Part shown: one piece after another, positions 1-64,000 of the stretch
Numbering within the stretch: position 1 is the first letter of the stretch
Layout of the letters: the number at the start of each line of letters is the position of its first letter
Source of the DNA: Lytechinus pictus
Taxonomy: Eukaryota
Assembly (NCBI RefSeq): GCF_037042905.1
Contig: NC_087245.1
Coordinates: forward strand, 17,610,001 to 17,674,000
DNA: 64,000 bases
Reading direction: 5' to 3'
Notes under the pieces: model-generated
Seen by the model: the letters and a program-made list of their open reading frames with translations, nothing else
What the model was told of the DNA's origin: nothing
Database searches by the model: none
Program-made: the position numbers and the translations under genes

Positions 1-350
1 ATAGTCCGCGGGTCTGATAGACCGCGGGTCCGATAGACCGTGGGTCCGATAGTCCGCGGGTCCGATAGACCGCGGTTCGATAGACTGCGGGTCCAATAGA
101 CCGCGGGTCCGATAGTCCGCGGGTCCGATAGACCGCGGGTCCGATAGTGCGCGGTGTGTGTAAAATTATGATCAGGATATAGTGAGATCCAATTAAGAGG
201 TCAAAAGGCCAATGATACGAGTCCATGGGGTTCTATAACGATGACCCTAAGGACAATCTACTTCAAGGAAAATATTATCCCCATATTTTTATCGTCAGGG
301 ACTGCTACCCACCCCCCCCCCCCCCGGAAATTTACCCTCTATAGACGCCA

Positions 351-1056
351 TACGGAGCCTCTAAAATGCCATCGACTAGACGACATGGCTAGATACTTTA
401 TCTTGCCATGTCGACTAAATAAGCTTATTATGTCCGCATGGCGCGATACGTTATTCTGCCACTTATAAAAAGTTATATGTCAACATGGCGAGATATTTTA
501 TCTTGCCAAGTCGACTTAAATAAGTTACATGTCAACATAGCGATATATCGGGATTCTCGCCGGGACTTGTACACTTCATATCTCGCCATGTGGACATATC
601 GACTTGACAAGATAGAATATACCGCTATGTCGAAATAATAAGCGTATTAATTACTTAGGCGGCGGAAGCGGTGGGGGGGGGGGACCTTTCCCCCCTAAAT
701 TTGAGGTGAGGGACGATCCCCCCTAGATTTTTAGTTGAGAACCTTTTTTTGCTTGTCAATTTGTTTTCTACGTCCCCTCCCCCCCCCCTACATTGAGGTG
801 GACCCCCCTAAAATCTTTTTGCCCCCCCCCCCTAATTTTGGTTGATAACCTTTTTTTTCTTGTCAAAAAATGTTGGTGGTCCTTCTTATAAATTTTGGTT
901 GATTTGCTTGTCAAATTTGTTATCTGTGTCCATCCCAAAATTTCAGGTGGACCCCCCTAAATTGTTTTGCCTTCCGCCGCCAATGATTGATTAAGACATG
1001 GCAAGATAAAGTACCACGCCATGTCGTCACGTTGATGGCATTTTCAAGGATCCGTA
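351..1056. mobile_element. Small TACGG..CCGTA TIR element (IS3EU-like), nested; copy near 47369-48073
   Basis: tacggagcctctaaaatgccatcgac..gacatggc versus gccatgtcgtcacgttgatggcattttcaaggatccgta. No TSD recognisable. Confidence 0.6.
654..985. mobile_element. hAT-like MITE
   Basis: TIR cttaggcggcggaag / cttccgccgccaatg. 8-bp TSD attaatta / attgatta. Confidence 0.7.
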
Positions 1057-4000
1057 CTAGGGGTAATTATCCGGGGTAATTGTCTGGAGGGTAAATTTCC
1101 GGGGGGGGGGGTATCAGTCCCCGGCGGTAAAAATATAAGGATAATATTTTCCTTGAAGTAGTTGTCAGGGGTTGATTGCCCTAATTGGGTTATTGTTATA
1201 GAACTCAGGCGCGGATCCAGGATTTCGTGGGGAGGGGTAGACGTCAAAGAAAATCTGAGATTTCATTCTTAAAAACAAATTGAGGTATCTCACAAGGCCT
1301 AAATAAATAATGAGAACGCGAAGCGCGATCTTTTTTTTTTTTTTTTTTAAATAGATTTTTCATGTATTATATCCTGAAAGCCTAAGTCAGGGGCGGACCC
1401 AGCTTCCGCCAATAGGTTGAGGGGCCATTTTTTCACCCATATTTTCAAATCATATTATCAAAATTGATTTTTTTTCTTTCTTTGAAGGGGTTGTCCCAGT
1501 GCCGTAATGAGCCAACAATTTCGAGGGGGCTCGATATGGTGTATCGCATAAAATTAATAAGAAGTTGCCAGTGAGCGAAGCGAGCAATCAAATATGCTGA
1601 AATTTTTATCACAAAAATACAAGGTTGTGGTAGATTTTGACATAATATTTGGAAAATAATATTATAATTTATCCTAATTCCTTTCCTTTTCTCTCTATTT
1701 TTTCTCAGTTTTGATTCTGTCTTTTATTTATTTTTTTTTTTTGGGGGGGGGGGGCAAAACGCCCTTTTCCTAACAGTCATTTCCTAGCTTTACTTTATAA
1801 GCAACATAAATGTGTAATAATCTCTTAAGCCCTATGTAATCTAAAAATGAAATTTCATGTATTTTGTCCTGAAAATTGAACATTTTGGGCAATGTTTGTG
1901 AACCTGAACAGGACGCGTATGTAACTAGATAATTACCACGAGCGCGAAGCGCGAGCAGAAATGTTAAATATTCGTTCTGGCCTGGTCAAATAGGGTCCTG
2001 TTAAGGATGTTTTGCAGTTAGCCATTAAGACGATACATATTTCAACGATTAAATAATGCAAGCGCGAAGCGCGAGCTGAACATTTTTTATATTCCAACCT
2101 AAAAAGATTAGATTTCAAATCCCCCAATGGGACATTCGATTCATGTTTGTCAATCATGAAAAAGGATGGATAATTTTTGGTACCTTCCTGCAATAATAAT
2201 GCGAGCGCAAAGCGCGAGCAGAAAACTTTTGATATTCTGATTCCAAACTGGATAATTTTAGCACGTTTTGAATAAGATCAAGCTTTGTATCTCAAAAACA
2301 TGCGCGCGCGTGTTTTAGAGTTAGACAGAATCCTGGCAATCTGAATACATTTCATTTTTCATCATAAAAATCAATAATGCAAGCGCAGAGCCCGAGCTGA
2401 AAATAATATTTGAAATTCCGATATTAAAAGGGTCAATTTAAGCATTGTTTACAGCACTGTGTATATAGGGAAATTTGATAGCACTATATAACTAATGCGA
2501 GCGCGAAGCGCGAGCTGATATTTTATTATTTATTTGACCCAGGATCGAGACATTTTAGGCCTAAGGACATTTTGTCATCATGAAGGATGACTATCTTCTA
2601 TTTCTTTTCCTAAAACTTATTGATATTTATTTCTGAAAAAGGGACAATTATGAATTCATACAAATTTTATTTCATATTTATTAATCTGTTAGGCCTAATG
2701 AGTGTGTGAAATTTGTTGACAGTTCATGAGGCCTGAAAACTGGATATTTTAAGTATTTTTGTAATCATGAATAGGATTCATTGGTTGATATATTTTTAGC
2801 AAATAATGCGAGCGCAAATTGCGATCCGGATTTTTTTAAATAGAATTAATATATAGGTATACATAACTCACCAATCAAAATGCGAGCGCACAGCGCTAGC
2901 TCATAGGCCTTTATTATTTTTTTTACAATCGAGACACCTGAAAAGGTATATTTAGAGAATCTTATATGAAATATAAAAAGACAATAGGTAGACCTACTTG
3001 GCAAATAGTGCGAGCGCACAAAATGTTGCAAATGTTGATTCAAACCATAAAACGGACATTTTCCAGAGCACTTAAAAACATAAATTGGTAAATAAAACAA
3101 AATAATGAAAGATCGATGTCCGAGCTGAATTATGTTTTGTACATTAATATCCAAACTTGATATTTTAAACTACATATCAGCCTATTGAGCAAGATATGTA
3201 TCTCATCGAAAAGGCAATGCGAGCGCGATGCGCGAGCGAAACTTTAATATAGTGACATTGAATATTAAAAACAAATTGTTTTCCAAGTCTTCTCCTGACC
3301 TTATTTTATTCACTCGTCTTCCTCCTTTTATGTTTCGTCTTCTTTTTTCTCCTTTCTTTCCCCCTTTTTTTTCTTTCCCCGTTTTTCACAATTTATTTGC
3401 TCTGTCAATAGGGGGGAGGTTGCCCTCGGGCGGCCTCGATCCGCCTATGTTAGTAGTTGTTATGATGAACACGATGCATATCTATTAAGAAATGAATGCG
3501 ACCGCGAAGCGCTAGCTGAAAACTTTTATAATGATGAAATGAAAAATACATTTTCAGTTGTCAGGTTAGAATATCAAATATTTACAGCTTGTGCTGCTCG
3601 TTCGCATAAAAAAACTGTAAGGTCGGGATGCGTATATGACTAAACAATTTATTGATGCCAGCGCGAAGCGCGAGCTCAATTTTGTATATACTGACTTAGG
3701 AAGGACTAAGGTATAATTCCTATTCTTGAAGCAGAGGATGCATACCTCATTAATCAATTATTGCGAGCGCGTAGCGCGAGCTGAATTTGATAATAACTTT
3801 TTTTTGTGACCCTGAACAGGGTATCTATCTCGCTAAACAGACTTAAAACTCGAAAACATTGTTTTTTCTGTGATCGTAAAAACGGGATATTTTAATTCAG
3901 CCGCATTAATTTAAGTTTTTTGGGCAGGACATATATTTTACTATAAACAGGCAATACGAGCAATGTTGCGCCCCCGGTCGAAAATTAATTTGCATGAAGC

Positions 4001-4237
4001 CCTCTAAGTTCAAGGTCAATTTGGCGCCCTCGGTTGAACATAAACTTGGCGCCCCCATGTGAAATATAACTTTGCCCTCCCTCCCCCTCTCTGAAACATG
4101 TATTTGTCGCATTATGGTCAAAATTCAAATTAGCGCTCCCCTAGTTCGAACATCAATTCGGTGCCCCGCTAGATCGAACATCAATTCGGCGCCCCATAGT
4201 TCGAACGTCATTTTGGCGCCATCAAATCGACGTCCAG

Positions 4238-4392
4238 GGGAGCGTTTCATTAAAGGACTTGTCGGACGTTTTATCTGACAAGTCCCCTTTTATCCGACAG
4301 TTACCATAGAAACAGTGACTCTCAAAATAAAAATTAAGGAAAGATATCAGATCTGACAATTTGTCGGACAAAAATGTTGATGAAACGCTCCC
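4238..4392. mobile_element. PIF/Harbinger-like MITE
   Basis: TIR gggagcgtttcat / atgaaacgctccc. 3-bp TSD CAG. Confidence 0.65.
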
Positions 4393-4399
4393 CAGGTCA

Positions 4400-5190
4400 A
4401 CATCTCCCTCTTCCGTTTCGCATCTCCCTTTCTTTCTTTTTTCTTTCTCTTATCCTCATTCCCCTTCCTTCCTTTCTCTTTCTTTCTCTCTCTCTTTCGT
4501 TCCCCCTCTTCTTTCCCCCCTTTTCTTCTCTTTTCCCCCATCTTTTCTTTCCCCCTTTTCTTCTCTTTTTCTGTCTTTTCTTTCCCTCTTTTCCTCTCCC
4601 TTTTCTCGTTTTTCCTCTCTTCCTCCCTTACTCTCTCTTTTTTTCTTCTCTTTTCCTCTCTTCCTCTCTCTCTCTCTTTTCTTATCTTTCTTCCCATCTT
4701 CCTCTCTCTTTAAATATTATTCTCTTCCTTCCTCTTTTTTTCTTCTTCTTTTCCCCCTTTTCGTTATTCTTTTCTTTTTCTTTCCTTTCCCCCTTTTTTC
4801 TCTTTTAATTTTTTTCTTCTCTCCCTCCCCTTCCTCCCTCTCCCTATTTCTTCTCTTTCTTTCCCCTCCTCCTCTCTCTCTCTCTCTCTTTTCTTATCTT
4901 TCTTCCCATCTTCCTCTATTTAAAAATTCTTCTCTTCCTTCCTTTTTTTTTTCTTACTTTTCCTCCTTTTCCTTTCTCCTTTCTTTTCTTCTCTTCTTTT
5001 TCCCTCCTCTTTTTTTCCTCTTCTTTCCCCTTTTCTTCTCCCTTTTTTCCTTTGTCTTTCCTTTCCCCTTTTTCTTCTCTTCTTCTCTTACTTTCTCCTT
5101 CTTACTCTCTCTTCTATTCTCTTCTTTTCCCATCTTCCTCTCTCTTTTTTTATTCTCTCTCTTTTCCCCTCTTCCCCCTCTTTTTTTGAG
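4400..5190. repeat. Polypyrimidine (CT-rich) low-complexity tract (copy ~51420-52200)
   Basis: About 800 bp of almost only C/T on the + strand, with an internal duplicated block. Confidence 0.95.
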
Positions 5191-5537
5191 CTGGGGTGGG
5201 GGGGGGGGGTGAGGCAGTTCCCCCTCCGCCAACCATGGATCCGCACCTGATAGAACCCCATGGCCTCGTATCATTTGACCTTTGGACCTCTCGATGACAT
5301 TTGATATATCTGATCATAATTTTACACACACTGCGGACTATCGGACCCGCGGTCTATCGGACCCGCGGACTATCGGACCCGCGGTCTATAGGACCCGCGG
5401 TCTAACGGACCCGCGGTCTATCGGACCCGCGGTCTAACGGACCCGCGGTCTATCGGGATGTCCCCAGAACACGAGCCCTCTCGCCTCTGTAAAAAATGGC
5501 TCCTCGTTGACCGCGCTGTCCTGTCTTTTCGCCTTTT

Positions 5538-6671
5538 TACGGAAGCTTAAGAGTGCCACCGAGATGACGAGATAATTCATCGTCTTCTCGACTTTTTTGG
5601 TCCGAGAAGGCGAGAAGGCGTGATCCGGCATCTCGTCTTCTAAGCCTTTTTTGGTCCAATAAGGCGAGAAGGTGAAATTCCAAATCACGTTTTCCCGACT
5701 TCTCGGGTACGAGAAGGGGAAAAGGCGACATTTGGAATCTCGTCTTACCGACTTCTCGGGTACGAGAAGGGGAGAAGGCGACATTCCAATTCTCGTCTTC
5801 CCGACTTCTCGGGTACGAAAAGGGGAGAAGGCGACATTCCGAATATCGTCTTCCCGACTTCTCGGGTACGAGAAAATGAGAAGGCGAGATTTGGAATCTC
5901 GTCTTCCGACTTCTCGGGTACGAGAAGGTGAGAAGGCGAGATTTGGAATCTCGCTTTCTCATCTGCTCATACCCGAGAAGTCGAGAAGACGAGGTTTGGA
6001 ATCTCGCTTTCTCACCTTCACATACCCGAGAAGTCGAGAAGACGAGATTTGGAATCTCGCTTTCTAATTTCCTCATACCCGAGAAGTCGAGAAGACGAGG
6101 TTTGGAATTTCGCTTTCTCACCTTCACATACCCGAGAAGTCGAGAAGACGATATTTGGAATCTCGCTTTCTCATCTTCACATACCCGAGAAGTCGAGAAG
6201 ACGATATTTGGAATCTCGCTTTCTCATCTTCACATACCCGAGAAGTTGAGAAGACGAGATTTAGAATCTCGCTTTCTCATCTTCGCATACCCGAGAAGTG
6301 GAGAAGACGAGATTCCAAATGTCGCCTTCTCATCTGCTCATACCCGAGAAGTCGAGAAGACGAGATTTTGAATCTCGCTTTCTCACCTTCACATACCCGA
6401 GAAGTCGAGGAGACGAGATTTAGAATCTCGCTTTCTCATCTTCACATACCCGAGAAGTCGGGAAGACGAGATTTGGAATCTCGCTTTATCGCCTTCTCGT
6501 ATCCGAGAAGTCGAGAAGACGAGATTTTGAATTTCACCGTCTCGCCTTATAGGACAAAAAAAGGCTGAGAAGACGAGATACCGGATCACGCCTTCTCGCT
6601 TTATCGGACCCAAAAAGTCGAGAAGACGAGGAATTATCTCGTCATCTCGGTGGCACTTTTAAACTTCCGTA
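5538..6671. mobile_element. TACGG..CCGTA foldback module made of 54-bp tandem repeats (second copy 52549-53576)
   Basis: TIR tacggaagcttaagagtgccaccgag / ctcggtggcacttttaaacttccgta. The 54-bp unit (gagaagacgagatttggaatctcgctttctcaccttcacatacccgagaagtc-like) switches orientation near 5945. Confidence 0.85.
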
Positions 6672-6904
6672 AATATTGCCTGATTAGATACATAATCCCG
6701 TTCAAGAGGATTAAATGGAGCCATGCATTTTCAAGTCATACACCAAATATTTTTCCTCGAGCGCTCGCCTGGCCTTATTTGCTTTGTGAATTAGGATATC
6801 CCTCGCTTCGCTCGGGAAGCAGCCGCCAGGGCCTCGACAAGCATGACAAGAGGCTACGTCAGTGGCTGTTCAGACAGCAGCATCAAATGCAGCACCATCA
6901 ACCG

Positions 6905-7145
6905 GAAAAATTATACAGTAAAAAGTATTTCTACAGGAGCACCTCAAGGCTCAGTCCTTGGGCCGCTGCTATTTACCATCTTTATTAAGGATCTACCAAT
7001 ACAAGTCGAGACGTTTTCTCATGTACTGTTGTAATGTTTGGTCTAATCGATTTCTAAACAATAACGAAATACTTAATCAACTGCACAAGCGAGCAGCGTA
7101 TAGGGCTATTATATCCGGTTTCTCTTGGATGACCCCATCAAAACA
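6905..7145 (+). mobile_element. Degenerate LINE (CR1/L2-type) reverse-transcriptase fragment; copies ~28940-29235 and ~53810-54050
   Basis: Translates to STGAPQGSVLGPLLFTIFI(K/N)DLP, the RT motif GVPQGSVLGPLLF..YINDL. It is followed out of frame by YCCNVWS..LNQLHKRAAYRAII, typical of the C-terminal RT region; the intervening part is deleted. Confidence 0.8.
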
Positions 7146-8099
7146 GGTATTTTATCAACTTACAACCAGCACAACAAAATGTTGATTTGATTTGAATAAA
7201 AAGAGAAAAATCCAAAAAGCATAACACTTAAAATTTCATCAGAATCGGTTGTAAAATGATAAAGTTATGACATTTTAAAGTTTTGCTTAATTTCAAATTT
7301 TCTCCTCATCGTCAAGTGAAATAACGATTAATTCTTACCTGAACCCGTGGAATTAACATCGTATAGATGTGCATGGACGTCATTGGACGAAGCGGGTATT
7401 GGACGAAACTGGGTCGACGGACGAACTGAATGACAATTTGGTCGAAATGATTATGTCGGGGCACTGTGGGCAATGGTAATGGACCTGAATCAGCAAAGCC
7501 CCCCCCCCAAAAAAAAAAAAAAAAAAAAAAAAAAAACGAAAGAAGGAAGGAAAGAAAAATGGGCTAAGGTAATCAATTTCAATGGGGTTTTATTGACCAA
7601 ATGTCGTATATTCCCTGGAATCTTTCCGTCATCTGACAGAAGAAAAAAAAAGACACCTTTGTTTCAAGACTCGTGAAATTTACAAACATTTTTAGGTGTA
7701 AGTCATGAATATTCATATATTCCCATGTCCCACTTTTTAAATACATTTTTTAGTTATTTATCTGCATCTTCACTTCGTTATTGCGTTGTTTTAAGTTATA
7801 CTAATTCATAGGCGGATCCAGGGGGACCGAGGGGCCCAGGCCCTCCCAATTGGCGGAGCAACAAAAAAAGAAAAAAAAAAGGAAAGAAAGAAAAAAGGGA
7901 AAAGAGAGGAGAAAAAAGGAGAGGAGGAAGACGAGTGAATGAAAAAAAAGATTAAAATGAGGGGAAGACTTGGAAAATAAAAAGAATATTTCATGTCACT
8001 AGGTCTATATAAAATTTTCGCTCGCGTATGGCACGCTCATAGGGAAACAATTAAATATATGTTTCACTTGAAAAAAATATGTTTCTCTTCCACTTAACC

Positions 8100-8590
8100 A
8101 TTTCACTCAAAGAAATTTATATTTCACTTATCAAAAAAATATGTTTCACTTTAAGAAAAAAATATATATTTCACTTTTCAAAATAATATATTTCACTTTT
8201 CAAAAAAAATATATTTCACTTTTCAAAAAAATATATTTCACTTTTCAAAAATATATATTTCATTTTTCAAAAAAAATATATTTCACTGTTCAAAAATATA
8301 TATTTCACTTTTCAAAAAAAATATATTTCACTGTTCAAAAAAATATATTTCACTTTTCAAAAAAATATATTTCACTTTTCAAAAAAAATATATTTCACTT
8401 TTCAAAAAAATATATTTCACTTTTCAAAAAATAATATATTTCACTTTTCAAAAAAATATATTTCACTTTTCAAAAAAATATATTTCACTTTTCAAAAAAA
8501 ATATATTTCACTTTTCAAAAAAATATATTTCACTTTTCCAAAAAAATATATTTCACTTTTGAAAAAAATATATTTCACTTTTCAACAATT
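8100..8590. repeat. 21-22-bp minisatellite (tatatttcacttttcaaaaaaa)n; inverted copy ~14390-14800
   Basis: Directly visible tandem array in both subterminal regions. Confidence 0.95.
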
Positions 8591-8659
8591 TTTTTTTAAA
8601 TTTTGAGAGAAAACAAATCCTTTCACATGCGGCTGCCGTATTCGACCGTACGTAGAATT

Positions 8660-9270
8660 CATCTATCTACCTACATGATATATCTATCTATCTATCACTC
8701 TGCCTAATATATATCTATCTGTTTAAATATGTCTATCTATCCATCTATCTGTCTGTCTGTTTATCTATCTATCTCTCAAACTATTTATTTTTCTATCTAT
8801 CTGTCTAATAATTATCTGATTAAATATGTCTGTCTATCTATCTACGAATCTATCTATCTGTCTGTCTGTCTCTTTATCTATATATCTATCTAATATTTTT
8901 TAATATGTCTGTATATCTGTTTATTTATCAATCAATCAATCTATCTATCTATCTATCTTATGATTTATCTGTCTTTTTATCTATCTGCCTATTTATCTTT
9001 ATCTATCTATCTTATGTCTATCTGTTCAAAATATGTATGTCTATCTGTATGTCTACCTTTCATCTTTCAATCTAATATCTATTGATCTGTTCAAATAATC
9101 ATGTCTGTTTATTTGACTGTTTATCTATTTAATATATATCTATTAAATATGTTTAATATGTTATTCTATCTGTCTATCTATCAATAAATATATCGATCTA
9201 TTTTCTCTCTATCTATACATCTATCCATGTATTTATCTATCTGTGTATGTACCTATGTATCTATCTGTCT
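8660..9270. repeat. Degenerate (TATC)n microsatellite; continues 11150-11510, mirrored as (GATA)n at ~13280-14305
   Basis: Directly visible. Confidence 0.9.
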
Positions 9271-9276
9271 CTGAAT

Positions 9277-11141
9277 CAGGGGCGGAAATCTCTCCCAAAA
9301 GGTAGGGGGGACACAGGGGCGGATCCAGCCTTCGCCAATAGGGGGGGGGGCGGAAATTTGTTTCAGCCATATTTTCCCCGATCGGCAGCTCGAAGAAGAT
9401 TTTTGTTTGTTTCTTTGAAGGGGCAGTCCTCCTTAGTCACTTCTTAGCTTTATTCTTATAAATTAATATATAGTATCATAATCCTTATTTATATGATGCG
9501 AGCGCGAAGCGCGAGCTAATTTTTTGGAAATTTTATGTATTTTTTCCTTAAATTTGAACATTCTGGGCAATGTTTGTTATCCTGAAAAAGATGTGTATGC
9601 AACTTAATAATTACTGCAAGCGCAAAGCGCGAGCAGAAATAAACTGATGGATAAGATACCTGTTAAAGTAGCATTTAACAATCAAATAATGCAAGCGAAG
9701 CGCGAGCTAATTTTTTTTGACATTTTCACCTAAAGAATTGAAACTCAAGCAGAATAGGTATATAAGTAAACAATTGATGCGAGCGCGAAGCGCGAGCGTA
9801 AAATTTCGAGATTTAGTCCTATAATATTTACTGAACGAGACACTCTACTCATGTTTTGTAAATCAAGAAAAGGATGAGTATTAATAATGCGAGCGCAAAG
9901 CGCGAGCAGAAAATTTTTATATACGTTTTGAACTGGTACCTGTTGAAAAGGTAACTGTTAAGGACTGCTTGCACTTAGCCATGAAGGCGTTACATATTTC
10001 AACAATCAAAAAATGCGAGCACGAAGCGCAAGCTGAAAATTTTTGAACTTTCTAAAGAAAGAATGGAAAATTTTAATCAGTTTTTGTAATCGTGAACAGG
10101 ATAGCTATATAATTTAATAATTGAAGCGAGCTCGAAGCGCGAGCAGAAAAAAAAACGAGATTTAGACCTAAAAATGGGCCGCTCTGTTCATGATGTACAA
10201 AAGGATGAGTAATATTGGGTCTTCCCACATTAATAATGCGAGCACAAAGCGCGAGCAGAAATATTTTGATATTGTGATCTGAAACTGGATAATGATTTAA
10301 ATAGAGAACAAGTTGAGTATCTGAATAAACATGCGCGCGCGTGTTTCATAAATTATTTAGACCTAGAATCTAAGCATTCTATATACATGTACATCTTTAA
10401 TCATGTAAATCATGAAACTTTGATACTCCGATCTGAAAAAAGAGTAAATTTCAGCTTTATATTTCAAGCACTTTGTAGAAAAATTGTAAGGCAAGCAGCA
10501 AATGTTAATATTCAGACCATAAAACTGACATTTTTACAGAGCACTTTTTAAAAATCAATTTGTAAATCACACAAAATAATGAAAGTTCGATTTCCAAGGT
10601 GAAATATGTTTTGTATATTGACTTCCAAACTTGACATTCGAGCTCCATATTGAACAAGATATGTAAATCACCTAACAGGCAATGCGAGCGCGAAGCGAGA
10701 GCTAAAATGTTATATATAGTGGCACGAAAGATTCTTTTTATTTTCCAAGTCTTCCCCTCATCTTGTTTTATGCACTCGTCGTCCTCTTCATTTTCTCCTC
10801 TCTTTTCCCTCTTTTATTCCTTCTTTCTTTCCGTTTTTTTTTTCTTTTTTTTTGCTCCACCAAGAGGGGGAGGGGGGGGCGGGCCCCTCGGCCCCCTGGT
10901 CCGCCTACGGGGACAAGGGGCGGGAACATTTGACAAGCAAAAAAAAAGGTTATCCCAAAAGTAAGGTCATCTTGTCCCAACTCGTCCCCAAATACATGTT
11001 TTATTTCGATTTAGAATGATGTATTTCTTACCATCATAAAAGACCAAAAATAGTAGGGGGGACTTTTGATATTGTGTCCCCCCTACTATTTTGAGTAGGG
11101 GGGACACGTCCCCCCTGTCCCCCCTGGGATTTCCGCCCATG
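9277..11141. mobile_element. hAT-like MITE inserted in the left arm of the foldback
   Basis: TIR caggggcggaaatc / gatttccgcccatg. 8-bp TSD CTCTGAAT (9269-9276, 11142-11149). The right arm shows the empty site (attcagag near 13640). Confidence 0.85.
9314..10909 (+). mobile_element. Second member of the CAGGGGCGGATCC family, 6-bp TSD GGGACA
   Basis: Reverse-complement homologue of 54712-56669. GGGACA at 9308-9313 and 10910-10915. Confidence 0.8.
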
Positions 11142-13902
11142 CTCTGAATCTATGTTTAGATCAAATATATCATAATCACCGTTATCATCATCATCATATT
11201 TGCCATCAATCATTATCAGCATCATCCTCCTCATCATCGTATATTTTTTCGTCAATCAATATCTATCTAATGTCTGTCTATCTATCTAATACCTATTTAT
11301 CTGTTATATATATATATATCTATCTATTAATATATATCTATCTTCTATTAATCTATCCACCTATCATTTATCCCTCCATCCATCCATCTATTTATCCATC
11401 TTTCTTATATGTATCTGTTTAAATATGTATGTCTATCTGTCTGTCTATTTATCTTTCATACTTATATCCACTCATTTGTTTAAATAATTATGTCTGTTTA
11501 TCTATTTATCTACGACAGGCCACCTAATTCGTCCGCACGACGAATTAAAATCTAGTTTCACTTGTTACATTTTAAATCTGAGAGAAAACAAATCCTTTCA
11601 CTTTTGTTGGATAACACATACGACGGCTGCCGTATTAGACCAAGAAGCTCCTTGATTAGACCGTACGTAAAGTTCATTCCTCACGTAAAATCCATTCCTC
11701 TCGCTCCGAAAAACATTTCACTCTTGTTGCAAAATTCATTTCACTCAATTGCAAAAAATACGTTCCTCTTTTTTCTCGGCCTGTAGGCGGCGCGCTTCAT
11801 TGTTGGCGGGAAATAGAGATGGTTGCAAAATTTTCGCTGTGCTGAGGGGAGAAATCATGAAAGCGGTTGCAACTCACAAAATGACAAGGATATGGGGATA
11901 TCAGCGAACGAATTTACGACACTCTCCCACGTGCACGAGAATGCACCACGAGGTGGGCCCATGAACACAAAACGTAAAGTTTGATTTTATCGCTGATTAT
12001 GCACAATAGCCAGTGCAATCAGCCGTTGCATTCTGCCCTACGATCAATCACTAACCTTAGCACGGTCTGGCTATACGTTTTGTAGGCATGGGGCATGAAT
12101 ACTTTATACATACACTATCTACAGAGCTGAATGGTCAAGGTAAGTGTTGAAATTTCCCTTTTCTCCATTCCGTCTGTCTTTTACTTCATTGACATACGAT
12201 GATCGTAATGATTGATTAAATGAAGCTTACAAAGAGCTACAATTCACTGGTCAACTCGCTTGTACCTGCACTGCAAAACCAAATTCTCTCCAGTTTGTCC
12301 GAGACATGAATGGGGGGTTTTCCAATGCTACTCTCAGAACGGGCAGTACTTCACCGTCTTTTGAACAGACATGAAAAGTGAGTATACGGGACTGAAGTTA
12401 AGTGATGACGTCATCGCTCAACCCTAAAAATTTGGTGTTAGCCGAGAATGTCCACCGAAAGCGATGACGTCTTCACCCATTCAGGTTTGAAGAAGCACTG
12501 CCCGTGACAAAATGGTGAGAATTTGGTTTTGCAACGGAAGTACAAGCGAGTTGACCAGTGAAATGTAGCCTTTTGTAAGCTTCATTTCATCAATCATCGC
12601 GATTATCGTATGTCAATGAAGTAAAAGACAGACGGAATGGAGAAAAGGGAAATTTCAACACCTTGTCCATTTAGCTCCGGAGATAGTGTAGTGCCATGCG
12701 TGGAGCTATTCATGCTTCATATCATGCCTACAAAACGTTAGTGAGTTGATCGTAGGGCAGAATGCAACAGCTGATTGCACTGGCTATTGTGCATAATCAG
12801 CAATAAAATCAAACTTTATGTTTTGTGTTCATGGGCCCACCTCGTGGTGTATTCTCGTGCACGTGGGAAAGTGTCGTAATTGGGTTCGCTGGTATCCCCA
12901 TATCCTTTTCATTTTGTGTGTTGCAACCGGATTCATGATTTCTCCCCTCAGTACAGCGAAAATTTTGCAACCATCTCTGTTACCTCGTCCTGCCAACAAT
13001 GATGTGCGCCGCCTACAGGCCGAAAAAAAAGAGGAACGTATTTTTTTGCAATTGAGTGAAATGAATTTTGCAACAAGAGTGAAATGTTTTACGTAGCGAG
13101 AGGAATGGATTTTTACGTGAGGAATGAATTTTACGTACAGTCTAATACGGCAGCCGCCGTCGTATGTGTTATCCAACAAAAGTGAAAGGATTTGTTTTCT
13201 CTCAGATTTAAAATGTAACAAGTGAAAAAGAAACTAGATTTTAATTCGTCGTGCGGACGAATTAGGTGGTCGGTCGTAGATAAACAGACATAATTATTTA
13301 TACAAATGAGTGGATATAAGTATGAAAGATAAATAGACAGACAGATAGACATACATATTTAAACAGATACGTATAAGAAAGATAGATAAATAGATAGATA
13401 GATCGATGGATGGAGAGATAAATGATAGGTGGATTGATCAATAGAAGATAGATATATATTAATAAAAGGGATTAATATATAGATAGATATAAACAGATAA
13501 ATAGGTATTAGATAGATAGACAGATAGACATTAGATAGATATTGATTGATGATAAAAAATACGATGAGGAGGATGATTGATGGCAAATATGATGATGATG
13601 ATAACGGTGATTATGATATTATATTTGATATACACATAGATTCAGAGACAGATAGATACATAGATACATACGCAGATAGATAAACAGATGGATAGATATA
13701 TAGATAGAGAGAAAATAGATTGATATATTTATTGATAGATAGACAGATAGAATAACATATTTAACAGATTTAATAGATAGATATTAAATAGATAAACAGA
13801 CAAATAAACAGACATGATTATTTGCACAGATCAATAGATATTAGATTGAAAGATAAAAGGTAGACATACAGATAGACATACATATTTTGAACAGATAGAC
13901 TT

Positions 13903-13949
<47 letters not shown>

Positions 13950-16900
13950 AGATAAATAGGCAGATAGATATAAATTAAGACAGATATACAGACATTTAAA
14001 CAGCCGGATAAATCATTAGATAGATAGATAGATTGAATGATAAATAAACAGATATAGACATATTAAAATAAATAAATAGATATTAGATAGATATATAGAT
14101 AGATAAAGAGACAGACAGATAGATAGATAGACAGACATATTTAAACAGATAATTGTTAGATAGATAGAAAAATAAATAGTTCGAGAGATAGATAGATAAA
14201 TAGACAGACAGATAGATGGATAGATATATAGATTTAAACAGATAGATATATATTAGGCAGAGAGATAGATAGATATATCATGTAGGTAGATAGATAGATA
14301 GATGAATTTTACGTACGGTCTAATACGGCAGCCGCATGTGATATCCAACAAAAGTGAAAGGATTTGTTTTCTTTCAAAATTAAAATGTAACAAGTGAAAT
14401 TATTCTTTTCAAAAGTGAAACATATTTTTTTTGGAAAAGTGAAATATATTATTTTTTGAAAAGTGAAATATATTTTTTTGAAAAGTGAAATATATTTTTT
14501 TGAAAAGTGAAATATATTTTTTTGAAAAGTGAAATATATTTTTTTGAAAAGTGAAATATATATTTTTTTGAAAAGTGAAATATATTTTTTTGAAAAGTGA
14601 AATATATTTTTTTGAAAAGTGAAATATATTTTTTTGAAAAGTGAAATATTTTTTTTTTAAAGTGAAATATATTTTTTTGAAAAGTGAAATATATTTTTTT
14701 TATAAAAGTGAAATATATTTTTTTGAAAAGTGAAATATAAATTTCTTTGAGTGAAATGGTTTAGTAGAAGAGAAACATATTTTTTTCAAGTGAAATATAT
14801 ATATAATTGTTTCCCTATGGGCGTGCCATACTCGCGCTTCGCGGTCAAACTGTTAGGTGATTTACATAACTTGTTCAACGTGGAGCTTAAATATCAATTT
14901 CACCTCGGAAATCAAACTTTCATTATTTTGTGTGATTTACAAATTGATTTTTATAAAGTGCTTTGTACAAATATTTTGATTTATCAGGTACTTATTATTT
15001 TCGTGTATTCCATACAATTTTCAAAATATCCCTTTTCAGGTCTGATTGTCAAAACGTATCAGCTAGCGCTGCTCGATCGCCTTTTGATTGGCGAGTTATG
15101 TATGTGTCAATTTTGATTACGCAACAAACTACTTAAAATCCTTTGTTCATGACTGCATGAATTTCTACTCGCAATTTGCACTCACATTAATTCCGCGCCC
15201 TCATTATGCATTGATAAATAAGATATCAATTTAATAATTAAATTGTCCCTTTTGTTTCATCTCGCGCTTGGCAAGAGGAATAGAAAGATAGTCATCATTT
15301 TTGTATGATGACATGTCCTAAGGATGTCCCGGTCCTATGTCAAAACTCAAAATAATAATAATGAAAAATATCAGCTCTTTATTAAGTGCAATCTATATCC
15401 ACCTCACAATTTTCCTACAAAGTGCTTGAAATAATGAGCTGAATTTGACCCTTTTTAGATCGGAATATCAAATATTTTATGCTCACGCTTCGCGCTCGCT
15501 TTGATTTCCATGATAATATGTACTTTTAGAATGCCTAGATTGTAGGATTAAATCTGAAACAGGCGCGCGTGCATCTGCTCGCGCTTTGTCCTCGCATTAT
15601 TAATGTAGGAAGATCCCCTTATTACTCATCCTTTTCATGACAATACATAATAGAGTGTCCCGTTTTTAGGTCTAAATCTCGATTTTTTCCGCTCGCGCTT
15701 CGCGCTCGCATCAATTGTTTAGTTATCACGATTACAAATATTGATTAAAATTTTCCATTCTTTACGTACTAGAAATGTCAAAAATTTTCAGCTCGCGCTC
15801 GCATTATATTGATTGTTGAAATATTTAACGTCTTCATGGCTAAGTGCTAGCAGTCCTTAACATGTAGGGCCTACCTTTTCGATCAGTTCAAAACTCTGCT
15901 CACGCTTTGCGCTCGCATTATTAATGTAAGGAAGATCCCCAATTACTCATCCTTTTCATTATTTAAAAAACATGAATAGAGTGTCTCGTTTTTAGGTCTA
16001 AATCTCGAAATTTTCGGCTTGCTCTTCGCCCTCGCATCAATTGTTAAGTTATATACCTGTTCTGTTTAAATTACAAAAAGTGCATAGAATTTCCAATCTT
16101 TAGGTAAAAGTGTCAAAAAATTTCAGTTCGCGCCTGACGCTCGCATTATTTGATTGTTGAAAATTATGTAACGTCTTCATGGCTAACTGCAAGCAGTAGG
16201 TAGGGCGTAGGCCTACCTTTTCGATTAGTTCAAAACGTGTATTAAAAATTTCTGCTCGCGCTTCTCGTTCGTAGTAGAGTTGCATACACATCTTTTTCAG
16301 GATAACAAACATTGCCTACAATGTCCAAATTTTAGGGAAAAATACATAAAATAAAAAAGATTGCTCGCTTCGTGCTCGCATTATATAAATTATGATTATG
16401 ATATTATATATTTATGTTGATTTATAAGAGTAATGCTAAGAAGCAACTATTAGAACCACCCCTTCAAAGAAACAAACAAAAATCATGTTCGAGCGGCCGA
16501 TCGGGGAAAATATGGCTGAAAAAAAATTCCGCCCACCCCCCCCCCCCCCTATTGGCGAAGGCTGGATCCGCCCCTGCTAATTGTCTTGTTATTGTATTTG
16601 TATATCATAAAAGCCAAGTCCACCCCAGCAATCAAGAAGTGGATTTGGAGAAAATGGAGAAAAATCAAACTACTATAATTATAACGCTGCATCATGAGAC
16701 GGCTATTCTGATTGGAGGTTTACTAGGCATTTAATTAATTAAAGTTCTCATCGAGGAAAAGTTCTTCATCACGGTCAAATGTTATTAATGCTTGATCGAG
16801 AGCTCGATAACTCTCTAAACTATTGTGGTGGCAGCATACTATTTTCAAAAGGTTATTTTGATAGGGTCTCGCATTACAATAGAGACGGGCACATTACCTC

Positions 16901-17373
16901 AATAGGCAAATCCTTGTTGGGCCTATTTAAAGCGACACATTTTGCAAATTGCATGTCTTTTCTCTAAACAACCTCTAAATGTAAACTGAAACTAATCAAA
17001 CTAATTACTCTGTCAGAGTTGTATAAAGGGCTTATCCCATTCATCAAAATCTACGGCAATTTTTTTTTTCGCTTAAATCTGTATGCCAGAGTGCACATAA
17101 TAATGACTCTAATCCTCGGTAAACTTGAGCAAAAGTTGCCATAATTAAGCGAACCTTTTAAATAAAATTCACAATTATCGATTATACCATCACGACAACT
17201 TGATACTTTATATATAATGTATACCAATTTGATGAGCATCAATAGCAAAGGCCAGATATTGCAGAATAAATATAATATTCATGAACTTCTTTGTGATAGC
17301 TAATTATGTCCTTCATACAAACGTCCTTGGCTCGATGGCGTTATTCTCCCATGCAGCGAATGGGAGGCCTCGG

Positions 17374-17380
17374 TATAAAA
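17374..17380 (+). promoter_or_regulatory. Candidate TATA box of copy A
   Basis: TATAAAA about 160 bp upstream of the ATG/first donor. Conserved at the same place in B and C. Confidence 0.45.
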
Positions 17381-17532
17381 TGTTGATATCATTACTGTAA
17401 CAACGGCACATTCAGATGAACAAATTCTTAATTCTGAGAGAGGAACTATACCTCTTTCACATTTCACGAAACTATTTGAAGATTTCCTTCTGCTGCTCTC
17501 AGGACTCGGTGCATAAAAAAACATCAGTAATC

Positions 17533-20500
17533 ATGGTAAGCTCATACTTTCTATTATTATTATTATTACTATTATCATTATTACTATTATCATTATCGCA
17601 GATTTCACACCCGTCATGATTTATCATGGACATAATTACGGTTTCATGATGTTTACTTTTACTTCTTAGGCCAATTTTCCATTTCCTTTCTTGGTCAATA
17701 AAAAAAAAATGAACTAAAATAGTTGCCTGTTATGTACATGTTGCACTCCTGTATTTGTCCCCCCCCCCCCCTCATCTCTCTCTCTCTATATATATATATC
17801 TCTCTCTCTCTCCCTCCTTGAACAGTCTTGAAAACAAGTCCTTATTCTTTTTTAATTTTCGATTTATTTAGGGAAAATTGATTTTGTATTCAGTTACGTC
17901 CATCACAATCGTCATGGAATTCTTAATTGATATCTCTTTCTGCTTCTTTCAGTCTGTCGTATGCTCATCACAGAGTTTGCCTATTTTCCTGTTCCTCATT
18001 GCAGTGAGTTTCGTTCATGGTGGTAAGTTTGAATTTGATATTTTGACCCTTTTTTATTTGTATTGATTATCATGATTACAAACAAAACATCTCATAATTA
18101 CTGTAGACAAAAAGAAAAACAACAGAAAAAATAACTAAAATAATAATCAGAATAACAATATCAATAAGAATATAAAGTGACCCGGTTTTTAATCATACAC
18201 TTCTTATAATATTTTTGCGATACATAAATCGCGGTATAATCTGTGAAGAGAATGTAATGTTGGATTGTAAACACTCGGAATGATCACGAATGTTTTATAG
18301 ATCCCGTGATCCCACTTTTATTTTTTGTAACTTCCAGTTTAGTTCATACTTCAGTACTTTACATATTTAAAAGAAATATTAGGGGAAACGCATAAACGAT
18401 CAAAATTACCGTCTTGTCGATTTTTTTTTACAATACAGTTGCTGAATTAAAAGAGCTTTGCGACCCAGACCCTGTATTATGTAAGAACATCACTCTATCT
18501 GGAGGGAGATCGATTCAACTCATTCCAAGATTAGCATCAACATCAAACGATCCTGAACCAGTTCTGGTAAAACTCCCATCTTGGCGCCATTTTGTCTGTG
18601 TTTTACCGAAAAGAAATGGTGAGTGCATAAAAACGATCTTCTACAGATATTTTAGACATGATAGGCCTATGTCCCCTTATATCATAAGATTTCGCAAAAA
18701 TATTTTCTAGGCTATTTGGATTACTGTTGCTCATTTCACCTTTCTTTAGATGGGTATTATGACCGGTTCCCTCGAGCCATTTGGCGCATCTACCTCCCGG
18801 ATCTTCCTGTTCCTATAATATGCTAAAGAGATACTGTAACCGGCGTGTGGTCTATCGTGTTTAAATATTTCTGGAGGAGCTGCATCTGTTACAGGTGCTC
18901 TTCGAATTGTTATTTTTGTGTGACATTGTAGAGTTTTGCTTCTGACCAAATTGCTTTGTTGCACCAAATATGCAAAAGTCTATACATGTTATTCATTGGC
19001 AGCGGAACGGTTTTGAAAGGGGGTGGGGCTGAACATACATAAAATCGCAATCATGGTCATTTTTGCGTTTTTGTACAAAGTTTTAGGAAAAGTGGGGCTG
19101 AAGCCCCTAGCACCCCCCCCCCCCCCCGTTCAGTGAGCCATGTTAATCTGTAAATGTGGAAGGGTCTGGTTATTTACAGACTTCATTATTAACTTTTCCC
19201 CTTGTTTGTCCTTCATTTCGGATCGTGCTTTCCTACTATCTTTTGCAAAGAGCGATTTTGTACGATTCGTATTGACTGCATCCTATGCAGTCTGCTTCCT
19301 TTTCTTGAACCATGGACCGTGTTTATCAGTGTTTCGTAAATATCTTATCGAGAATAGTACTTCTATACAATGTGCCTTTACACTATCTTCTATAGGCCGG
19401 CCAGACCGGATTCGTTAATGTTTTTGTTCTCTTCCATCATCATGATCATGTGTCCATGTTTCTACTACAGGAAGTTCTGTCCCAACACAATCACCATCCG
19501 TAAATAGTTTTTTAATTAGCATTATTATATCGTCTTTGTATTATTATGTCAATATCGTAGAGAATCCTACGGATACATCACCACCACTAGAAACTCTCGA
19601 TGGAGGAAGTTCGACAACCTCGCCAGAAATTTCATCCAGTGGATCAACTGAAGCTTCGTCAGAACAAGCAATGTCAGGCTCAGTAACTACTCCATCAGAA
19701 CCTACGACCAATGGTAAAACAAGCCCCCAGCCCCCCTTCTCGGTTCCGTGCCCATAATAATCTGTAAAAGCTCCATGGTTAAAGTGATAGGGTCTGATAA
19801 TACTTCCATAATGATTTTCCTCGTTTGTCCTTTATGTCGGATCATGCATTCCTCCTAACCTTTTTGCAGTTAGGTATCGCGATATTGTACGATTCTTATT
19901 GACCCAATCCTGTGCAGTCTTCTTCCTTTCCTTGAACCATGGATCATGTTTTTCATTGTTCCTTTAATGTCTCATCGAGAATAGTACTGCTATCAATGTT
20001 TCTTCTAGACCAGACGGGTTTTGCTAATGTTTTTGCTCTCTTCCATTCATCTATGATCTTCCATGTTTCTCCTACACGAAGTTCTTTCCCAACACAATCA
20101 CCATCGGTAATTGTTTTTTATGTCAATATCGTATAGATACTCCCATGGATGCATCACCGCCCCAAGAAACTCCTGGTGGAGGAAGTTCGACAACTTCACC
20201 AGAACTTTCTTCCAGTGGATCAACTGAAGCTTCGTCAGAACAAGCAATGACCCCAATGACAGGCTCTTCAACTACTCCATCAGAACCTACGACCAATGGT
20301 AAATCAAGCCCCCAGCCCCCCTTCTCGGTTCCGTGCCCATAATAATCTGTAATAGCTCCATGGTTAAAGTGATAGGGTCTGATAACACTTCCATAATGAT
20401 TTTCCTCGTTTGTCCTTTATGTCGGATCATGCATTCCTCCTAACCTTTTTGCAGTTAGGTATCGCGATTTTGCACGATTCTTATTGACCCAATCCTGTGC

Positions 20501-23500
20501 AGTCTTCTTCCTTTTCTTGAACCATGGATCATGTTTTTCATTGTTCCTTTAATGTCTCATCGAGAATAGTACTGCTATCAATGTTTCTTCTAGACCAGAC
20601 CGGTTTTGCTAATGTTTTTGCTCTCTTCCTTTCATCTATGATCTTCCATGTTTCTCCTACACGAAGTTCTTTCCCAACACAATCACCATCGGTAATTGGC
20701 TTTTATGTCAATATCGTATAGATACTCCCATGGATGCATCACCACCCCAAGAAACTCCTGGTGGAGGAAGTTCGACAACTTCACCAGAACTTTCTTCCAG
20801 TGGATCAACTGAAGCTTCGTCAGAACAAGCAATGACCCCAATGACAGGCTCTTCAACTACTCCATCAGAACATACGACAGACGATGCAGCGACAACTTTG
20901 TCACACCCTACAACAATTCCTTCTACGGAGGCTTTACCTGAAACCACAACAAAAGGAACTTCAGGTGTGAATTCGTGTAAGACGCTCTATTCAATGGGGC
21001 ATCAAACAAGTGGTGTCTATGCCATCTCTCCTAGCGGTGTGGGACTGACCGATGTCTACTGCGATATGACCACCGATAGCGGAGGGTGGACAATCTTCCA
21101 GGTACGTTCCGCCAGGTTCTCGGTGTGAAATGAATCTATCCGATGTTTATGTTTTATTAAGATGGTCAATATTTTTGCTTAATCGCATCTTTTTTTTTCG
21201 TTTTTCTTTTCTTTTCTTTTTTTAAAAGAACTTTTGCTCTATCCACCATTTCATTCTGGCCTCTTCATCATGTTAATATAGGCCAAATAAGTAGAATTTT
21301 GTAGACTTGCTCGCTTCGCCCGCTCACAATTTTTCTGAAATATTCCAACGTATCTAAACTCAACCTTCTCTTGCACGCTCACTATTCGATAATTTTTTTT
21401 CACATATCACATCCTTCACAATAATAATATGCATACAGAAACGTTATGACGGATCTGTGGATTTTTACCGCAATTATACCGAGTATGTTCGTGGATTTGG
21501 TGACGTCGAGGGCGAATACTGGTTGGGATTAGACCAACTCTACTTACTTGCTAAAGATGGAGTCGAACTCAGAATCGATATGGTTGATTACGATAACAAT
21601 CCATTCTACGCTCATTATGGCAGTTTTAGCATTGGAAGTACCAACACCAAGTAAGGTTCTTACAATTTTCCTTCGCTATAATTATAGAGAGAGCGTATGG
21701 AAAACGTTACATTTTGGAAAAGCTGTCAAAATTACGCTTATTAATGAAGTATCATTGTGTAATATCTCTAAAATCTTCTCTATTAGATGACACCACGAGA
21801 TATTTTGTTCATGCTTGAGCGCAAAACGACATGTTTTATCAGGGTGACGAGAATGGCTTGCACCATAATGAAGGAATGGGCAGTCAAATCAAATTATTTG
21901 CTCGAGTTATTAAGATCTTTTCACATACTATTTATTCTTGATTAGTACAGGATAGAAGAGGCATAACCTTGTTTTTACATATATATTATATTTTTTGATG
22001 GTTTATTGTCAATTTTAGAGTGCTGATTGCGAATCTGAATGATGCCACTCGTGTAACCTTGAGCATTTTCCGCAAATTGGCAAAATCCAATATGGCCGCC
22101 AAAATATGCAAATTACCAATGGAAATGCCCGCACATTGGCAACAAAATGCATGAAATTGTGTGGCAGGAGTGAAATACTCGCTGAAAAAATAATTTTTGA
22201 CAAAATATTTATTTTCTGGATCATAATGGCCGCCATAGGCCTCTGTATACTCTATTATGTACAACATGAATAGGGAAAACTTCACAAAAAATGAGCACTA
22301 AACTGCAAGAAATCGTGATCTATGAACGAAATTCTGTATGCAAATCGTCATTACTAACGAGATATATCATTTATTATATCATGTATGGGAACATTTCTGT
22401 ATTTTGATATTTAAAATAGCCGCCACTGGCCAAAACAGTATTATGTACAATGGCAAAGGGGGCCAAAAAAACCCACAAGAGTGAGCACTAAAATGCATAT
22501 TATTAAGATAAACGAGTGGAATACTGACTAAAAACATAATTGTTAGCGAAATTTATCATTTAATATGCCATGTATGTGATAAATGTTGTATTTTGATATT
22601 CAAAATTGCTGCCTAAGACCCTAACAGTATTATGTACAATGAGAAAGAGGACCAAAGAAATTACAAGAGGTGGCACTAAAATGCATATGTATGTGATAAA
22701 GTTACGTAATACTGTCTAAAAAAAACCATAATGAATATTCGTAGTACACGTAAATGGAGTAGATCTCCAACGAAATATAGTTTGTGTTAAATACTGTATT
22801 TTGAATTTCAAAATGGCCGCCATAGACATTGACTGTATTATGTATAATGCGAACTGGGAAACTAATATTCACAGGAGTGAGCACCATAAATGTACGTTAT
22901 AGTGATCCATGAGTAAAATATTGCCTGAAAGCATAATTTCTAACAAGATATATCATTTATTCTGCCAGTTAGGTGACAAATACTGTATTTTAAAAGTAAA
23001 AATGGCTACTACAGGCCCTTACGGTATATTATGTACCATGTAAATGGAAAAACATGATTTCAACAGATTTTGGCTTTGCTTGACTGAATGGTGTTGTATG
23101 AGTGAAATATTGTCTGAAAACATCATTTATAACAAGATATATCATATCTTGTGTAATTTAGGTGATAAATACTGTATTTAAACATTCAAAATGGCCGTCA
23201 TATGCCCTTTTGTGAAAATTATCTGTCCACATTCAAATTGACGATAAGGGCCTATGATGGCTATTTTCAATTTCAAAATGCAGCATTTTCAACTTAATTA
23301 CAGAAGATATGATATATCTCGGCAGAAACCATGGTTTTAGACAATATTTCACCCTTACATCACAATTATATGCAATATTTATAGTCAAGCAAAGCCAAAT
23401 TCTGTCAAAATTATATGTCACATGTTCCTATGTACATAATACTTTTAGGACCTATGGCAGCAATTTTGGATTTCAAAGTATACAGCATTTATTACCTCCA

Positions 23501-26500
23501 TGACCAATATGTGATGTATGTAGTTAGAAATCATGTTTAAGACAATATTTTTAATCGTACATAACAGTTACATGCATTTTATGATTCTCACTCTTGTGAA
23601 AATTAGTTTGGTTAGGGCTTGTAGCGGCTATTTTGAATGTCAAAATACAGTATTTATCACCTACATGGCAGAAGAAATGCTATAATTCCTTCAAAATTAT
23701 GTTTTCAAATAATATTTTACTCATACAACAGGATTATATGGATTTCATAGTCAAGCAAACCCAAATTCTTACAAAATTATATGTCCCCATTTACATTCTA
23801 GATAATACTGTTAGGGCCTTTATGGGCCAATTTTGAATTTCACAATACAGCATTTATCTCATGCATGACAAAAGAAATGATATGCCTCGCTAGAAAACAT
23901 GTTTTCAGACAAAATTTTACTCGTAGATCACAATTACATGCATTTTATGTTTCTTACTCTTGTGAAAAATAGTTTCTCCATTTGCATTGTACATAATAAA
24001 TATAGGGCCCATGGCGGCCATTTTGAATGTCAAATTATAGCATTTATCACATACATGGCATAATGAATAATATCTTTTGTTAACAATTCTGTTTTTAGTC
24101 AGTATTCCACTCGTTTATCTTAATAATATGCATTTTAGTGCTCACTCTTGTGAATTTTTTGGCCCCCATTGCCATTGTACATAATACTGTTTGGGCCAGT
24201 GGCGACTATTTTAAATATCAAAATACAGCAATTTTCCCATACATGACATAATATATATATCTCGTTAGTAATGGTGATTTGCATACTGTACTTCGTTCAT
24301 ATATCACGATTTCTTGCGGTTTAGTGCTCATTTTTGTGAAAATGAGTTTTCCCTATTCATGTTAAAAATAATAGAGTTTACAGAGGCCTATGGCGGCCAT
24401 TTTGAATATCCAGAAAATAGATATTTTGTCAAAAATTATTTTTTCAGAGAGTATTTCACTCCTGCCACAAAATTTCATGCATTTATTGCTAATGTGCGGG
24501 CAATTTTTATGACTTTCATGGGTAATTCACATATTTTGGCGGCCGTATTGGATTTTGCCAATTTGTGGAAAATGCTCAAGGTTACACGAGTGACATCATT
24601 CAGATTCGTAATCAGCACCCTCGAATTGACAAGCAACCATAAAAAAATATTGTATATATGAAAAAACAAGGTTCGTCAATTTTCTATGGGGCCAATCCTG
24701 GACTAAATCATGCTTAAAACAGCGGACAATAGACATTTTAAAAATCTATTTTGGGTATTCACATACGTGATTTTGACAGCTTTTTCAAAATGAAACGTTT
24801 ATCGTTCATCAAATTTTGATTTTTGTTTATATTGCTTATGTAATTCTACATTACACATTACTACCGAACCAACAGCAACGGTAATTATCATTTCCCTAAT
24901 CATCCCCGGGTAATTTGTGCCTTGTCACTCACGGGAAACCCCCCCCCCCCCCCCCCCGCTCGTAATCGCGATATCTGCGCGATGGCGGAAAATGACGGTT
25001 GCATCTTAGCAAACTTTCACTAAATCTATATTATCTTGTCCCATACACGGATTAACTATTTTTTTAAACTATGTTTTTTTATGGAATTTTTCGTCGATAC
25101 TTCAAAGTGCTATTTAAATCGAATGTTACAAGGGCCGCGAAACCGAAGGGGGAGGGGCGGGTGTTGCTTCATCTCTCCCAGTATTTAACCATTTTCACAA
25201 AGAGTGAAAATGACCAACGATTTTATGCTTGCCCCCCCCCCCCTCGCTTTCCATATCGTTCTGCAGCCCCTCTGTAAAAAGATACAGTTACTAATTTTGA
25301 CTAGAAACAGAGTTTACATTGGATTTGTGCATGAAATCACTTTTTTATAGCAAATTTGGGCCTAACAATAACCATGAACAGATGACCAATAAACAAATTA
25401 CGATAATTTAAGGGGTACTCCAGGCTGAAAATGATATGATTTAAAAAAGATTTAAAAAAAATAGACAAACAAAACACTGAAGAATTGTTTGAAAATGGAC
25501 AAGGAATAAAAAAGTTATGACATTATATAGATTTGCATTATTTCGGTGAAACAGTTCTAAACATGTCTTCATGAGTAGACCGATAATATCATATCCCCAC
25601 TTGTTCTTTTGTATTTTTTTACATGAAAGTATGTTTATTCATTTTTTTCTTTAAGAACAAAATATAAAAGGATAGACAATTGATATAATATTTGAGATAT
25701 TCATGGCTGCAACTTATTTTATAATGATAAAGATATATCACACACACATGTATGAAAATATGAAATAAATATGATTTCATGTAACAACATAAAAAGGTAA
25801 AGTGGGGAGGTGACATCATCAGCCCACCTACTGAATATTCATGCAACGTTCATATAACTGTTTCACAATATTGCTGAATTTTACTATAGGCAAATATACT
25901 TAGATATAATAATTTTCAACCCGAAGTAACCCTTTATTCTGATGTTGATTACATTTTCAATGTAATGCTTGTTTAAATTTATTTCAAAGTAAATGAATAA
26001 AGATATTAATGGATGAATTGAAAAAAAATAGATAAAATATAATGACGTGACAAAAAATTAATGAATTACAAAATAATATTTATGCACGGAGCATTTTTCA
26101 ACTTAGGGGCCCTACGAAAATAAGAAGTAAAAATAAAGGTGCTGATACTTAGAACCTCGGGTGCGATACGTCAGACATATTTTCATTATATTTTCTCTTC
26201 AATCGCAATCTTGAATTTACATGACTGTTTTAAGGTTCTATATAGTCTTAGACTAAATTAAATTTAATGTATGTATTTACTATCTTCAACAAAGCTACCG
26301 AATCGGGTTTTCATCATATACCGGTACTGCAGAAGAAGGGCTAGATGCAGCCAACGGACAAGCCTTCTTAACTTATGACAATGACCATGATGATTGTGCT
26401 TTTCTGTACAGAGGGGCGTGGTGGTATAACGACGTATACTGTGATACCACAGCCAACTTGAATGGGGATCACGGACTCCAATATGGTTTTACAGGGATTT

Positions 26501-26556
26501 TTTGGGATTTCCCTAACTCAAAATACATGAGAGCTACAGAAATGAAGTTAAGATGA
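17533..26556 (+). CDS. Secreted mucin-stalk fibrinogen-related protein (FReD; ficolin/MFAP4/tenascin-C-terminal-like), copy A
   Basis: Manual exon model with GT/AG junctions and consistent phases: 17533-17535 (ATG|gtaagc), 17953-18022 (signal peptide SVVCSSQSLPIFLFLIAVSFVHG), 18439-18618, 19561-19713, 20137-20298, 20722-21101 (mucin then SCKTL..SGVYAISP..VYCDMTTDSGGWTIFQ), 21439-21650 (KRYDGSVDFYRNYTEYVRGFGDVEGEYWLGLD..LRIDM), 26295-26556 (YTGTAEEGL..NGQAFLTYDNDHD..GAWWY..NLNG..TEMKLR*). Total 1422 nt, 473 aa, open frame. The FReD motifs are unambiguous; the N-terminal exons are less certain. Confidence 0.88.
19175..20870 (+). repeat. 585-bp intron+exon tandem repeat (3 units) building the mucin stalk; also ~59930-61605; 2 units in copy B
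   Basis: Exon starts at 19561, 20137, 20722, with homologous preceding introns. Confidence 0.92.
21943..24705. mobile_element. Academ-like non-autonomous foldback element in the last intron of copy A
   Basis: TAG..CTA ends (tagtacaggat / atcctggacta) and ~1-kb imperfect inverted arms with internal repeats. The 3-bp TSD AAT is preserved in copy B. Confidence 0.7.
25411..25933. mobile_element. Old Kolobok-like MITE in the last intron (copy ~42561-43306)
   Basis: Ends aggggtactccaggctgaaaat / attttcaacccg(a/g)agtaaccct with degenerate TTAA-like flanks. Confidence 0.5.
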
Positions 26557-27357
26557 TCGGATTGATCCATGTTGTTGTCATTCCTTTCTACCTAATTTTT
26601 GAAGTTCTTATACATAGTTATTTTAAAGCACAATGTAGTCCAAGTGATTGTGTATATTAGAGAATCACTTGAAAAACAGGAATAAGCAATTTAAACATAT
26701 TTCATGTAATGATCTATATCTATAATGGATTTCATGTCAACATGGTAACACGAACATGGGCCTCATGTTTCGGAGGGGGGGGGATGGGCTGCTCACGTAT
26801 AATGGTAGAACCGGTACGTGGCTCTTAAGACCCCTTTTCACTCATTGACCAACCCGTTCTCCCTCGCTCATTCATGTCCTAACTAAGCCCTTTATTTTAT
26901 TCGTCAGTTCTCGATGACCACATTTCATTGTAAATTCCACCCACCCCCCCCCCCAAAAAAAAAATGCAGAACTTCAGTTCTTATGAGTATGGCATCTGAT
27001 TTTCTGGCCAAACATCCGTATCCTTTCCAATCCGAGTGGGGGGGGGGGTGCCTCTCACTGAAAACCAGTCCAGAATGATAGTCCTTTCTCAAGAGCTTTC
27101 AAGACACTGGACCCTGGTTCATTTCACACCTTAAGGGCGCCACCTATTGCTGTTCTTTACCAGGAAACGAAACAAAACTGTTTATTCATATTTATTTATC
27201 AAAACCTAATAGACAATCATTATTCGGAGTTGTTAAAACTCATATTAGTGAAAAGTGCGTAAGTTTCAATATTTTACATCAAATCCAGACAATAACAGAC
27301 TGTCATGAAAATAGCATTTTTCTCGTGACAATTTTATTTCCACTCTACAAAATCCCA

Positions 27358-27575
27358 GCCATGGCGTAATTTCTTTCAGCAAGAAATTTATCCACATTGT
27401 GCTGCACTCAACCCAGGTGAGGTGAATGGGTACCCGGTAGGAAGAAATTCCTTGAATGCTTGAGCAGCCCAGCTAAAGCCAGGGTAATAATAATAGCAGG
27501 GCCTGCTGGGAGAACAGTTTTCAGAACTGAAGTGGCTTCCCTGTGTAAATATACCTATATAACTATATTATTATA
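27358..27575 (+). mobile_element. 5'-truncated SINE relic (copy ~44735-44952)
   Basis: Core cactcaacccaggtgaggtgaatgggtacc resembles conserved metazoan tRNA-SINE core domains and is followed by an (ATT)-like tail. Recognised from memory, not by database search. Confidence 0.55.
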
Positions 27576-30458
27576 AAATACGTACCTTTTAAATTTATCT
27601 TTGATACAACCGATGTAGAAGAAGCTTGGCTATTATAGTATGACGTATAAATTTATATGTCTCTCTCTCTCACTTACACACTCTCCCCTGCATTATTTTC
27701 TATTATTCATGCCATGTAAGTAGACTTAAGTTCTTGACGAAATACTGTTATCTTTTTGTTTATCTGCTTATATTCCTCAAATTGTATATTTGTTTTGCAT
27801 AACCTTGTATTTTTGTTTTTAACAAAATATTGGCGAATGCTAGTGATGCTCTAATAATAAATTCAGTTCAATTCATGTTAGCAGTAAACAAACATACTCC
27901 AAGGAAGAAAAAAACGAGCTCGGTCTAAAGTCTGTCCTTGGATGTACGACGAGTTAATTAGTGAGATGAATAGACGAAATAAGTTTCATAAAATGATATT
28001 AAAGTATAATTGCTCAGAATAAACTGACAATGGACAAAACATCGAGAATTATCGTTTACCCTTTCAAGCCACTTTAAATTTTAATGTGGAAGTGTGTGGA
28101 CATTTGTAAAATGTTGATTTATAACTTGTCAAATTTTGAGGATTTTCACATTTTTGAACTGTCTGACTGTTATTATACCATATTTCACCCAATTTCTGGA
28201 TATATTAATGTTTTGATATATATTTCTTCATGTGTTAATTTAATATCCACATTTTGTGATCAAATAAAATTGGAAATATTCGCAATTATCTATTTTCAAC
28301 AAAACTCACTTTTCAGTTTTCCCATGAACAGATGAAACTGGCGACATCACGGGTCGCCAACAAAGGCTACATTGCACCTGTGTATTCTTTTGTACTTCTT
28401 TATGAATCGAAAGCTACATGAATAAATTTGCATTTCGTTGACACTCCATCTTTTTTACCTCGATGGAATTATCGACCAATTTCTCTCCTTAGTTATAATT
28501 TTTATCGAAGATTCAAGAGAGAGCTGTAGTTGCGTAACTATGGGGGGGGGAGAGATAACGGAGGAAAAAGAAGAGAATTGAGGAAGGAAGAAAGAGAGAC
28601 ATTGTGACAGACATTGTGGGAAATGAAAGAAGGGGAATGTAAGTAATCTTATTTTGATAATTTGATGAAAAATAATGTGCATAGGGTCTATGTGCTCATC
28701 ACTCCTGGTGCTCATATTGTCTGATTAGATACATAATCCCGTTCAAGAGGATTAAATGGAGCAATGCATTTTCAAGTCATACACCAAATATTTTTCCTCG
28801 AGCGCTCGTCAGGCCTAATTCGCTTTGTGAATTAGGATATCCCTCGCTTCGCTCGGGAAGCAGCCGCCAGGGCCTCGACAAGAGGCTACGTCAGTGGCTG
28901 TTCAGACAGCAGCATCAAATGCAGCACCATCAACCGGAAAAATTATGCAATAAAAATGATTTCTACAGGAGCACCTCAAGGCTCAGTCCTTGGGCAGCTG
29001 CTATTTACCATCTTTATTAACGATCTACCAATACAAGTCGAGACGTTTTTTCATGTACTGTTGTAATGTTTGGTCTAATCGATTTCTAAACAATAACGAA
29101 ATAAGCACATAACGAAATAAGCACAATAACGATGAGCACATAGACCCTATGCACATTATTTTTCATCAACTGCACAAGCGTGCAGCGTATAGGGCTATTA
29201 GCCTATATCCGGTTTCTCTTGGATGACCCCATCAAAACACGTATTTTATCAACTTACAACCAGCACAAAAAAATGTTGATTTGATTTGAATAAAAAGAGA
29301 AAATCAAACAAGCATAACACTTAAAATTTCATCAGAATCGGTTGTAAAATGAGAAAGTTATGAAATTTTAAAGTTTTGCTTAATTTCACAAAACAGTTAT
29401 ACGAATACTGGTCGGTATGCAAATGAGGAGACTGGTGATGCCATCCACTCACTATTTCTTTGTATTTTAGTATATGAAATATGTAATATTCTCATTTTCT
29501 CCTCATCGTCAAGTGAAATAACGATTAATTCCTCCCTGAACCCGTGGAATTAACATTGTATAGATGTGGACGTCATTGGACGAAGCGGGTATTGGACGAA
29601 ACTGGGTCGACGGACGAACTGACGGACAATTTGGTCGAAATGATTATGTCGGGGCACTGTGGGCAATGGTAATGGACCTGAATCAGCAAAGCCCCCCCCC
29701 CCCAAAAAAAAAAAAAAAACGAAAGAAGGAAGGAAAGAAAAATGGGCTAAGGTAATCAATTTCAATGGGGTTTTATTGACCAAATGTCGTATATTCCCTG
29801 GAATCTTTCCGTCAACTGACAAAAGACACCTTTGTTTCAAGACTCGTAAAATTTACAACATTTTTAGGCGTAATTCATATATTCCCATGTCCCACTTTTT
29901 TAATACATTTTTTTGTTATTTATCTGCATCTTCACTTCGTTGTTGCGTTGTATTAAGTTATACTAATTGTCTTGTTATTGTATTTCTATATCATAAAAGC
30001 CAAGTCCACCCCAACAATCAAGAAGTGGATTTGGAGAAAGTGGAGAAAAATCTCGGAGAAAAATCAAACTACTATAATTATAACGCTGCATCATGAGACG
30101 GCTAGTCTGATTGGAGGTTTACTAGGCATTTAATTAATTAAAGTTCTCATCGAGGAAAAGTTCTTCATCACGGTCAAGTGTTAAATAATACTTGATCGAG
30201 AGCTCAATATCTCTCTAAACTATTGTGGCGGCAGCATACTATTTTTAAAAGGTTATTTTGATAGAGTCTCGCGTTACAATAGAGACGGACACATTACCTC
30301 AAAAGGCAAATCCTTGATGGGCCTATTTAAAGTGACCCATTTTGCAAATTGCATGTCTTTTCTCTAAACACTCTGTTGGGACGGATCTGAGTATTTATGA
30401 ATTTGGTGGAGAAAATGTTATGTTTCTCTTTAAAAAAAATTTTTTTTAATCTTTTAAA

Positions 30459-33400
30459 ATTTGACCTCAGGAATAACATACTAAAAATCTACCAAAATCG
30501 GGGCATCCGGGGCTAAGTGGTTATTTTCAACATGGCGTCCAAGATGGCCGCAATTCACTGAAAATGGATACAACTGACTTATTATCCACCCTAGAATCCT
30601 ATTTCGGTTAATAATCCATGGTCTAGGGGTAAAAAATGTTGATACAGGCTAAAGTGAATTATAGCACCTCCAGTGTACCTGGCAAATCCAAGATGGCGCC
30701 CAAAATGGCTGCCGTAGACTGAAAATCCACAATTCATCTAAGTGGCTTTAATTTTGTTTTTATTCAATGGTTTTTAGGGTGAAGTAGTACATTTGAACAA
30801 GTTACAAGGACAGCCAGTGGTCTAGTGTGTCCAAATATCCAAGATGGCTTAAAAAAATGTTTAAAATGGCTGTTGATCATTAAAATGGACATAGTTCATT
30901 TCATATCCACCTGGGACATAATCAGGGGCGTAGACAACGGGGGGGGGGGGGGATGAGGGGGATGCATCCCCCCCACCTCACAAGGTGGGGGGGATGGCAT
31001 GTACAATCATCCCCCCAGGTTTTGGGGAATGATATTTGGTTACTTAATAAGTCATAATGATGATAATAATAGTAATAATAATAATGATAACAACTATAAT
31101 ATTAATAATAATAATAATTATGATGATGATAATAATAATCCTCATCATTATTGTAATTGTGTTTATTGTTATTAGCCGCATTCACACGGTGAAAGCCAAT
31201 TCAGACGGTAAAAAAAAGGAAAATCTTACAAGTATTTTGTGGTTATCTTGTGGTTTGGAAAGGGTCAAATAATACATTAGGATAAGTTACAAGGAGTGTC
31301 AGTGATCTGATATGTCCAAACATCGAAGATGGCTTCCAAAAATTGATCTTAAAAATAGGCTGCTTATTCTTAAAGCGGACAAAGCTCATTTCATATTGGC
31401 CCGAGAGATGCGATTTTGGTATCTAAACCACAGTGGTTTCAAGGGTCAATTAATACATTAGGATAAGTTACAAGGACTGTCAGTGATCTGATATGTCCAA
31501 AAATCGAAGATGGCTTCCAAAAATTGATCTTAAAAATAGGCTGCTTATTCTTAAAGCGGACAAAGCTCATTTCATATCGGCCTGAGAGATGTGATTTTGG
31601 TGTCTAAACCACTGGTTTCAAGGGTCAAAATATTCATTAGGACAAGTTTTAAGGACAGTCAGTGGTCTGGTATGACCAAAAATCCAATATGGCTTCCAAA
31701 AATTGATTCTAAAATGGCTGCTAATACTTATTTTATATCCGCCTGTGATTTGATTTCGGTGTCTAAACTATGGTTTTAAGGGTCAAATCATATATTAGGA
31801 CAAGTTACAATGACAGTCAGTGATCTAGTATGTCCGAAATTCCAAGATGGCTTCCAAAAATGGAGTTAAAATATGTCTGATGTTACTAATAAAATGAGAT
31901 AGTTTGTTCAATATGTGTCTGGGGAATATGAGTTCGGTGTCTAAACCATGGTTTAAAGGGCCTAGTAATACACTAGGGTAAGTTACAAGATGACTTGAAA
32001 AATGGGGTGAAACTTGACTGTTGTTACTTAATTACAAATACACCTCGGAGGTATGATTTTACTGTCTACACTATAGAGTTTAAAGGGTCAAGTAATACAT
32101 TGGGTTAAATTGAAAGGACAGTCAGATGTCAGGTATGTCCGAAAATTGAAGATGGCTTTAAAATTGGGGGTCTTAAATGACTGTTGTTACTTAAAATTAG
32201 ATAGAGAACATTACAAATACACATTGGGGATATTATTTTGGTATCTACACTATAGGGTTTCAAGGGTAAAAAAATACTTTGTGACTGGTTACCATGATAT
32301 GCAGTTATCCATTTTGCCTTAAAATCCAAGTTGGCTGTAAAAATGGGTTGTAAAGTGACTGCTGTTAATTAAAAATTGACATAGTTCATACAGTATCCAC
32401 CTGTGAAAAATAATCTTGGTGCCTACACTTAAATGCATGGGGATAAATTATCATATTGTTTCATGAGTTGGTAACAGCACCCATTTTGATGAAATTTTAG
32501 AATCCGCCATGGATTTTTTTGACAAAATGGAATACTAACCATCCTTATTACTTGTCCGAATGTATCATTTGACCCTTCATACCAAAATTTAAACACCAAC
32601 ATTATTTCTTACAGATAGATATTGCAGAACTCTGACCATTATTGAGTGATATGAATCGTTTTAGATGTCTTTTTTGAAAACCCTCTTGGACAACTGCATA
32701 TCCATGTAACCAGTCCAAACGTATTATTTCAACCATGAAACCAAAGTGTGTACACCGAAATCATATCTTCTTGGTGGATTTTAAATGAACTATGTCAATT
32801 TTAAAAGTAACAGCAGTCACTTTAGAGTCCGATTTTTTGGAAGCCATCTTGGAATGACGACATACTGGACCACTGACTGTCCTTGTAACTAATTTTCTGA
32901 CTTTTAAAACCATGGTAAAGACATCGAAATCATATACCCTTGATGGATATTACATGAGCTATATCCATTTGTAAATACCAGCGGCTAATTTATACTATTT
33001 TTTAAGCCACTGTGGACTTTTGGGCAAACTTTGACCACCCTTCGTCCTTTTAACTTATCCCAATGTATTATTTGACAATTGAAAGCATGGTCTAGACACC
33101 GAAATCATATCTCCCAGGTGGATATTATATGAGCTATGTCAATTTTAAGTATCAACAGCCATTTTAAACTCAATTTTTGGAAGCCATCGTGGATTTTTGG
33201 ACACACCAGACCACTGGCTGTCCTTGTAACTTGTACCGATGTACTACTTCACCATCAAAACCATTGAATGAAAACAAAATTAAAGCCACTTAAGTAAGTA
33301 ATAAATGAATTTTTTGTTTTTTAGCCTCCGGAAGCCATTTTGGGCGCCATCTTGGAATTTCCTGGTACCCAAGAACACTAATATTCACTCTAACTTGTAT

Positions 33401-33583
33401 CAATAAATTATTTTACCCACTGGAACATGGAATATGTACCTAAATAGGATTCTAGGGTGGATAATGAGTGAGTTATATCCATTTTCAGTGAATGGCGGCC
33501 ATCTTGGACGCCATCTTGAAAATAACTACTTTCCCACATGCGGATTTTGGTAGATTTTTAGTATGTTATTCCTGAGGTCAAAT
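30459..33583. mobile_element. Foldback-type element upstream of copy B only; ~130-bp internal repeats, nested hAT fragment and (ATA)n
   Basis: atttgacctcaggaataacatactaaaaatctaccaaaatc at 30459 is the reverse complement of the sequence ending at 33583. Lies within a block (~30371-34046) absent upstream of A and C. Exact termini and TSD not resolved. Confidence 0.7.
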
Positions 33584-34451
33584 AGTACAAAAAACAGTTG
33601 AAAAATCATTTGTTGCAATTTGTTCCGGGTCAAACCATATAATGAAATGATAGAAAAAGATGCAACCAAAATTAAACACAGACAACTCTGCTGAAGTATC
33701 AGCAACCGGTTTTTTTTTAAGAGTCGAGTATCGTTAATTAAGAATGCACGAAACCGCCCTTACAGGGCGAGATCTAATTGGTCATTTTGCGTAACCAAGA
33801 AAAACATTATTTACATAATATTACTCAGTCCGTGTCTCTTAGGGTTCAACACGTATCGGAAATGCTTTCTTTTGAAATTCATCTGCTGTTCGGAAAATAC
33901 TGTCTTTAATAATAACAGGGGGAAATTTCTTTGCGTCCAACAAAAAAAATCAAAATTGCTTTTGATTCTTTTTTTTTTACACATTATCACATAAACGTAT
34001 TTCAGGCTTCTTTGATATCATAAAATAAACTCAGAAATTGTCACAACAACTCTCTAAATGTAAACTGAAACTAATCAAACTAATTACTATGTCAGAGTTG
34101 TGTAAAGGGCCTATCCCATTCAACAAAATCTAAGGCAATATTTTTTTATTTTGCTTAAATCTGTTTGCCAGAGTGCACATATTGACTCTTATCCTCGGTA
34201 AACTTCAGCAAAAGTTGCCATAATTAAGCGAACCTTTAAATAAAATTCACAATTATCGTTTATACCATCACGACAACTTGATACTTTATATATAGTGTAT
34301 ACCAATTTGATAAGCATCAATATCAAAGGCCAGATATTGCAGAATAAATATAATATTCATGAACGTCTTTGTGATAGCTAATTATGTCCTTCATACAAAC
34401 GTCCTTGGCTCGATGGCGTTATTCTCCCATGCAGCGGATGGGAGGCCTCGA

Positions 34452-34458
34452 TATAAAA
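34452..34458 (+). promoter_or_regulatory. Candidate TATA box of copy B
   Basis: TATAAAA at the position paralogous to 17374. Confidence 0.45.
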
Positions 34459-34590
34459 TGTTGATATCATTACTGTAACAACGGCACATTCAGATGAACA
34501 CATTCTTCATTCCGAGAGAGGAACTATACCTCTTTCACACTTTACGAAACTATTTGAAGATTTCCTTCTGCTGCTCTCAGGACTCGGTGC

Positions 34591-37500
34591 ATGAAAAAAA
34601 CATCAGTAATCATGGTAAGCTCATACTTTCTATTATTATTATTATTACTATTATCTTTATTATTATTATCATTATCGCAGATTTCATATCCGTCATGAAT
34701 TATCATGGACATAATTACGGTTTCATGATGTTTACTTTTACTTCTTAGGCCAATTTTCCATTTCCTTTCTTGGTCAATAAAAAAAAATGAACTAAAATAG
34801 TTGCCAGTTATGTACACGTTGCACTCCTGTATTTGTCCCCCCCCCCTCATCTCTCCATATATATATCTCTCTCTCCCTCCTTGAACAGTCTTGAAAACAA
34901 GTCCTTATTCTTTTTTAATGTTCGATTTATTTAGGGAAAATTGATTTTGTATTCAGTTACGTCCATCACAATCGTCATGGAATTCTTAATTGATATATCT
35001 TTCTGCTTCTTTCAGTCTGTTGTATGCTCATCACAGAGTTTGCCTATTTTCCTGTTCCTCATTCCAGTGAGTTTCGTTCATGGTGGTAAGTTTGAATTTG
35101 ATATTTTGACCCTTTTTTATTTGTATTGATTATCATGATTACAAACAGAACATCTCATAATTACTGTAGACAAAAAGAAAAACAACATAGAAAAAATAAC
35201 TAAAATAATAATCAGAATAACAATATCAATAAGAATATAAAGTGACCCTGTTTTTAATCATACACTTTCTTCTTATAATATTTTTGCGATTTATAAATCG
35301 CGGTATAATCTGTGAAGAGAATGTAATGTTGGATTATAACATAGCCAATCCTTACTATCTTTTCAACAGTAAAGTAAATTGTGGAGAAAACACTCGGAAT
35401 GATCACGAATGTATCACAGATCCCGTGATCCCACTTTTATTTGTTGTAACTTCCAGTTTAGTTCATACTTCAGTACTTTACATATTTAAAAGAAATATTC
35501 GGGGAAACGCATAAACGATCAAAATTACCGTCTTGTCGATTTTTTTTAACAATACAGTTGCTTAATATCAAAAGAGCTTTGCGACCCAGACCCTTTATCA
35601 TGTAAGAACATCACTCTATCTGGAGGGAGATCGATTCAATTCATTCGAAGATTAGCATCAACATCAAACGATCCTGAACCAGTTCTGGTAAAACTCCCAT
35701 CTTGGCGCCATTTTGTCTGTGTTTTACCGAAAAGAAATGGTGAGTGCATAAAAACGATCTTCTACATATATTTTGGACATGATAGGCCTATGTCCCCTTA
35801 CATCATAAGATTTCGCAAAAATATTTTCTAGGCTATTTGGATTACAGTTGCTTATTTCACCTTTCTTTAGATGGGTATTATGACCGGTTCCCTCGAGCCA
35901 TTTGGCGCATCTTCCTCCCGGATCTTCCTGTTCCTATAATATGCTAAAGAGATACTGTAACCGGCGTGTGGTTTATCGTGTTTAAGTATTTCTGGAGGAG
36001 CCGCATCTGTTACAGGTGCTCTTCGAATTGTTATTTTTGTGTGACATTGTAGAGTTTTGCTTCTGACCAAATTGCTTTGTTGCACCAGATATGCAAAAGT
36101 CTATACATGTTATTCATTGGCAGCGGAACGATTTTGAAAGGGGGAGGGGCTGAACATACACAAAATCGCAATCATGGTCATTTTTGCGTTTTTGTACAAA
36201 GTTTTGGGAAAAGTGGGGCTAAAGCCATGTTAATCTGTAAATGTGGAAGGGTCTGGTTAATTAAAGACTTCATTATTAACTTTTCCCCTTGTTTGTCTTT
36301 TATTTCGGATCGTGCTTTCCTACTATATATTTTGCAAAGAGCAATTTTGTACGATTCGTATTGACTGCATCCTATGCATTCTGCTTCCTCTTCTTGAACC
36401 ATGGACTGTGTTTTACAGTGTTTCGTAAATATCTTATCGATAATAGTACAATGTGCCTTTACACTATCTTCTATAGGCCGGCCAGACCGGATTCGTTAAC
36501 GTTTTTGCTTTCTTCCATCATCATGATCATGATATGTGTCCATGTTTCTACTACAAGAAGTTTTGTCCCAATACAATCACCATCCGTAAATAGTTTTTTA
36601 ATTAGCATTATTATATCGTCTTTGTATTATTATGTCAATATCGTAGAGACTCCTACGGATGCATCACCACCACTAGAAACTCTCGATGGAGGAAGTTCGA
36701 CAACTTCGCCAGAAATTTCATCCAGTGGATCAACTGAAGCTTCGTCAAAACAAGCAATGTCAGGCTCTTCGACTACTCCATCAGAACCTACGACCAATGG
36801 TAAAACAAGCCCCCAGCCCCCCTTCTCGGTTCCGTGGCCCATGTTTATCTGTAATAGCTCCATGGCTAAAGTGATAGGCCCGTATTCTGAAGTCAGGTTT
36901 AAGCTAAACTCAGGTTTAAAATTGTGGTTTAAGTATGGACAGCCAAAAGTATCAATTTTTTTTATTAAGTTGTACGTTTCTTATGTTTACTGTGCTCTTT
37001 CTTGATTCATCGATGGTGAAGACAATAATCTATATATACTTCCTAGACAATTATGAATGATTTGAGAGCCAAATGAGCTGAAATATGATATCCCTACTGT
37101 TAGTGATTTATGTAACAATTGGCTGTCCATACTTAAACCACAACTTTAAACCTGAGTTTAAGTTAAACCCGACTTCAGAATACGGGCCATAGGGTCTGAT
37201 AACACTTCCGTAATGATTTTCCTCGTTTGTCCTTTAAGTCGGATCGTGCATTCCTCCTAACTCTTTTGCAATTTGGTAGCGCGATTTTGCACGATTCTTA
37301 TTGACCCAATCCTGTGCAGTCTTCTTCCTTTTCTTGAACCATGGATCATGTTTTTCATTGTTCCTTTAATGTCTCATCGAGAAAAGTGCTACTATCAATG
37401 TTTCTTCTAGACCAGACCGGTTTTGCTAATGTTTTTGCTCTCTTCCATTCATCTATGATAATAATAATAATAATATAGGGTATTTATATTGCGCACATAT

Positions 37501-40500
37501 CCACCTTGTTAGGTGCTCAAGGCGCTCCTATATTACCCGGCTAAGCTAGGCGTTCTTCCATGTTCCTACAGGAAGTTCTGTCCCAACACAATCACCATCG
37601 GTAATTGTTTTTTATGTCAATATCGTATAGATACTCCCATGGATGCATCACCACCCCAAGAAACTCCTGGTGGAGGAAGTTCGACAACTTCACCAGAACT
37701 TTCATCCATTGGATCACCTGAAGCTTCGTCAGAACAAGCAATGACCCCAATGACAGGCTCTTCAACTACTCCATCAGAACCTGCGACCAATGGTACAACA
37801 ATATATTCGCAGGAACATACGTCAGGTTATTCGACAACTCCATCAGAACATACGACAGACGATGCGGCTACAACTTTGTCACACCCTACAACAATTCCTT
37901 CTACGGAGGCTTTACCTGAAACCACAACTAAAGGAAATTTAGATGTGAATTCATGTAAGATGCTCTATTCAATGGGGCATCAAACAAGTGGTGTCTATGC
38001 CATCTCTCCTAGCGGTGTGGGACTGACCGATGTCTACTGCGATATGACCACCGATAGCGGAGGGTGGACAATCTTCCAGGTACGTTCCGCTAGGTTCTCG
38101 GTGTGAAATGAATCTATCCGATGTTTATGTTTTATTAAGATGGTCAATATTTTTGCTTAATCGCATCTTTTTTTTCCCTTTTTTTTTAATTTTTTTTAAA
38201 AAGAACTTTCGCTCTATCCACCATTTCATTCTGGCCTCTTCATCATGTTAATATAGGCCAAATAAGTAGAATTTTGTAGACTTGCTCGGTTCGCCCGCTC
38301 ACAATTTTTCTGAAATATTCCAACGTATCTAAATTCAACCTTCTCTTGCACGCTCACTATTCGATAATTTTTTTCACATACCACATCCTTCACAATAATA
38401 ATGTGCATACAGAAACGTTATGACGGATCTGTGGATTTTTACCGCAATTATACCGAGTATGTTCGTGGATTTGGTGACGTCGAGGGCGAATACTGGTTGG
38501 GATTAGACCAACTCTACTTACTTGCTAAAGATGGAGTCGAACTCAGAATCGATATGGTTGATTACGATAACAATCCATTCTACGCTCATTATGGCAGTTT
38601 TAGCATTGGAAGTACCAACACCAAGTAAGGTTCTTACAATTTTCCTTCGCTATAATTATAGAGAGAGCGTATGGAAAACGTTACATTTTGGAAAAGCTGT
38701 CAAAATTACGCTTATTAATGAAGTATCATTGTGTAATATCTCTAAAATCTTCTCTATTAGATGACACCACGATATATTTTGTTCATGCTTGAGCGCAAAA
38801 CGATCAGAGTGACGAGAATGGCTTGCGCCATAATGAAGGAAATGGGCAGTCAAATCAAATGATTTGCTCGAGTTATTAAGATCTTTTCACATACTATTTA
38901 TTCTTAATTAGTACAGGATAGAAGAGGCATAACCTTGTTTTTACATATATATTATATTTTTTGATGGTTTCTTGTCAATTTGAGGGTGCTGATTACGAAT
39001 CTGAATGATGCCACTCGTGTAACCTTGAGCCTTTTCCACAAATGGGCAAAATCCAATATGGCCGCCAAAATATGCAAATTACCCATGAAAATCATAAAAT
39101 TGCCCGCACATTGGCAACAAAATACATGAAAGTGTGTGGCAGGAGTGAAATACTCGCTGAAAAAATAATTTTTGACAAAATATCTATTTTCTGGATCATA
39201 ATGGCCGCCATAGGCCTCTGTATACTCTATTATGTGCAACATGAATAGGGAAAACTAATTTTCACAAAAAATGAGCACTAAACTGCAAGAAATCGTGATC
39301 TATGAACGAAGTTCTGTATGCAAATCGTCATTACTAACGAGATATATCATTTATTATATCATGTATGGGAACATTTCTGTATTTTGATATTTAAAATAGC
39401 CGCCACTGGCCAAAACAGTATTATGTACAATGGCAAAGGGGGCCAAAAAAATCACAAGAGTGAGCACTAAAATGCATATTATTAAGATAAACGAGTGGAA
39501 TACTGACTAAAAACATAATTGTTAGCGAAATTTATCATTTAATATACCATATATGTGATAAATGTTGTATTTTGATATTCAAAATTGCTGCCTAAGACCC
39601 TAACAGTATTATGTACAATGAGAAAGAGGACCAAAGAAATTACAAGAGGTGGCACTAAAATGCATATGTATGTGATAAAGTTACGTAATACTGTCTAAAA
39701 AAAAAAAACATAATGAATATTCGTAGTACACGTAAATGGAGTAGATCTCCAACGAAATATAGTTTGTGTTAAATACTGTATTTTGACTTTCAAATTGGCC
39801 GCCATAGACATTGACTGTATTATGTATAATGCGAACTGGGAAACTAATATTCACAGGAGTGAGCACCATAAATGTACGTTGTAGTGATCCATGAGTAAAA
39901 TATTGCCTGAAAGCATAATTTCTAACAAGATATATCATTTATTCTGCCAGTTAGGTGACAAATACTGTATTTTAAAAGTAAAAATGGCTACTACAGGCCC
40001 TTACGGTATATTATGTACCATGTAAATGGAAAAAAAATGATTTCAACATAATTTGGCTTTGCTTGACTAAATGGTGTTGTATGAGTGAAATATTGTCTGA
40101 AAACATCATTTATAACAAAAATATATCATATCTTGTGTAATTTAGGTGATAAATATTGTATTTAAACATTCAAAATGGCCGTCATATGCCCTTTTGTGAA
40201 AATTATCTGTCGTCATTCAAATTGACGATAAGGGCCTATGATAGCTATTTTCAATTTCAAAATGCAGCATTTTCAACTTAATTACACAAGATATGATATA
40301 TCTCGGCAGAAACCATGGTTTTAGGCAATATTTCACCCTTACATCACAATTATATGCAATATCTATAGTCAAGCAAAGCCAAATTCTGTCAAAATTATAT
40401 GTCACATGTTCCTATGTACATAATACTTTTAGGACCTATGGCAGCCATTTTGGATTTCAAAGTATACAGCATTTATTACCTCCATGACCAATATGTGATG

Positions 40501-43500
40501 TATGTAGTTAGAAATCATGTTTAAGACAATATTTTTAATCGTACATAACAGTTACATGCATTTTATGATTCTCACTCTTGTGAAAATTAGTTTGGTTAGG
40601 GCTTGTAGCGGCTATTTTGAATGTCAAAATACAGTATTTATCACCTACATGGCAGAAGAAATGCTATAATTCCTTCAAAATTATGTTTTCAAATAATATT
40701 TTACTCATACAACAGGATTATATGGATTTCATAGTCAAGCAAACCCAAATTCTTACAAAATTATATGTCCCCATTTACATTCTAGATAATACTGTTAGGG
40801 CCTTTATGGGCCAATTTTGAATTTCACAATACAGCATTTATCTCATGCATGACAAAAGAAATGATATGCCTCGCTAGAAAACATGTTTTCAGACAAAATT
40901 TTACTCGTAGATCACAATTACATGTATTTTATGTTTCTTACTCTTGTGAAAAATAGTTTCTCCATTTGCATTGTACATAATGAATATAGGGCCCATGGCG
41001 GCCATTTTGAATGTCAAATTATAGCATTTATCACATACATGGCATGATGAATAATATCTTTTGTTAACAATTATGTTTTTAGTCAGTATTCCACACGTTT
41101 ATCTTAATAATATGCATTTTAGTGCTCACTCTTGTGATTTTTTTGGCCCCCATTGCCATTGTACATACTACTGTTTGGGCCAGTGGCAGCTATTTTAAAT
41201 AATAAAATACAGCAATTTTCCCATACATGACATAATATATATATCTCGTTAGTAATGGTGATTTGCATACTGTACTTCGTTCATATATCACGATTTCTTG
41301 CGGTTTAGTGCTCATTTTTGTGAAAATGAGTTTTCCCTATTCATGTTGTACATAATAGAGTTTACAAAGGGCTATGGCGGCCATTTTGAATATCCAGAAA
41401 ATAGATATTTTGTCGAAAATTATTTTTTCAGAGAGTATTTCACTCCTGCCACAAAATGTCATGCATTTATCGCCAATAAGCGGGCAATTTTGTGACTTTT
41501 ATGGGTAATTCAAATATTTTGGCGGCCATATTGGATTTTGCCAATTTGTGGAAAATGCTCAAGGTTACGCGAGTGACATCATTCAGATTCATAATCAGCA
41601 CCCTCGAATTGACAAGCAACCATAAAAAAATATTGTATATATGAAAAAACAAGGTTCGTCAATTTTCTATGGGGCCAATCCTGGACTAAATCATGCTTAA
41701 AACAGTGGACAATAGAAATTTAAAAAATCTATTTTGGGTATTCACGTACGTGATTTTGACAGCTTTTTCAAAATGAAACGTTTATCGTTCATCAAATTTT
41801 GATTTTTGTTTATATTGCTTATATAATTCTACATTACACATTACTACCGAACCAACAGCAACGGTAATTATCATTTCCCTAATCATCCCCGGGTAATTTG
41901 TGCCTTTTCACTCCCGGTTCACCCCCCCCCCCCCCCCTCCGCTCGTAATCGCGATATCTGCGCGATGGCGGAAAATGACGGTTGCATCTTAGCAAACTTT
42001 CACTAAATCTATATTATCTTGTCCCATACACAAATTAACTATCTTTATTTGTGCTATGGAAGTAGAATTTGGGGGTAAATCTATCGATAAAGCCATCGAA
42101 AAACTTTTTTTTCAGAGACTCTTTGTATCTAGGATTGTTATAAATATGCATACACATAAAATGTTTTCTTAAGTGGGTCTTTTTATCGTTGTGTTTTTCC
42201 TGTTTATTTATTTTTTTTAACTATGTTTTTTCATGGAATTTTTCGTCGATACTTGAAAGTGCTATTTAAATCGAATGTTACAAGGGCCGCGAAACCGAAG
42301 GGGGGGGCGGGTGGCGCTTCATCTCTCCCAGTATTTAACCATTTTCACAAAGAGTGAAAATGACCAACGATTTTATGCATGCCCCCCCCCCTCGCTTTCC
42401 ATATCGTTCTGCAGCCCCTCTGTTAAAAGATACAGTTACTAATTTTGACTAGAAACAGAGTTTACATTGGATTTGTGCATGAAATTACCTTTTTTAAGCA
42501 AATTTGGGCCTAACAATAACCATGAGCAGATGACCAATAAACCGTGAATTACGATAATTTAAGGGGTACTCCAGGCTGAAAATGATATGATTTGAAAAAG
42601 ATAAAGAAAAAATAGACAAACAAAACACTGAAGAATTGTTTGAAAATGGACAAGGAATAACAAAGTTATGACATTATATAGATTTGCATTATTTATTTCA
42701 TATTTTCATACATGTGTGTGTGATATATCTTTATCATGATAAAATAAGTTGCAGCCATGAATATCTCATATATTATATCAATTGTCTATCCTTTTATATT
42801 TTGTTCTTAAAGAAAAAAATGAATAAACATACTTTCATGTAAAAAAATACAAATGAACAAGTGGGGATATGATATTATCGGTCTACTCATGAAGACATGT
42901 TTAGAACTGTTTATTACGGTGAAACAGTTCTAAACATGTCTTCATGAGTAGACCGATAATATCATATCCCCACTTGTTCTTTTGTATTTTTTTACATGAA
43001 AGTATGTTTATTCATTTTTTTCTTTAAGAACAAAATATAAAAGGATAGACAATTGATATAATATATGAGATATTCATGACTGAAACTTATTTTATCATGA
43101 TAAAGATATATCACACACACATGTATGAAAATATGAAATAAATATGATTTCATGTAACAACATAAAAAGGTAAAGTGGGGAGGTGACATCATCAGCCCAC
43201 CTACTGAATATTCATGCAACGTTCATATAACTGTTTCACAATATTGCTGAATTTTACTATAGGCAAATATACTTAGATATAATAATTTTCAACCCGGAGT
43301 AACCCTTTATTCTGATGTTGATTACATTTTCAATGTAATGCTTGTTTAAATTTATTTTAAAGTAAATGAATAGAGATATTAATGAATTAATTGAAAAAAA
43401 ATAGATAAAATATAATGACGTGACAAAAAATTTATGAATTACAAAATAATATTTATGCACGGAGCATTTTTCAACTTAGGGGCCCTACGAAAATAAGAAG

Positions 43501-43932
43501 TAAAAATGAAAGTGCTGATACTTAGATCCTCGGGTGCGATACGTCAGACATATTTTCATTATATTTTCTCTTCAATCGCAATCTTGAATTTACATGACTG
43601 TTTTAAGGTTCTATATAGTCTTAGACTAAATTCAATTTAATGTATGTATTTACTATCTTCAACAAAGCTACCGAATCGGGTTTTCATCATATACCGGTAC
43701 TGCAGGAGAAGGGCTAGATGCAGCCAACGGACAGGACTTCTCAACCTATGACAATGACCATGATGACACCAGGGCTAATTGTGCTTCTCTGTACAAAGGG
43801 GGGTGGTGGTATAACGACTGTTATACAGCCAACTTGAATGGGATACACGGACTCCAAACTGGTTTGACAGCGATTATTTGGGATTTCTCTGACTCAAAAT
43901 ACATGAGAGCTACAGAAATGAAGTTAAGATGA
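34591..43932 (+). CDS. Secreted mucin-stalk fibrinogen-related protein, copy B (intact only if exon 3 is skipped; otherwise a pseudogene)
   Basis: Exons 34591-34614 (MKKTSVIM), 35016-35085, [35558-35739 with TAA at 35563-35565 and a +2 nt frameshift], 36647-36799, 37631-38079, 38413-38624, 43668-43932 (FSTYDNDHDDTRANCASLYKGGWWYNDCYTANLNG..TEMKLR*). Without exon 3 the frame is open: 1173 nt, 390 aa. Confidence 0.75.
36877..37188. mobile_element. 312-bp MITE, GGCCC ends, 3-bp TSD ATA (Harbinger- or Zator-like), copy B only
   Basis: TIR ggcccgtattctgaagtc / gacttcagaatacgggcc. Empty site aaagtg-ata-gggtctg in A and C. Confidence 0.85.
37458..37553 (-). mobile_element. Short retroposon 3'-end insertion with (AAT)n tail, copy B only
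   Basis: About 95 bp starting with (ata)n, absent from the paralogous introns (tctatgat-cttccatg). Confidence 0.5.
38909..41688. mobile_element. Academ-like element, copy B
   Basis: aat-tagtacagg..cctggacta-aat. Confidence 0.72.
42691..43143. repeat. 222-bp inverted duplication with a 9-nt loop, copy B only
   Basis: 42691-42912 is the reverse complement of 42922-43143. A has a single copy. Confidence 0.9.
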
Positions 43933-46082
43933 TCGGATTGATCCATGTTGTTGTCATTCCTTTCTACCTAATTTTTTAAGTTCTTATACAATAGTTATTT
44001 TAAAGCACAATGTAGTCCAAGTGATTGTGTATATTAGAGAATCACTTGAAAAACAGGAATAAGCAATTTAAACATATTTCATGTAATGATCTATATCTAT
44101 AATGGATTTCATGTCAACATGGTAACACGAACATGGGCCTCATGTTTCGGAGGGGGGGGGGGATGGGCTGCTCACGTATAATGGTAGAACCGGTACGTGG
44201 CTCTTAAGACCCCTTTTCACTCATTGACCAACCCGTTCTCCCTCGCTCCTTCATATCCTAACTAAGCCCTTTATTTTATTCGTCAGTTCTCGATGACCAC
44301 ATTTCATTGTAAATTCCACCCACCCCCCCCCAAAAAAAAAAATTCAGAACTTCAGTTCTTAAGAGTATGGCATCTGATTTTCTGGCCAAACATCCGTATC
44401 CTTTCCAATCCGAGTGGGGGGGGGTGCCTCTCACTGAAAAACCAGTCCAGAATGATAGTCCTTTCTCAAGAGCTTTCAAGACACTGGACCCTGGTTCCTT
44501 TCACACCTTAAGGGCGCCACCTATTGCTGTCCTTTACCAGGAAACGAAACAAAACTGTTTATTCATATTTATTTATCAAAACCTAATAGACAATCATTAT
44601 TCGGAGTTGTTAAAACTCATATTAGTGAAAAGTGCGTAAGTTTCAATATTTTACATCAATTCCAGACAATAACAGACTGTCATGAAAATTGCATTTTTCT
44701 CGTGACAATTTTATTTTCACTTTACAAAATCCCAGCCATGGCGTAATTTCCTTCAGCAAGAAATGTATCCACATTGTGCTGCACTCAACCCAGGTGAGGT
44801 GAATGGGTACCCGGTAGGAAGAAATTCCTTGAATGCTTGAGCAGCCCAGCTAAAGCCAGGGTAATAATAATAGCAGGGCCCGCTGGGAGAACAGTTTTCA
44901 GAACTGAAGTGGCTTCCCTGGGTCAATATACCTATATAACTATATTATTATAAAATACGTACCTTTTGAATTTATCTTTGATACAACCGATGTAGAAGAG
45001 GCTTGGCTATTATAGTATGACGTATAAATTTATATGTCTCTCTCTCACTTACACACCCTCCCTGCATGATTTTCTATTATTCATGCCATGTAAGTAGACT
45101 TAAGTTTTTGACGAAATACTGTTATGTTTTTGTTTATCTGCTTATATTCCTCAGATTGTATATTTGTTTTGCATTACCTAGTATTTTTGTTTTGAACAAA
45201 ATATTGGCGAATGCCAGTGATGCTCTAATAGTAAATTCAGTTCAATTCATGTTAGCAGTAAACAAACATACTCCAAGGAAGAACAAAACGAGTTCGGTCT
45301 AAAGTCTGTCCTTGGATGAACGGCGAGTTAATTAGTGAGATGAATAGACGAAATAAGTTTCATAAAATGATATTAAAGTATAAGTGCTCAGAATATACTG
45401 ACAATGGACAAAACATCGAGAATTACCGTTTACCCTTTCAAGCCACTTTAAATTTTAATGTGGAAGTGTGTGGACAATTGTAAAATGTTGATTTAAAACT
45501 TGTCAAATTTTGAGGATTTTCACATTTTTGAACTGTCTTACTGTTATACCATATTTTGCCCAATTTCTGGATATATTAATGTTTTGATATATATTTCTTC
45601 ATGTGTTAATTTAATATCCACATTTTGTGATCAAATAAAATTGGAAATATTCGCAATTATCTATTTTCAACAAAACTCACTTTCTAGTTTTCCCATGAAA
45701 CTGGCGGCATCACAGGTCGCCAACAAAGGCTACATTGCACCTGTGTATTCTTTTGTACTTCTTTAGAAATCGAAAGGTACATGAATTAATTTGCATTTCG
45801 TTGACACTCCATCTTTTTTACCTCCATGGAATTATCGACCAATTTCTCTCCTTAGTTATAATTTTTATCGAAGATTCAAGAGAGAGCTGTAGTTGCGTAA
45901 CTATGGGGGGGGGCAGAGATAACGGAGGAAAAAGAAGAGAATTGAGGAAGGAAGAAAGAGAGACATTGTGACAGACATTGTGGGAAATGAAAGAAGGGGA
46001 ATGTAAATAATATTATTTTGATAATTTGATGAAAAATAATGTGCATAGGGTCTATGTGCTCATCACTCCTGGTGCTAATATT

Positions 46083-46885
46083 TACGGAAGCTTAAAAGTG
46101 CCACCGAGATGACGAGATAATTCCTCGTCTTCTCGACTTTTTGGGTCCGATAAAGCGAGACGGTGAAATTCCAAATCTCGTCTTCTCGACTTCTCGGATA
46201 CGAGAAGATGAGAAAGCGAGATTCCAAATCTCGTCTTCTCGACTTCTCGGGTATGTGAAGATGAGAAAGCGAGATTCCAAATCTCGTCTTCCCGTCTTCT
46301 CGTGTATGTGAAGGTGAGAAAGTGAGATTCCGAATCTTGTCTTCTCGACTTCTCGGGTATGTGAAGGTGAGAAAGCGAGATTCCAAATCTCGTCTTCCCG
46401 TCTTCTCGGGTATGTGAAGGTGAGAAAGCGAGATTCCGAATCTCGTCTTCTCGACTTCTAGGGTATGAGAAGGTGAGAAAGCGAGATTCTAAATCTCGTC
46501 TTCTCCACTTCTCGGGTATGTGAAGATGAGAAAGCGAGATTCCGAATCTCGTCTTCTCGACTTCTAGGGTATGAGAAGGTGAGAAAGCGAGATTCTAAAT
46601 CTCGTATTCTCGACTTCTCGGGTATGAGAAGATGTGAAAGCGAGATTTCAAATGTCGTCTTCTCGACTTCTCGGGTATGAGAAGGTGAGAAGGCGAGATT
46701 CCAAATGTCGTCTTCTCGACTTCTAGGGTATGAGAAGGTGAGAAAGCGAGATTCTAAATCTCGTATTCTCGACTTCTCGGGTATGAGAAGATGAGAAAGC
46801 GAGATTTCAAATGTCGTCTTCTCGACTTCTCGGGTATGAGAAGGTGAGAAGGCGAGATTCCAAATCTCGTCTTCTCGACTTTTTC
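46083..46885. repeat. 54-bp tandem repeat array, left arm of the composite element
   Basis: Reverse complement of the 54-bp units at 5950-6600. Confidence 0.9.
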
Positions 46886-46977
46886 GGTATTAAAATGTAC
46901 GGAAGCTTGAGAGTGCCACAATGGTAGTCTGTCGTCATCCTGAGCCATTGTTTGTCTATATATAGGCACAGAACACG

Positions 46978-49900
46978 GGTTAAAGCCCGATAGACCGCGG
47001 GTCCGATAGACCGCGGGTCCGATAGTCCGCGGGTCTGATAGACCGCGGGTCCGATAGACCGTGGGTCCGATAGTCCGCGGGTCCGATAGACCGCGGTTCG
47101 ATAGACTGCGGGTCCAATAGACCGCGGGTCCGATAGTCCGCGGGTCCGATAGACCGCGGGTCCGATAGTGCGCGGTGTGTGTAAAATTATGATCAGGATA
47201 TAGTGAGATCCAATTAAGAGGTCAAAAGGCCAATGATACGAGTCCATGGGGTTCTATAACGATGACCCTAAGGACAATCTACTTCAAGGAAAATATTATC
47301 CCCATATTTTTATCGTCAGGGACTGCTACCCACCCCCCCCCCCGGAAATTTACCCTCTATAGACGCCATACGGAGCCTCTAAAATGCCATCGACTAGACG
47401 ACATGGCTAGATACTTTATCTTGCCATGTCGACTAAATAAGCTTATTATGTCCGCATGGCGCGATACGTTATTCTGCCACTTATAAAAAGTTATATGTCA
47501 ACATGGCGAGATATTTTATCTTACCAAGTCGACTTAAATAAGTTACATGTCAACATAGCGATATATCGGGATTCTCGCCGGGACTTGTACACTTCATATC
47601 TCGCCATGTGGACATATCGACTTGACAAGATAGAATATACCGCTATGTCGAAATAATAAGCGTATTAATTACTTAGGCGGCGGAAGCGGTGGGGGGGGGG
47701 GACCTTTCCCCCCTAAATTTGAGGTGAGGGACGATCCCCCCTAGATTTTTAGTTGAGAACCTTTTTTTGCTTGTCAATTTGTTTTCTACGTCCCCTCCCC
47801 CCCCCCTACATTGAGGTGGACCCCCCTAAAATCTTTTTGCCCCCCCCCTAATTTTGGTTGATAACCTTTTTTTTCTTGTCAAAAAATGTTGGTGGTCCTT
47901 CTTATAAATTTTGGTTGATTTGCTTGTCAAATTTGTTATCTGTGTCCATCCCAAAATTTCAGGTGGACCCCCCTAAATTGTTTTGCCTTCCGCCGCCAAT
48001 GATTGATTAAGACATGGCAAGATAAAGTACCACGCCATGTCGTCACGTTGATGGCATTTTCAAGGATCCGTACTAGGGGTAATTATCCGGGGTAATTGTC
48101 TGGAGGGTAAATTTCCGGGGGGGGGGGGTATCAGTCCCCGGCGGTAAAAATATAAGGATAATATTTTCCTTGAAGTAGTTGTCAGGGGTTGATTGCCCTA
48201 ATTGGGTTATTGTTATAGAACTCAGGCGCGGATCCAGGATTTCGTGGGGAGGGGTAGACGTCAAAGAAAATCTGAGATTTCATTCTTAAAAACAAATTGA
48301 GGTATCTCACAAGGCCTAAATAAATAATGAGAACGCGAAGCGCGATCTTTTTTTTTTTTTTTTTTTAATAGATTTTTCATGTATTATATCCTGAAAGCCT
48401 AAGTCAGGGGCGGACCCAGCTTCCGCCAATAGGTTGAGGGGCCATTTTTTCACCCATATTTTCAAATCATATTATCAAAATTGATTTTTTTTCTTTCTTT
48501 GAAGGGGTTGTCCCAGTGCCGTAATGAGCCAACAATTTCGAGGGGGCTCGATATGGTGTATCGCATAAAATTAATAAGAAGTTGCCAGTGAGCGAAGCGA
48601 GCAATCAAATATGCTGAAATTTTTATCACAAAAATACAAGGTTGTGGTAGATTTTGACATAATATTTGGAAAATAATATTATAATTTATCCTAATTCCTT
48701 TCCTTTTCTCTCTATTTTTTCTCAGTTTTGATTCTGTCTTTTATTTATTTTTTTTTTTGGGGGGGGGGGGGCAAAACGCCCTTTTCCTAACAGTCATTTC
48801 CTAGCTTTACTTTATAAGCAACATAAATGTGTAATAATCTCTTAAGCCCTATGTAATCTAAAAATGAAATTTCATGTATTTTGTCCTGAAAATTGAACAT
48901 TTTGGGCAATGTTTGTGAACCTGAACAGGACGCGTATGTAACTAGATAATTACCACGAGCGCGAAGCGCGAGCAGAAATGTTAAATATTCGTTCTGGCCT
49001 GGTCAAATAGGGTCCTGTTAAGGATGTTTTGCAGTTAGCCATTAAGACGATACATATTTCAACGATTAAATAATGCAAGCGCGAAGCGCGAGCTGAACAT
49101 TTTTTATATTCCAACCTAAAAAGATTAGATTTCAAATCCCCCAATGGGACATTCGATTCATGTTTGTCAATCATGAAAAAGGATGGATAATTTTTGGTAT
49201 CTTCCTGCAATAATAATGCGAGCGCAAAGCGCGAGCAGAAAATTTTTGATATTCTGATTCCAAACTGGATAATTTTAGCACGTTTTGAATAAGATCAAGC
49301 TTTGTATCTCAAAAACATGCGCGCGCGTGTTTTAGAGTTAGACAGAATCCTGGCAATCTGAATACATTTCATTTTTCATCATAAAAATCAATAATGCAAG
49401 CGCAGAGCCCGAGCTGAAAATAATATTTGAAATTCCGATATTAAAAGGGTCAATTTAAGCATTGTTTACAGCACTGTGTATATAGGGAAATTTGATAGCA
49501 CTATATAACTAATGCGAGCGCGAAGCGCGAGCTGATATTTTATTATTTATTTGACCCAGGATCGAGACATTTTAGGCCTAAGGACATTTTGTCATCATGA
49601 AGGATGACTATCTTCTATTTCTTTTCCTAAAACTTATTGATATTTATTTCTGAAAAAGGGACAATTATGAATTCATACAAATTTTATTTCATATTTATTA
49701 ATCTGTTAGGCCTAATGAGTGTGTGAAATTTGTTGACAGTTCATGAGGCCTGAAAACTGGATATTTTAAGTATTTTTGTAATCATGAATAGGATTCATTG
49801 GTTGATATATTTTTAGCAAATAATGCGAGCGCAAATTGCGATCCGGATTTTTTTAATAGAATTAATATATAGGTATACATAACTCACCAATCAAAATGCG

Positions 49901-52476
49901 AGCGCACAGCGCTAGCTCATAGGCCTTTATTATTTTTTTTACAATCGAGACACCTGAAAAGGTATATTTAGAGAATCTTATATGAAATATAAAAAGACAA
50001 TAGGTAGACCTACTTGGCAAATAGTGCGAGCGCACAAAATGTTGCAAATGTTGATTCAAACCATAAAACGGACATTTTCCAGAGCACTTAAAAACATAAA
50101 TTGGTAAATAAAACAAAATAATGAAAGATCGATGTCCGAGCTGAATTATGTTTTGTACATTAATATCCAAACTTGATATTTTAAACTACATATCAGCCTA
50201 TTGAGCAAGATATGTATCTCATCGAACAGGCAATGCGAGCGCGATGCGCGAGCGAAACTTTAATATAGTGACATTGAATATTAAAAACAAATTGTTTTCC
50301 AAGTCTTCTCCTGACCTTATTTTATTCACTCGTCTTCCTCCTTTTATGTTTCGTCTTCTTTTTTCTCCTTTCTTTCCCCCTTTTTTTTTCTTTCCCCGTT
50401 TTTCACAATTTATTTGCTCTGTCAATAGGGGGGAGGTTGCCCTCGGGCGGCCTCGATCCGCCTATGTTAGTAGTTGTTATGATGAACACGATGCATATCT
50501 ATTAAGAAATGAATGCGACCGCGAAGCGCTAGCTGAAAACTTTTATAATGATGAAATGAAAAATACATTTTCAGTTGTCAGGTTAGAATATCAAATATTT
50601 TCAGCTTGTGCTGCTCGTTCGCATAAAAAACTGTAAGGTCGGGATGCGTATATGACTAAACAATTTATTGATGCCAGCGCGAAGCGCGAGCTCAATTTTG
50701 TATATACTGACTTAGGAAGGACTAAGGTATAATTCCTATTCTTGAAGCAGAGGATGCATACCTCATTAATCAATTATTGCGAGCGCGTAGCGCGAGCTGA
50801 ATTTGATAATAACTTTTTTTTGTGACCCTGAACAGGGTATCTATCTCGCTAAACAGACTTAAAACTCGAAAACATTGTTTTTTCTGTGATCGTAAAAACG
50901 GGATATTTTAATTCAGCCGCATTAATTTAAGTTTTTTGGGCAGGACATATATTTTACTATAAACAGGCAATACGAGCAATGTTGCGCCCCCGGTCGAAAA
51001 TTAATTTGCATGAAGCCCTCTAAGTTCAAGGTCAATTTGGCGCCCTCGGTTGAACATAAACTTGGCGCCCCCATGTGAAATATAACTTTGCCCTCCCTCC
51101 CCCTCTCTGAAACATGTATTTGTCGCATTATGGTCAAAATTCAAATTAGCGCTCCCCTAGTTCGAACATCAATTCGGTGCCCCGCTAGATCGAACATCAA
51201 TTCGGCGCCCCATAGTTCGAACGTCATTTTGGCGCCATCAAATCGACGTCCAGGGGAGCGTTTCATTAAAGGACTTGTCGGACGTTTTATCTGACAAGTC
51301 CCCTTTTATCCGACAGTTACCATAGAAACAGTGACTCTCAAAATAAAAATTAAGGAAAGATATCAGATCTGACAATTTGTCGGACAAAAATGTTGATGAA
51401 ACGCTCCCCAGGTCAACATCTCCCTCTTCCGTTTCGCATCTCCCTTTCTTTCTTTTTTCTTTCTCTTATCCTCATTCCCCTTCCTTCCTTTCTCTTTCTT
51501 TCTCTCTTTCGTTCCCCCTCTTCTTTCCCCCCTTTTCTTCTCTTTTCCCCCATCTTTTCTTTCCCCCTTTTCTTCTCTTTTTCTGTCTTTTCTTTCCCTC
51601 TTTTCCTCTCTCTTTTCTCGTTTTTCCTCTCTTCCTCCCTTACTCTCTCTTTTTTTCTTCTCTTTTCCTCTCTTCCTCTCTCTCTCTCTTTTCTTATCTT
51701 TCTTCCCATCTTCCTCTCTCTTTAAATATTATTCTCTTCCTTCCTCTTTTTTTCTTCTTCTTTTCCCCCTTTTCGTTATTCTTTTCTTTTTCTTTCCTTT
51801 CCCCCTTTTTTCTCTTTTAATTTTTTTCTTCTCTCCCTCCCCTTCCTCCCTCTCCCTCTTTCTTCTCTTTCTTTCCCCTCCTCCTCTCTCTCTCTCTCTC
51901 TTTTCTTATCTTTCTTCCCATCTTCCTCTATTTAAAAATTCTTCTCTTCCTTCTTTTTTTTTTCTTCCTTTTCCTCCTTTTCCTTTCTCCTTTCTTTTCT
52001 TCTCTTCTTTTTCCCTCCTCTTTTTTTCCTCTTCTTTCCCCTTTTCTTCTCCCTTTTTTCCTTTGTCTTTCCTTTCCCCTTTTTCTTCTCTTCTTCTCTT
52101 ACTTTCTCCTTCTTACTCTCTCTTCTATTCTCTTCTTTTCCCATCTTCCTCTCTCTTTTTTTATTCTCTCTCTTTTCCCCTCTTCCCCCTCTTTTTTTGA
52201 GCTGGGGTGGGGGGGGGGGGTGAGGCAGTTCCCCCTCCGCCAACCATGGATCCGCACCTGATAGAACCCCATGGCCTCGTATCATTTGACATTTGGACCT
52301 CTCGATGACATTTGATATATCTGATCATAATTTTACACACACTGCGGACTATCGGACCCGCGGTCTATCGGACCCGCGGACTATCGGACCCGCGGTCTAT
52401 AGGACCCGCGGTCTAACGGACCCGCGGTCTATCGGACCCGCGGTCTAACGGACCCGCGGTCTATCGGGATGTCCCC
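46978..52476. mobile_element. TIR element with GG..CC ends, 16-bp subterminal repeats and 8-bp TSD AGAACACG (Merlin- or Mutator-like); partial copy at 1-5465
   Basis: TSD at 46970-46977 and 52477-52484. Arrays of (ccgatagaccgcgggt)n and its reverse complement at both ends. Inverted arms extend several hundred bp inward. Confidence 0.75.
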
Positions 52477-54711
52477 AGAACACGAGCCCTCTCGCCTCTG
52501 TAAAAAATGGCTCCTCGTTGACCGCGCTGTCCTGTCTTTTCGCCTTTTTACGGAAGCTTAAGAGTGCCACCGAGATGACGAGATAATTCATCGTCTTCTC
52601 GACTTTTTTGGTCCGAGAAGGCGAGAAGGCGTGATCCGGCATCTCGTCTTCTAAGCCTTTTTTGGTCCAATAAGGCGAGAAGGTGAAATTCCAAATCACG
52701 TTTTCCCGACTTCTCGGGTACGAGAAGGGGAAAAGGCGACATTTGGAATCTCGTCTTACCGACTTCTCGGGTACGAGAAGGGGAGAAGGCGACATTCCAA
52801 TTCTCGTCTTCCCGACTTCTCGGGTACGAAAAGGGGAGAAGGCGACATTCCGAATATCGTCTTCCCGACTTCTCGGGTACGAGAAAATGAGAAGGCGAGA
52901 TTTGGAATCTCGTCTTCCGACTTCTCGGGTACGAGAAGGTGAGAAGGCGAGATTTGGAATCTCGCTTTCTCATCTGCTCATACCCGAGAAGTCGAGAAGA
53001 CGAGGTTTGGAATCTCGCTTTCTCACCTTCACATACCCGAGAAGTCGAGAAGACGAGATTTGGAATCTCGCTTTCTAATTTCCTCATACCCGAGAAGTCG
53101 AGAAGACGAGGTTTGGAATTTCGCTTTCTCACCTTCACATACCCGAGAAGTCGAGAAGACGATATTTGGAATCTCGCTTTCTCATCTTCACATACCCGAG
53201 AAGTCGAGAAGACGAGATTTAGAATCTCGCTTTCTCATCTTCGCATACCCGAGAAGTGGAGAAGACGAGATTCCAAATGTCGCCTTCTCATCTGCTCATA
53301 CCCGATAAGTCGAGGAGACGAGATTTAGAATCTCGCTTTCTCATCTTCACATACCCGAGAAGTCGGGAAGACGAGATTTGGAATCTCGCTTTATCGCCTT
53401 CTCGTATCCGAGAAGTCGAGAAGACGAGATTTGGAATTTCACCGTCTCGCCTTATAGGACAAAAAAAGGCTGAGAAGACGAGATACCGGATCACGCCTTC
53501 TCGCTTTATCGGACCCAAAAAGTCGAGAAGACGAGGAATTATCTCGTCATCTCGGTGGCACTTTTAAACATCCGTAAATATTGCCTGATTAGATACATAA
53601 TCCCGTTCAAGAGGATTAAATGGAGCCATGCATTTTCAAGTCATACACCAAATATTTTTCCTCGAGCGCTCGCCTGGCCTAATTCGCTTTGTGAATTAGG
53701 ATATCCCTCGCTTCGCTCGGGAAGCAGCCGCCAGGGCCTCGACAAGCATGACAAGAGGCTACGTCAGTGGCTGTTCAGACAGCAGCATCAAATGCAGCAC
53801 CATCAACCGGAAAAATTATACAGTAAAAATTATTTCTACAGGAGCACCTCAAGGCTCAGTCCTTGGGCCGCTGCTATTTACCATCTTTATTAACGATCTA
53901 CCAATACAAGTCGAGACGTTTTCTCATGTACTGTTGTAATGTTTGGTCTAATCGATTTCTAAACAATAACGAAATACTTAATCAACTGCACAAGCGAGCA
54001 GCGTATAGGGCTATTATATCCGGTTTCTCTTGGATGACCCCATCAAAACAGGTATTTTATCAACTTACAACCAGCACAACAAAATGTTGATTTGATTTGA
54101 ATAAAAAGAGAAAAATCCAAAAAGCATAACACTTAAAATTTCATCAGAATCGGTTGTAAAATGAGAAAGTTATGACATTTTAAAGTTTTGCTTAATTTCA
54201 AATTTTCTCCTCATCGTCAAGTGAAATAACGATTAATTCTTCCCTGAACCCGTGGAATTAACATCGTATAGCTGTGCATGGACGTCATTGGACGAAGCGG
54301 GTATTGGACGAAACTGGGTCGACGGACGAACTGACTGACAATTTGGTCGAAATGATTATGTCGGGGCACTGTGGGCAATGGTAATGGACCTGAATCAGCA
54401 AAGCCCCCCCCCCCCCCCCAAAAAAAAAAAAAAAAAAAAAACGAAAGAAGGAAGGAAAGAAAAATGGGCTAAGGTAATCAATTTCAATGGGGTTTTATTG
54501 ACCAAATGTCGTATATTCCCTGGAATCTTTCTGTCATCTGACAGAAGAAAAAAAAAGACACCTTTGTTTCAAGACTCGTGAAATTTACAAACATTTTTAG
54601 GTGTAAGTCATGAATATTCATATATTCCCATGTCCCACTTTTTAAATACATTTTTTAGTTATTTATCTGCATCTTCACTTCGTTATTGCGTTGTTTTAAG
54701 TTATACTAATT

Positions 54712-56669
54712 CATAGGCGGATCCAGGGGGACCAAGGGGCCCAGGCCCTCCCAATTGGCGGAGCAACAAAAAAAGAAAAAAAAAGGAAAGAAAGAAAAAA
54801 GGGAAAAGAGAGGAGAAAAAAGGAGAGGAGGAAGACGAGTGAATGAAAAAAAAGATTAAAATGAGGGGAAGACTTGGAAAATAAAAAGAATATTTCATGT
54901 CACTAGGTCTATATAAAATTTTCGCTCGCGCTTCGCGGTCAAACTGTTAGGTGATTTACATAACTTGTTCAACGTGGAGCTTAAATATCAATTTCACCTC
55001 GGAAATCAAACTTTCATTATTTTGTGTGATTTACAAATTGATTTTTATAAAGTGCTCTGTACAAATATTTTGATTTATCAGGTACTTATTATTTTCGTGT
55101 ATTCCATACAATTTTCAAAATATCCCTTTTCAGGTCTGATTGTCAAAACGTATCAGCTAGCGCTGCTCGATCGCCTTTTGATTGGCGAGTTATGTATGTG
55201 TCAATTTTGATTACGCAACAAACTACTTAAAATCCTTTGTTCATGACTGCATGAATTTCTACTCTTGATTTGCACTCACATTAATTCCGCGCCCTCATTA
55301 TGCATTGATAAATAAGATATCAATTTAATAATTAAATTGTCCCTTTTGTTTCATCTCGCGCTTGGCAAGAGGAATAGAAAGATAGTCATCATTTTTGTAT
55401 GATGACATGTCCTAAGGATGTCCCGGTCCTATGTCAAAACTCAAAATAATAATAATGAAAAATATCAGCTCTTTATTAAGTGCAATCTATATCCACCTCA
55501 CAATTTTCCTACAAAGTGCTTGAAATAATGAGCTGAATTTGACCCTTTTTAGATCGGAATATCAAATATTTTATGCTCGCGCTTCGCGCTCGCTTTGATT
55601 TCCATGATAATATGTACTTTTAGAATGCCTAGATTGTAGGATTAAATCTGAAACAGGCGCGCGTGCATCTGCTCGCGCTTTGTCCTCGCATTATTAATGT
55701 AGGAAGATCCCCTTATTACTCATCCTTTTCATGACAATACATAATAGAGTGTCCCGTTTTTAGGTCTAAATCTCGATTTTTTCCGCTCGCGCTTCGCGCT
55801 CGCATCAATTGTTTAGTTATCACGATTACAAATATTGATTAAAATTTTCCATTCTTTACGTACTAGAAATGTCAAAAATTTTCAGCTCGCGCTCGCATTA
55901 TATTGATTGTTGAAATATTTAACGTCTTCATGGCTAAGTGCTAGCAGTCCTTAACAGGTAGGGCCTACCTTTTCGATCAGTTCAAAACTCTGCTCACGCT
56001 TTGCGCTCGCATTATTAATGTAAGGAAGATCCCCAATTACTCATCCTTTTCATTATTTAAAAAACATGAATAGAGTGTCTCGTTTTTAGGTCTAAATCTC
56101 GAAATTTTCGGCTTGCTCTTCGCCCTCGCATCAATTGTTAAGTTATATACCTGTTCTGTTTAAATTACAAAAAGTGCATAGAATTTCCAATCTTTAGGTA
56201 AAAGTGTCAAAAAATTTCAGCTCGCGCCTGACGCTCGCATTATTTGATTGTTGAAAATTATGTAACGTCTTCATGGCTAACTGCAAGCAGTAGGTAGGGC
56301 GTAGGCCTACCTTTTCGATTAGTTCAAAACGTGTATTAAAAATTTCTGCTCGCGCTTCTCGTTCGTAGTAGAGTTGCATACACATCTTTTTCAGGATAAC
56401 AAACATTGCCTACAATGTCCAAATTTTAGGGAAAAATACATAAAATAAAAAAGATTGCTCGCTTCGCGCTCGCATTATATAAATTATGATTATGATATTA
56501 TATATTTATGTTGATTTATAAGAGTAATGCTAAGAAGCAACTATTAGAACCACCCCTTCAAAGAAACAAACAAAAATCATGTTCGAGCGGCCGATCGGGG
56601 AAAATATGGCTGAAAAAAAATTCCGCCCACCCCCCCCCCCCCTATTGGCGAAGGCTGGATCCGCCCCTG
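54712..56669 (-). mobile_element. Uninterrupted copy of the same hAT-like element
   Basis: cataggcggatcc..ggatccgcccctg flanked by CTAATT. Contains the empty CTCGCG site at 54925-54930. Confidence 0.85.
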
Positions 56670-57466
56670 CTAATTGTCTTGTTATTGTATTTGTATATCA
56701 TAAAAGCCAAGTCCACCCCAGCAATCAAGAAGTGGATTTGGAGAAAATTGAGAAAAATCAAACTACTATCATTATAACGCTGCATCATGAGACGGCTATT
56801 CTGATTGGAGGTTTACTAGGCATTTAATTAATTAAAGTTCTCATCGAGGAAAAGTTTTTCATCACGGTCAAATGTTATTAATGCTTGATCGAGAGCTCGA
56901 TAACTCTCTAAACTATTGTGGTGGCAGCATACTATTTTCAAAAGGTTATTTTGATAGGGTCTCGCATTACAATAGAGACGGGCACATTACCTCAATAGGC
57001 AAATCCTTGTTGGGCCTATTTAAAGCGACACATTTTGCAAATTGCATGTCTTTTCTCTAAACAACCTCTAAATGTAAACTGAAACTAATCAAACTAATTA
57101 CTCTGTCAGAGTTGTATAAAGGGCTTATCCCATTCATCAAAATCTACGGCAATTTTTTTTTTCGCTTAAATCTGTATGCCAGAGTGCACATAATAATGAC
57201 TCTAATCCTCGGTAAACTTGAGCAAAAGTTGCCATAATTAAGCGAACCTTTTAAATAAAATTCACAATTATCGATTATACCATCACGACAACTTGATACT
57301 TTATATATAATGTATACCAATTTGATGAGCATCAATAGCAAAGGCCAGATATTGCAGAATAAATATAATATTCATGAACTTCTTTGTGATAGCTAATTAT
57401 GTCCTTCATACAAACGTCCTTGGCTCGATGGCGTTATTCTCCCATGCAGCGAATGGGAGGCCTCGG

Positions 57467-57473
57467 TATAAAA
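57467..57473 (+). promoter_or_regulatory. Candidate TATA box of copy C
   Basis: TATAAAA at the position paralogous to 17374. Confidence 0.45.
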
Positions 57474-57605
57474 TGTTGATATCATTACTGTAACAACGGC
57501 ACATTCAGATGAACAAATTCTTAATTCTGAGAGAGGAACTATACCTCTTTCACATTTCACGAAACTATTTGAAGATTTCCTTCTGCTGCTCTCAGGACTC
57601 GGTGC

Positions 57606-57867
57606 ATGAAAAAAACATCAGTAATCATGGTAAGCTCATACTTTCTATTATTATTATTATTACTATTATCATTATTACTATTATCATTATCGCAGATTTC
57701 ACACCCGTCATGATTTATCATGGACATAATTACGGTTTCATGATGTTTACTTTTACTTCTTAGGCCAATTTTCCATTTCCTTTCTTGGTCAATTAAAAAA
57801 AAATGAACTAAAATAGTTGCCTGTTATGTACATGTTGCACTCCTGTATTTGTCCCCCCCCCCCCTCA

Positions 57868-57898
<31 letters not shown>

Positions 57899-60800
57899 CT
57901 CTCTCCCTCCTTGAACAGTCTTGAAAACAAGTCCTTATTCTTTTTTAATGTTCGATTTATTTAGGGAAAATTGATTTTGTATTCAGTTACGTCCATCACA
58001 ATCGTCATGGAATTCTTAATTGATATCTCTTTCTGCTTCTTTCAGTCTGTCGTATGCTCATCACAGAGTTTGCCTATTTTCCTGTTCCTCATTGCAGTGA
58101 GTTTCGTTCATGGTGGTAAGTTTGAATTTGATATTTTGACCCTTTTTTATTTGTATTGATTATCATGATTACAAACAAAACATCTCATAATTACTGTAGA
58201 CAAAAAGAAAAACAACAGAAAAAATAACTAAAATAATAATCAGAATAACAATATCAATAAGAATATAAAGTGACCCGGTTTTTAATCATACACTTCTTAT
58301 AATATTTTTGCGATACATAAATCGCGGTATAATCTGTGAAGAGAATGTAATGTTGGATTGTAACATAGCCAATCCTTACTATCTTTTCAACAGTAAAGTA
58401 AATTGTGGAGAAAACACTCGGAATGATCACGAATGTTTTATAGATCCCGTGATCCCACTTTTATTTTTTGTAACTTCCAGTTTAGTTCATACTTCAGTAC
58501 TTTACATATTTAAAATAAATATTAGGGGAAACGCATAAACGATCAAAATTACCGTCTTGTCGATTTTTTTTTACAATACAGTTGCTGAATTAAAAGAGCT
58601 TTGCGACCCAGACCCTGTATTATGTAAGAACATCACTCTATCTGGAGGGAGATCGATTCAACTCATTCCAAGATTAGCATCACCATCAAACGATCCTGAA
58701 CCAGTTCTGGTAAAACTCCCATCTTGGCGCCATTTTGTCTGTGTTTTACCGAAAAGAAATGGTGAGTGCATAAAAACGATCTTCTACAGATATTTTAGAC
58801 ATAATAGGCCTATGTCCCCTTATATCATAAGATTTCGCAAAAATATTTTCTAGGCTATTTGGATTACTGTTGCTCATTTCACCTTTCTTTAGATGGGTAT
58901 TATGACCGGTTCCCTCGAGCCATTTGGCGCATCTACCTCCCGGATCTTCCTGTTCCTATAATATGCTAAAGAGATACTGTAACCGGCGTGTGGTCTATCG
59001 TGTTTAAATATTTCTGGAGGAGCTGCATCTGTTACAGGTGCTCTTCGAATTGTTATTTTTGTGTGACATTGTAGAGTTTTGCTTCTGACCAAATTGCTTT
59101 GTTGCACCAAATATGCAAAAGTCTATACATGTTATTCATTGGCAGCGGAACGGTTTTGAAAGGGGGTGGGGCTGAACATACATAAAATCGCAATCATGGT
59201 CATTTTTGCGTTTTTGTACAAAGTTTTAGGAAAAGTGGGGCTGAAGCCCCTAGCACCCCCCCCCCCCCCCCCCCCGTTCAGTGAGCCATGTTAATATGTA
59301 AATGTGGAAGGGTCTGGTTATTTACAGACTTCATTATTAAAGGAGAATGAAACTCTTGGAGCAAGTTAGCTTTTGTGAAAGCAGAAAAATCAAAGAATAA
59401 GATCAACAAAACTTTGAGTAAAATAGGACTAGCAATAAAAGGGTTATGAGCATTTGAATGTCGAGATCACTAATGCTATGGAGATCCTCCCATTGGCAAT
59501 GCGACCAAGATCTGTGATGTCACACACGTACAACTCTCCCATTCGGACACTGAAAATATACCCCAAAACATCTCTTTTTGCTCATTCTAATCATATGACA
59601 AACGATTCATCAATGATATAATGTTGTAAAACCTCTGTACTTGTCATCTCATAAAGAAAACACCTAACCTTGTGATAGACTCTATAAAAGTGAGAATATA
59701 AGTGAAATAAGTACTAAAGTAATGTGGGAGTTGTACGTGTGTGATATCACAGATCTTGGTCGCATTGCCGATGGGAGGATCTACATGGCACTAGTGATCT
59801 CAATATTCAAATGCTCATAACTTTCTTATTATTCATTCAATCTTCCTCAAACTTTTAACAATATGTTTCTTTGATTTTTCTCTTTGATATGGATTCAGCT
59901 AGTTTCAAGGGTTTCATTCTCCTTTAACTTGTCCCCTTGTTTGTCCTTCATTTCGGATCGTGCTTTCCTACTATCTTTTGCAAAGAGCGATTTTGTACGA
60001 TTCGTATTGACTGCATCCTATGCAGTCTGCTTCCTTTTCTTGAACCATGGACCGTGTTTATCAGTGTTTCGTAAATATCTTATCGAGAATAGTACTTCTA
60101 TACAATGTGCCTTTACACTATCTTCTATAGGCCGGCCAGACCGGATTCGTTAATGTTTTTGTTCTCTTCCATCATCATGATCATGTGTCCATGTTTCTAC
60201 TACAGGAAGTTCTGTCCCAACACAATCACCATCCGTAAATAGTTTTTTAATTAGCATTATTATATCGTCTTTGTATTATTATGTCAATATCGTAGAGAAT
60301 CCTACGGATACATCACCACCACTAGAAACTCTCGATGGAGGAAGTTCGACAACCTCGCCAGAAATTTCATCCAGTGGATCAACTGAAGCTTCGTCAGAAC
60401 AAGCAATGTCAGGCTCAGTAACTACTCCATCAGAACCTACGACCAATGGTAAAACAAGCCCCCAGCCCCCCTTCTCGGTTCCGTGCCCATAATAATCTGT
60501 AAAAGCTCCATGGTTAAAGTGATAGGGTCTGATAATACTTCCATAATGATTTTCCTCGTTTGTCCTTTATGTCGGATCATGCATTCCTCCTAACCTTTTT
60601 GCAGTTAGGTATCGCGATTTTGTACGATTCTTATTGACCCAATCCTGTGCAGTCTTCTTCCTTTTCTTGAACCATGGATCATGTTTTTCATTGTTCCTTT
60701 AATGTCTCATCGAGAATAGTACTGCTATCAATGTTTCTTCTAGACCAGACCGGTTTTGCTAATGTTTTTGCTCTCTTCCATTCATCTATGATCTTCCATG

Positions 60801-62382
60801 TTTCTCCTACACGAAGTTCTTTCCTAACACAATCACCATCGGTAATTGGTTTTTATGTCAATATCGTATAGATACTCCCATGGATGCATCACCGCCCCAA
60901 GAAACTCCTGGTGGAGGAAGTTCGACAACTTCACCAGAACTTTCTTCCAGTGGATCAACTGAAGCTTCGTCAGAACAAGCAATGACCCCAATGACAGGCT
61001 CTTCAACTACTCCATCAGAACCTACGACCAATGGTAAATCAAGCCCCCAGCCCCCCTTCTCGGTTCCGTGCCCATAATAATCTGTAATAGCTCCATGGTT
61101 AAAGTGATAGGGTCTGATAACACTTCCATAATGATTTTCCTCGTTTGTCCTTTATGTCGGATCATGCATTCCTCCTAACCTTTTTGCAGTTAGGTATCGC
61201 GATTTTGCACGATTCTTATTGACCCAATCCTGTGCAGTCTTCTTCCTTTTCTTGAACCATGGATCATGTTTTTCATTGTTCCTTTAATGTCTCATCGAGA
61301 ATAGTACTGCTATCAATGTTTCTTCTAGACCAGACCGGTTTTGCTATTGTTTTTGCTCTCTTCCTTTCATCTATGATCTTCCATGTTTCTCCTACACGAA
61401 GTTCTGTCCTAACACAATCACCATCGGTAATTGTTTTTTATGTCAATATCGTATAGATACTCCCATGGATGCATCACCACCCCAAAAGACTCCTGGTGGA
61501 GGAAGTTCGACAACTTCACCAGAACTTTCATCCAGTGGATCAACTGAAGCTTCGTCAGAACAAGCAATGACCCCAATGACAGGCTCTTCAACTACTCCAT
61601 CAGAACATACGACAGACGATGCAGCGACAACTTTGTCACACCCTACAACAATTCCTTCTACGGAGGCTTTACCTGAAACCACAACAAAAGGAACCTCAGG
61701 TGTGAATTCGTGTAAGACGCTCTATTCAATGGGGCATCAAACAAGTGGTGTCTATGCCATCTCTCCTAGCGGTGTGGGTCTGACCGATGTCTACTGCGAT
61801 ATGACCACCGATAGCGGAGGGTGGACAATCTTCCAGGTACGTTCCGCCAGGTTCTCGGTGTGAAATGAATCTATCCGATGTTTATGTTTTATTAAGATGG
61901 TCAATATTTTTGCTTAATCGCATCTTTTTTTCGTTTCTCTTTTCTTTTCTTTTTTTAAAAGAACTTTTGCTCTATCCACCATTTCATTCTGGCCTCTTCA
62001 TCATGTTAATATAGGCCAAATAAGTAGAATTTTGTAGACTTGCTCGCTTCGCCCGCTCACAATTTTTCTGAAATATTCCAACGTATCTAAACTCAACCTT
62101 CTCTTGCACGCTCACTATTCGATAATTTTTTTCACATATCACATCCTTCACAATAATAATATGCATACAGAAACGTTATGACGGATCTGTGGATTTTTAC
62201 CGCAATTATACCGAGTATGTTCGTGGATTTGGTGACGTCGAGGGCGAATACTGGTTGGGATTAGACCAACTCTACTTACTTGCTAAAGATGGAGTCGAAC
62301 TCAGAATCGATATGGTTGATTACGATAACAATCCATTCTACGCTCATTATGGCAGTTTTAGCATTGGAAGTACCAACACCAA
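57606..62382 (+). CDS. Secreted mucin-stalk fibrinogen-related protein, copy C (3' partial; last exon lies beyond the window)
   Basis: Exons 57606-57629 (MKKTSVIM), 58046-58115, 58582-58761, 60296-60448, 60872-61033, 61457-61836, 62171-62382. All are in frame and nearly identical to copy A. Confidence 0.85.
59341..59923. mobile_element. 583-bp Kolobok-like MITE, TTAA TSD, copy C only
   Basis: ttaa-aggagaatgaaac..gtttcattctcct-ttaa. Empty TTAA at 19189-19192 in A. Internal inverted repeat also present. Confidence 0.88.
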
Positions 62383-62674
62383 GTAAGGTTCTTACAATTT
62401 TCCTTCGCTATAATTATAGAGAGAGCGTATGGAAAACGTTACATTTTGGAAAAGCTGTCAAAATTACGCTTATTAATGAAGTATCATTGTGTAATATCTC
62501 TAAAATCTTCTCTATTAGATGACACCACGAGATATTTTGTACATGCTTGAGCGCAAAACGACATGTTTTATCAGGGTGACGAGAATGGCTTGCACCATAA
62601 TGAAGGAATGGGCAGTCAAATCAAATGATTTGCTCGAGTTATTAAGATCTTTTCACATACTATTTATTCTTGAT

Positions 62675-64000
62675 TAGTACAGGATAGAAGAGGCATAACC
62701 TTGTTTTTACATATATATTATATTTTTTGATGGTTTCTTGTCAATTTTAGAGTGCTGATTACGAATCTGAATGATGCCACTCGTGTAACCTTGAGCATTT
62801 CCCGCAAATTGGCAAAATCCAATATGGCCGCCAAAATATGCAAATTACCCATGAAAATCATAAAAATTGCCTGCACATTGGCAACAAAATGCATGAAATT
62901 GTGTGGCAGGAGTGAAATACTCGCTGAATAAATAATTTTTGACAAAATATATATTTTCTGGATCATAATGGCCGCCATAGGCCTCTGTATACTCTATTAT
63001 GTACACCATGAATAGGGAAAACTAATTTTCACAAAAAATGAGCGCTAAACTGCAAGAAATCGTGATCTATGAACGAAGTTCTGTATGCAAATCGTCATTA
63101 CTAACGAGATATATCATTTATTATATCATGTATGGGAACATTTCTGTATTTTGATATTTAAAATAGCCGCCACTGGCCAAAACAGTATTATGTACAATGG
63201 CAAAGGGGGCCAAAAGAATCACAAGAGTGAGCACTAAAATGCATATTATTAAGATAAACGAGTGGAATACTGACTAAAAACATAATTGTTAGCGAAATTT
63301 ATCATTTAATATGCCATGTATGTGATAAATGTTGTATTTTGATATTCAAAATTGCTGCCTAAGACCCTAACAGTATTATGTACAATGAGAAAGAGGACCA
63401 AAGAAATTACAAGAGGTGGCACTAAAATGCATATGTATGTGATAAAGTTACGTAATACTGTCTAAAAAAACCATAATGAATATTCGTAGTACACGTAAAT
63501 GGAGTAGATCTCCAACGAAATATAGTTTGTGTTAAATACTATATTTTGACTTTCAAAATGGCCGCCATAGACATTGACTGTATTATGTATAATGCGAACT
63601 GGGAAACTAATATTCACAGGAGTGAGCACCATAAATGTACGTTATAGTGATCCGTGAGTAAAATATTGCCTGAAAGCATAATTTCTAACAAGATATATCA
63701 TTTATTCTGCCAGTTAGGTGACAAATACTGTATTTTAAAAGTAAAAATGGCTACTACAGGCCCTTACGGTATATTATGTACCATGTAAATGGAAAAAAAT
63801 GATTTCAACATAATTTGGCTTTGCTTGACTAAATGGTGTTGTATGAGTGAAATATTGTCTGAAAACATCATTTATAACAAAAATATATCATATCTTGTGT
63901 AATTTAGGTGATAAATATTGTATTTAAACATTCAAAATGGCCGTCATATGCCCTTTTGTGAAAATTATCTGTCGTCATTCAAATTGACGATAAGGGCCTA
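62675..64000. mobile_element. Academ-like element, copy C (truncated by window end)
   Basis: Same left end and sequence as 21943 onward. Confidence 0.7.

Follow-up and report, generated by a model that had tools for sequence, protein, structure and literature searches.

The 64,000-nucleotide stretch of Lytechinus pictus DNA analysed here (the window) carries three members of what we read as a young, transcribed tandem array of fibrinogen-related domain (FReD) genes whose last exons have been exchanged between copies, encoding likely secreted, probably oligomeric lectins that diversify against microbial or other foreign surfaces. We assign this reading a probability of about 0.58. The copies are nearly identical save for the exon encoding the predicted ligand-binding tip, which has been exchanged by recombination, and secreted recognition lectins that are diversifying as a set are therefore the likely products.

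The three paralogues are located on the + strand at 17533-26556 (copy A), 34612-43932 (copy B) and 57627 to beyond 64000 (copy C, with its last exon outside the window). GT..AG boundaries were found at all 19 modelled introns (A 7, B 6, C 6). Copy A splices to a 473-residue frame matched letter for letter by RefSeq XP_063961219.1; copy B corresponds to XP_063961235.1 downstream of a broken exon, and copy C to XP_063961243.1 at both ends tested. DNA identity is approximately 98% between A and C (over 8 kb) and 92-97% in the A/B blocks. The preliminary description of this DNA had proposed three young paralogues with a signal peptide, an orphan Cys exon, an S/T/P stalk and a FReD, and these introns, RefSeq matches and identities confirm it.

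In copy A, the start codon (17533-17535) forms the end of exon 1 and is followed directly by a GT donor. A TATA-like motif lies approximately 160 nt upstream of this codon. Exon 2 (17953-18022), encoding the predicted signal peptide, is joined in sequencing run X1 to exon 3 (18439-18618), an orphan phase 1-1 exon with three Cys that is spliced on both sides in X1. A dead or never-used exon at 18750-18894 is bypassed by the X1 joint from 18617 to 19560; this 145-nt segment, flanked by splice sites, follows the Cys exon in 3/3 copies, contains a stop, has an off-frame length and is skipped in the copy A transcripts seen. The S/T/P-rich stalk comprises exon 1 (19561-19713; splice sites and X1 joints), exon 2 (20137-20298), which lies within a 585-bp tandem intron-plus-exon duplication, and a third unit fused to the first FReD exon (20722-21101; Pfam PF00147 E 1.2e-08, joint in X1 and X5). 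The second FReD exon (21439-21650) is identical in A, B and C. It is followed by a 4.6-kb intron (21651-26294) holding a multicopy inverted-repeat element, and by the last exon (26295-26556), which encodes the variable ligand (P) subdomain as identified by Pfam and alignment.

Copy B shares the start with A, and its first intron and signal exon (35016-35085) complete the segment 34612-35085. An early stop together with a 2-nt frameshift disrupts its Cys exon (35558-35739). A stalk exon (36647-36799) and a longer stalk-plus-FReD exon (37631-38079) precede the second FReD exon (38413-38624) and the last exon (43668-43932), which encodes the ligand subdomain with a full-length calcium loop. The copy C exons in the window span 57627-62382 on the same strand: the start at 57627, signal exon 58046-58115, Cys exon 58582-58761, stalk exons 60296-60448 and 60872-61033, stalk-plus-FReD exon 61457-61836 and second FReD exon 62171-62382. 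The gene runs past the window through the intron before the last exon (62383-64000), which changes from A-like to B-like. In both B and C, an additional in-frame ATG precedes the start common with A by 21 nt. Many repeat insertions are carried by the units, which private insertions distinguish.

Transcription was assessed by mapping reads from four runs on copy A only, X1 being RNA-like by automated guess. X1 supports five GT..AG joints with contig depths of 160-460, and it yields four contigs over one last-exon position. The three other runs are nearly silent (X5 and X7 contribute two junction reads apiece). The locus is transcribed, with spliced contigs in one run of four. The main text of an L. 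pictus larval-infection paper contains none of six FReD or lectin terms.

The copy count extends beyond the window to approximately 12 genes on one chromosome: the 15 current L. pictus RefSeq proteins represent 12 genes, as counted from RefSeq isoform labels, all on one 44.3-Mb contig. Among 11 genes there are 9 distinct last exons, with two gene pairs sharing an identical one. An older annotation likewise has several last-exon types among its models, plus a chimeric model (P0009). One RefSeq model of the family lacks the last exon and, together with the broken Cys exon of copy B, agrees with the earlier proposal of recent amplification with birth-and-death. Such copies might be largely assembly artefacts, with one or two loci represented several times over as uncollapsed haplotypes or repeated contigs, as the A/C identity, the shared last exons and P0009 would allow. 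We consider this extremely improbable: at two haplotypes per locus, nine distinct last exons require at least five loci, and the private insertions, the types present in the older models and the four X1 contigs also argue against it.

In Lytechinus variegatus, RefSeq holds two isoforms of one gene, a lower bound because the count rests on RefSeq proteins and not on the genome. Trees built from the two parts of the FReD both place the L. pictus copies on one side of a branch, with support of 62/82 and 94/90 (neither branch starred), and so lend no support to last-exon types older than the L. variegatus split. The Strongylocentrotus purpuratus relative has only a short linker, indicating that the long stalk is recent, and the sea-cucumber FReDs found are 37-44% identical to the family. 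RefSeq labels for these genes (angiopoietin-like, MFAP4-like, fibrinogen alpha-like) are arbitrary. Literature searches covering mainly openly available main texts yielded no description of the family, although expression tables of L. pictus studies could list these genes by accession, and no orthologue with such an architecture was found to be described.

The encoded proteins consist of a hydrophobic N-terminal exon, the Cys exon, phase 1-1 stalk exons and Fibrinogen_C on three exons. The N-terminal hydrophobic core of approximately 11-13 residues contains a Pro in most copies and has small residues at -3 and -1; a cleaved signal peptide, and with it secretion, is predicted, but the 19-residue hydropathy peak of 2.07 is also compatible with an uncleaved membrane anchor like that of FIBCD1. 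The stalk is rich in S+T (41-46%) and Pro (12-13%), poor in Lys+Arg (1-2%) and free of Cys, with a length of 189 residues in A, 158 in B and 84-189 across the family. A ficolin-type collagen region is absent, with no run of four Gly-X-Y triplets in 7/7 proteins, as is a coiled coil before the FReD: no helix is predicted, and pLDDT is below 50 at residues 60-165 of the model. The earlier claim that both are missing thus holds. Only PF00147 is precomputed for all family members, with no IgSF domain. Among the best 120 of 291 matches of 659-2000 residues, neither a longer nor a fused version of the family appears, which is weak evidence; proteins annotated with PF01410 + PF00147 were examined and rejected as tandem FReDs, not relatives.

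Pfam PF00147 scores above its cut-off on all three FReD exons, placing the proteins in the FReD superfamily. The FReD is modelled with pLDDT mostly >90, and its best Foldseek match is M-ficolin (E 4.9e-25, TM 0.90 on target, rmsd 1.5 Å). PDB relatives with scores similar to the ficolins include the matrix proteins MFAP4 and tenascin. The A- and P-subdomain Cys pairs are kept in 7/7 listed Lytechinus proteins, the second P-subdomain Cys being displaced two places in A-type copies. The Pfam score of the last exon is 38 bits in A versus 64.7 bits in B.

These features could also describe components of mucus, matrix, adhesive, defensive surface secretion or wound repair that bind host glycans or proteins, with the stalk as the main working part and tip variation tuning partners, not pathogens. 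Pedicellarial secretions of this urchin family may contain lectins, although a literature search brought no confirmation. The length and S+T content of the stalk, expression restricted to one of four runs and the matrix-protein scores are in keeping with such a role, as is a sea-cucumber tandem FREP cluster of 21 genes that, according to the accessible text of PMC5638244, is induced in regeneration. We nevertheless regard it as unlikely, since the long stalk is recent and a structural role would not readily explain nine binding exons on a near-fixed scaffold.

The Cys exon (59-60 residues, three Cys) has no Pfam family at E up to 1 and no usable Atlas match, and its structure model is of low confidence. 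Against 1.84 billion representatives it gave one match, itself a family member; among 15 candidates there were 7 matches, all Lytechinus. The end of the exon aligns with the partial S. purpuratus protein XP_011667941.1 over 13 residues, of which 9 are identical (pairwise E 0.001). An apparent resemblance to the N-terminal portion of P0024 was considered and rejected. Compared with the FReD start, the Cys exon and the dead segment score 1.2 and 2.8 bits, each reached by 14/2000 shuffles, where the true exon scores 53.4. That the two may be decayed FReD starts is a weak, post hoc suggestion.

Across 11 whole paralogues, 44 of the 91 columns in the last exon are variable, as opposed to 8/115 in the first two FReD exons, showing that diversity is focused on the ligand subdomain. 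The mean distance among the 11 copies is 17.6% in the last exon versus 1.7% in the first two FReD exons, a ratio of 10; comparison with L. variegatus gives a ratio of 2.6, and comparison with the S. purpuratus relative one of 1.7. The modular variation that had been proposed is real, involving last exons together with stalk length and the broken B Cys exon. Between A and B, 16/81 aligned codons of the last exon differ, with additional in-frame indels, and the middle FReD exon is identical. For other FReDs (n = 74), the 39 closest pairs give a last-exon/upstream ratio of 3.0, which is biased upward because the sequences are 90%-cluster representatives; one S. purpuratus pair differs by 3.5% upstream and 32% in the last exon. 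As judged by these sequence comparisons, the last-exon skew is recurrent in other FReD families and not special here.

At the DNA level, the last-exon comparison covers one pair (A/B). Non-synonymous sites differ by 8.3%, versus 2.4% for the non-coding background (158/6468; Poisson P ~9e-5), and synonymous sites are also above background, non-significantly (P 0.16). For this exon, dN/dS >1 was not demonstrated (pN 0.083, pS 0.063; 15.5 vs 3.5 changes, P 0.55). Given the raised synonymous divergence, an older segment brought in by conversion would produce an equivalent result. Across the 212 nt of the middle FReD exon there are 0 differences, compared with approximately 5 expected at the background rate (P 0.006).

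Such a pattern might be a by-product of duplication in an unstable, repeat-rich region under relaxed selection, in which conversion happens to keep the upstream exons alike while the last exon is left to drift or decay. The broken B exon, the model lacking its last exon, the low Pfam score of the A last exon, one copy without both calcium aspartates, the dN/dS result and the many repeat insertions would all fit. We find this decidedly unlikely: last-exon indels are in frame throughout the 11 genes, and both P-subdomain Cys persist. Changes cluster at loop positions, with core aromatic and asparagine residues fixed, and neither the unchanged middle FReD exon nor the spliced transcripts favour decay.

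The variation hot spots map onto the calcium loop and S1 ligand pocket of FIBCD1, the most variable columns (5 states) being the equivalents of FIBCD1 397-399 and 404. In copy A, the last exon encodes a calcium loop four residues shorter and a longer loop at the second Cys. The calcium-site residues Asp393 and Asp395 are kept in 10/11 copies and both lost in one; 3 of those 10 lack the next four loop residues, making calcium binding there uncertain. The acetyl S1 pocket of FIBCD1 and tachylectin-5 (Tyr405, His415, Tyr431, Ala432 and Trp/Tyr443) is not conserved: His415 is replaced by Tyr in 11/11 copies, Tyr405 is kept in 8/11 and is Cys in 3/11, and the equivalents of Tyr431 and Trp/Tyr443 have no aromatic match, in a looser alignment. 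With His415 replaced by Tyr, as in H-ficolin, and Tyr431 lost, the predicted ligands are not plain N-acetyl groups, and would differ between copies. The H-ficolin structure was solved with galactose and fucose. Because tachylectin-5A, FIBCD1 and M-ficolin bind acetyl groups through this unconserved pocket, the direct analogy to ficolins and tachylectin-5 made in the preliminary description is weaker than had been implied.

Copy C is a recombinant of A and B, with the switch in the intron before the last exon. It matches A at 101/104 two-way informative sites up to A position 21862, is mixed to 22899 and matches B at 8/8 sites from 23053, placing the switch in the homologous intron at approximately A 21860-23050. 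The B-like stretch within the window is <200 bp; the RefSeq model of copy C carries B's last exon. Furthermore, four genes between them show every one of the four possible pairings of 5' markers with last-exon type. The exchange may have proceeded by unequal crossing over or conversion.

A bolder version, which we consider possible but on balance doubtful, is a germ-line cassette system in which the one-exon ligand subdomain is swapped among scaffolds. The ligand exon, preceded by the long, repeat-rich intron, would be swapped by unequal crossing over. With so little variation in the scaffold, products of different copies would join in mixed oligomers, and a dozen genes plus haplotypes could thereby give each urchin its own combinatorial repertoire. 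If true, this would be a second rapidly diversifying sea-urchin immune family beside Transformer, built within the genus Lytechinus.

Variable tips could instead serve as gamete-coat or self/non-self ligands, in the manner of v-Themis of the ascidian egg coat, described in the accessible part of PMC8849226 as a polymorphic fibrinogen-like protein serving gamete recognition. Restricted expression and fast divergence since the L. variegatus split would fit. The v-Themis genes are multi-allelic and sit antisense inside an intron of their receptor gene, the PKD-like s-Themis, whereas here there are approximately 12 tandem paralogues. No long partner-gene frames are evident in the window's ORF list, which is not a gene search. 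L. pictus also has separate sexes, and we judge this role very unlikely.

In the favoured reading of diversifying recognition lectins, cleavage of the signal peptide would yield a secreted protein, O-glycosylation would make the stalk an extended spacer, and disulfide links could form through the third, odd Cys that the orphan exon encodes. The invariant FReD part may supply oligomer contacts, and microbes would be the probable source of selection. If this holds, the array is a very young recognition family, still recombining and close to its origin (a single gene recovered for L. variegatus versus approximately 12 for L. pictus), with change confined mostly to a few binding-site loops. Since its natural variants are almost alike outside the pocket, and L. 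pictus is, by the accessible text of PMC11688612, a laboratory model for larval immunity, the standing question of whether diversity among invertebrate FReD paralogues brings different binding specificities would become directly testable.

Tandem FReD expansions are known from several phyla, and the array does not represent a new type of system. The ficolins (M-, L- and H-) have the same fold and likewise an N-terminal Cys segment, a spacer and a C-terminal FReD, and a Tyr following the second P-subdomain Cys is common to H-ficolin and the Lytechinus copies. In contrast to ficolins, an S/T/P stalk replaces collagen, the acetyl pocket is lost and there are approximately 12 near-identical paralogues. 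FIBCD1, a membrane protein, and tachylectin-5A (PMC3908420) share the calcium aspartates (10/11) and the P-subdomain disulfide with the Lytechinus copies, but their acetyl pocket (His415, Tyr431, Trp443) is not kept. Unlike the angiopoietins/ANGPTL of the RefSeq label, the Lytechinus proteins have no coiled coil.

Expanded invertebrate FReD families also include Anopheles FBN and Biomphalaria FREPs, with defence roles in mosquitoes (PMC10874582) and snails (PMC7588048) as far as the accessible text of these reports extends. The Lytechinus proteins differ from snail FREPs in having neither IgSF nor a coiled-coil interceding region, and the fibrinogen domain, which the available portion of PMC7588048 presents as the conserved part of snail FREPs, has a variable tip in Lytechinus. 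For single-domain sFReDs, fibrinogen-domain diversity was proposed in that portion to widen recognition (PMC7588048). The 21-gene cluster of the sea cucumber Apostichopus japonicus is also an echinoderm, lineage-specific FReD expansion; the accessible text links it to regeneration and mentions neither a mucin stalk nor an orphan exon or an exchange of exons (PMC5638244). The proteins of SpTransformer (Sp185/333) in the purple urchin are unrelated, and immune induction is established for that family; as described in the accessible text of PMC3342357, its genes are also clustered and mosaic, through duplication, conversion and unequal crossover.

Self-comparison of the window resolved three tandem units of 92-98% identity, broken up by private repeat insertions and each containing one plus-strand gene: copy A (17533-26556, eight coding exons), copy B (34612-43932) and copy C (57627 to beyond the window end). 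All 19 introns modelled in A, B and C are bounded by GT..AG, and the 473-aa frame of copy A is contained exactly in the Lytechinus pictus protein XP_063961219.1; the RefSeq counterparts of B and C are XP_063961235.1 and XP_063961243.1. The exons encode, in order, a hydrophobic N-terminus, a 180-nt exon with three cysteines, two or three Ser/Thr/Pro-rich exons of phase 1-1, and a Fibrinogen_C domain (FReD) spread over three exons. Collagen repeats were absent from all seven family proteins checked, and composition and structure model both argue against a coiled coil in the stalk. Exon models and Pfam agree with the preliminary description of three paralogues with signal, Cys exon, S-T-P stalk and FReD, devoid of collagen or an obvious coiled coil.

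The Cys exon of copy B is interrupted by an early stop codon and carries a 2-nt frameshift. In each copy it is followed by a 145-nt segment (18750-18894 in A, 35871-36015 in B and 58893-59037 in C) with good splice sites, the same stop and an off-frame length, which is skipped in transcripts. No relatives of the Cys exon outside Lytechinus were found in Pfam, Atlas or a representative protein library, and the structure model gives it no confident fold; its end shares a 13-residue match with a partial Strongylocentrotus purpuratus relative. Both the Cys exon and the 145-nt segment faintly resemble the beginning of a FReD, a weak similarity noticed post hoc. By analogy with the arrangement in ficolins and MFAP4, one of the three cysteines in the Cys exon may remain unpaired and serve to link chains to one another.

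Several repeats lie between and within the units. A composite repeat with inverted 16-bp arrays (1-155, 5333-5456) occupies 1-6630 and 46990-53535, adjoining a 53-bp satellite, of which a further, inverted array lies at 46124-46881. The 6.8-kb insertion upstream of A (8020-14831), absent upstream of C, contains nested long inverted repeats and probably consists of non-autonomous DNA transposons. Private to the B unit is an insertion at 30459-33583, whose ends are inverted and which includes tandem repeats of 181 bp and 158 bp. Two small insertions, also bounded by inverted termini, lie in stalk-region introns of C (59340-59924) and B (36879-37188), each private to its copy. A 223-bp inverted duplication (25538-25771 and 42690-42912) occurs in B's last intron, within a high-copy repeat.

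Four of seven listed sequencing runs were aligned to copy A only, at an 85% likeness threshold. X1 (contigs, presumed to be RNA) yielded five GT..AG joints at a depth of 160-460. Three of them connect the signal exon with the Cys exon, the Cys exon with the first stalk exon, leaving out the 145-nt segment, and the first stalk exon with the second; the other two span the FReD introns. X2 (depth about 4) had no exon joint listed, while X5 and X7, of whose raw RNA reads about 6% were sampled, gave two junction reads each. These joints and junction reads show that members of the family are transcribed and spliced, abundantly in one sample and barely in the other three. At position 26469, all four overlapping X1 contigs differ from copy A, hence the last exons expressed in X1 belong to other alleles or paralogues. 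At 27350-27430, an abundant-repeat fragment, RNA reads continue by the thousand into tRNA-like sequence, and it thus probably represents the 3' portion of a SINE that is expressed from loci elsewhere.

Cluster look-ups returned 15 current L. pictus RefSeq proteins, all on one 44.3-Mb contig, taken as 12 genes by isoform labels and shared ends; 11 contain a whole FReD and the remaining one ends after the middle exon. Protein cluster look-ups, rather than a genome search, gave one L. variegatus gene with two isoforms, and the partial S. purpuratus relative (57% identity) has a short linker. From these comparisons the long stalk looks to be of recent origin. The 11 L. pictus copies fall on one side in trees of both domain parts (support 62/82 and 94/90, unstarred), so the expansion is probably younger than the split from L. 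variegatus, in keeping with the young tandem family proposed previously. Some gene pairs could be uncollapsed alleles, but with nine different last exons neither haplotypes alone nor a single real locus can account for the array. It is scarcely credible that the copies are largely assembly artefacts.

The preliminary description named the ligand subdomain as one of the modules that vary, and 44 of 91 last-exon columns do vary across the 11 genes, as against 8/115 in the first two FReD exons (mean distance 17.6% and 1.7%; an initial count on nine genes gave 38/91 and 5/115). The last exon was numbered against FIBCD1, with functional residues from excerpts of PMC3908420. Five-state columns occur at 397-399 in the calcium loop and at 404 on the helix beside the pocket, with additional changes at 422 and around 430-443. 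The calcium aspartates are present in 10 of 11 copies. The acetyl pocket is not kept: His415 is Tyr in all 11 copies, as at the equivalent position of H-ficolin, and Tyr431 is absent. Tyr405 is replaced by Cys in three L. pictus copies and the S. purpuratus relative (proteins P0005, P0012, P0016 and P0022); this extra cysteine may either stay unpaired or take part in a new bond. The structure model of the copy C RefSeq protein is confident over the FReD only. Ficolins, FIBCD1, tenascin and MFAP4 resemble it to a similar degree, so that no one function is favoured by the fold. A role in mucus, matrix or secretion appears unlikely.

A versus B is the sole DNA-level pair of last exons: 16 of 81 aligned codons differ, with 15.5 non-synonymous and 3.5 synonymous changes, and the excess of pN (0.083) over pS (0.063) is not significant. 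Non-synonymous sites are raised over the neighbouring non-coding background of 2.4% (P about 9e-5), no clear rise is seen at synonymous sites (P 0.16), and the middle FReD exon is over-similar (0/212 differences, P 0.006). This pattern fits diversifying selection at the tip of a constrained scaffold, but conversion from an older paralogue would fit as well. Among 2701 pairs from 74 other FReDs, a control set biased by 90% clustering, the closest 39 pairs are likewise skewed, by a factor of three; an unrelated pair from S. purpuratus differs by 3.5% versus 32%. The skew thus characterises expanded FReD families in general and is present here in strong form. It recurs in a separate purple-urchin FReD group (P0102, P0116 and P0125), where the first two exon regions differ by 3.5-6% and the ligand subdomain by 23-32%.

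Three-way alignments covered A 16967-19190 and 20845-23254, excluding the stalk repeats in between. Up to A 21862, copy C shares the state of A at 101 of 104 two-way informative sites. The stretch to A 22899 is mixed, 14 sites agreeing with A and 8 with B, and from A 23053 to the window end all eight sites agree with B; the last exon of the RefSeq model of C is B's, residue for residue. All four combinations of upstream marker and last-exon type are present among four genes. This shows that the ligand exon has been exchanged between scaffolds. The switch point lies inside the long intron before the last exon, which contains a multicopy inverted-repeat element, and we infer unequal crossing over as the route. 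That the array is merely unstable and drifts neutrally seems quite improbable.

We consider it somewhat probable (about 0.58) that the array encodes recognition lectins. Each secreted chain would hold out its calcium-dependent FReD head on an extended stalk, itself probably O-glycosylated, and chains probably oligomerise; every paralogue would offer its own, different binding surface, and the set would be renewed by duplication, loss and exon exchange.

RefSeq names for these genes are generic, the main text of PMC11688612 contains none of six FReD or lectin terms, and no account of this L. pictus family or its architecture was found in the literature searched (supplements outside its scope). 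The proteins are FReDs by domain and fold, but do not show the hallmarks that define ficolins, gastropod FREPs, angiopoietin-like proteins or acetyl-binding lectins of the FIBCD1/tachylectin-5 type, although they may work in a similar way. Excerpts of published work describe polymorphic fibrinogen-like gamete ligands in ascidians (PMC8849226). Gamete recognition is a very unlikely role here. Comparable excerpts report tandem FReD expansion in sea cucumber (PMC5638244), snail (PMC7588048) and mosquito (PMC10874582), and mosaic clusters for the urchin Transformer genes (PMC3342357).

What the first reader, a model, noticed from the sequence alone, without database searches (positions are those of the whole stretch)
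26295..26556. Hypervariable ligand-binding P subdomain: 14 replacements and 3 in-frame indels versus 2 silent changes between A and B
Manual alignment of 26295-26556 with 43668-43932 gives E/G, A/D, L/S, F/S, R/K, A/G, D/Y, D/I, Y/T, F/L, G/A, F/I, P/S, N/D. There are also indels of 12, 6 and 3 nt, all frame-preserving, and only caa/cag and act/acc are synonymous. The preceding FReD exon (212 nt) is identical in A, B and C, and the flanking intron and 3' UTR are nearly identical, so this coding exon is more divergent than its non-coding neighbours. Known: this segment forms the Ca2+ and acetyl-group (S1) site in ficolins and tachylectin-5A. Inference: strong diversifying selection on ligand specificity. 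This exon is missing from the ORF track.
Basis: partly seen in the sequence, partly recalled or inferred. Interest (0 to 1): 0.85.

Follow-up and report, generated by a model that had tools for sequence, protein, structure and literature searches.

The report
Hypervariable binding-site exon in urchin lectin array
The last exon of a tandem family of sea-urchin fibrinogen-type lectin genes varies strongly at the positions that bind ligand in related lectins, while the DNA around it stays almost identical, a pattern already known from other immune gene families.

Summary
A (26295-26556) and B (43668-43932) differ by 21 substitutions plus 21 gapped columns, all in frame. That gives 14 replacement codons and 2-4 silent ones. 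The flanking intron and 3'UTR differ by about 2%, and the 212-nt exon before it is identical in A, B and C.

The exon is the P subdomain (PF00147) of a secreted lectin: signal peptide, Ser/Thr-rich stalk, FReD. NCBI names proteins identical to these exons as Lytechinus pictus. The genome holds 11 intact copies and at least one broken copy in a 300-kb tandem array. All 11 exons are open, and every length difference is a multiple of three.

Across copies, exon 3 shows at least 56 replacement and at least 8 silent changes. Omega is about 1.5-1.9 by tree-free counts (not significant) and 2.4-3.0 by maximum likelihood. Variable sites coincide with homologues of the FIBCD1/TL5A Ca2+ loop and S1 pocket.

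The interpretation needs correcting. Exon and flank genealogies are decoupled: A has g02-like flanks but a g06-like exon, and C is A-like 5' but B-like 3'. Recently duplicated pairs have identical exons. The pattern therefore reflects cassette lineages under diversifying selection, moved by short-tract gene conversion within a homogenised array, not a burst after duplication. The canonical acetyl pocket is not conserved. This is a new member of a known kind.

The parts
26295..26556 (+). Gene A, last exon (phase 1, stop TGA 26554-26556): FReD P subdomain, 'A-type' cassette
   Evidence: Pfam PF00147 E 2.1e-9, profile positions 121-219 of 221. Identical to the C-terminus of NCBI model P0009. A contig in run X1 joins the end of exon 2 to 26295.
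26333..26534 (+). Hypervariable core of the exon (first to last substitution between gA and g02)
   Evidence: 20 substitutions and 3 indels lie here between gA and g02, whose flanks differ at 5 of about 1640 sites. pi is 0.06-0.13.
26155..26600 (+). Tract shared by gene A and paralogue g06 (1 difference, at 26469), bounded by mismatches at 26154 and 26601: inferred gene-conversion tract
   Evidence: gA vs g06 has 1 substitution in the exon and 36 in the flanks; identical run 26154-26469, per-pair p=0.008.
21439..21650 (+). Gene A, FReD exon 2 (212 nt), nearly invariant in the array
   Evidence: 0 differences in 8 of 11 copies. Tree-free N 4/168, S 2/42.
20722..21101 (+). Gene A, exon with the last Ser/Thr-rich repeat and the start of the FReD
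   Evidence: Tree-free N/S rate ratio 0.31.
19200..20878 (+). Three 585-bp units, each holding a Ser/Thr-rich stalk exon (copy number differs between genes and isoforms)
   Evidence: Self-BLAST, ORFs, protein models P0001-P0009.
17953..18021 (+). Gene A, signal-peptide exon (part)
   Evidence: tblastn of P0001 residues 9-31, 100% identity.
26557..27290 (+). Gene A 3'UTR, nearly identical among copies
   Evidence: X1 contig depth 108-290 over 26268-27291, against 0.8-5.8 in the intron. pi 0.003-0.037 in 60-nt windows.
43668..43932 (+). Gene B, last exon: 'B-type' cassette with canonical FReD spacing
   Evidence: Pfam E 1.4e-17. Ungapped alignment to TL5A 172-228 and FIBCD1 131-188. Identical to the last exon of gene C just outside the window.
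38413..38624 (+). Gene B, FReD exon 2
   Evidence: tblastn 100% identity. 0 differences from A.
62171..62382 (+). Gene C, FReD exon 2 (its last exon lies beyond the window, at G000:C1:17677437-17677697)

Best explanation
The finding is the ligand-site exon of one member of a young, recombining tandem array of secreted lectin genes. The array has at least 11 intact copies and some dead ones over about 300 kb. NCBI names the identical proteins as Lytechinus pictus. Each protein has a signal peptide, a short Cys-containing N-terminus, a Ser/Thr-rich stalk of variable length and one fibrinogen-related domain.

Recent duplication, unequal crossing-over and gene conversion keep the genes, introns and UTRs about 97-99% alike. 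The roughly 200-bp core of the last exon instead exists as several distinct 'cassettes'. These differ by replacement substitutions and in-frame indels at the loops homologous to the Ca2+ site, the disulfide-linked helix and the S1 pocket of FIBCD1, TL5A and the ficolins.

Shown:
- the excess variation, its mostly nonsynonymous and in-frame character, and its location;
- the mosaic genealogies;
- splicing and transcription of the exon.

Inferred:
- diversifying selection on ligand specificity keeps cassettes different while the rest is homogenised;
- short-tract conversion moves whole cassettes and sub-patches between genes. A's cassette is shared with g06 inside a g02-like gene.

A vs B is therefore a comparison of two cassette lineages. 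The A type has lost the 4-residue loop that supplies two Ca2+ ligands in FIBCD1 and has its second Cys displaced by two residues, so its site is probably remodelled.
For: Array and family:
- 12 last-exon copies and 15 matches to the exon1-2 stretch, 12 of them (near) full length, on one contig.
- A protein search of the genome finds the same 12 last-exon places and no others at E<=1e-6; 29 candidates were scored.
- PF00147 is the only Pfam family found.
- The AF2 FReD model has pLDDT 93-98. Foldseek TMt is 0.83-0.92 to ficolins, FIBCD1, tenascin and TL5A.

Hypervariability:
- pi profile.
- Tree-free minimum changes per site: exon 3 N 0.25, S 0.135; flanks 0.057 (UTR, all 11) to 0.108 (intron, all 11), both 0.057 without g01; exon 2 0.028.
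- Exon 3 N:S is 50:7 against 16:15 in exons 1+2; Fisher p=5e-4.
- All 11 ORFs are open, with lengths 256-265 nt that differ only by multiples of 3.
- My own ML codon models give M0 omega 2.4-3.0 (p 0.002-0.008 vs omega=1). M2a beats M1a with 2dlnL 24.7-43.6 in four data variants.

Location:
- 12 of 13 columns homologous to FIBCD1 residues named as Ca2+, S1 or ligand contacts are variable, against 27 of 78 other columns; p=1.1e-4.
- Without g01 the counts are 10/13 vs 23/78; p=0.0017.

Recombination:
- gA-g02: 9/1/20/4 differences in upstream / intron / exon 3 / UTR. gA-g06: 28/14/1/17. gC equals gB in the 3' part but is A-like in the 5' part (13 vs 48 differences).
- PHI p=0.001. Rmin is at least 7 in the exon and at least 17 in 1.9 kb.
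- Sawyer-type runs are significant in 4 of 54 pairs after Bonferroni correction.
- The youngest duplicates (gB/gC, g04/g11) have 0 exon differences.

Expression: an X1 contig joins exon 2 to 26295, and its depth is 25-50x higher on the exon and UTR than on the intron.
Against: - Recombination-robust counts do not reach significance for omega>1 over the whole exon: ratio 1.5-1.9, binomial P 0.07-0.19.
- The A/B pair alone gives omega 0.88.
- Site-model likelihood-ratio tests are known to give false positives under recombination, which is abundant here. Multi-nucleotide codon changes can also inflate omega.
- Only 7-8 silent events exist, so the age of the cassettes relative to the flanks is poorly resolved.
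- The synonymous rate in exon 3 (0.135) is about the same as in exon 1 (0.105-0.137). Old cassette lineages are therefore not proven.
- The S1 mapping after residue 60 depends on gapped sequence alignments. I could not measure clustering on coordinates.
- There are no binding, population or challenge-expression data.
- Two raw RNA runs (X23, X24) gave almost no reads on the exon.
Confidence: 0.68

Rival explanations
1. After a recent duplication, strong positive selection drove a burst of replacements in this exon, while the neutral flanks had no time to diverge.
For: Exon 3 replacement rate is 3.6-4.4 times the flank rate. ML omega is 2.4-3.0 with a class at omega about 11. Indels are in frame.
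Against: The most recent duplicates have identical exons: gB/gC 0 differences, g04/g11 0 differences. gA differs from g02 by 20 exon substitutions, with 5 flank differences, yet matches g06 in all but one of them. The changes were therefore imported, not newly made. A/B omega is 0.88 by NG86. PHI and run tests show recombination. The nearest L. variegatus protein shares the g01/g02 cassette type, 71 of 84 residues against 57-66 for the others.
Confidence: 0.14
2. Relaxed constraint without positive selection. The loops of this exon tolerate almost any change (omega about 1), and conversion among copies creates the contrast with the flanks.
For: Tree-free omega of 1.5-1.9 is not significantly above 1. 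The same loops are poorly conserved across 66 distant FReD proteins. Likelihood-ratio tests are unreliable under recombination.
Against: All 11 frames are open and at least 6 indel events are all multiples of three; the chance is about 0.0014 if unconstrained. The three loop codons 34-36 carry at least 6 replacement states and 1 silent one. M0 omega is significantly above 1 in all four data variants. Homogenisation has not erased the cassettes although it erased differences in exon 2 and the flanks.
Confidence: 0.12
3. A targeted mutational process (deaminase-type hypermutation or error-prone repair aimed at this exon), germline or somatic, creates the variation.
For: Variation is sharply confined to about 200 bp. 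It includes clustered multi-nucleotide codon changes (GAT/ATA, GTA/TGT, TAT/ACT) and small indels. Run X1 holds a further in-frame variant.
Against: The transition:transversion ratio in the exon (24:24) does not differ from the flanks (46:59); Fisher p=0.49. Silent sites are not strikingly elevated compared with exon 1. Young duplicates are identical. There are no paired germline and somatic data.
Confidence: 0.05

Closest known systems
FIBCD1 / tachylectin-5A / M- and L-ficolin recognition domains (solved FReD lectins)
   Same: Same fold: Foldseek TMt 0.83-0.92, rmsd 1.8-2.4 A. The B-type exon aligns without gaps to TL5A 172-228 and FIBCD1 131-188. The two Ca2+ Asp residues and the first Cys are kept. 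The variable positions are the homologues of the Ca2+ loop, the helix carrying Tyr405, the Cys414-His415 turn, Tyr431/Ala432 and Trp443, as named in PMC3908420 (passages read).
   Different: No collagen-like or transmembrane part; the N-terminus is a Ser/Thr-rich stalk. Of the five S1 pocket residues only the Tyr405 equivalent is kept (8 of 11 copies). His415 is Tyr, Tyr431 is Gly/Asp, Ala432 is Leu/Phe/Val, and Trp443 is Ser/Thr/Pro. The A type lacks the 4 residues that hold the Ser397/Asn399 carbonyl ligands and has its second Cys shifted by two residues.
Lineage-specific, diversified FReD/FREP families of molluscs and other invertebrates (Biomphalaria FREPs, oyster FBG-domain genes)
   Same: Species-specific expansion of FBG-domain genes, and positive selection on pattern-recognition receptors. 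PMC8678459 (passages read) describes oyster FBGDC expansion and cites positive selection in Biomphalaria FREPs.
   Different: Snail FREPs carry IgSF domains, and their reported diversification concerns those (recalled, not checked here). Here there is no IgSF. The variable part is the P subdomain itself, and the host is an echinoderm. Four literature searches found no description of this array.
SpTransformer (Sp185/333) gene clusters of sea urchins
   Same: A clustered, highly similar immune gene family in an echinoid, with repeats and segmental duplications credited with rapid diversification. I saw only the abstracts of PMC5103432 and PMC8634487 in search listings. Here, minisatellites also sit at the unit borders.
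   Different: An unrelated protein with no FReD. Its diversity lies in mosaics of repeat 'elements', not in loops of a folded lectin domain.
MHC-type pattern: homogenised introns with a hypervariable binding-site exon, maintained by selection and reshuffled by conversion
   Same: Flanks are more alike than the binding-site exon. Exon and flank genealogies are decoupled. Patches are shared between otherwise different copies.
   Different: The comparison rests on my recall of the MHC literature, not on a paper read here. This case concerns paralogues in one haploid assembly, not alleles in a population.

Membership tests
Fibrinogen-related domain (Pfam PF00147, Fibrinogen_C) | Significant match to the family profile over the whole domain | tested here: met
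   P0009 E 7.1e-49 (profile 4-219 of 221) and P0001 E 1.7e-57. The exons match separately as well.
Fibrinogen-related domain (Pfam PF00147, Fibrinogen_C) | FReD fold (A, B and P subdomains) | tested here: met
   AF2 models have pLDDT 93-98 in the domain core. Loops 401-430 of A are at 81-85; the B P subdomain is at 90-98. Foldseek TMt is 0.83-0.92 to 30+ solved FReDs.
Ficolins | Collagen-like region N-terminal to the FReD | tested here: not met
   No collagen family hit in Pfam. The N-terminus is Ser/Thr-rich with no Gly-X-Y repeats in the sequences shown.
Acetyl-group-binding FReD lectins (TL5A, FIBCD1, M-ficolin S1 site) | S1 pocket residues Tyr405, His415, Tyr431, Ala432, Trp/Tyr443 (FIBCD1 numbering; PMC3908420) | tested here: not met
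   By alignment the equivalents are Y/C, Y, G/D, L/F/V and S/T/P. Only the first is kept, in 8 of 11 copies. Alignment after residue 60 is gapped, so the last three are placed to within 1-2 residues.
Acetyl-group-binding FReD lectins (TL5A, FIBCD1, M-ficolin S1 site) | Ca2+ site: two Asp side chains plus two main-chain carbonyls of the following loop | tested here: inconclusive
   The Asp393/Asp395 equivalents are present in 10 of 11 copies; g01 has G and S. The loop holding the carbonyl ligands is hypervariable in 8 copies and deleted in 3 (gA, g06, g10). Metal binding was not measured.
Acetyl-group-binding FReD lectins (TL5A, FIBCD1, M-ficolin S1 site) | Disulfide Cys401-Cys414 linking the Ca2+ site to S1 | tested here: inconclusive
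   The first Cys is invariant. The second is at the canonical place in 9 of 11 copies by the MAFFT columns, though g10 carries extra residues on both sides of it. It is displaced by two residues in gA and g06. I could not check bond formation because no coordinates are returned.
Mollusc-type FREPs | One or two IgSF domains upstream of the FBG domain | tested here: not met
   No IgSF family in Pfam for P0009, P0001 or P0004.
Multigene family under concerted evolution with a selected hypervariable segment | Flanks more alike than the segment; discordant genealogies; recombination tests positive; replacement excess in the segment | tested here: met
   The replacement excess is significant against the other exons and by ML, but not by the tree-free test against omega=1.

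The most novel reading that the evidence does not exclude
The array works as a cassette-exchange system. The invariant last ~130 bp of the intron, the first 38 nt of the exon and the start of the 3'UTR act as homology arms. Frequent short-tract conversion is thereby confined to the binding-site core. Individuals would then carry different, continually reshuffled repertoires of P-subdomain cassettes, possibly also somatically in coelomocytes. The A-type cassette would represent a new FReD site architecture, with the Ca2+ loop deleted and the disulfide partner moved.
Probability: 0.12. Interest if true: 0.8.

Novelty: new member of a known kind. Interest (0 to 1): 0.45.

Why it matters
This is a clean, compact example of how an invertebrate lectin family keeps binding-site diversity while the rest of the locus is homogenised. 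Eleven genes share near-identical introns and UTRs but carry nine different binding-site exons.

It is in a sea urchin, if the window is, as the identical NCBI proteins indicate, from Lytechinus pictus. From recall, that species is kept in culture and used for genetics, so the predictions can be tested directly:
- different glycan or microbe specificities for the cassettes;
- Ca2+ independence of the A type;
- variation in cassette repertoire between individuals.

It also serves as a caution. A 'divergent exon between identical flanks' is not by itself evidence of a selective burst. Here a conversion tract explains the contrast for gene A.

Tried and rejected
I did not ask again and worked from the 29 loci. 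Unit borders and the orphan copy L023 therefore remain unexamined.
- Earlier notes of this scan: none, either near the finding or for 'fibrinogen FReD' in this genome.
- Literature: four searches found no description of an echinoid FReD array or its hypervariable exon. This covers the held library only.
- RNA holders: the look-up of sequencing runs listed no holder on record as RNA. Raw RNA runs X23 and X24 gave almost no reads on the exon, with about 6% of each run read. I take neither as evidence on expression.
- A hypermutation signature was not seen: ts:tv is equal in exon and flanks.
- PHI within the exon loses significance without g01 (p=0.33), so intra-exon shuffling among the other copies is not shown by that test.
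- Three-dimensional clustering could not be computed because the structure tools return no coordinates. I used homology to residues named in PMC3908420 instead.
- No nucleotide data were available for the sister species, so trans-species dating of cassettes rests on one protein (P0007).
Full report
WHAT IS THERE

The window is G000:C1:17610001-17674000 of an 812-Mb eukaryotic assembly; its GC content is 36.9%.

Read in phase 1, the stretch 26295-26556 encodes the last 86 residues of a fibrinogen-related domain (FReD) and ends in TGA. Its counterpart at 43668-43932 encodes 87 residues. Pfam PF00147 matches both, A at E 2.1e-9 and B at E 1.4e-17, over profile positions 121-219 of 221. It also matches the two preceding exons at 20722-21101 and 21439-21650.

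Proteins identical to these exons are in the public protein collection as NCBI models named 'angiopoietin-related protein 7-like' or 'microfibril-associated glycoprotein 4-like' of Lytechinus pictus. P0009 is gene A. P0001 carries the B/C cassette. The architecture is a signal peptide, a short Cys-containing N-terminus, one to three Ser/Thr-rich repeat exons and one FReD. PF00147 is the only Pfam family found.

An ORF list misses the exon because its longest ORF with a start codon is 32 aa. A contig in run X1 joins the last bases of exon 2 to 26295. X1 depth is 108-290 on the exon and 3'UTR against 0.8-5.8 on the intron. The exon is therefore spliced and transcribed as annotated.

CHECK OF THE OBSERVATION

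A global alignment of 25538-28718 with 42911-46082 has 0-7 mismatches per 100 columns outside the exon. The two windows over the exon core have 7 and 14 mismatches plus 12 and 9 gap columns.

Codon by codon:
- 14 replacement codons, one of which depends on indel placement.
- 2 unambiguous and 2 alignment-dependent silent differences.
- Indels of 12 and 9 nt.

Nei-Gojobori averaging for A vs B gives dS 0.109, dN 0.096 and omega 0.88, with flank K of 0.019. This pair alone does not show dN/dS>1.

THE WIDER PICTURE

A DNA search of the genome found 12 copies of the exon with its flanks. A second search with the exon1-2 stretch gave 15 matches, 12 of them (near) full length. All lie in one tandem array at C1:17.50-17.80 Mb. 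A protein search found the same 12 places and no others at E<=1e-6; 29 candidates were scored.

Eleven copies are intact; I call them g01, g02, g04, g05, g06, gA, gB, gC, g10, g11 and g12. One last exon is broken by an insertion, one exon1-2 copy has no last exon nearby, and there are partial copies.

All 11 last exons are open, with lengths of 256-265 nt that differ only by multiples of three. They give nine distinct sequences.

Nucleotide diversity among the 11 copies:

| Region | pi |
|---|---|
| Exon 3 core, 26340-26519 | 0.06-0.13 |
| Preceding ~800 nt of intron | 0.005-0.048 (mostly 0.02-0.04) |
| Following ~1100 nt of UTR | 0.003-0.037 (mostly 0.01-0.03) |
| Exon 2 | 0.000-0.009 |

SELECTION

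Tree-free minimum counts over the 11 copies give at least 56 replacement and at least 8 silent state changes.

Minimum changes per site:

| Partition | Rate |
|---|---|
| Exon 3, N | 0.25 (0.21 without g01) |
| Exon 3, S | 0.135 |
| Flanks (intron 3' end and UTR) | 0.057 each without g01; 0.108 and 0.057 with it |
| Exon 2, all sites | 0.028 |
| Exon 1, N | 0.042 |
| Exon 1, S | 0.137 |

- The exon-3 N/S rate ratio of 1.5-1.9 is not significantly above 1 (binomial P 0.07-0.19).
- The N:S contrast with the other coding exons is significant: 50:7 against 16:15, Fisher p=5e-4.
- My own maximum-likelihood codon models, run on an IQ-TREE topology, give M0 omega 2.38, which differs from omega=1 at p=0.004. 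M2a beats M1a with 2dlnL=43.6, a class at omega about 11 and 31% of sites in it.
- Leaving out g01, masking indel-adjacent columns, or both gives omega 2.4-3.0 and 2dlnL 24.7-36.6.
- These tests assume no recombination, which is violated here. I treat them as supportive, not decisive.
- The transition:transversion ratio is the same in exon and flanks: 24:24 against 46:59, p=0.49.

WHERE THE CHANGES FALL

The B-type exon aligns without gaps to TL5A 172-228 and FIBCD1 131-188. The A-type exon aligns to FIBCD1 131-219 with gaps.

The FIBCD1 structure paper (PMC3908420, passages read) names these residues:
- Ca2+ ligands: Asp393, Asp395 and the carbonyls of Ser397 and Asn399.
- The disulfide Cys401-Cys414.
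- The S1 pocket: Tyr405, His415, Tyr431, Trp443 and Ala432.
- Further contacts: Glu398, Asn413 and Lys381 (equivalent to TL5A Arg186).

Of the 13 homologous columns, 12 vary among the copies, against 27 of the other 78 (p=1.1e-4). Without g01 the counts are 10/13 vs 23/78 (p=0.0017). Eight of the 11 sites with P(omega>1)>0.95 lie within one residue of such a column.

The family does not keep the acetyl pocket. Only the Tyr405 equivalent survives, as Y in 8 copies and C in 3. His415 is Tyr, Tyr431 is Gly/Asp, Ala432 is Leu/Phe/Val, and Trp443 is Ser/Thr/Pro.

The A type (gA, g06, g10) lacks the four loop residues that include both carbonyl ligands. In gA and g06 the second Cys sits two residues later; g10 has extra residues around it.

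AF2 models keep the fold in both types. In A the domain core has pLDDT 93-98 and residues 401-430 have 81-85. In B the P subdomain has 90-98. Foldseek TMt is 0.83-0.92 to ficolins, FIBCD1, tenascin Fg domains, MFAP4 and TL5A.

WHY THE FLANKS ARE SO ALIKE

The partitions have different genealogies. Differences are listed as upstream exon1-2 region / intron end / exon 3 / UTR:
- gA vs g02: 9 / 1 / 20 / 4.
- gA vs g06: 28 / 14 / 1 / 17.
- gC is A-like upstream (13 differences from gA, 48 from gB) but equals gB downstream (1 / 0 / 1).
- g01 has a divergent intron (47-53 differences) but a UTR only 4-5 differences from gB and gC.

Between gA and g02, 20 substitutions and 3 indels fall in 26333-26534, with 5 substitutions in about 1640 flanking sites. 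Between gA and g06 the identical tract runs from 26155 to 26600, with one difference at 26469.

Recombination tests:
- PHI is p=0.001 for the 1.9 kb, with or without g01.
- PHI is p=0.001 for the exon with all copies, but p=0.33 without g01.
- Rmin is at least 7 in the exon and at least 17 in 1.9 kb.
- A Sawyer-type run test is significant after Bonferroni correction in 4 of 54 pairs.

The two youngest duplicate pairs, gB/gC and g04/g11, have no exon differences. There is therefore no sign of rapid change right after duplication.

Gene A's cassette was evidently transferred between the gA and g06 lineages in a tract of 200-446 bp. The genes lie 29.6 kb apart.

The single close relative from another species is P0007 (L. 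variegatus). It shares 71 of 84 exon-3 residues with g01 and g02 but only 57-66 with the others. Cassettes within the array fall to 67% identity, while exon 2 differs between the species at 4 of 71 residues. This fits old or very fast-evolving cassettes. One protein cannot tell which.

VERDICT

The exon is a real, expressed, hypervariable binding-site exon. The variation is concentrated where related lectins bind Ca2+ and ligand, and it is dominated by replacements and in-frame indels.

The striking contrast with the flanks comes from concerted evolution and cassette transfer, not from a burst of change after duplication.

Lineage-specific, diversified FReD families are well known in invertebrates; PMC8678459 (passages read) gives an example. 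Clustered, recombining immune families are known in sea urchins; I saw only the abstracts of PMC5103432 and PMC8634487 in search listings. My searches found no description of this array. I file it as a new member of a known kind.

OTHER DATA SETS

Contigs in runs X1 and X2 match A-specific sequence exactly over 26334-26430 and 26351-26465. X1 also holds an A-like variant that lacks exactly codon 26434-26436 and has T>A at 26469. These runs may not be independent of the assembled animal.

Noticed in passing
window 5580-6532, 46124-46881, 52591-53437 (53-bp units); 1-155, 5333-5456, 46987-47168, 52344-52467 (16-bp units): Minisatellite arrays sit at or near the borders of the duplicated gene units; A/B homology ends at 28718/46082. 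They could be substrates for unequal crossing-over.
   Followed up: no
window 27350-27400: Raw RNA-read depth jumps above 3000 in X23 and X24, and the loose ends carry a tRNA-like consensus. This is probably a tRNA-derived SINE transcribed from many copies, lying just past the gene A 3'UTR.
   Followed up: no
L012 (G000:C1:17798229-17798565); L023 (C1:17552200-17553045); L027-L029: The array has dead members: a last exon broken by an insertion after about 41 codons, an exon1-2 copy with no last exon found nearby, and partial copies.
   Followed up: partly
window 19200-20878 and the homologous parts of genes B and C: The Ser/Thr-rich stalk is encoded by 585-bp intron-plus-exon units whose number differs between genes and isoforms. 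gB, g05 and g12 also have a FReD exon 1 that is 69 nt longer, 449 vs 380 nt.
   Followed up: partly
window 26434-26436 and 26469, in run X1: A contig carries an A-like cassette with a precise one-codon deletion (Val47) and Asp>Glu. It is one more in-frame variant at the same hot spot, intermediate between the gA and g10 forms.
   Followed up: partly
window 21965-24673 (intron 2 of gene A) and the homologous parts of B and C: The long intron holds inverted and direct repeat copies at about 78% identity (21965-23022 vs 24673-23611). These are presumably transposon remnants and account for the poor alignment and high apparent diversity in the middle of the intron.
   Followed up: no
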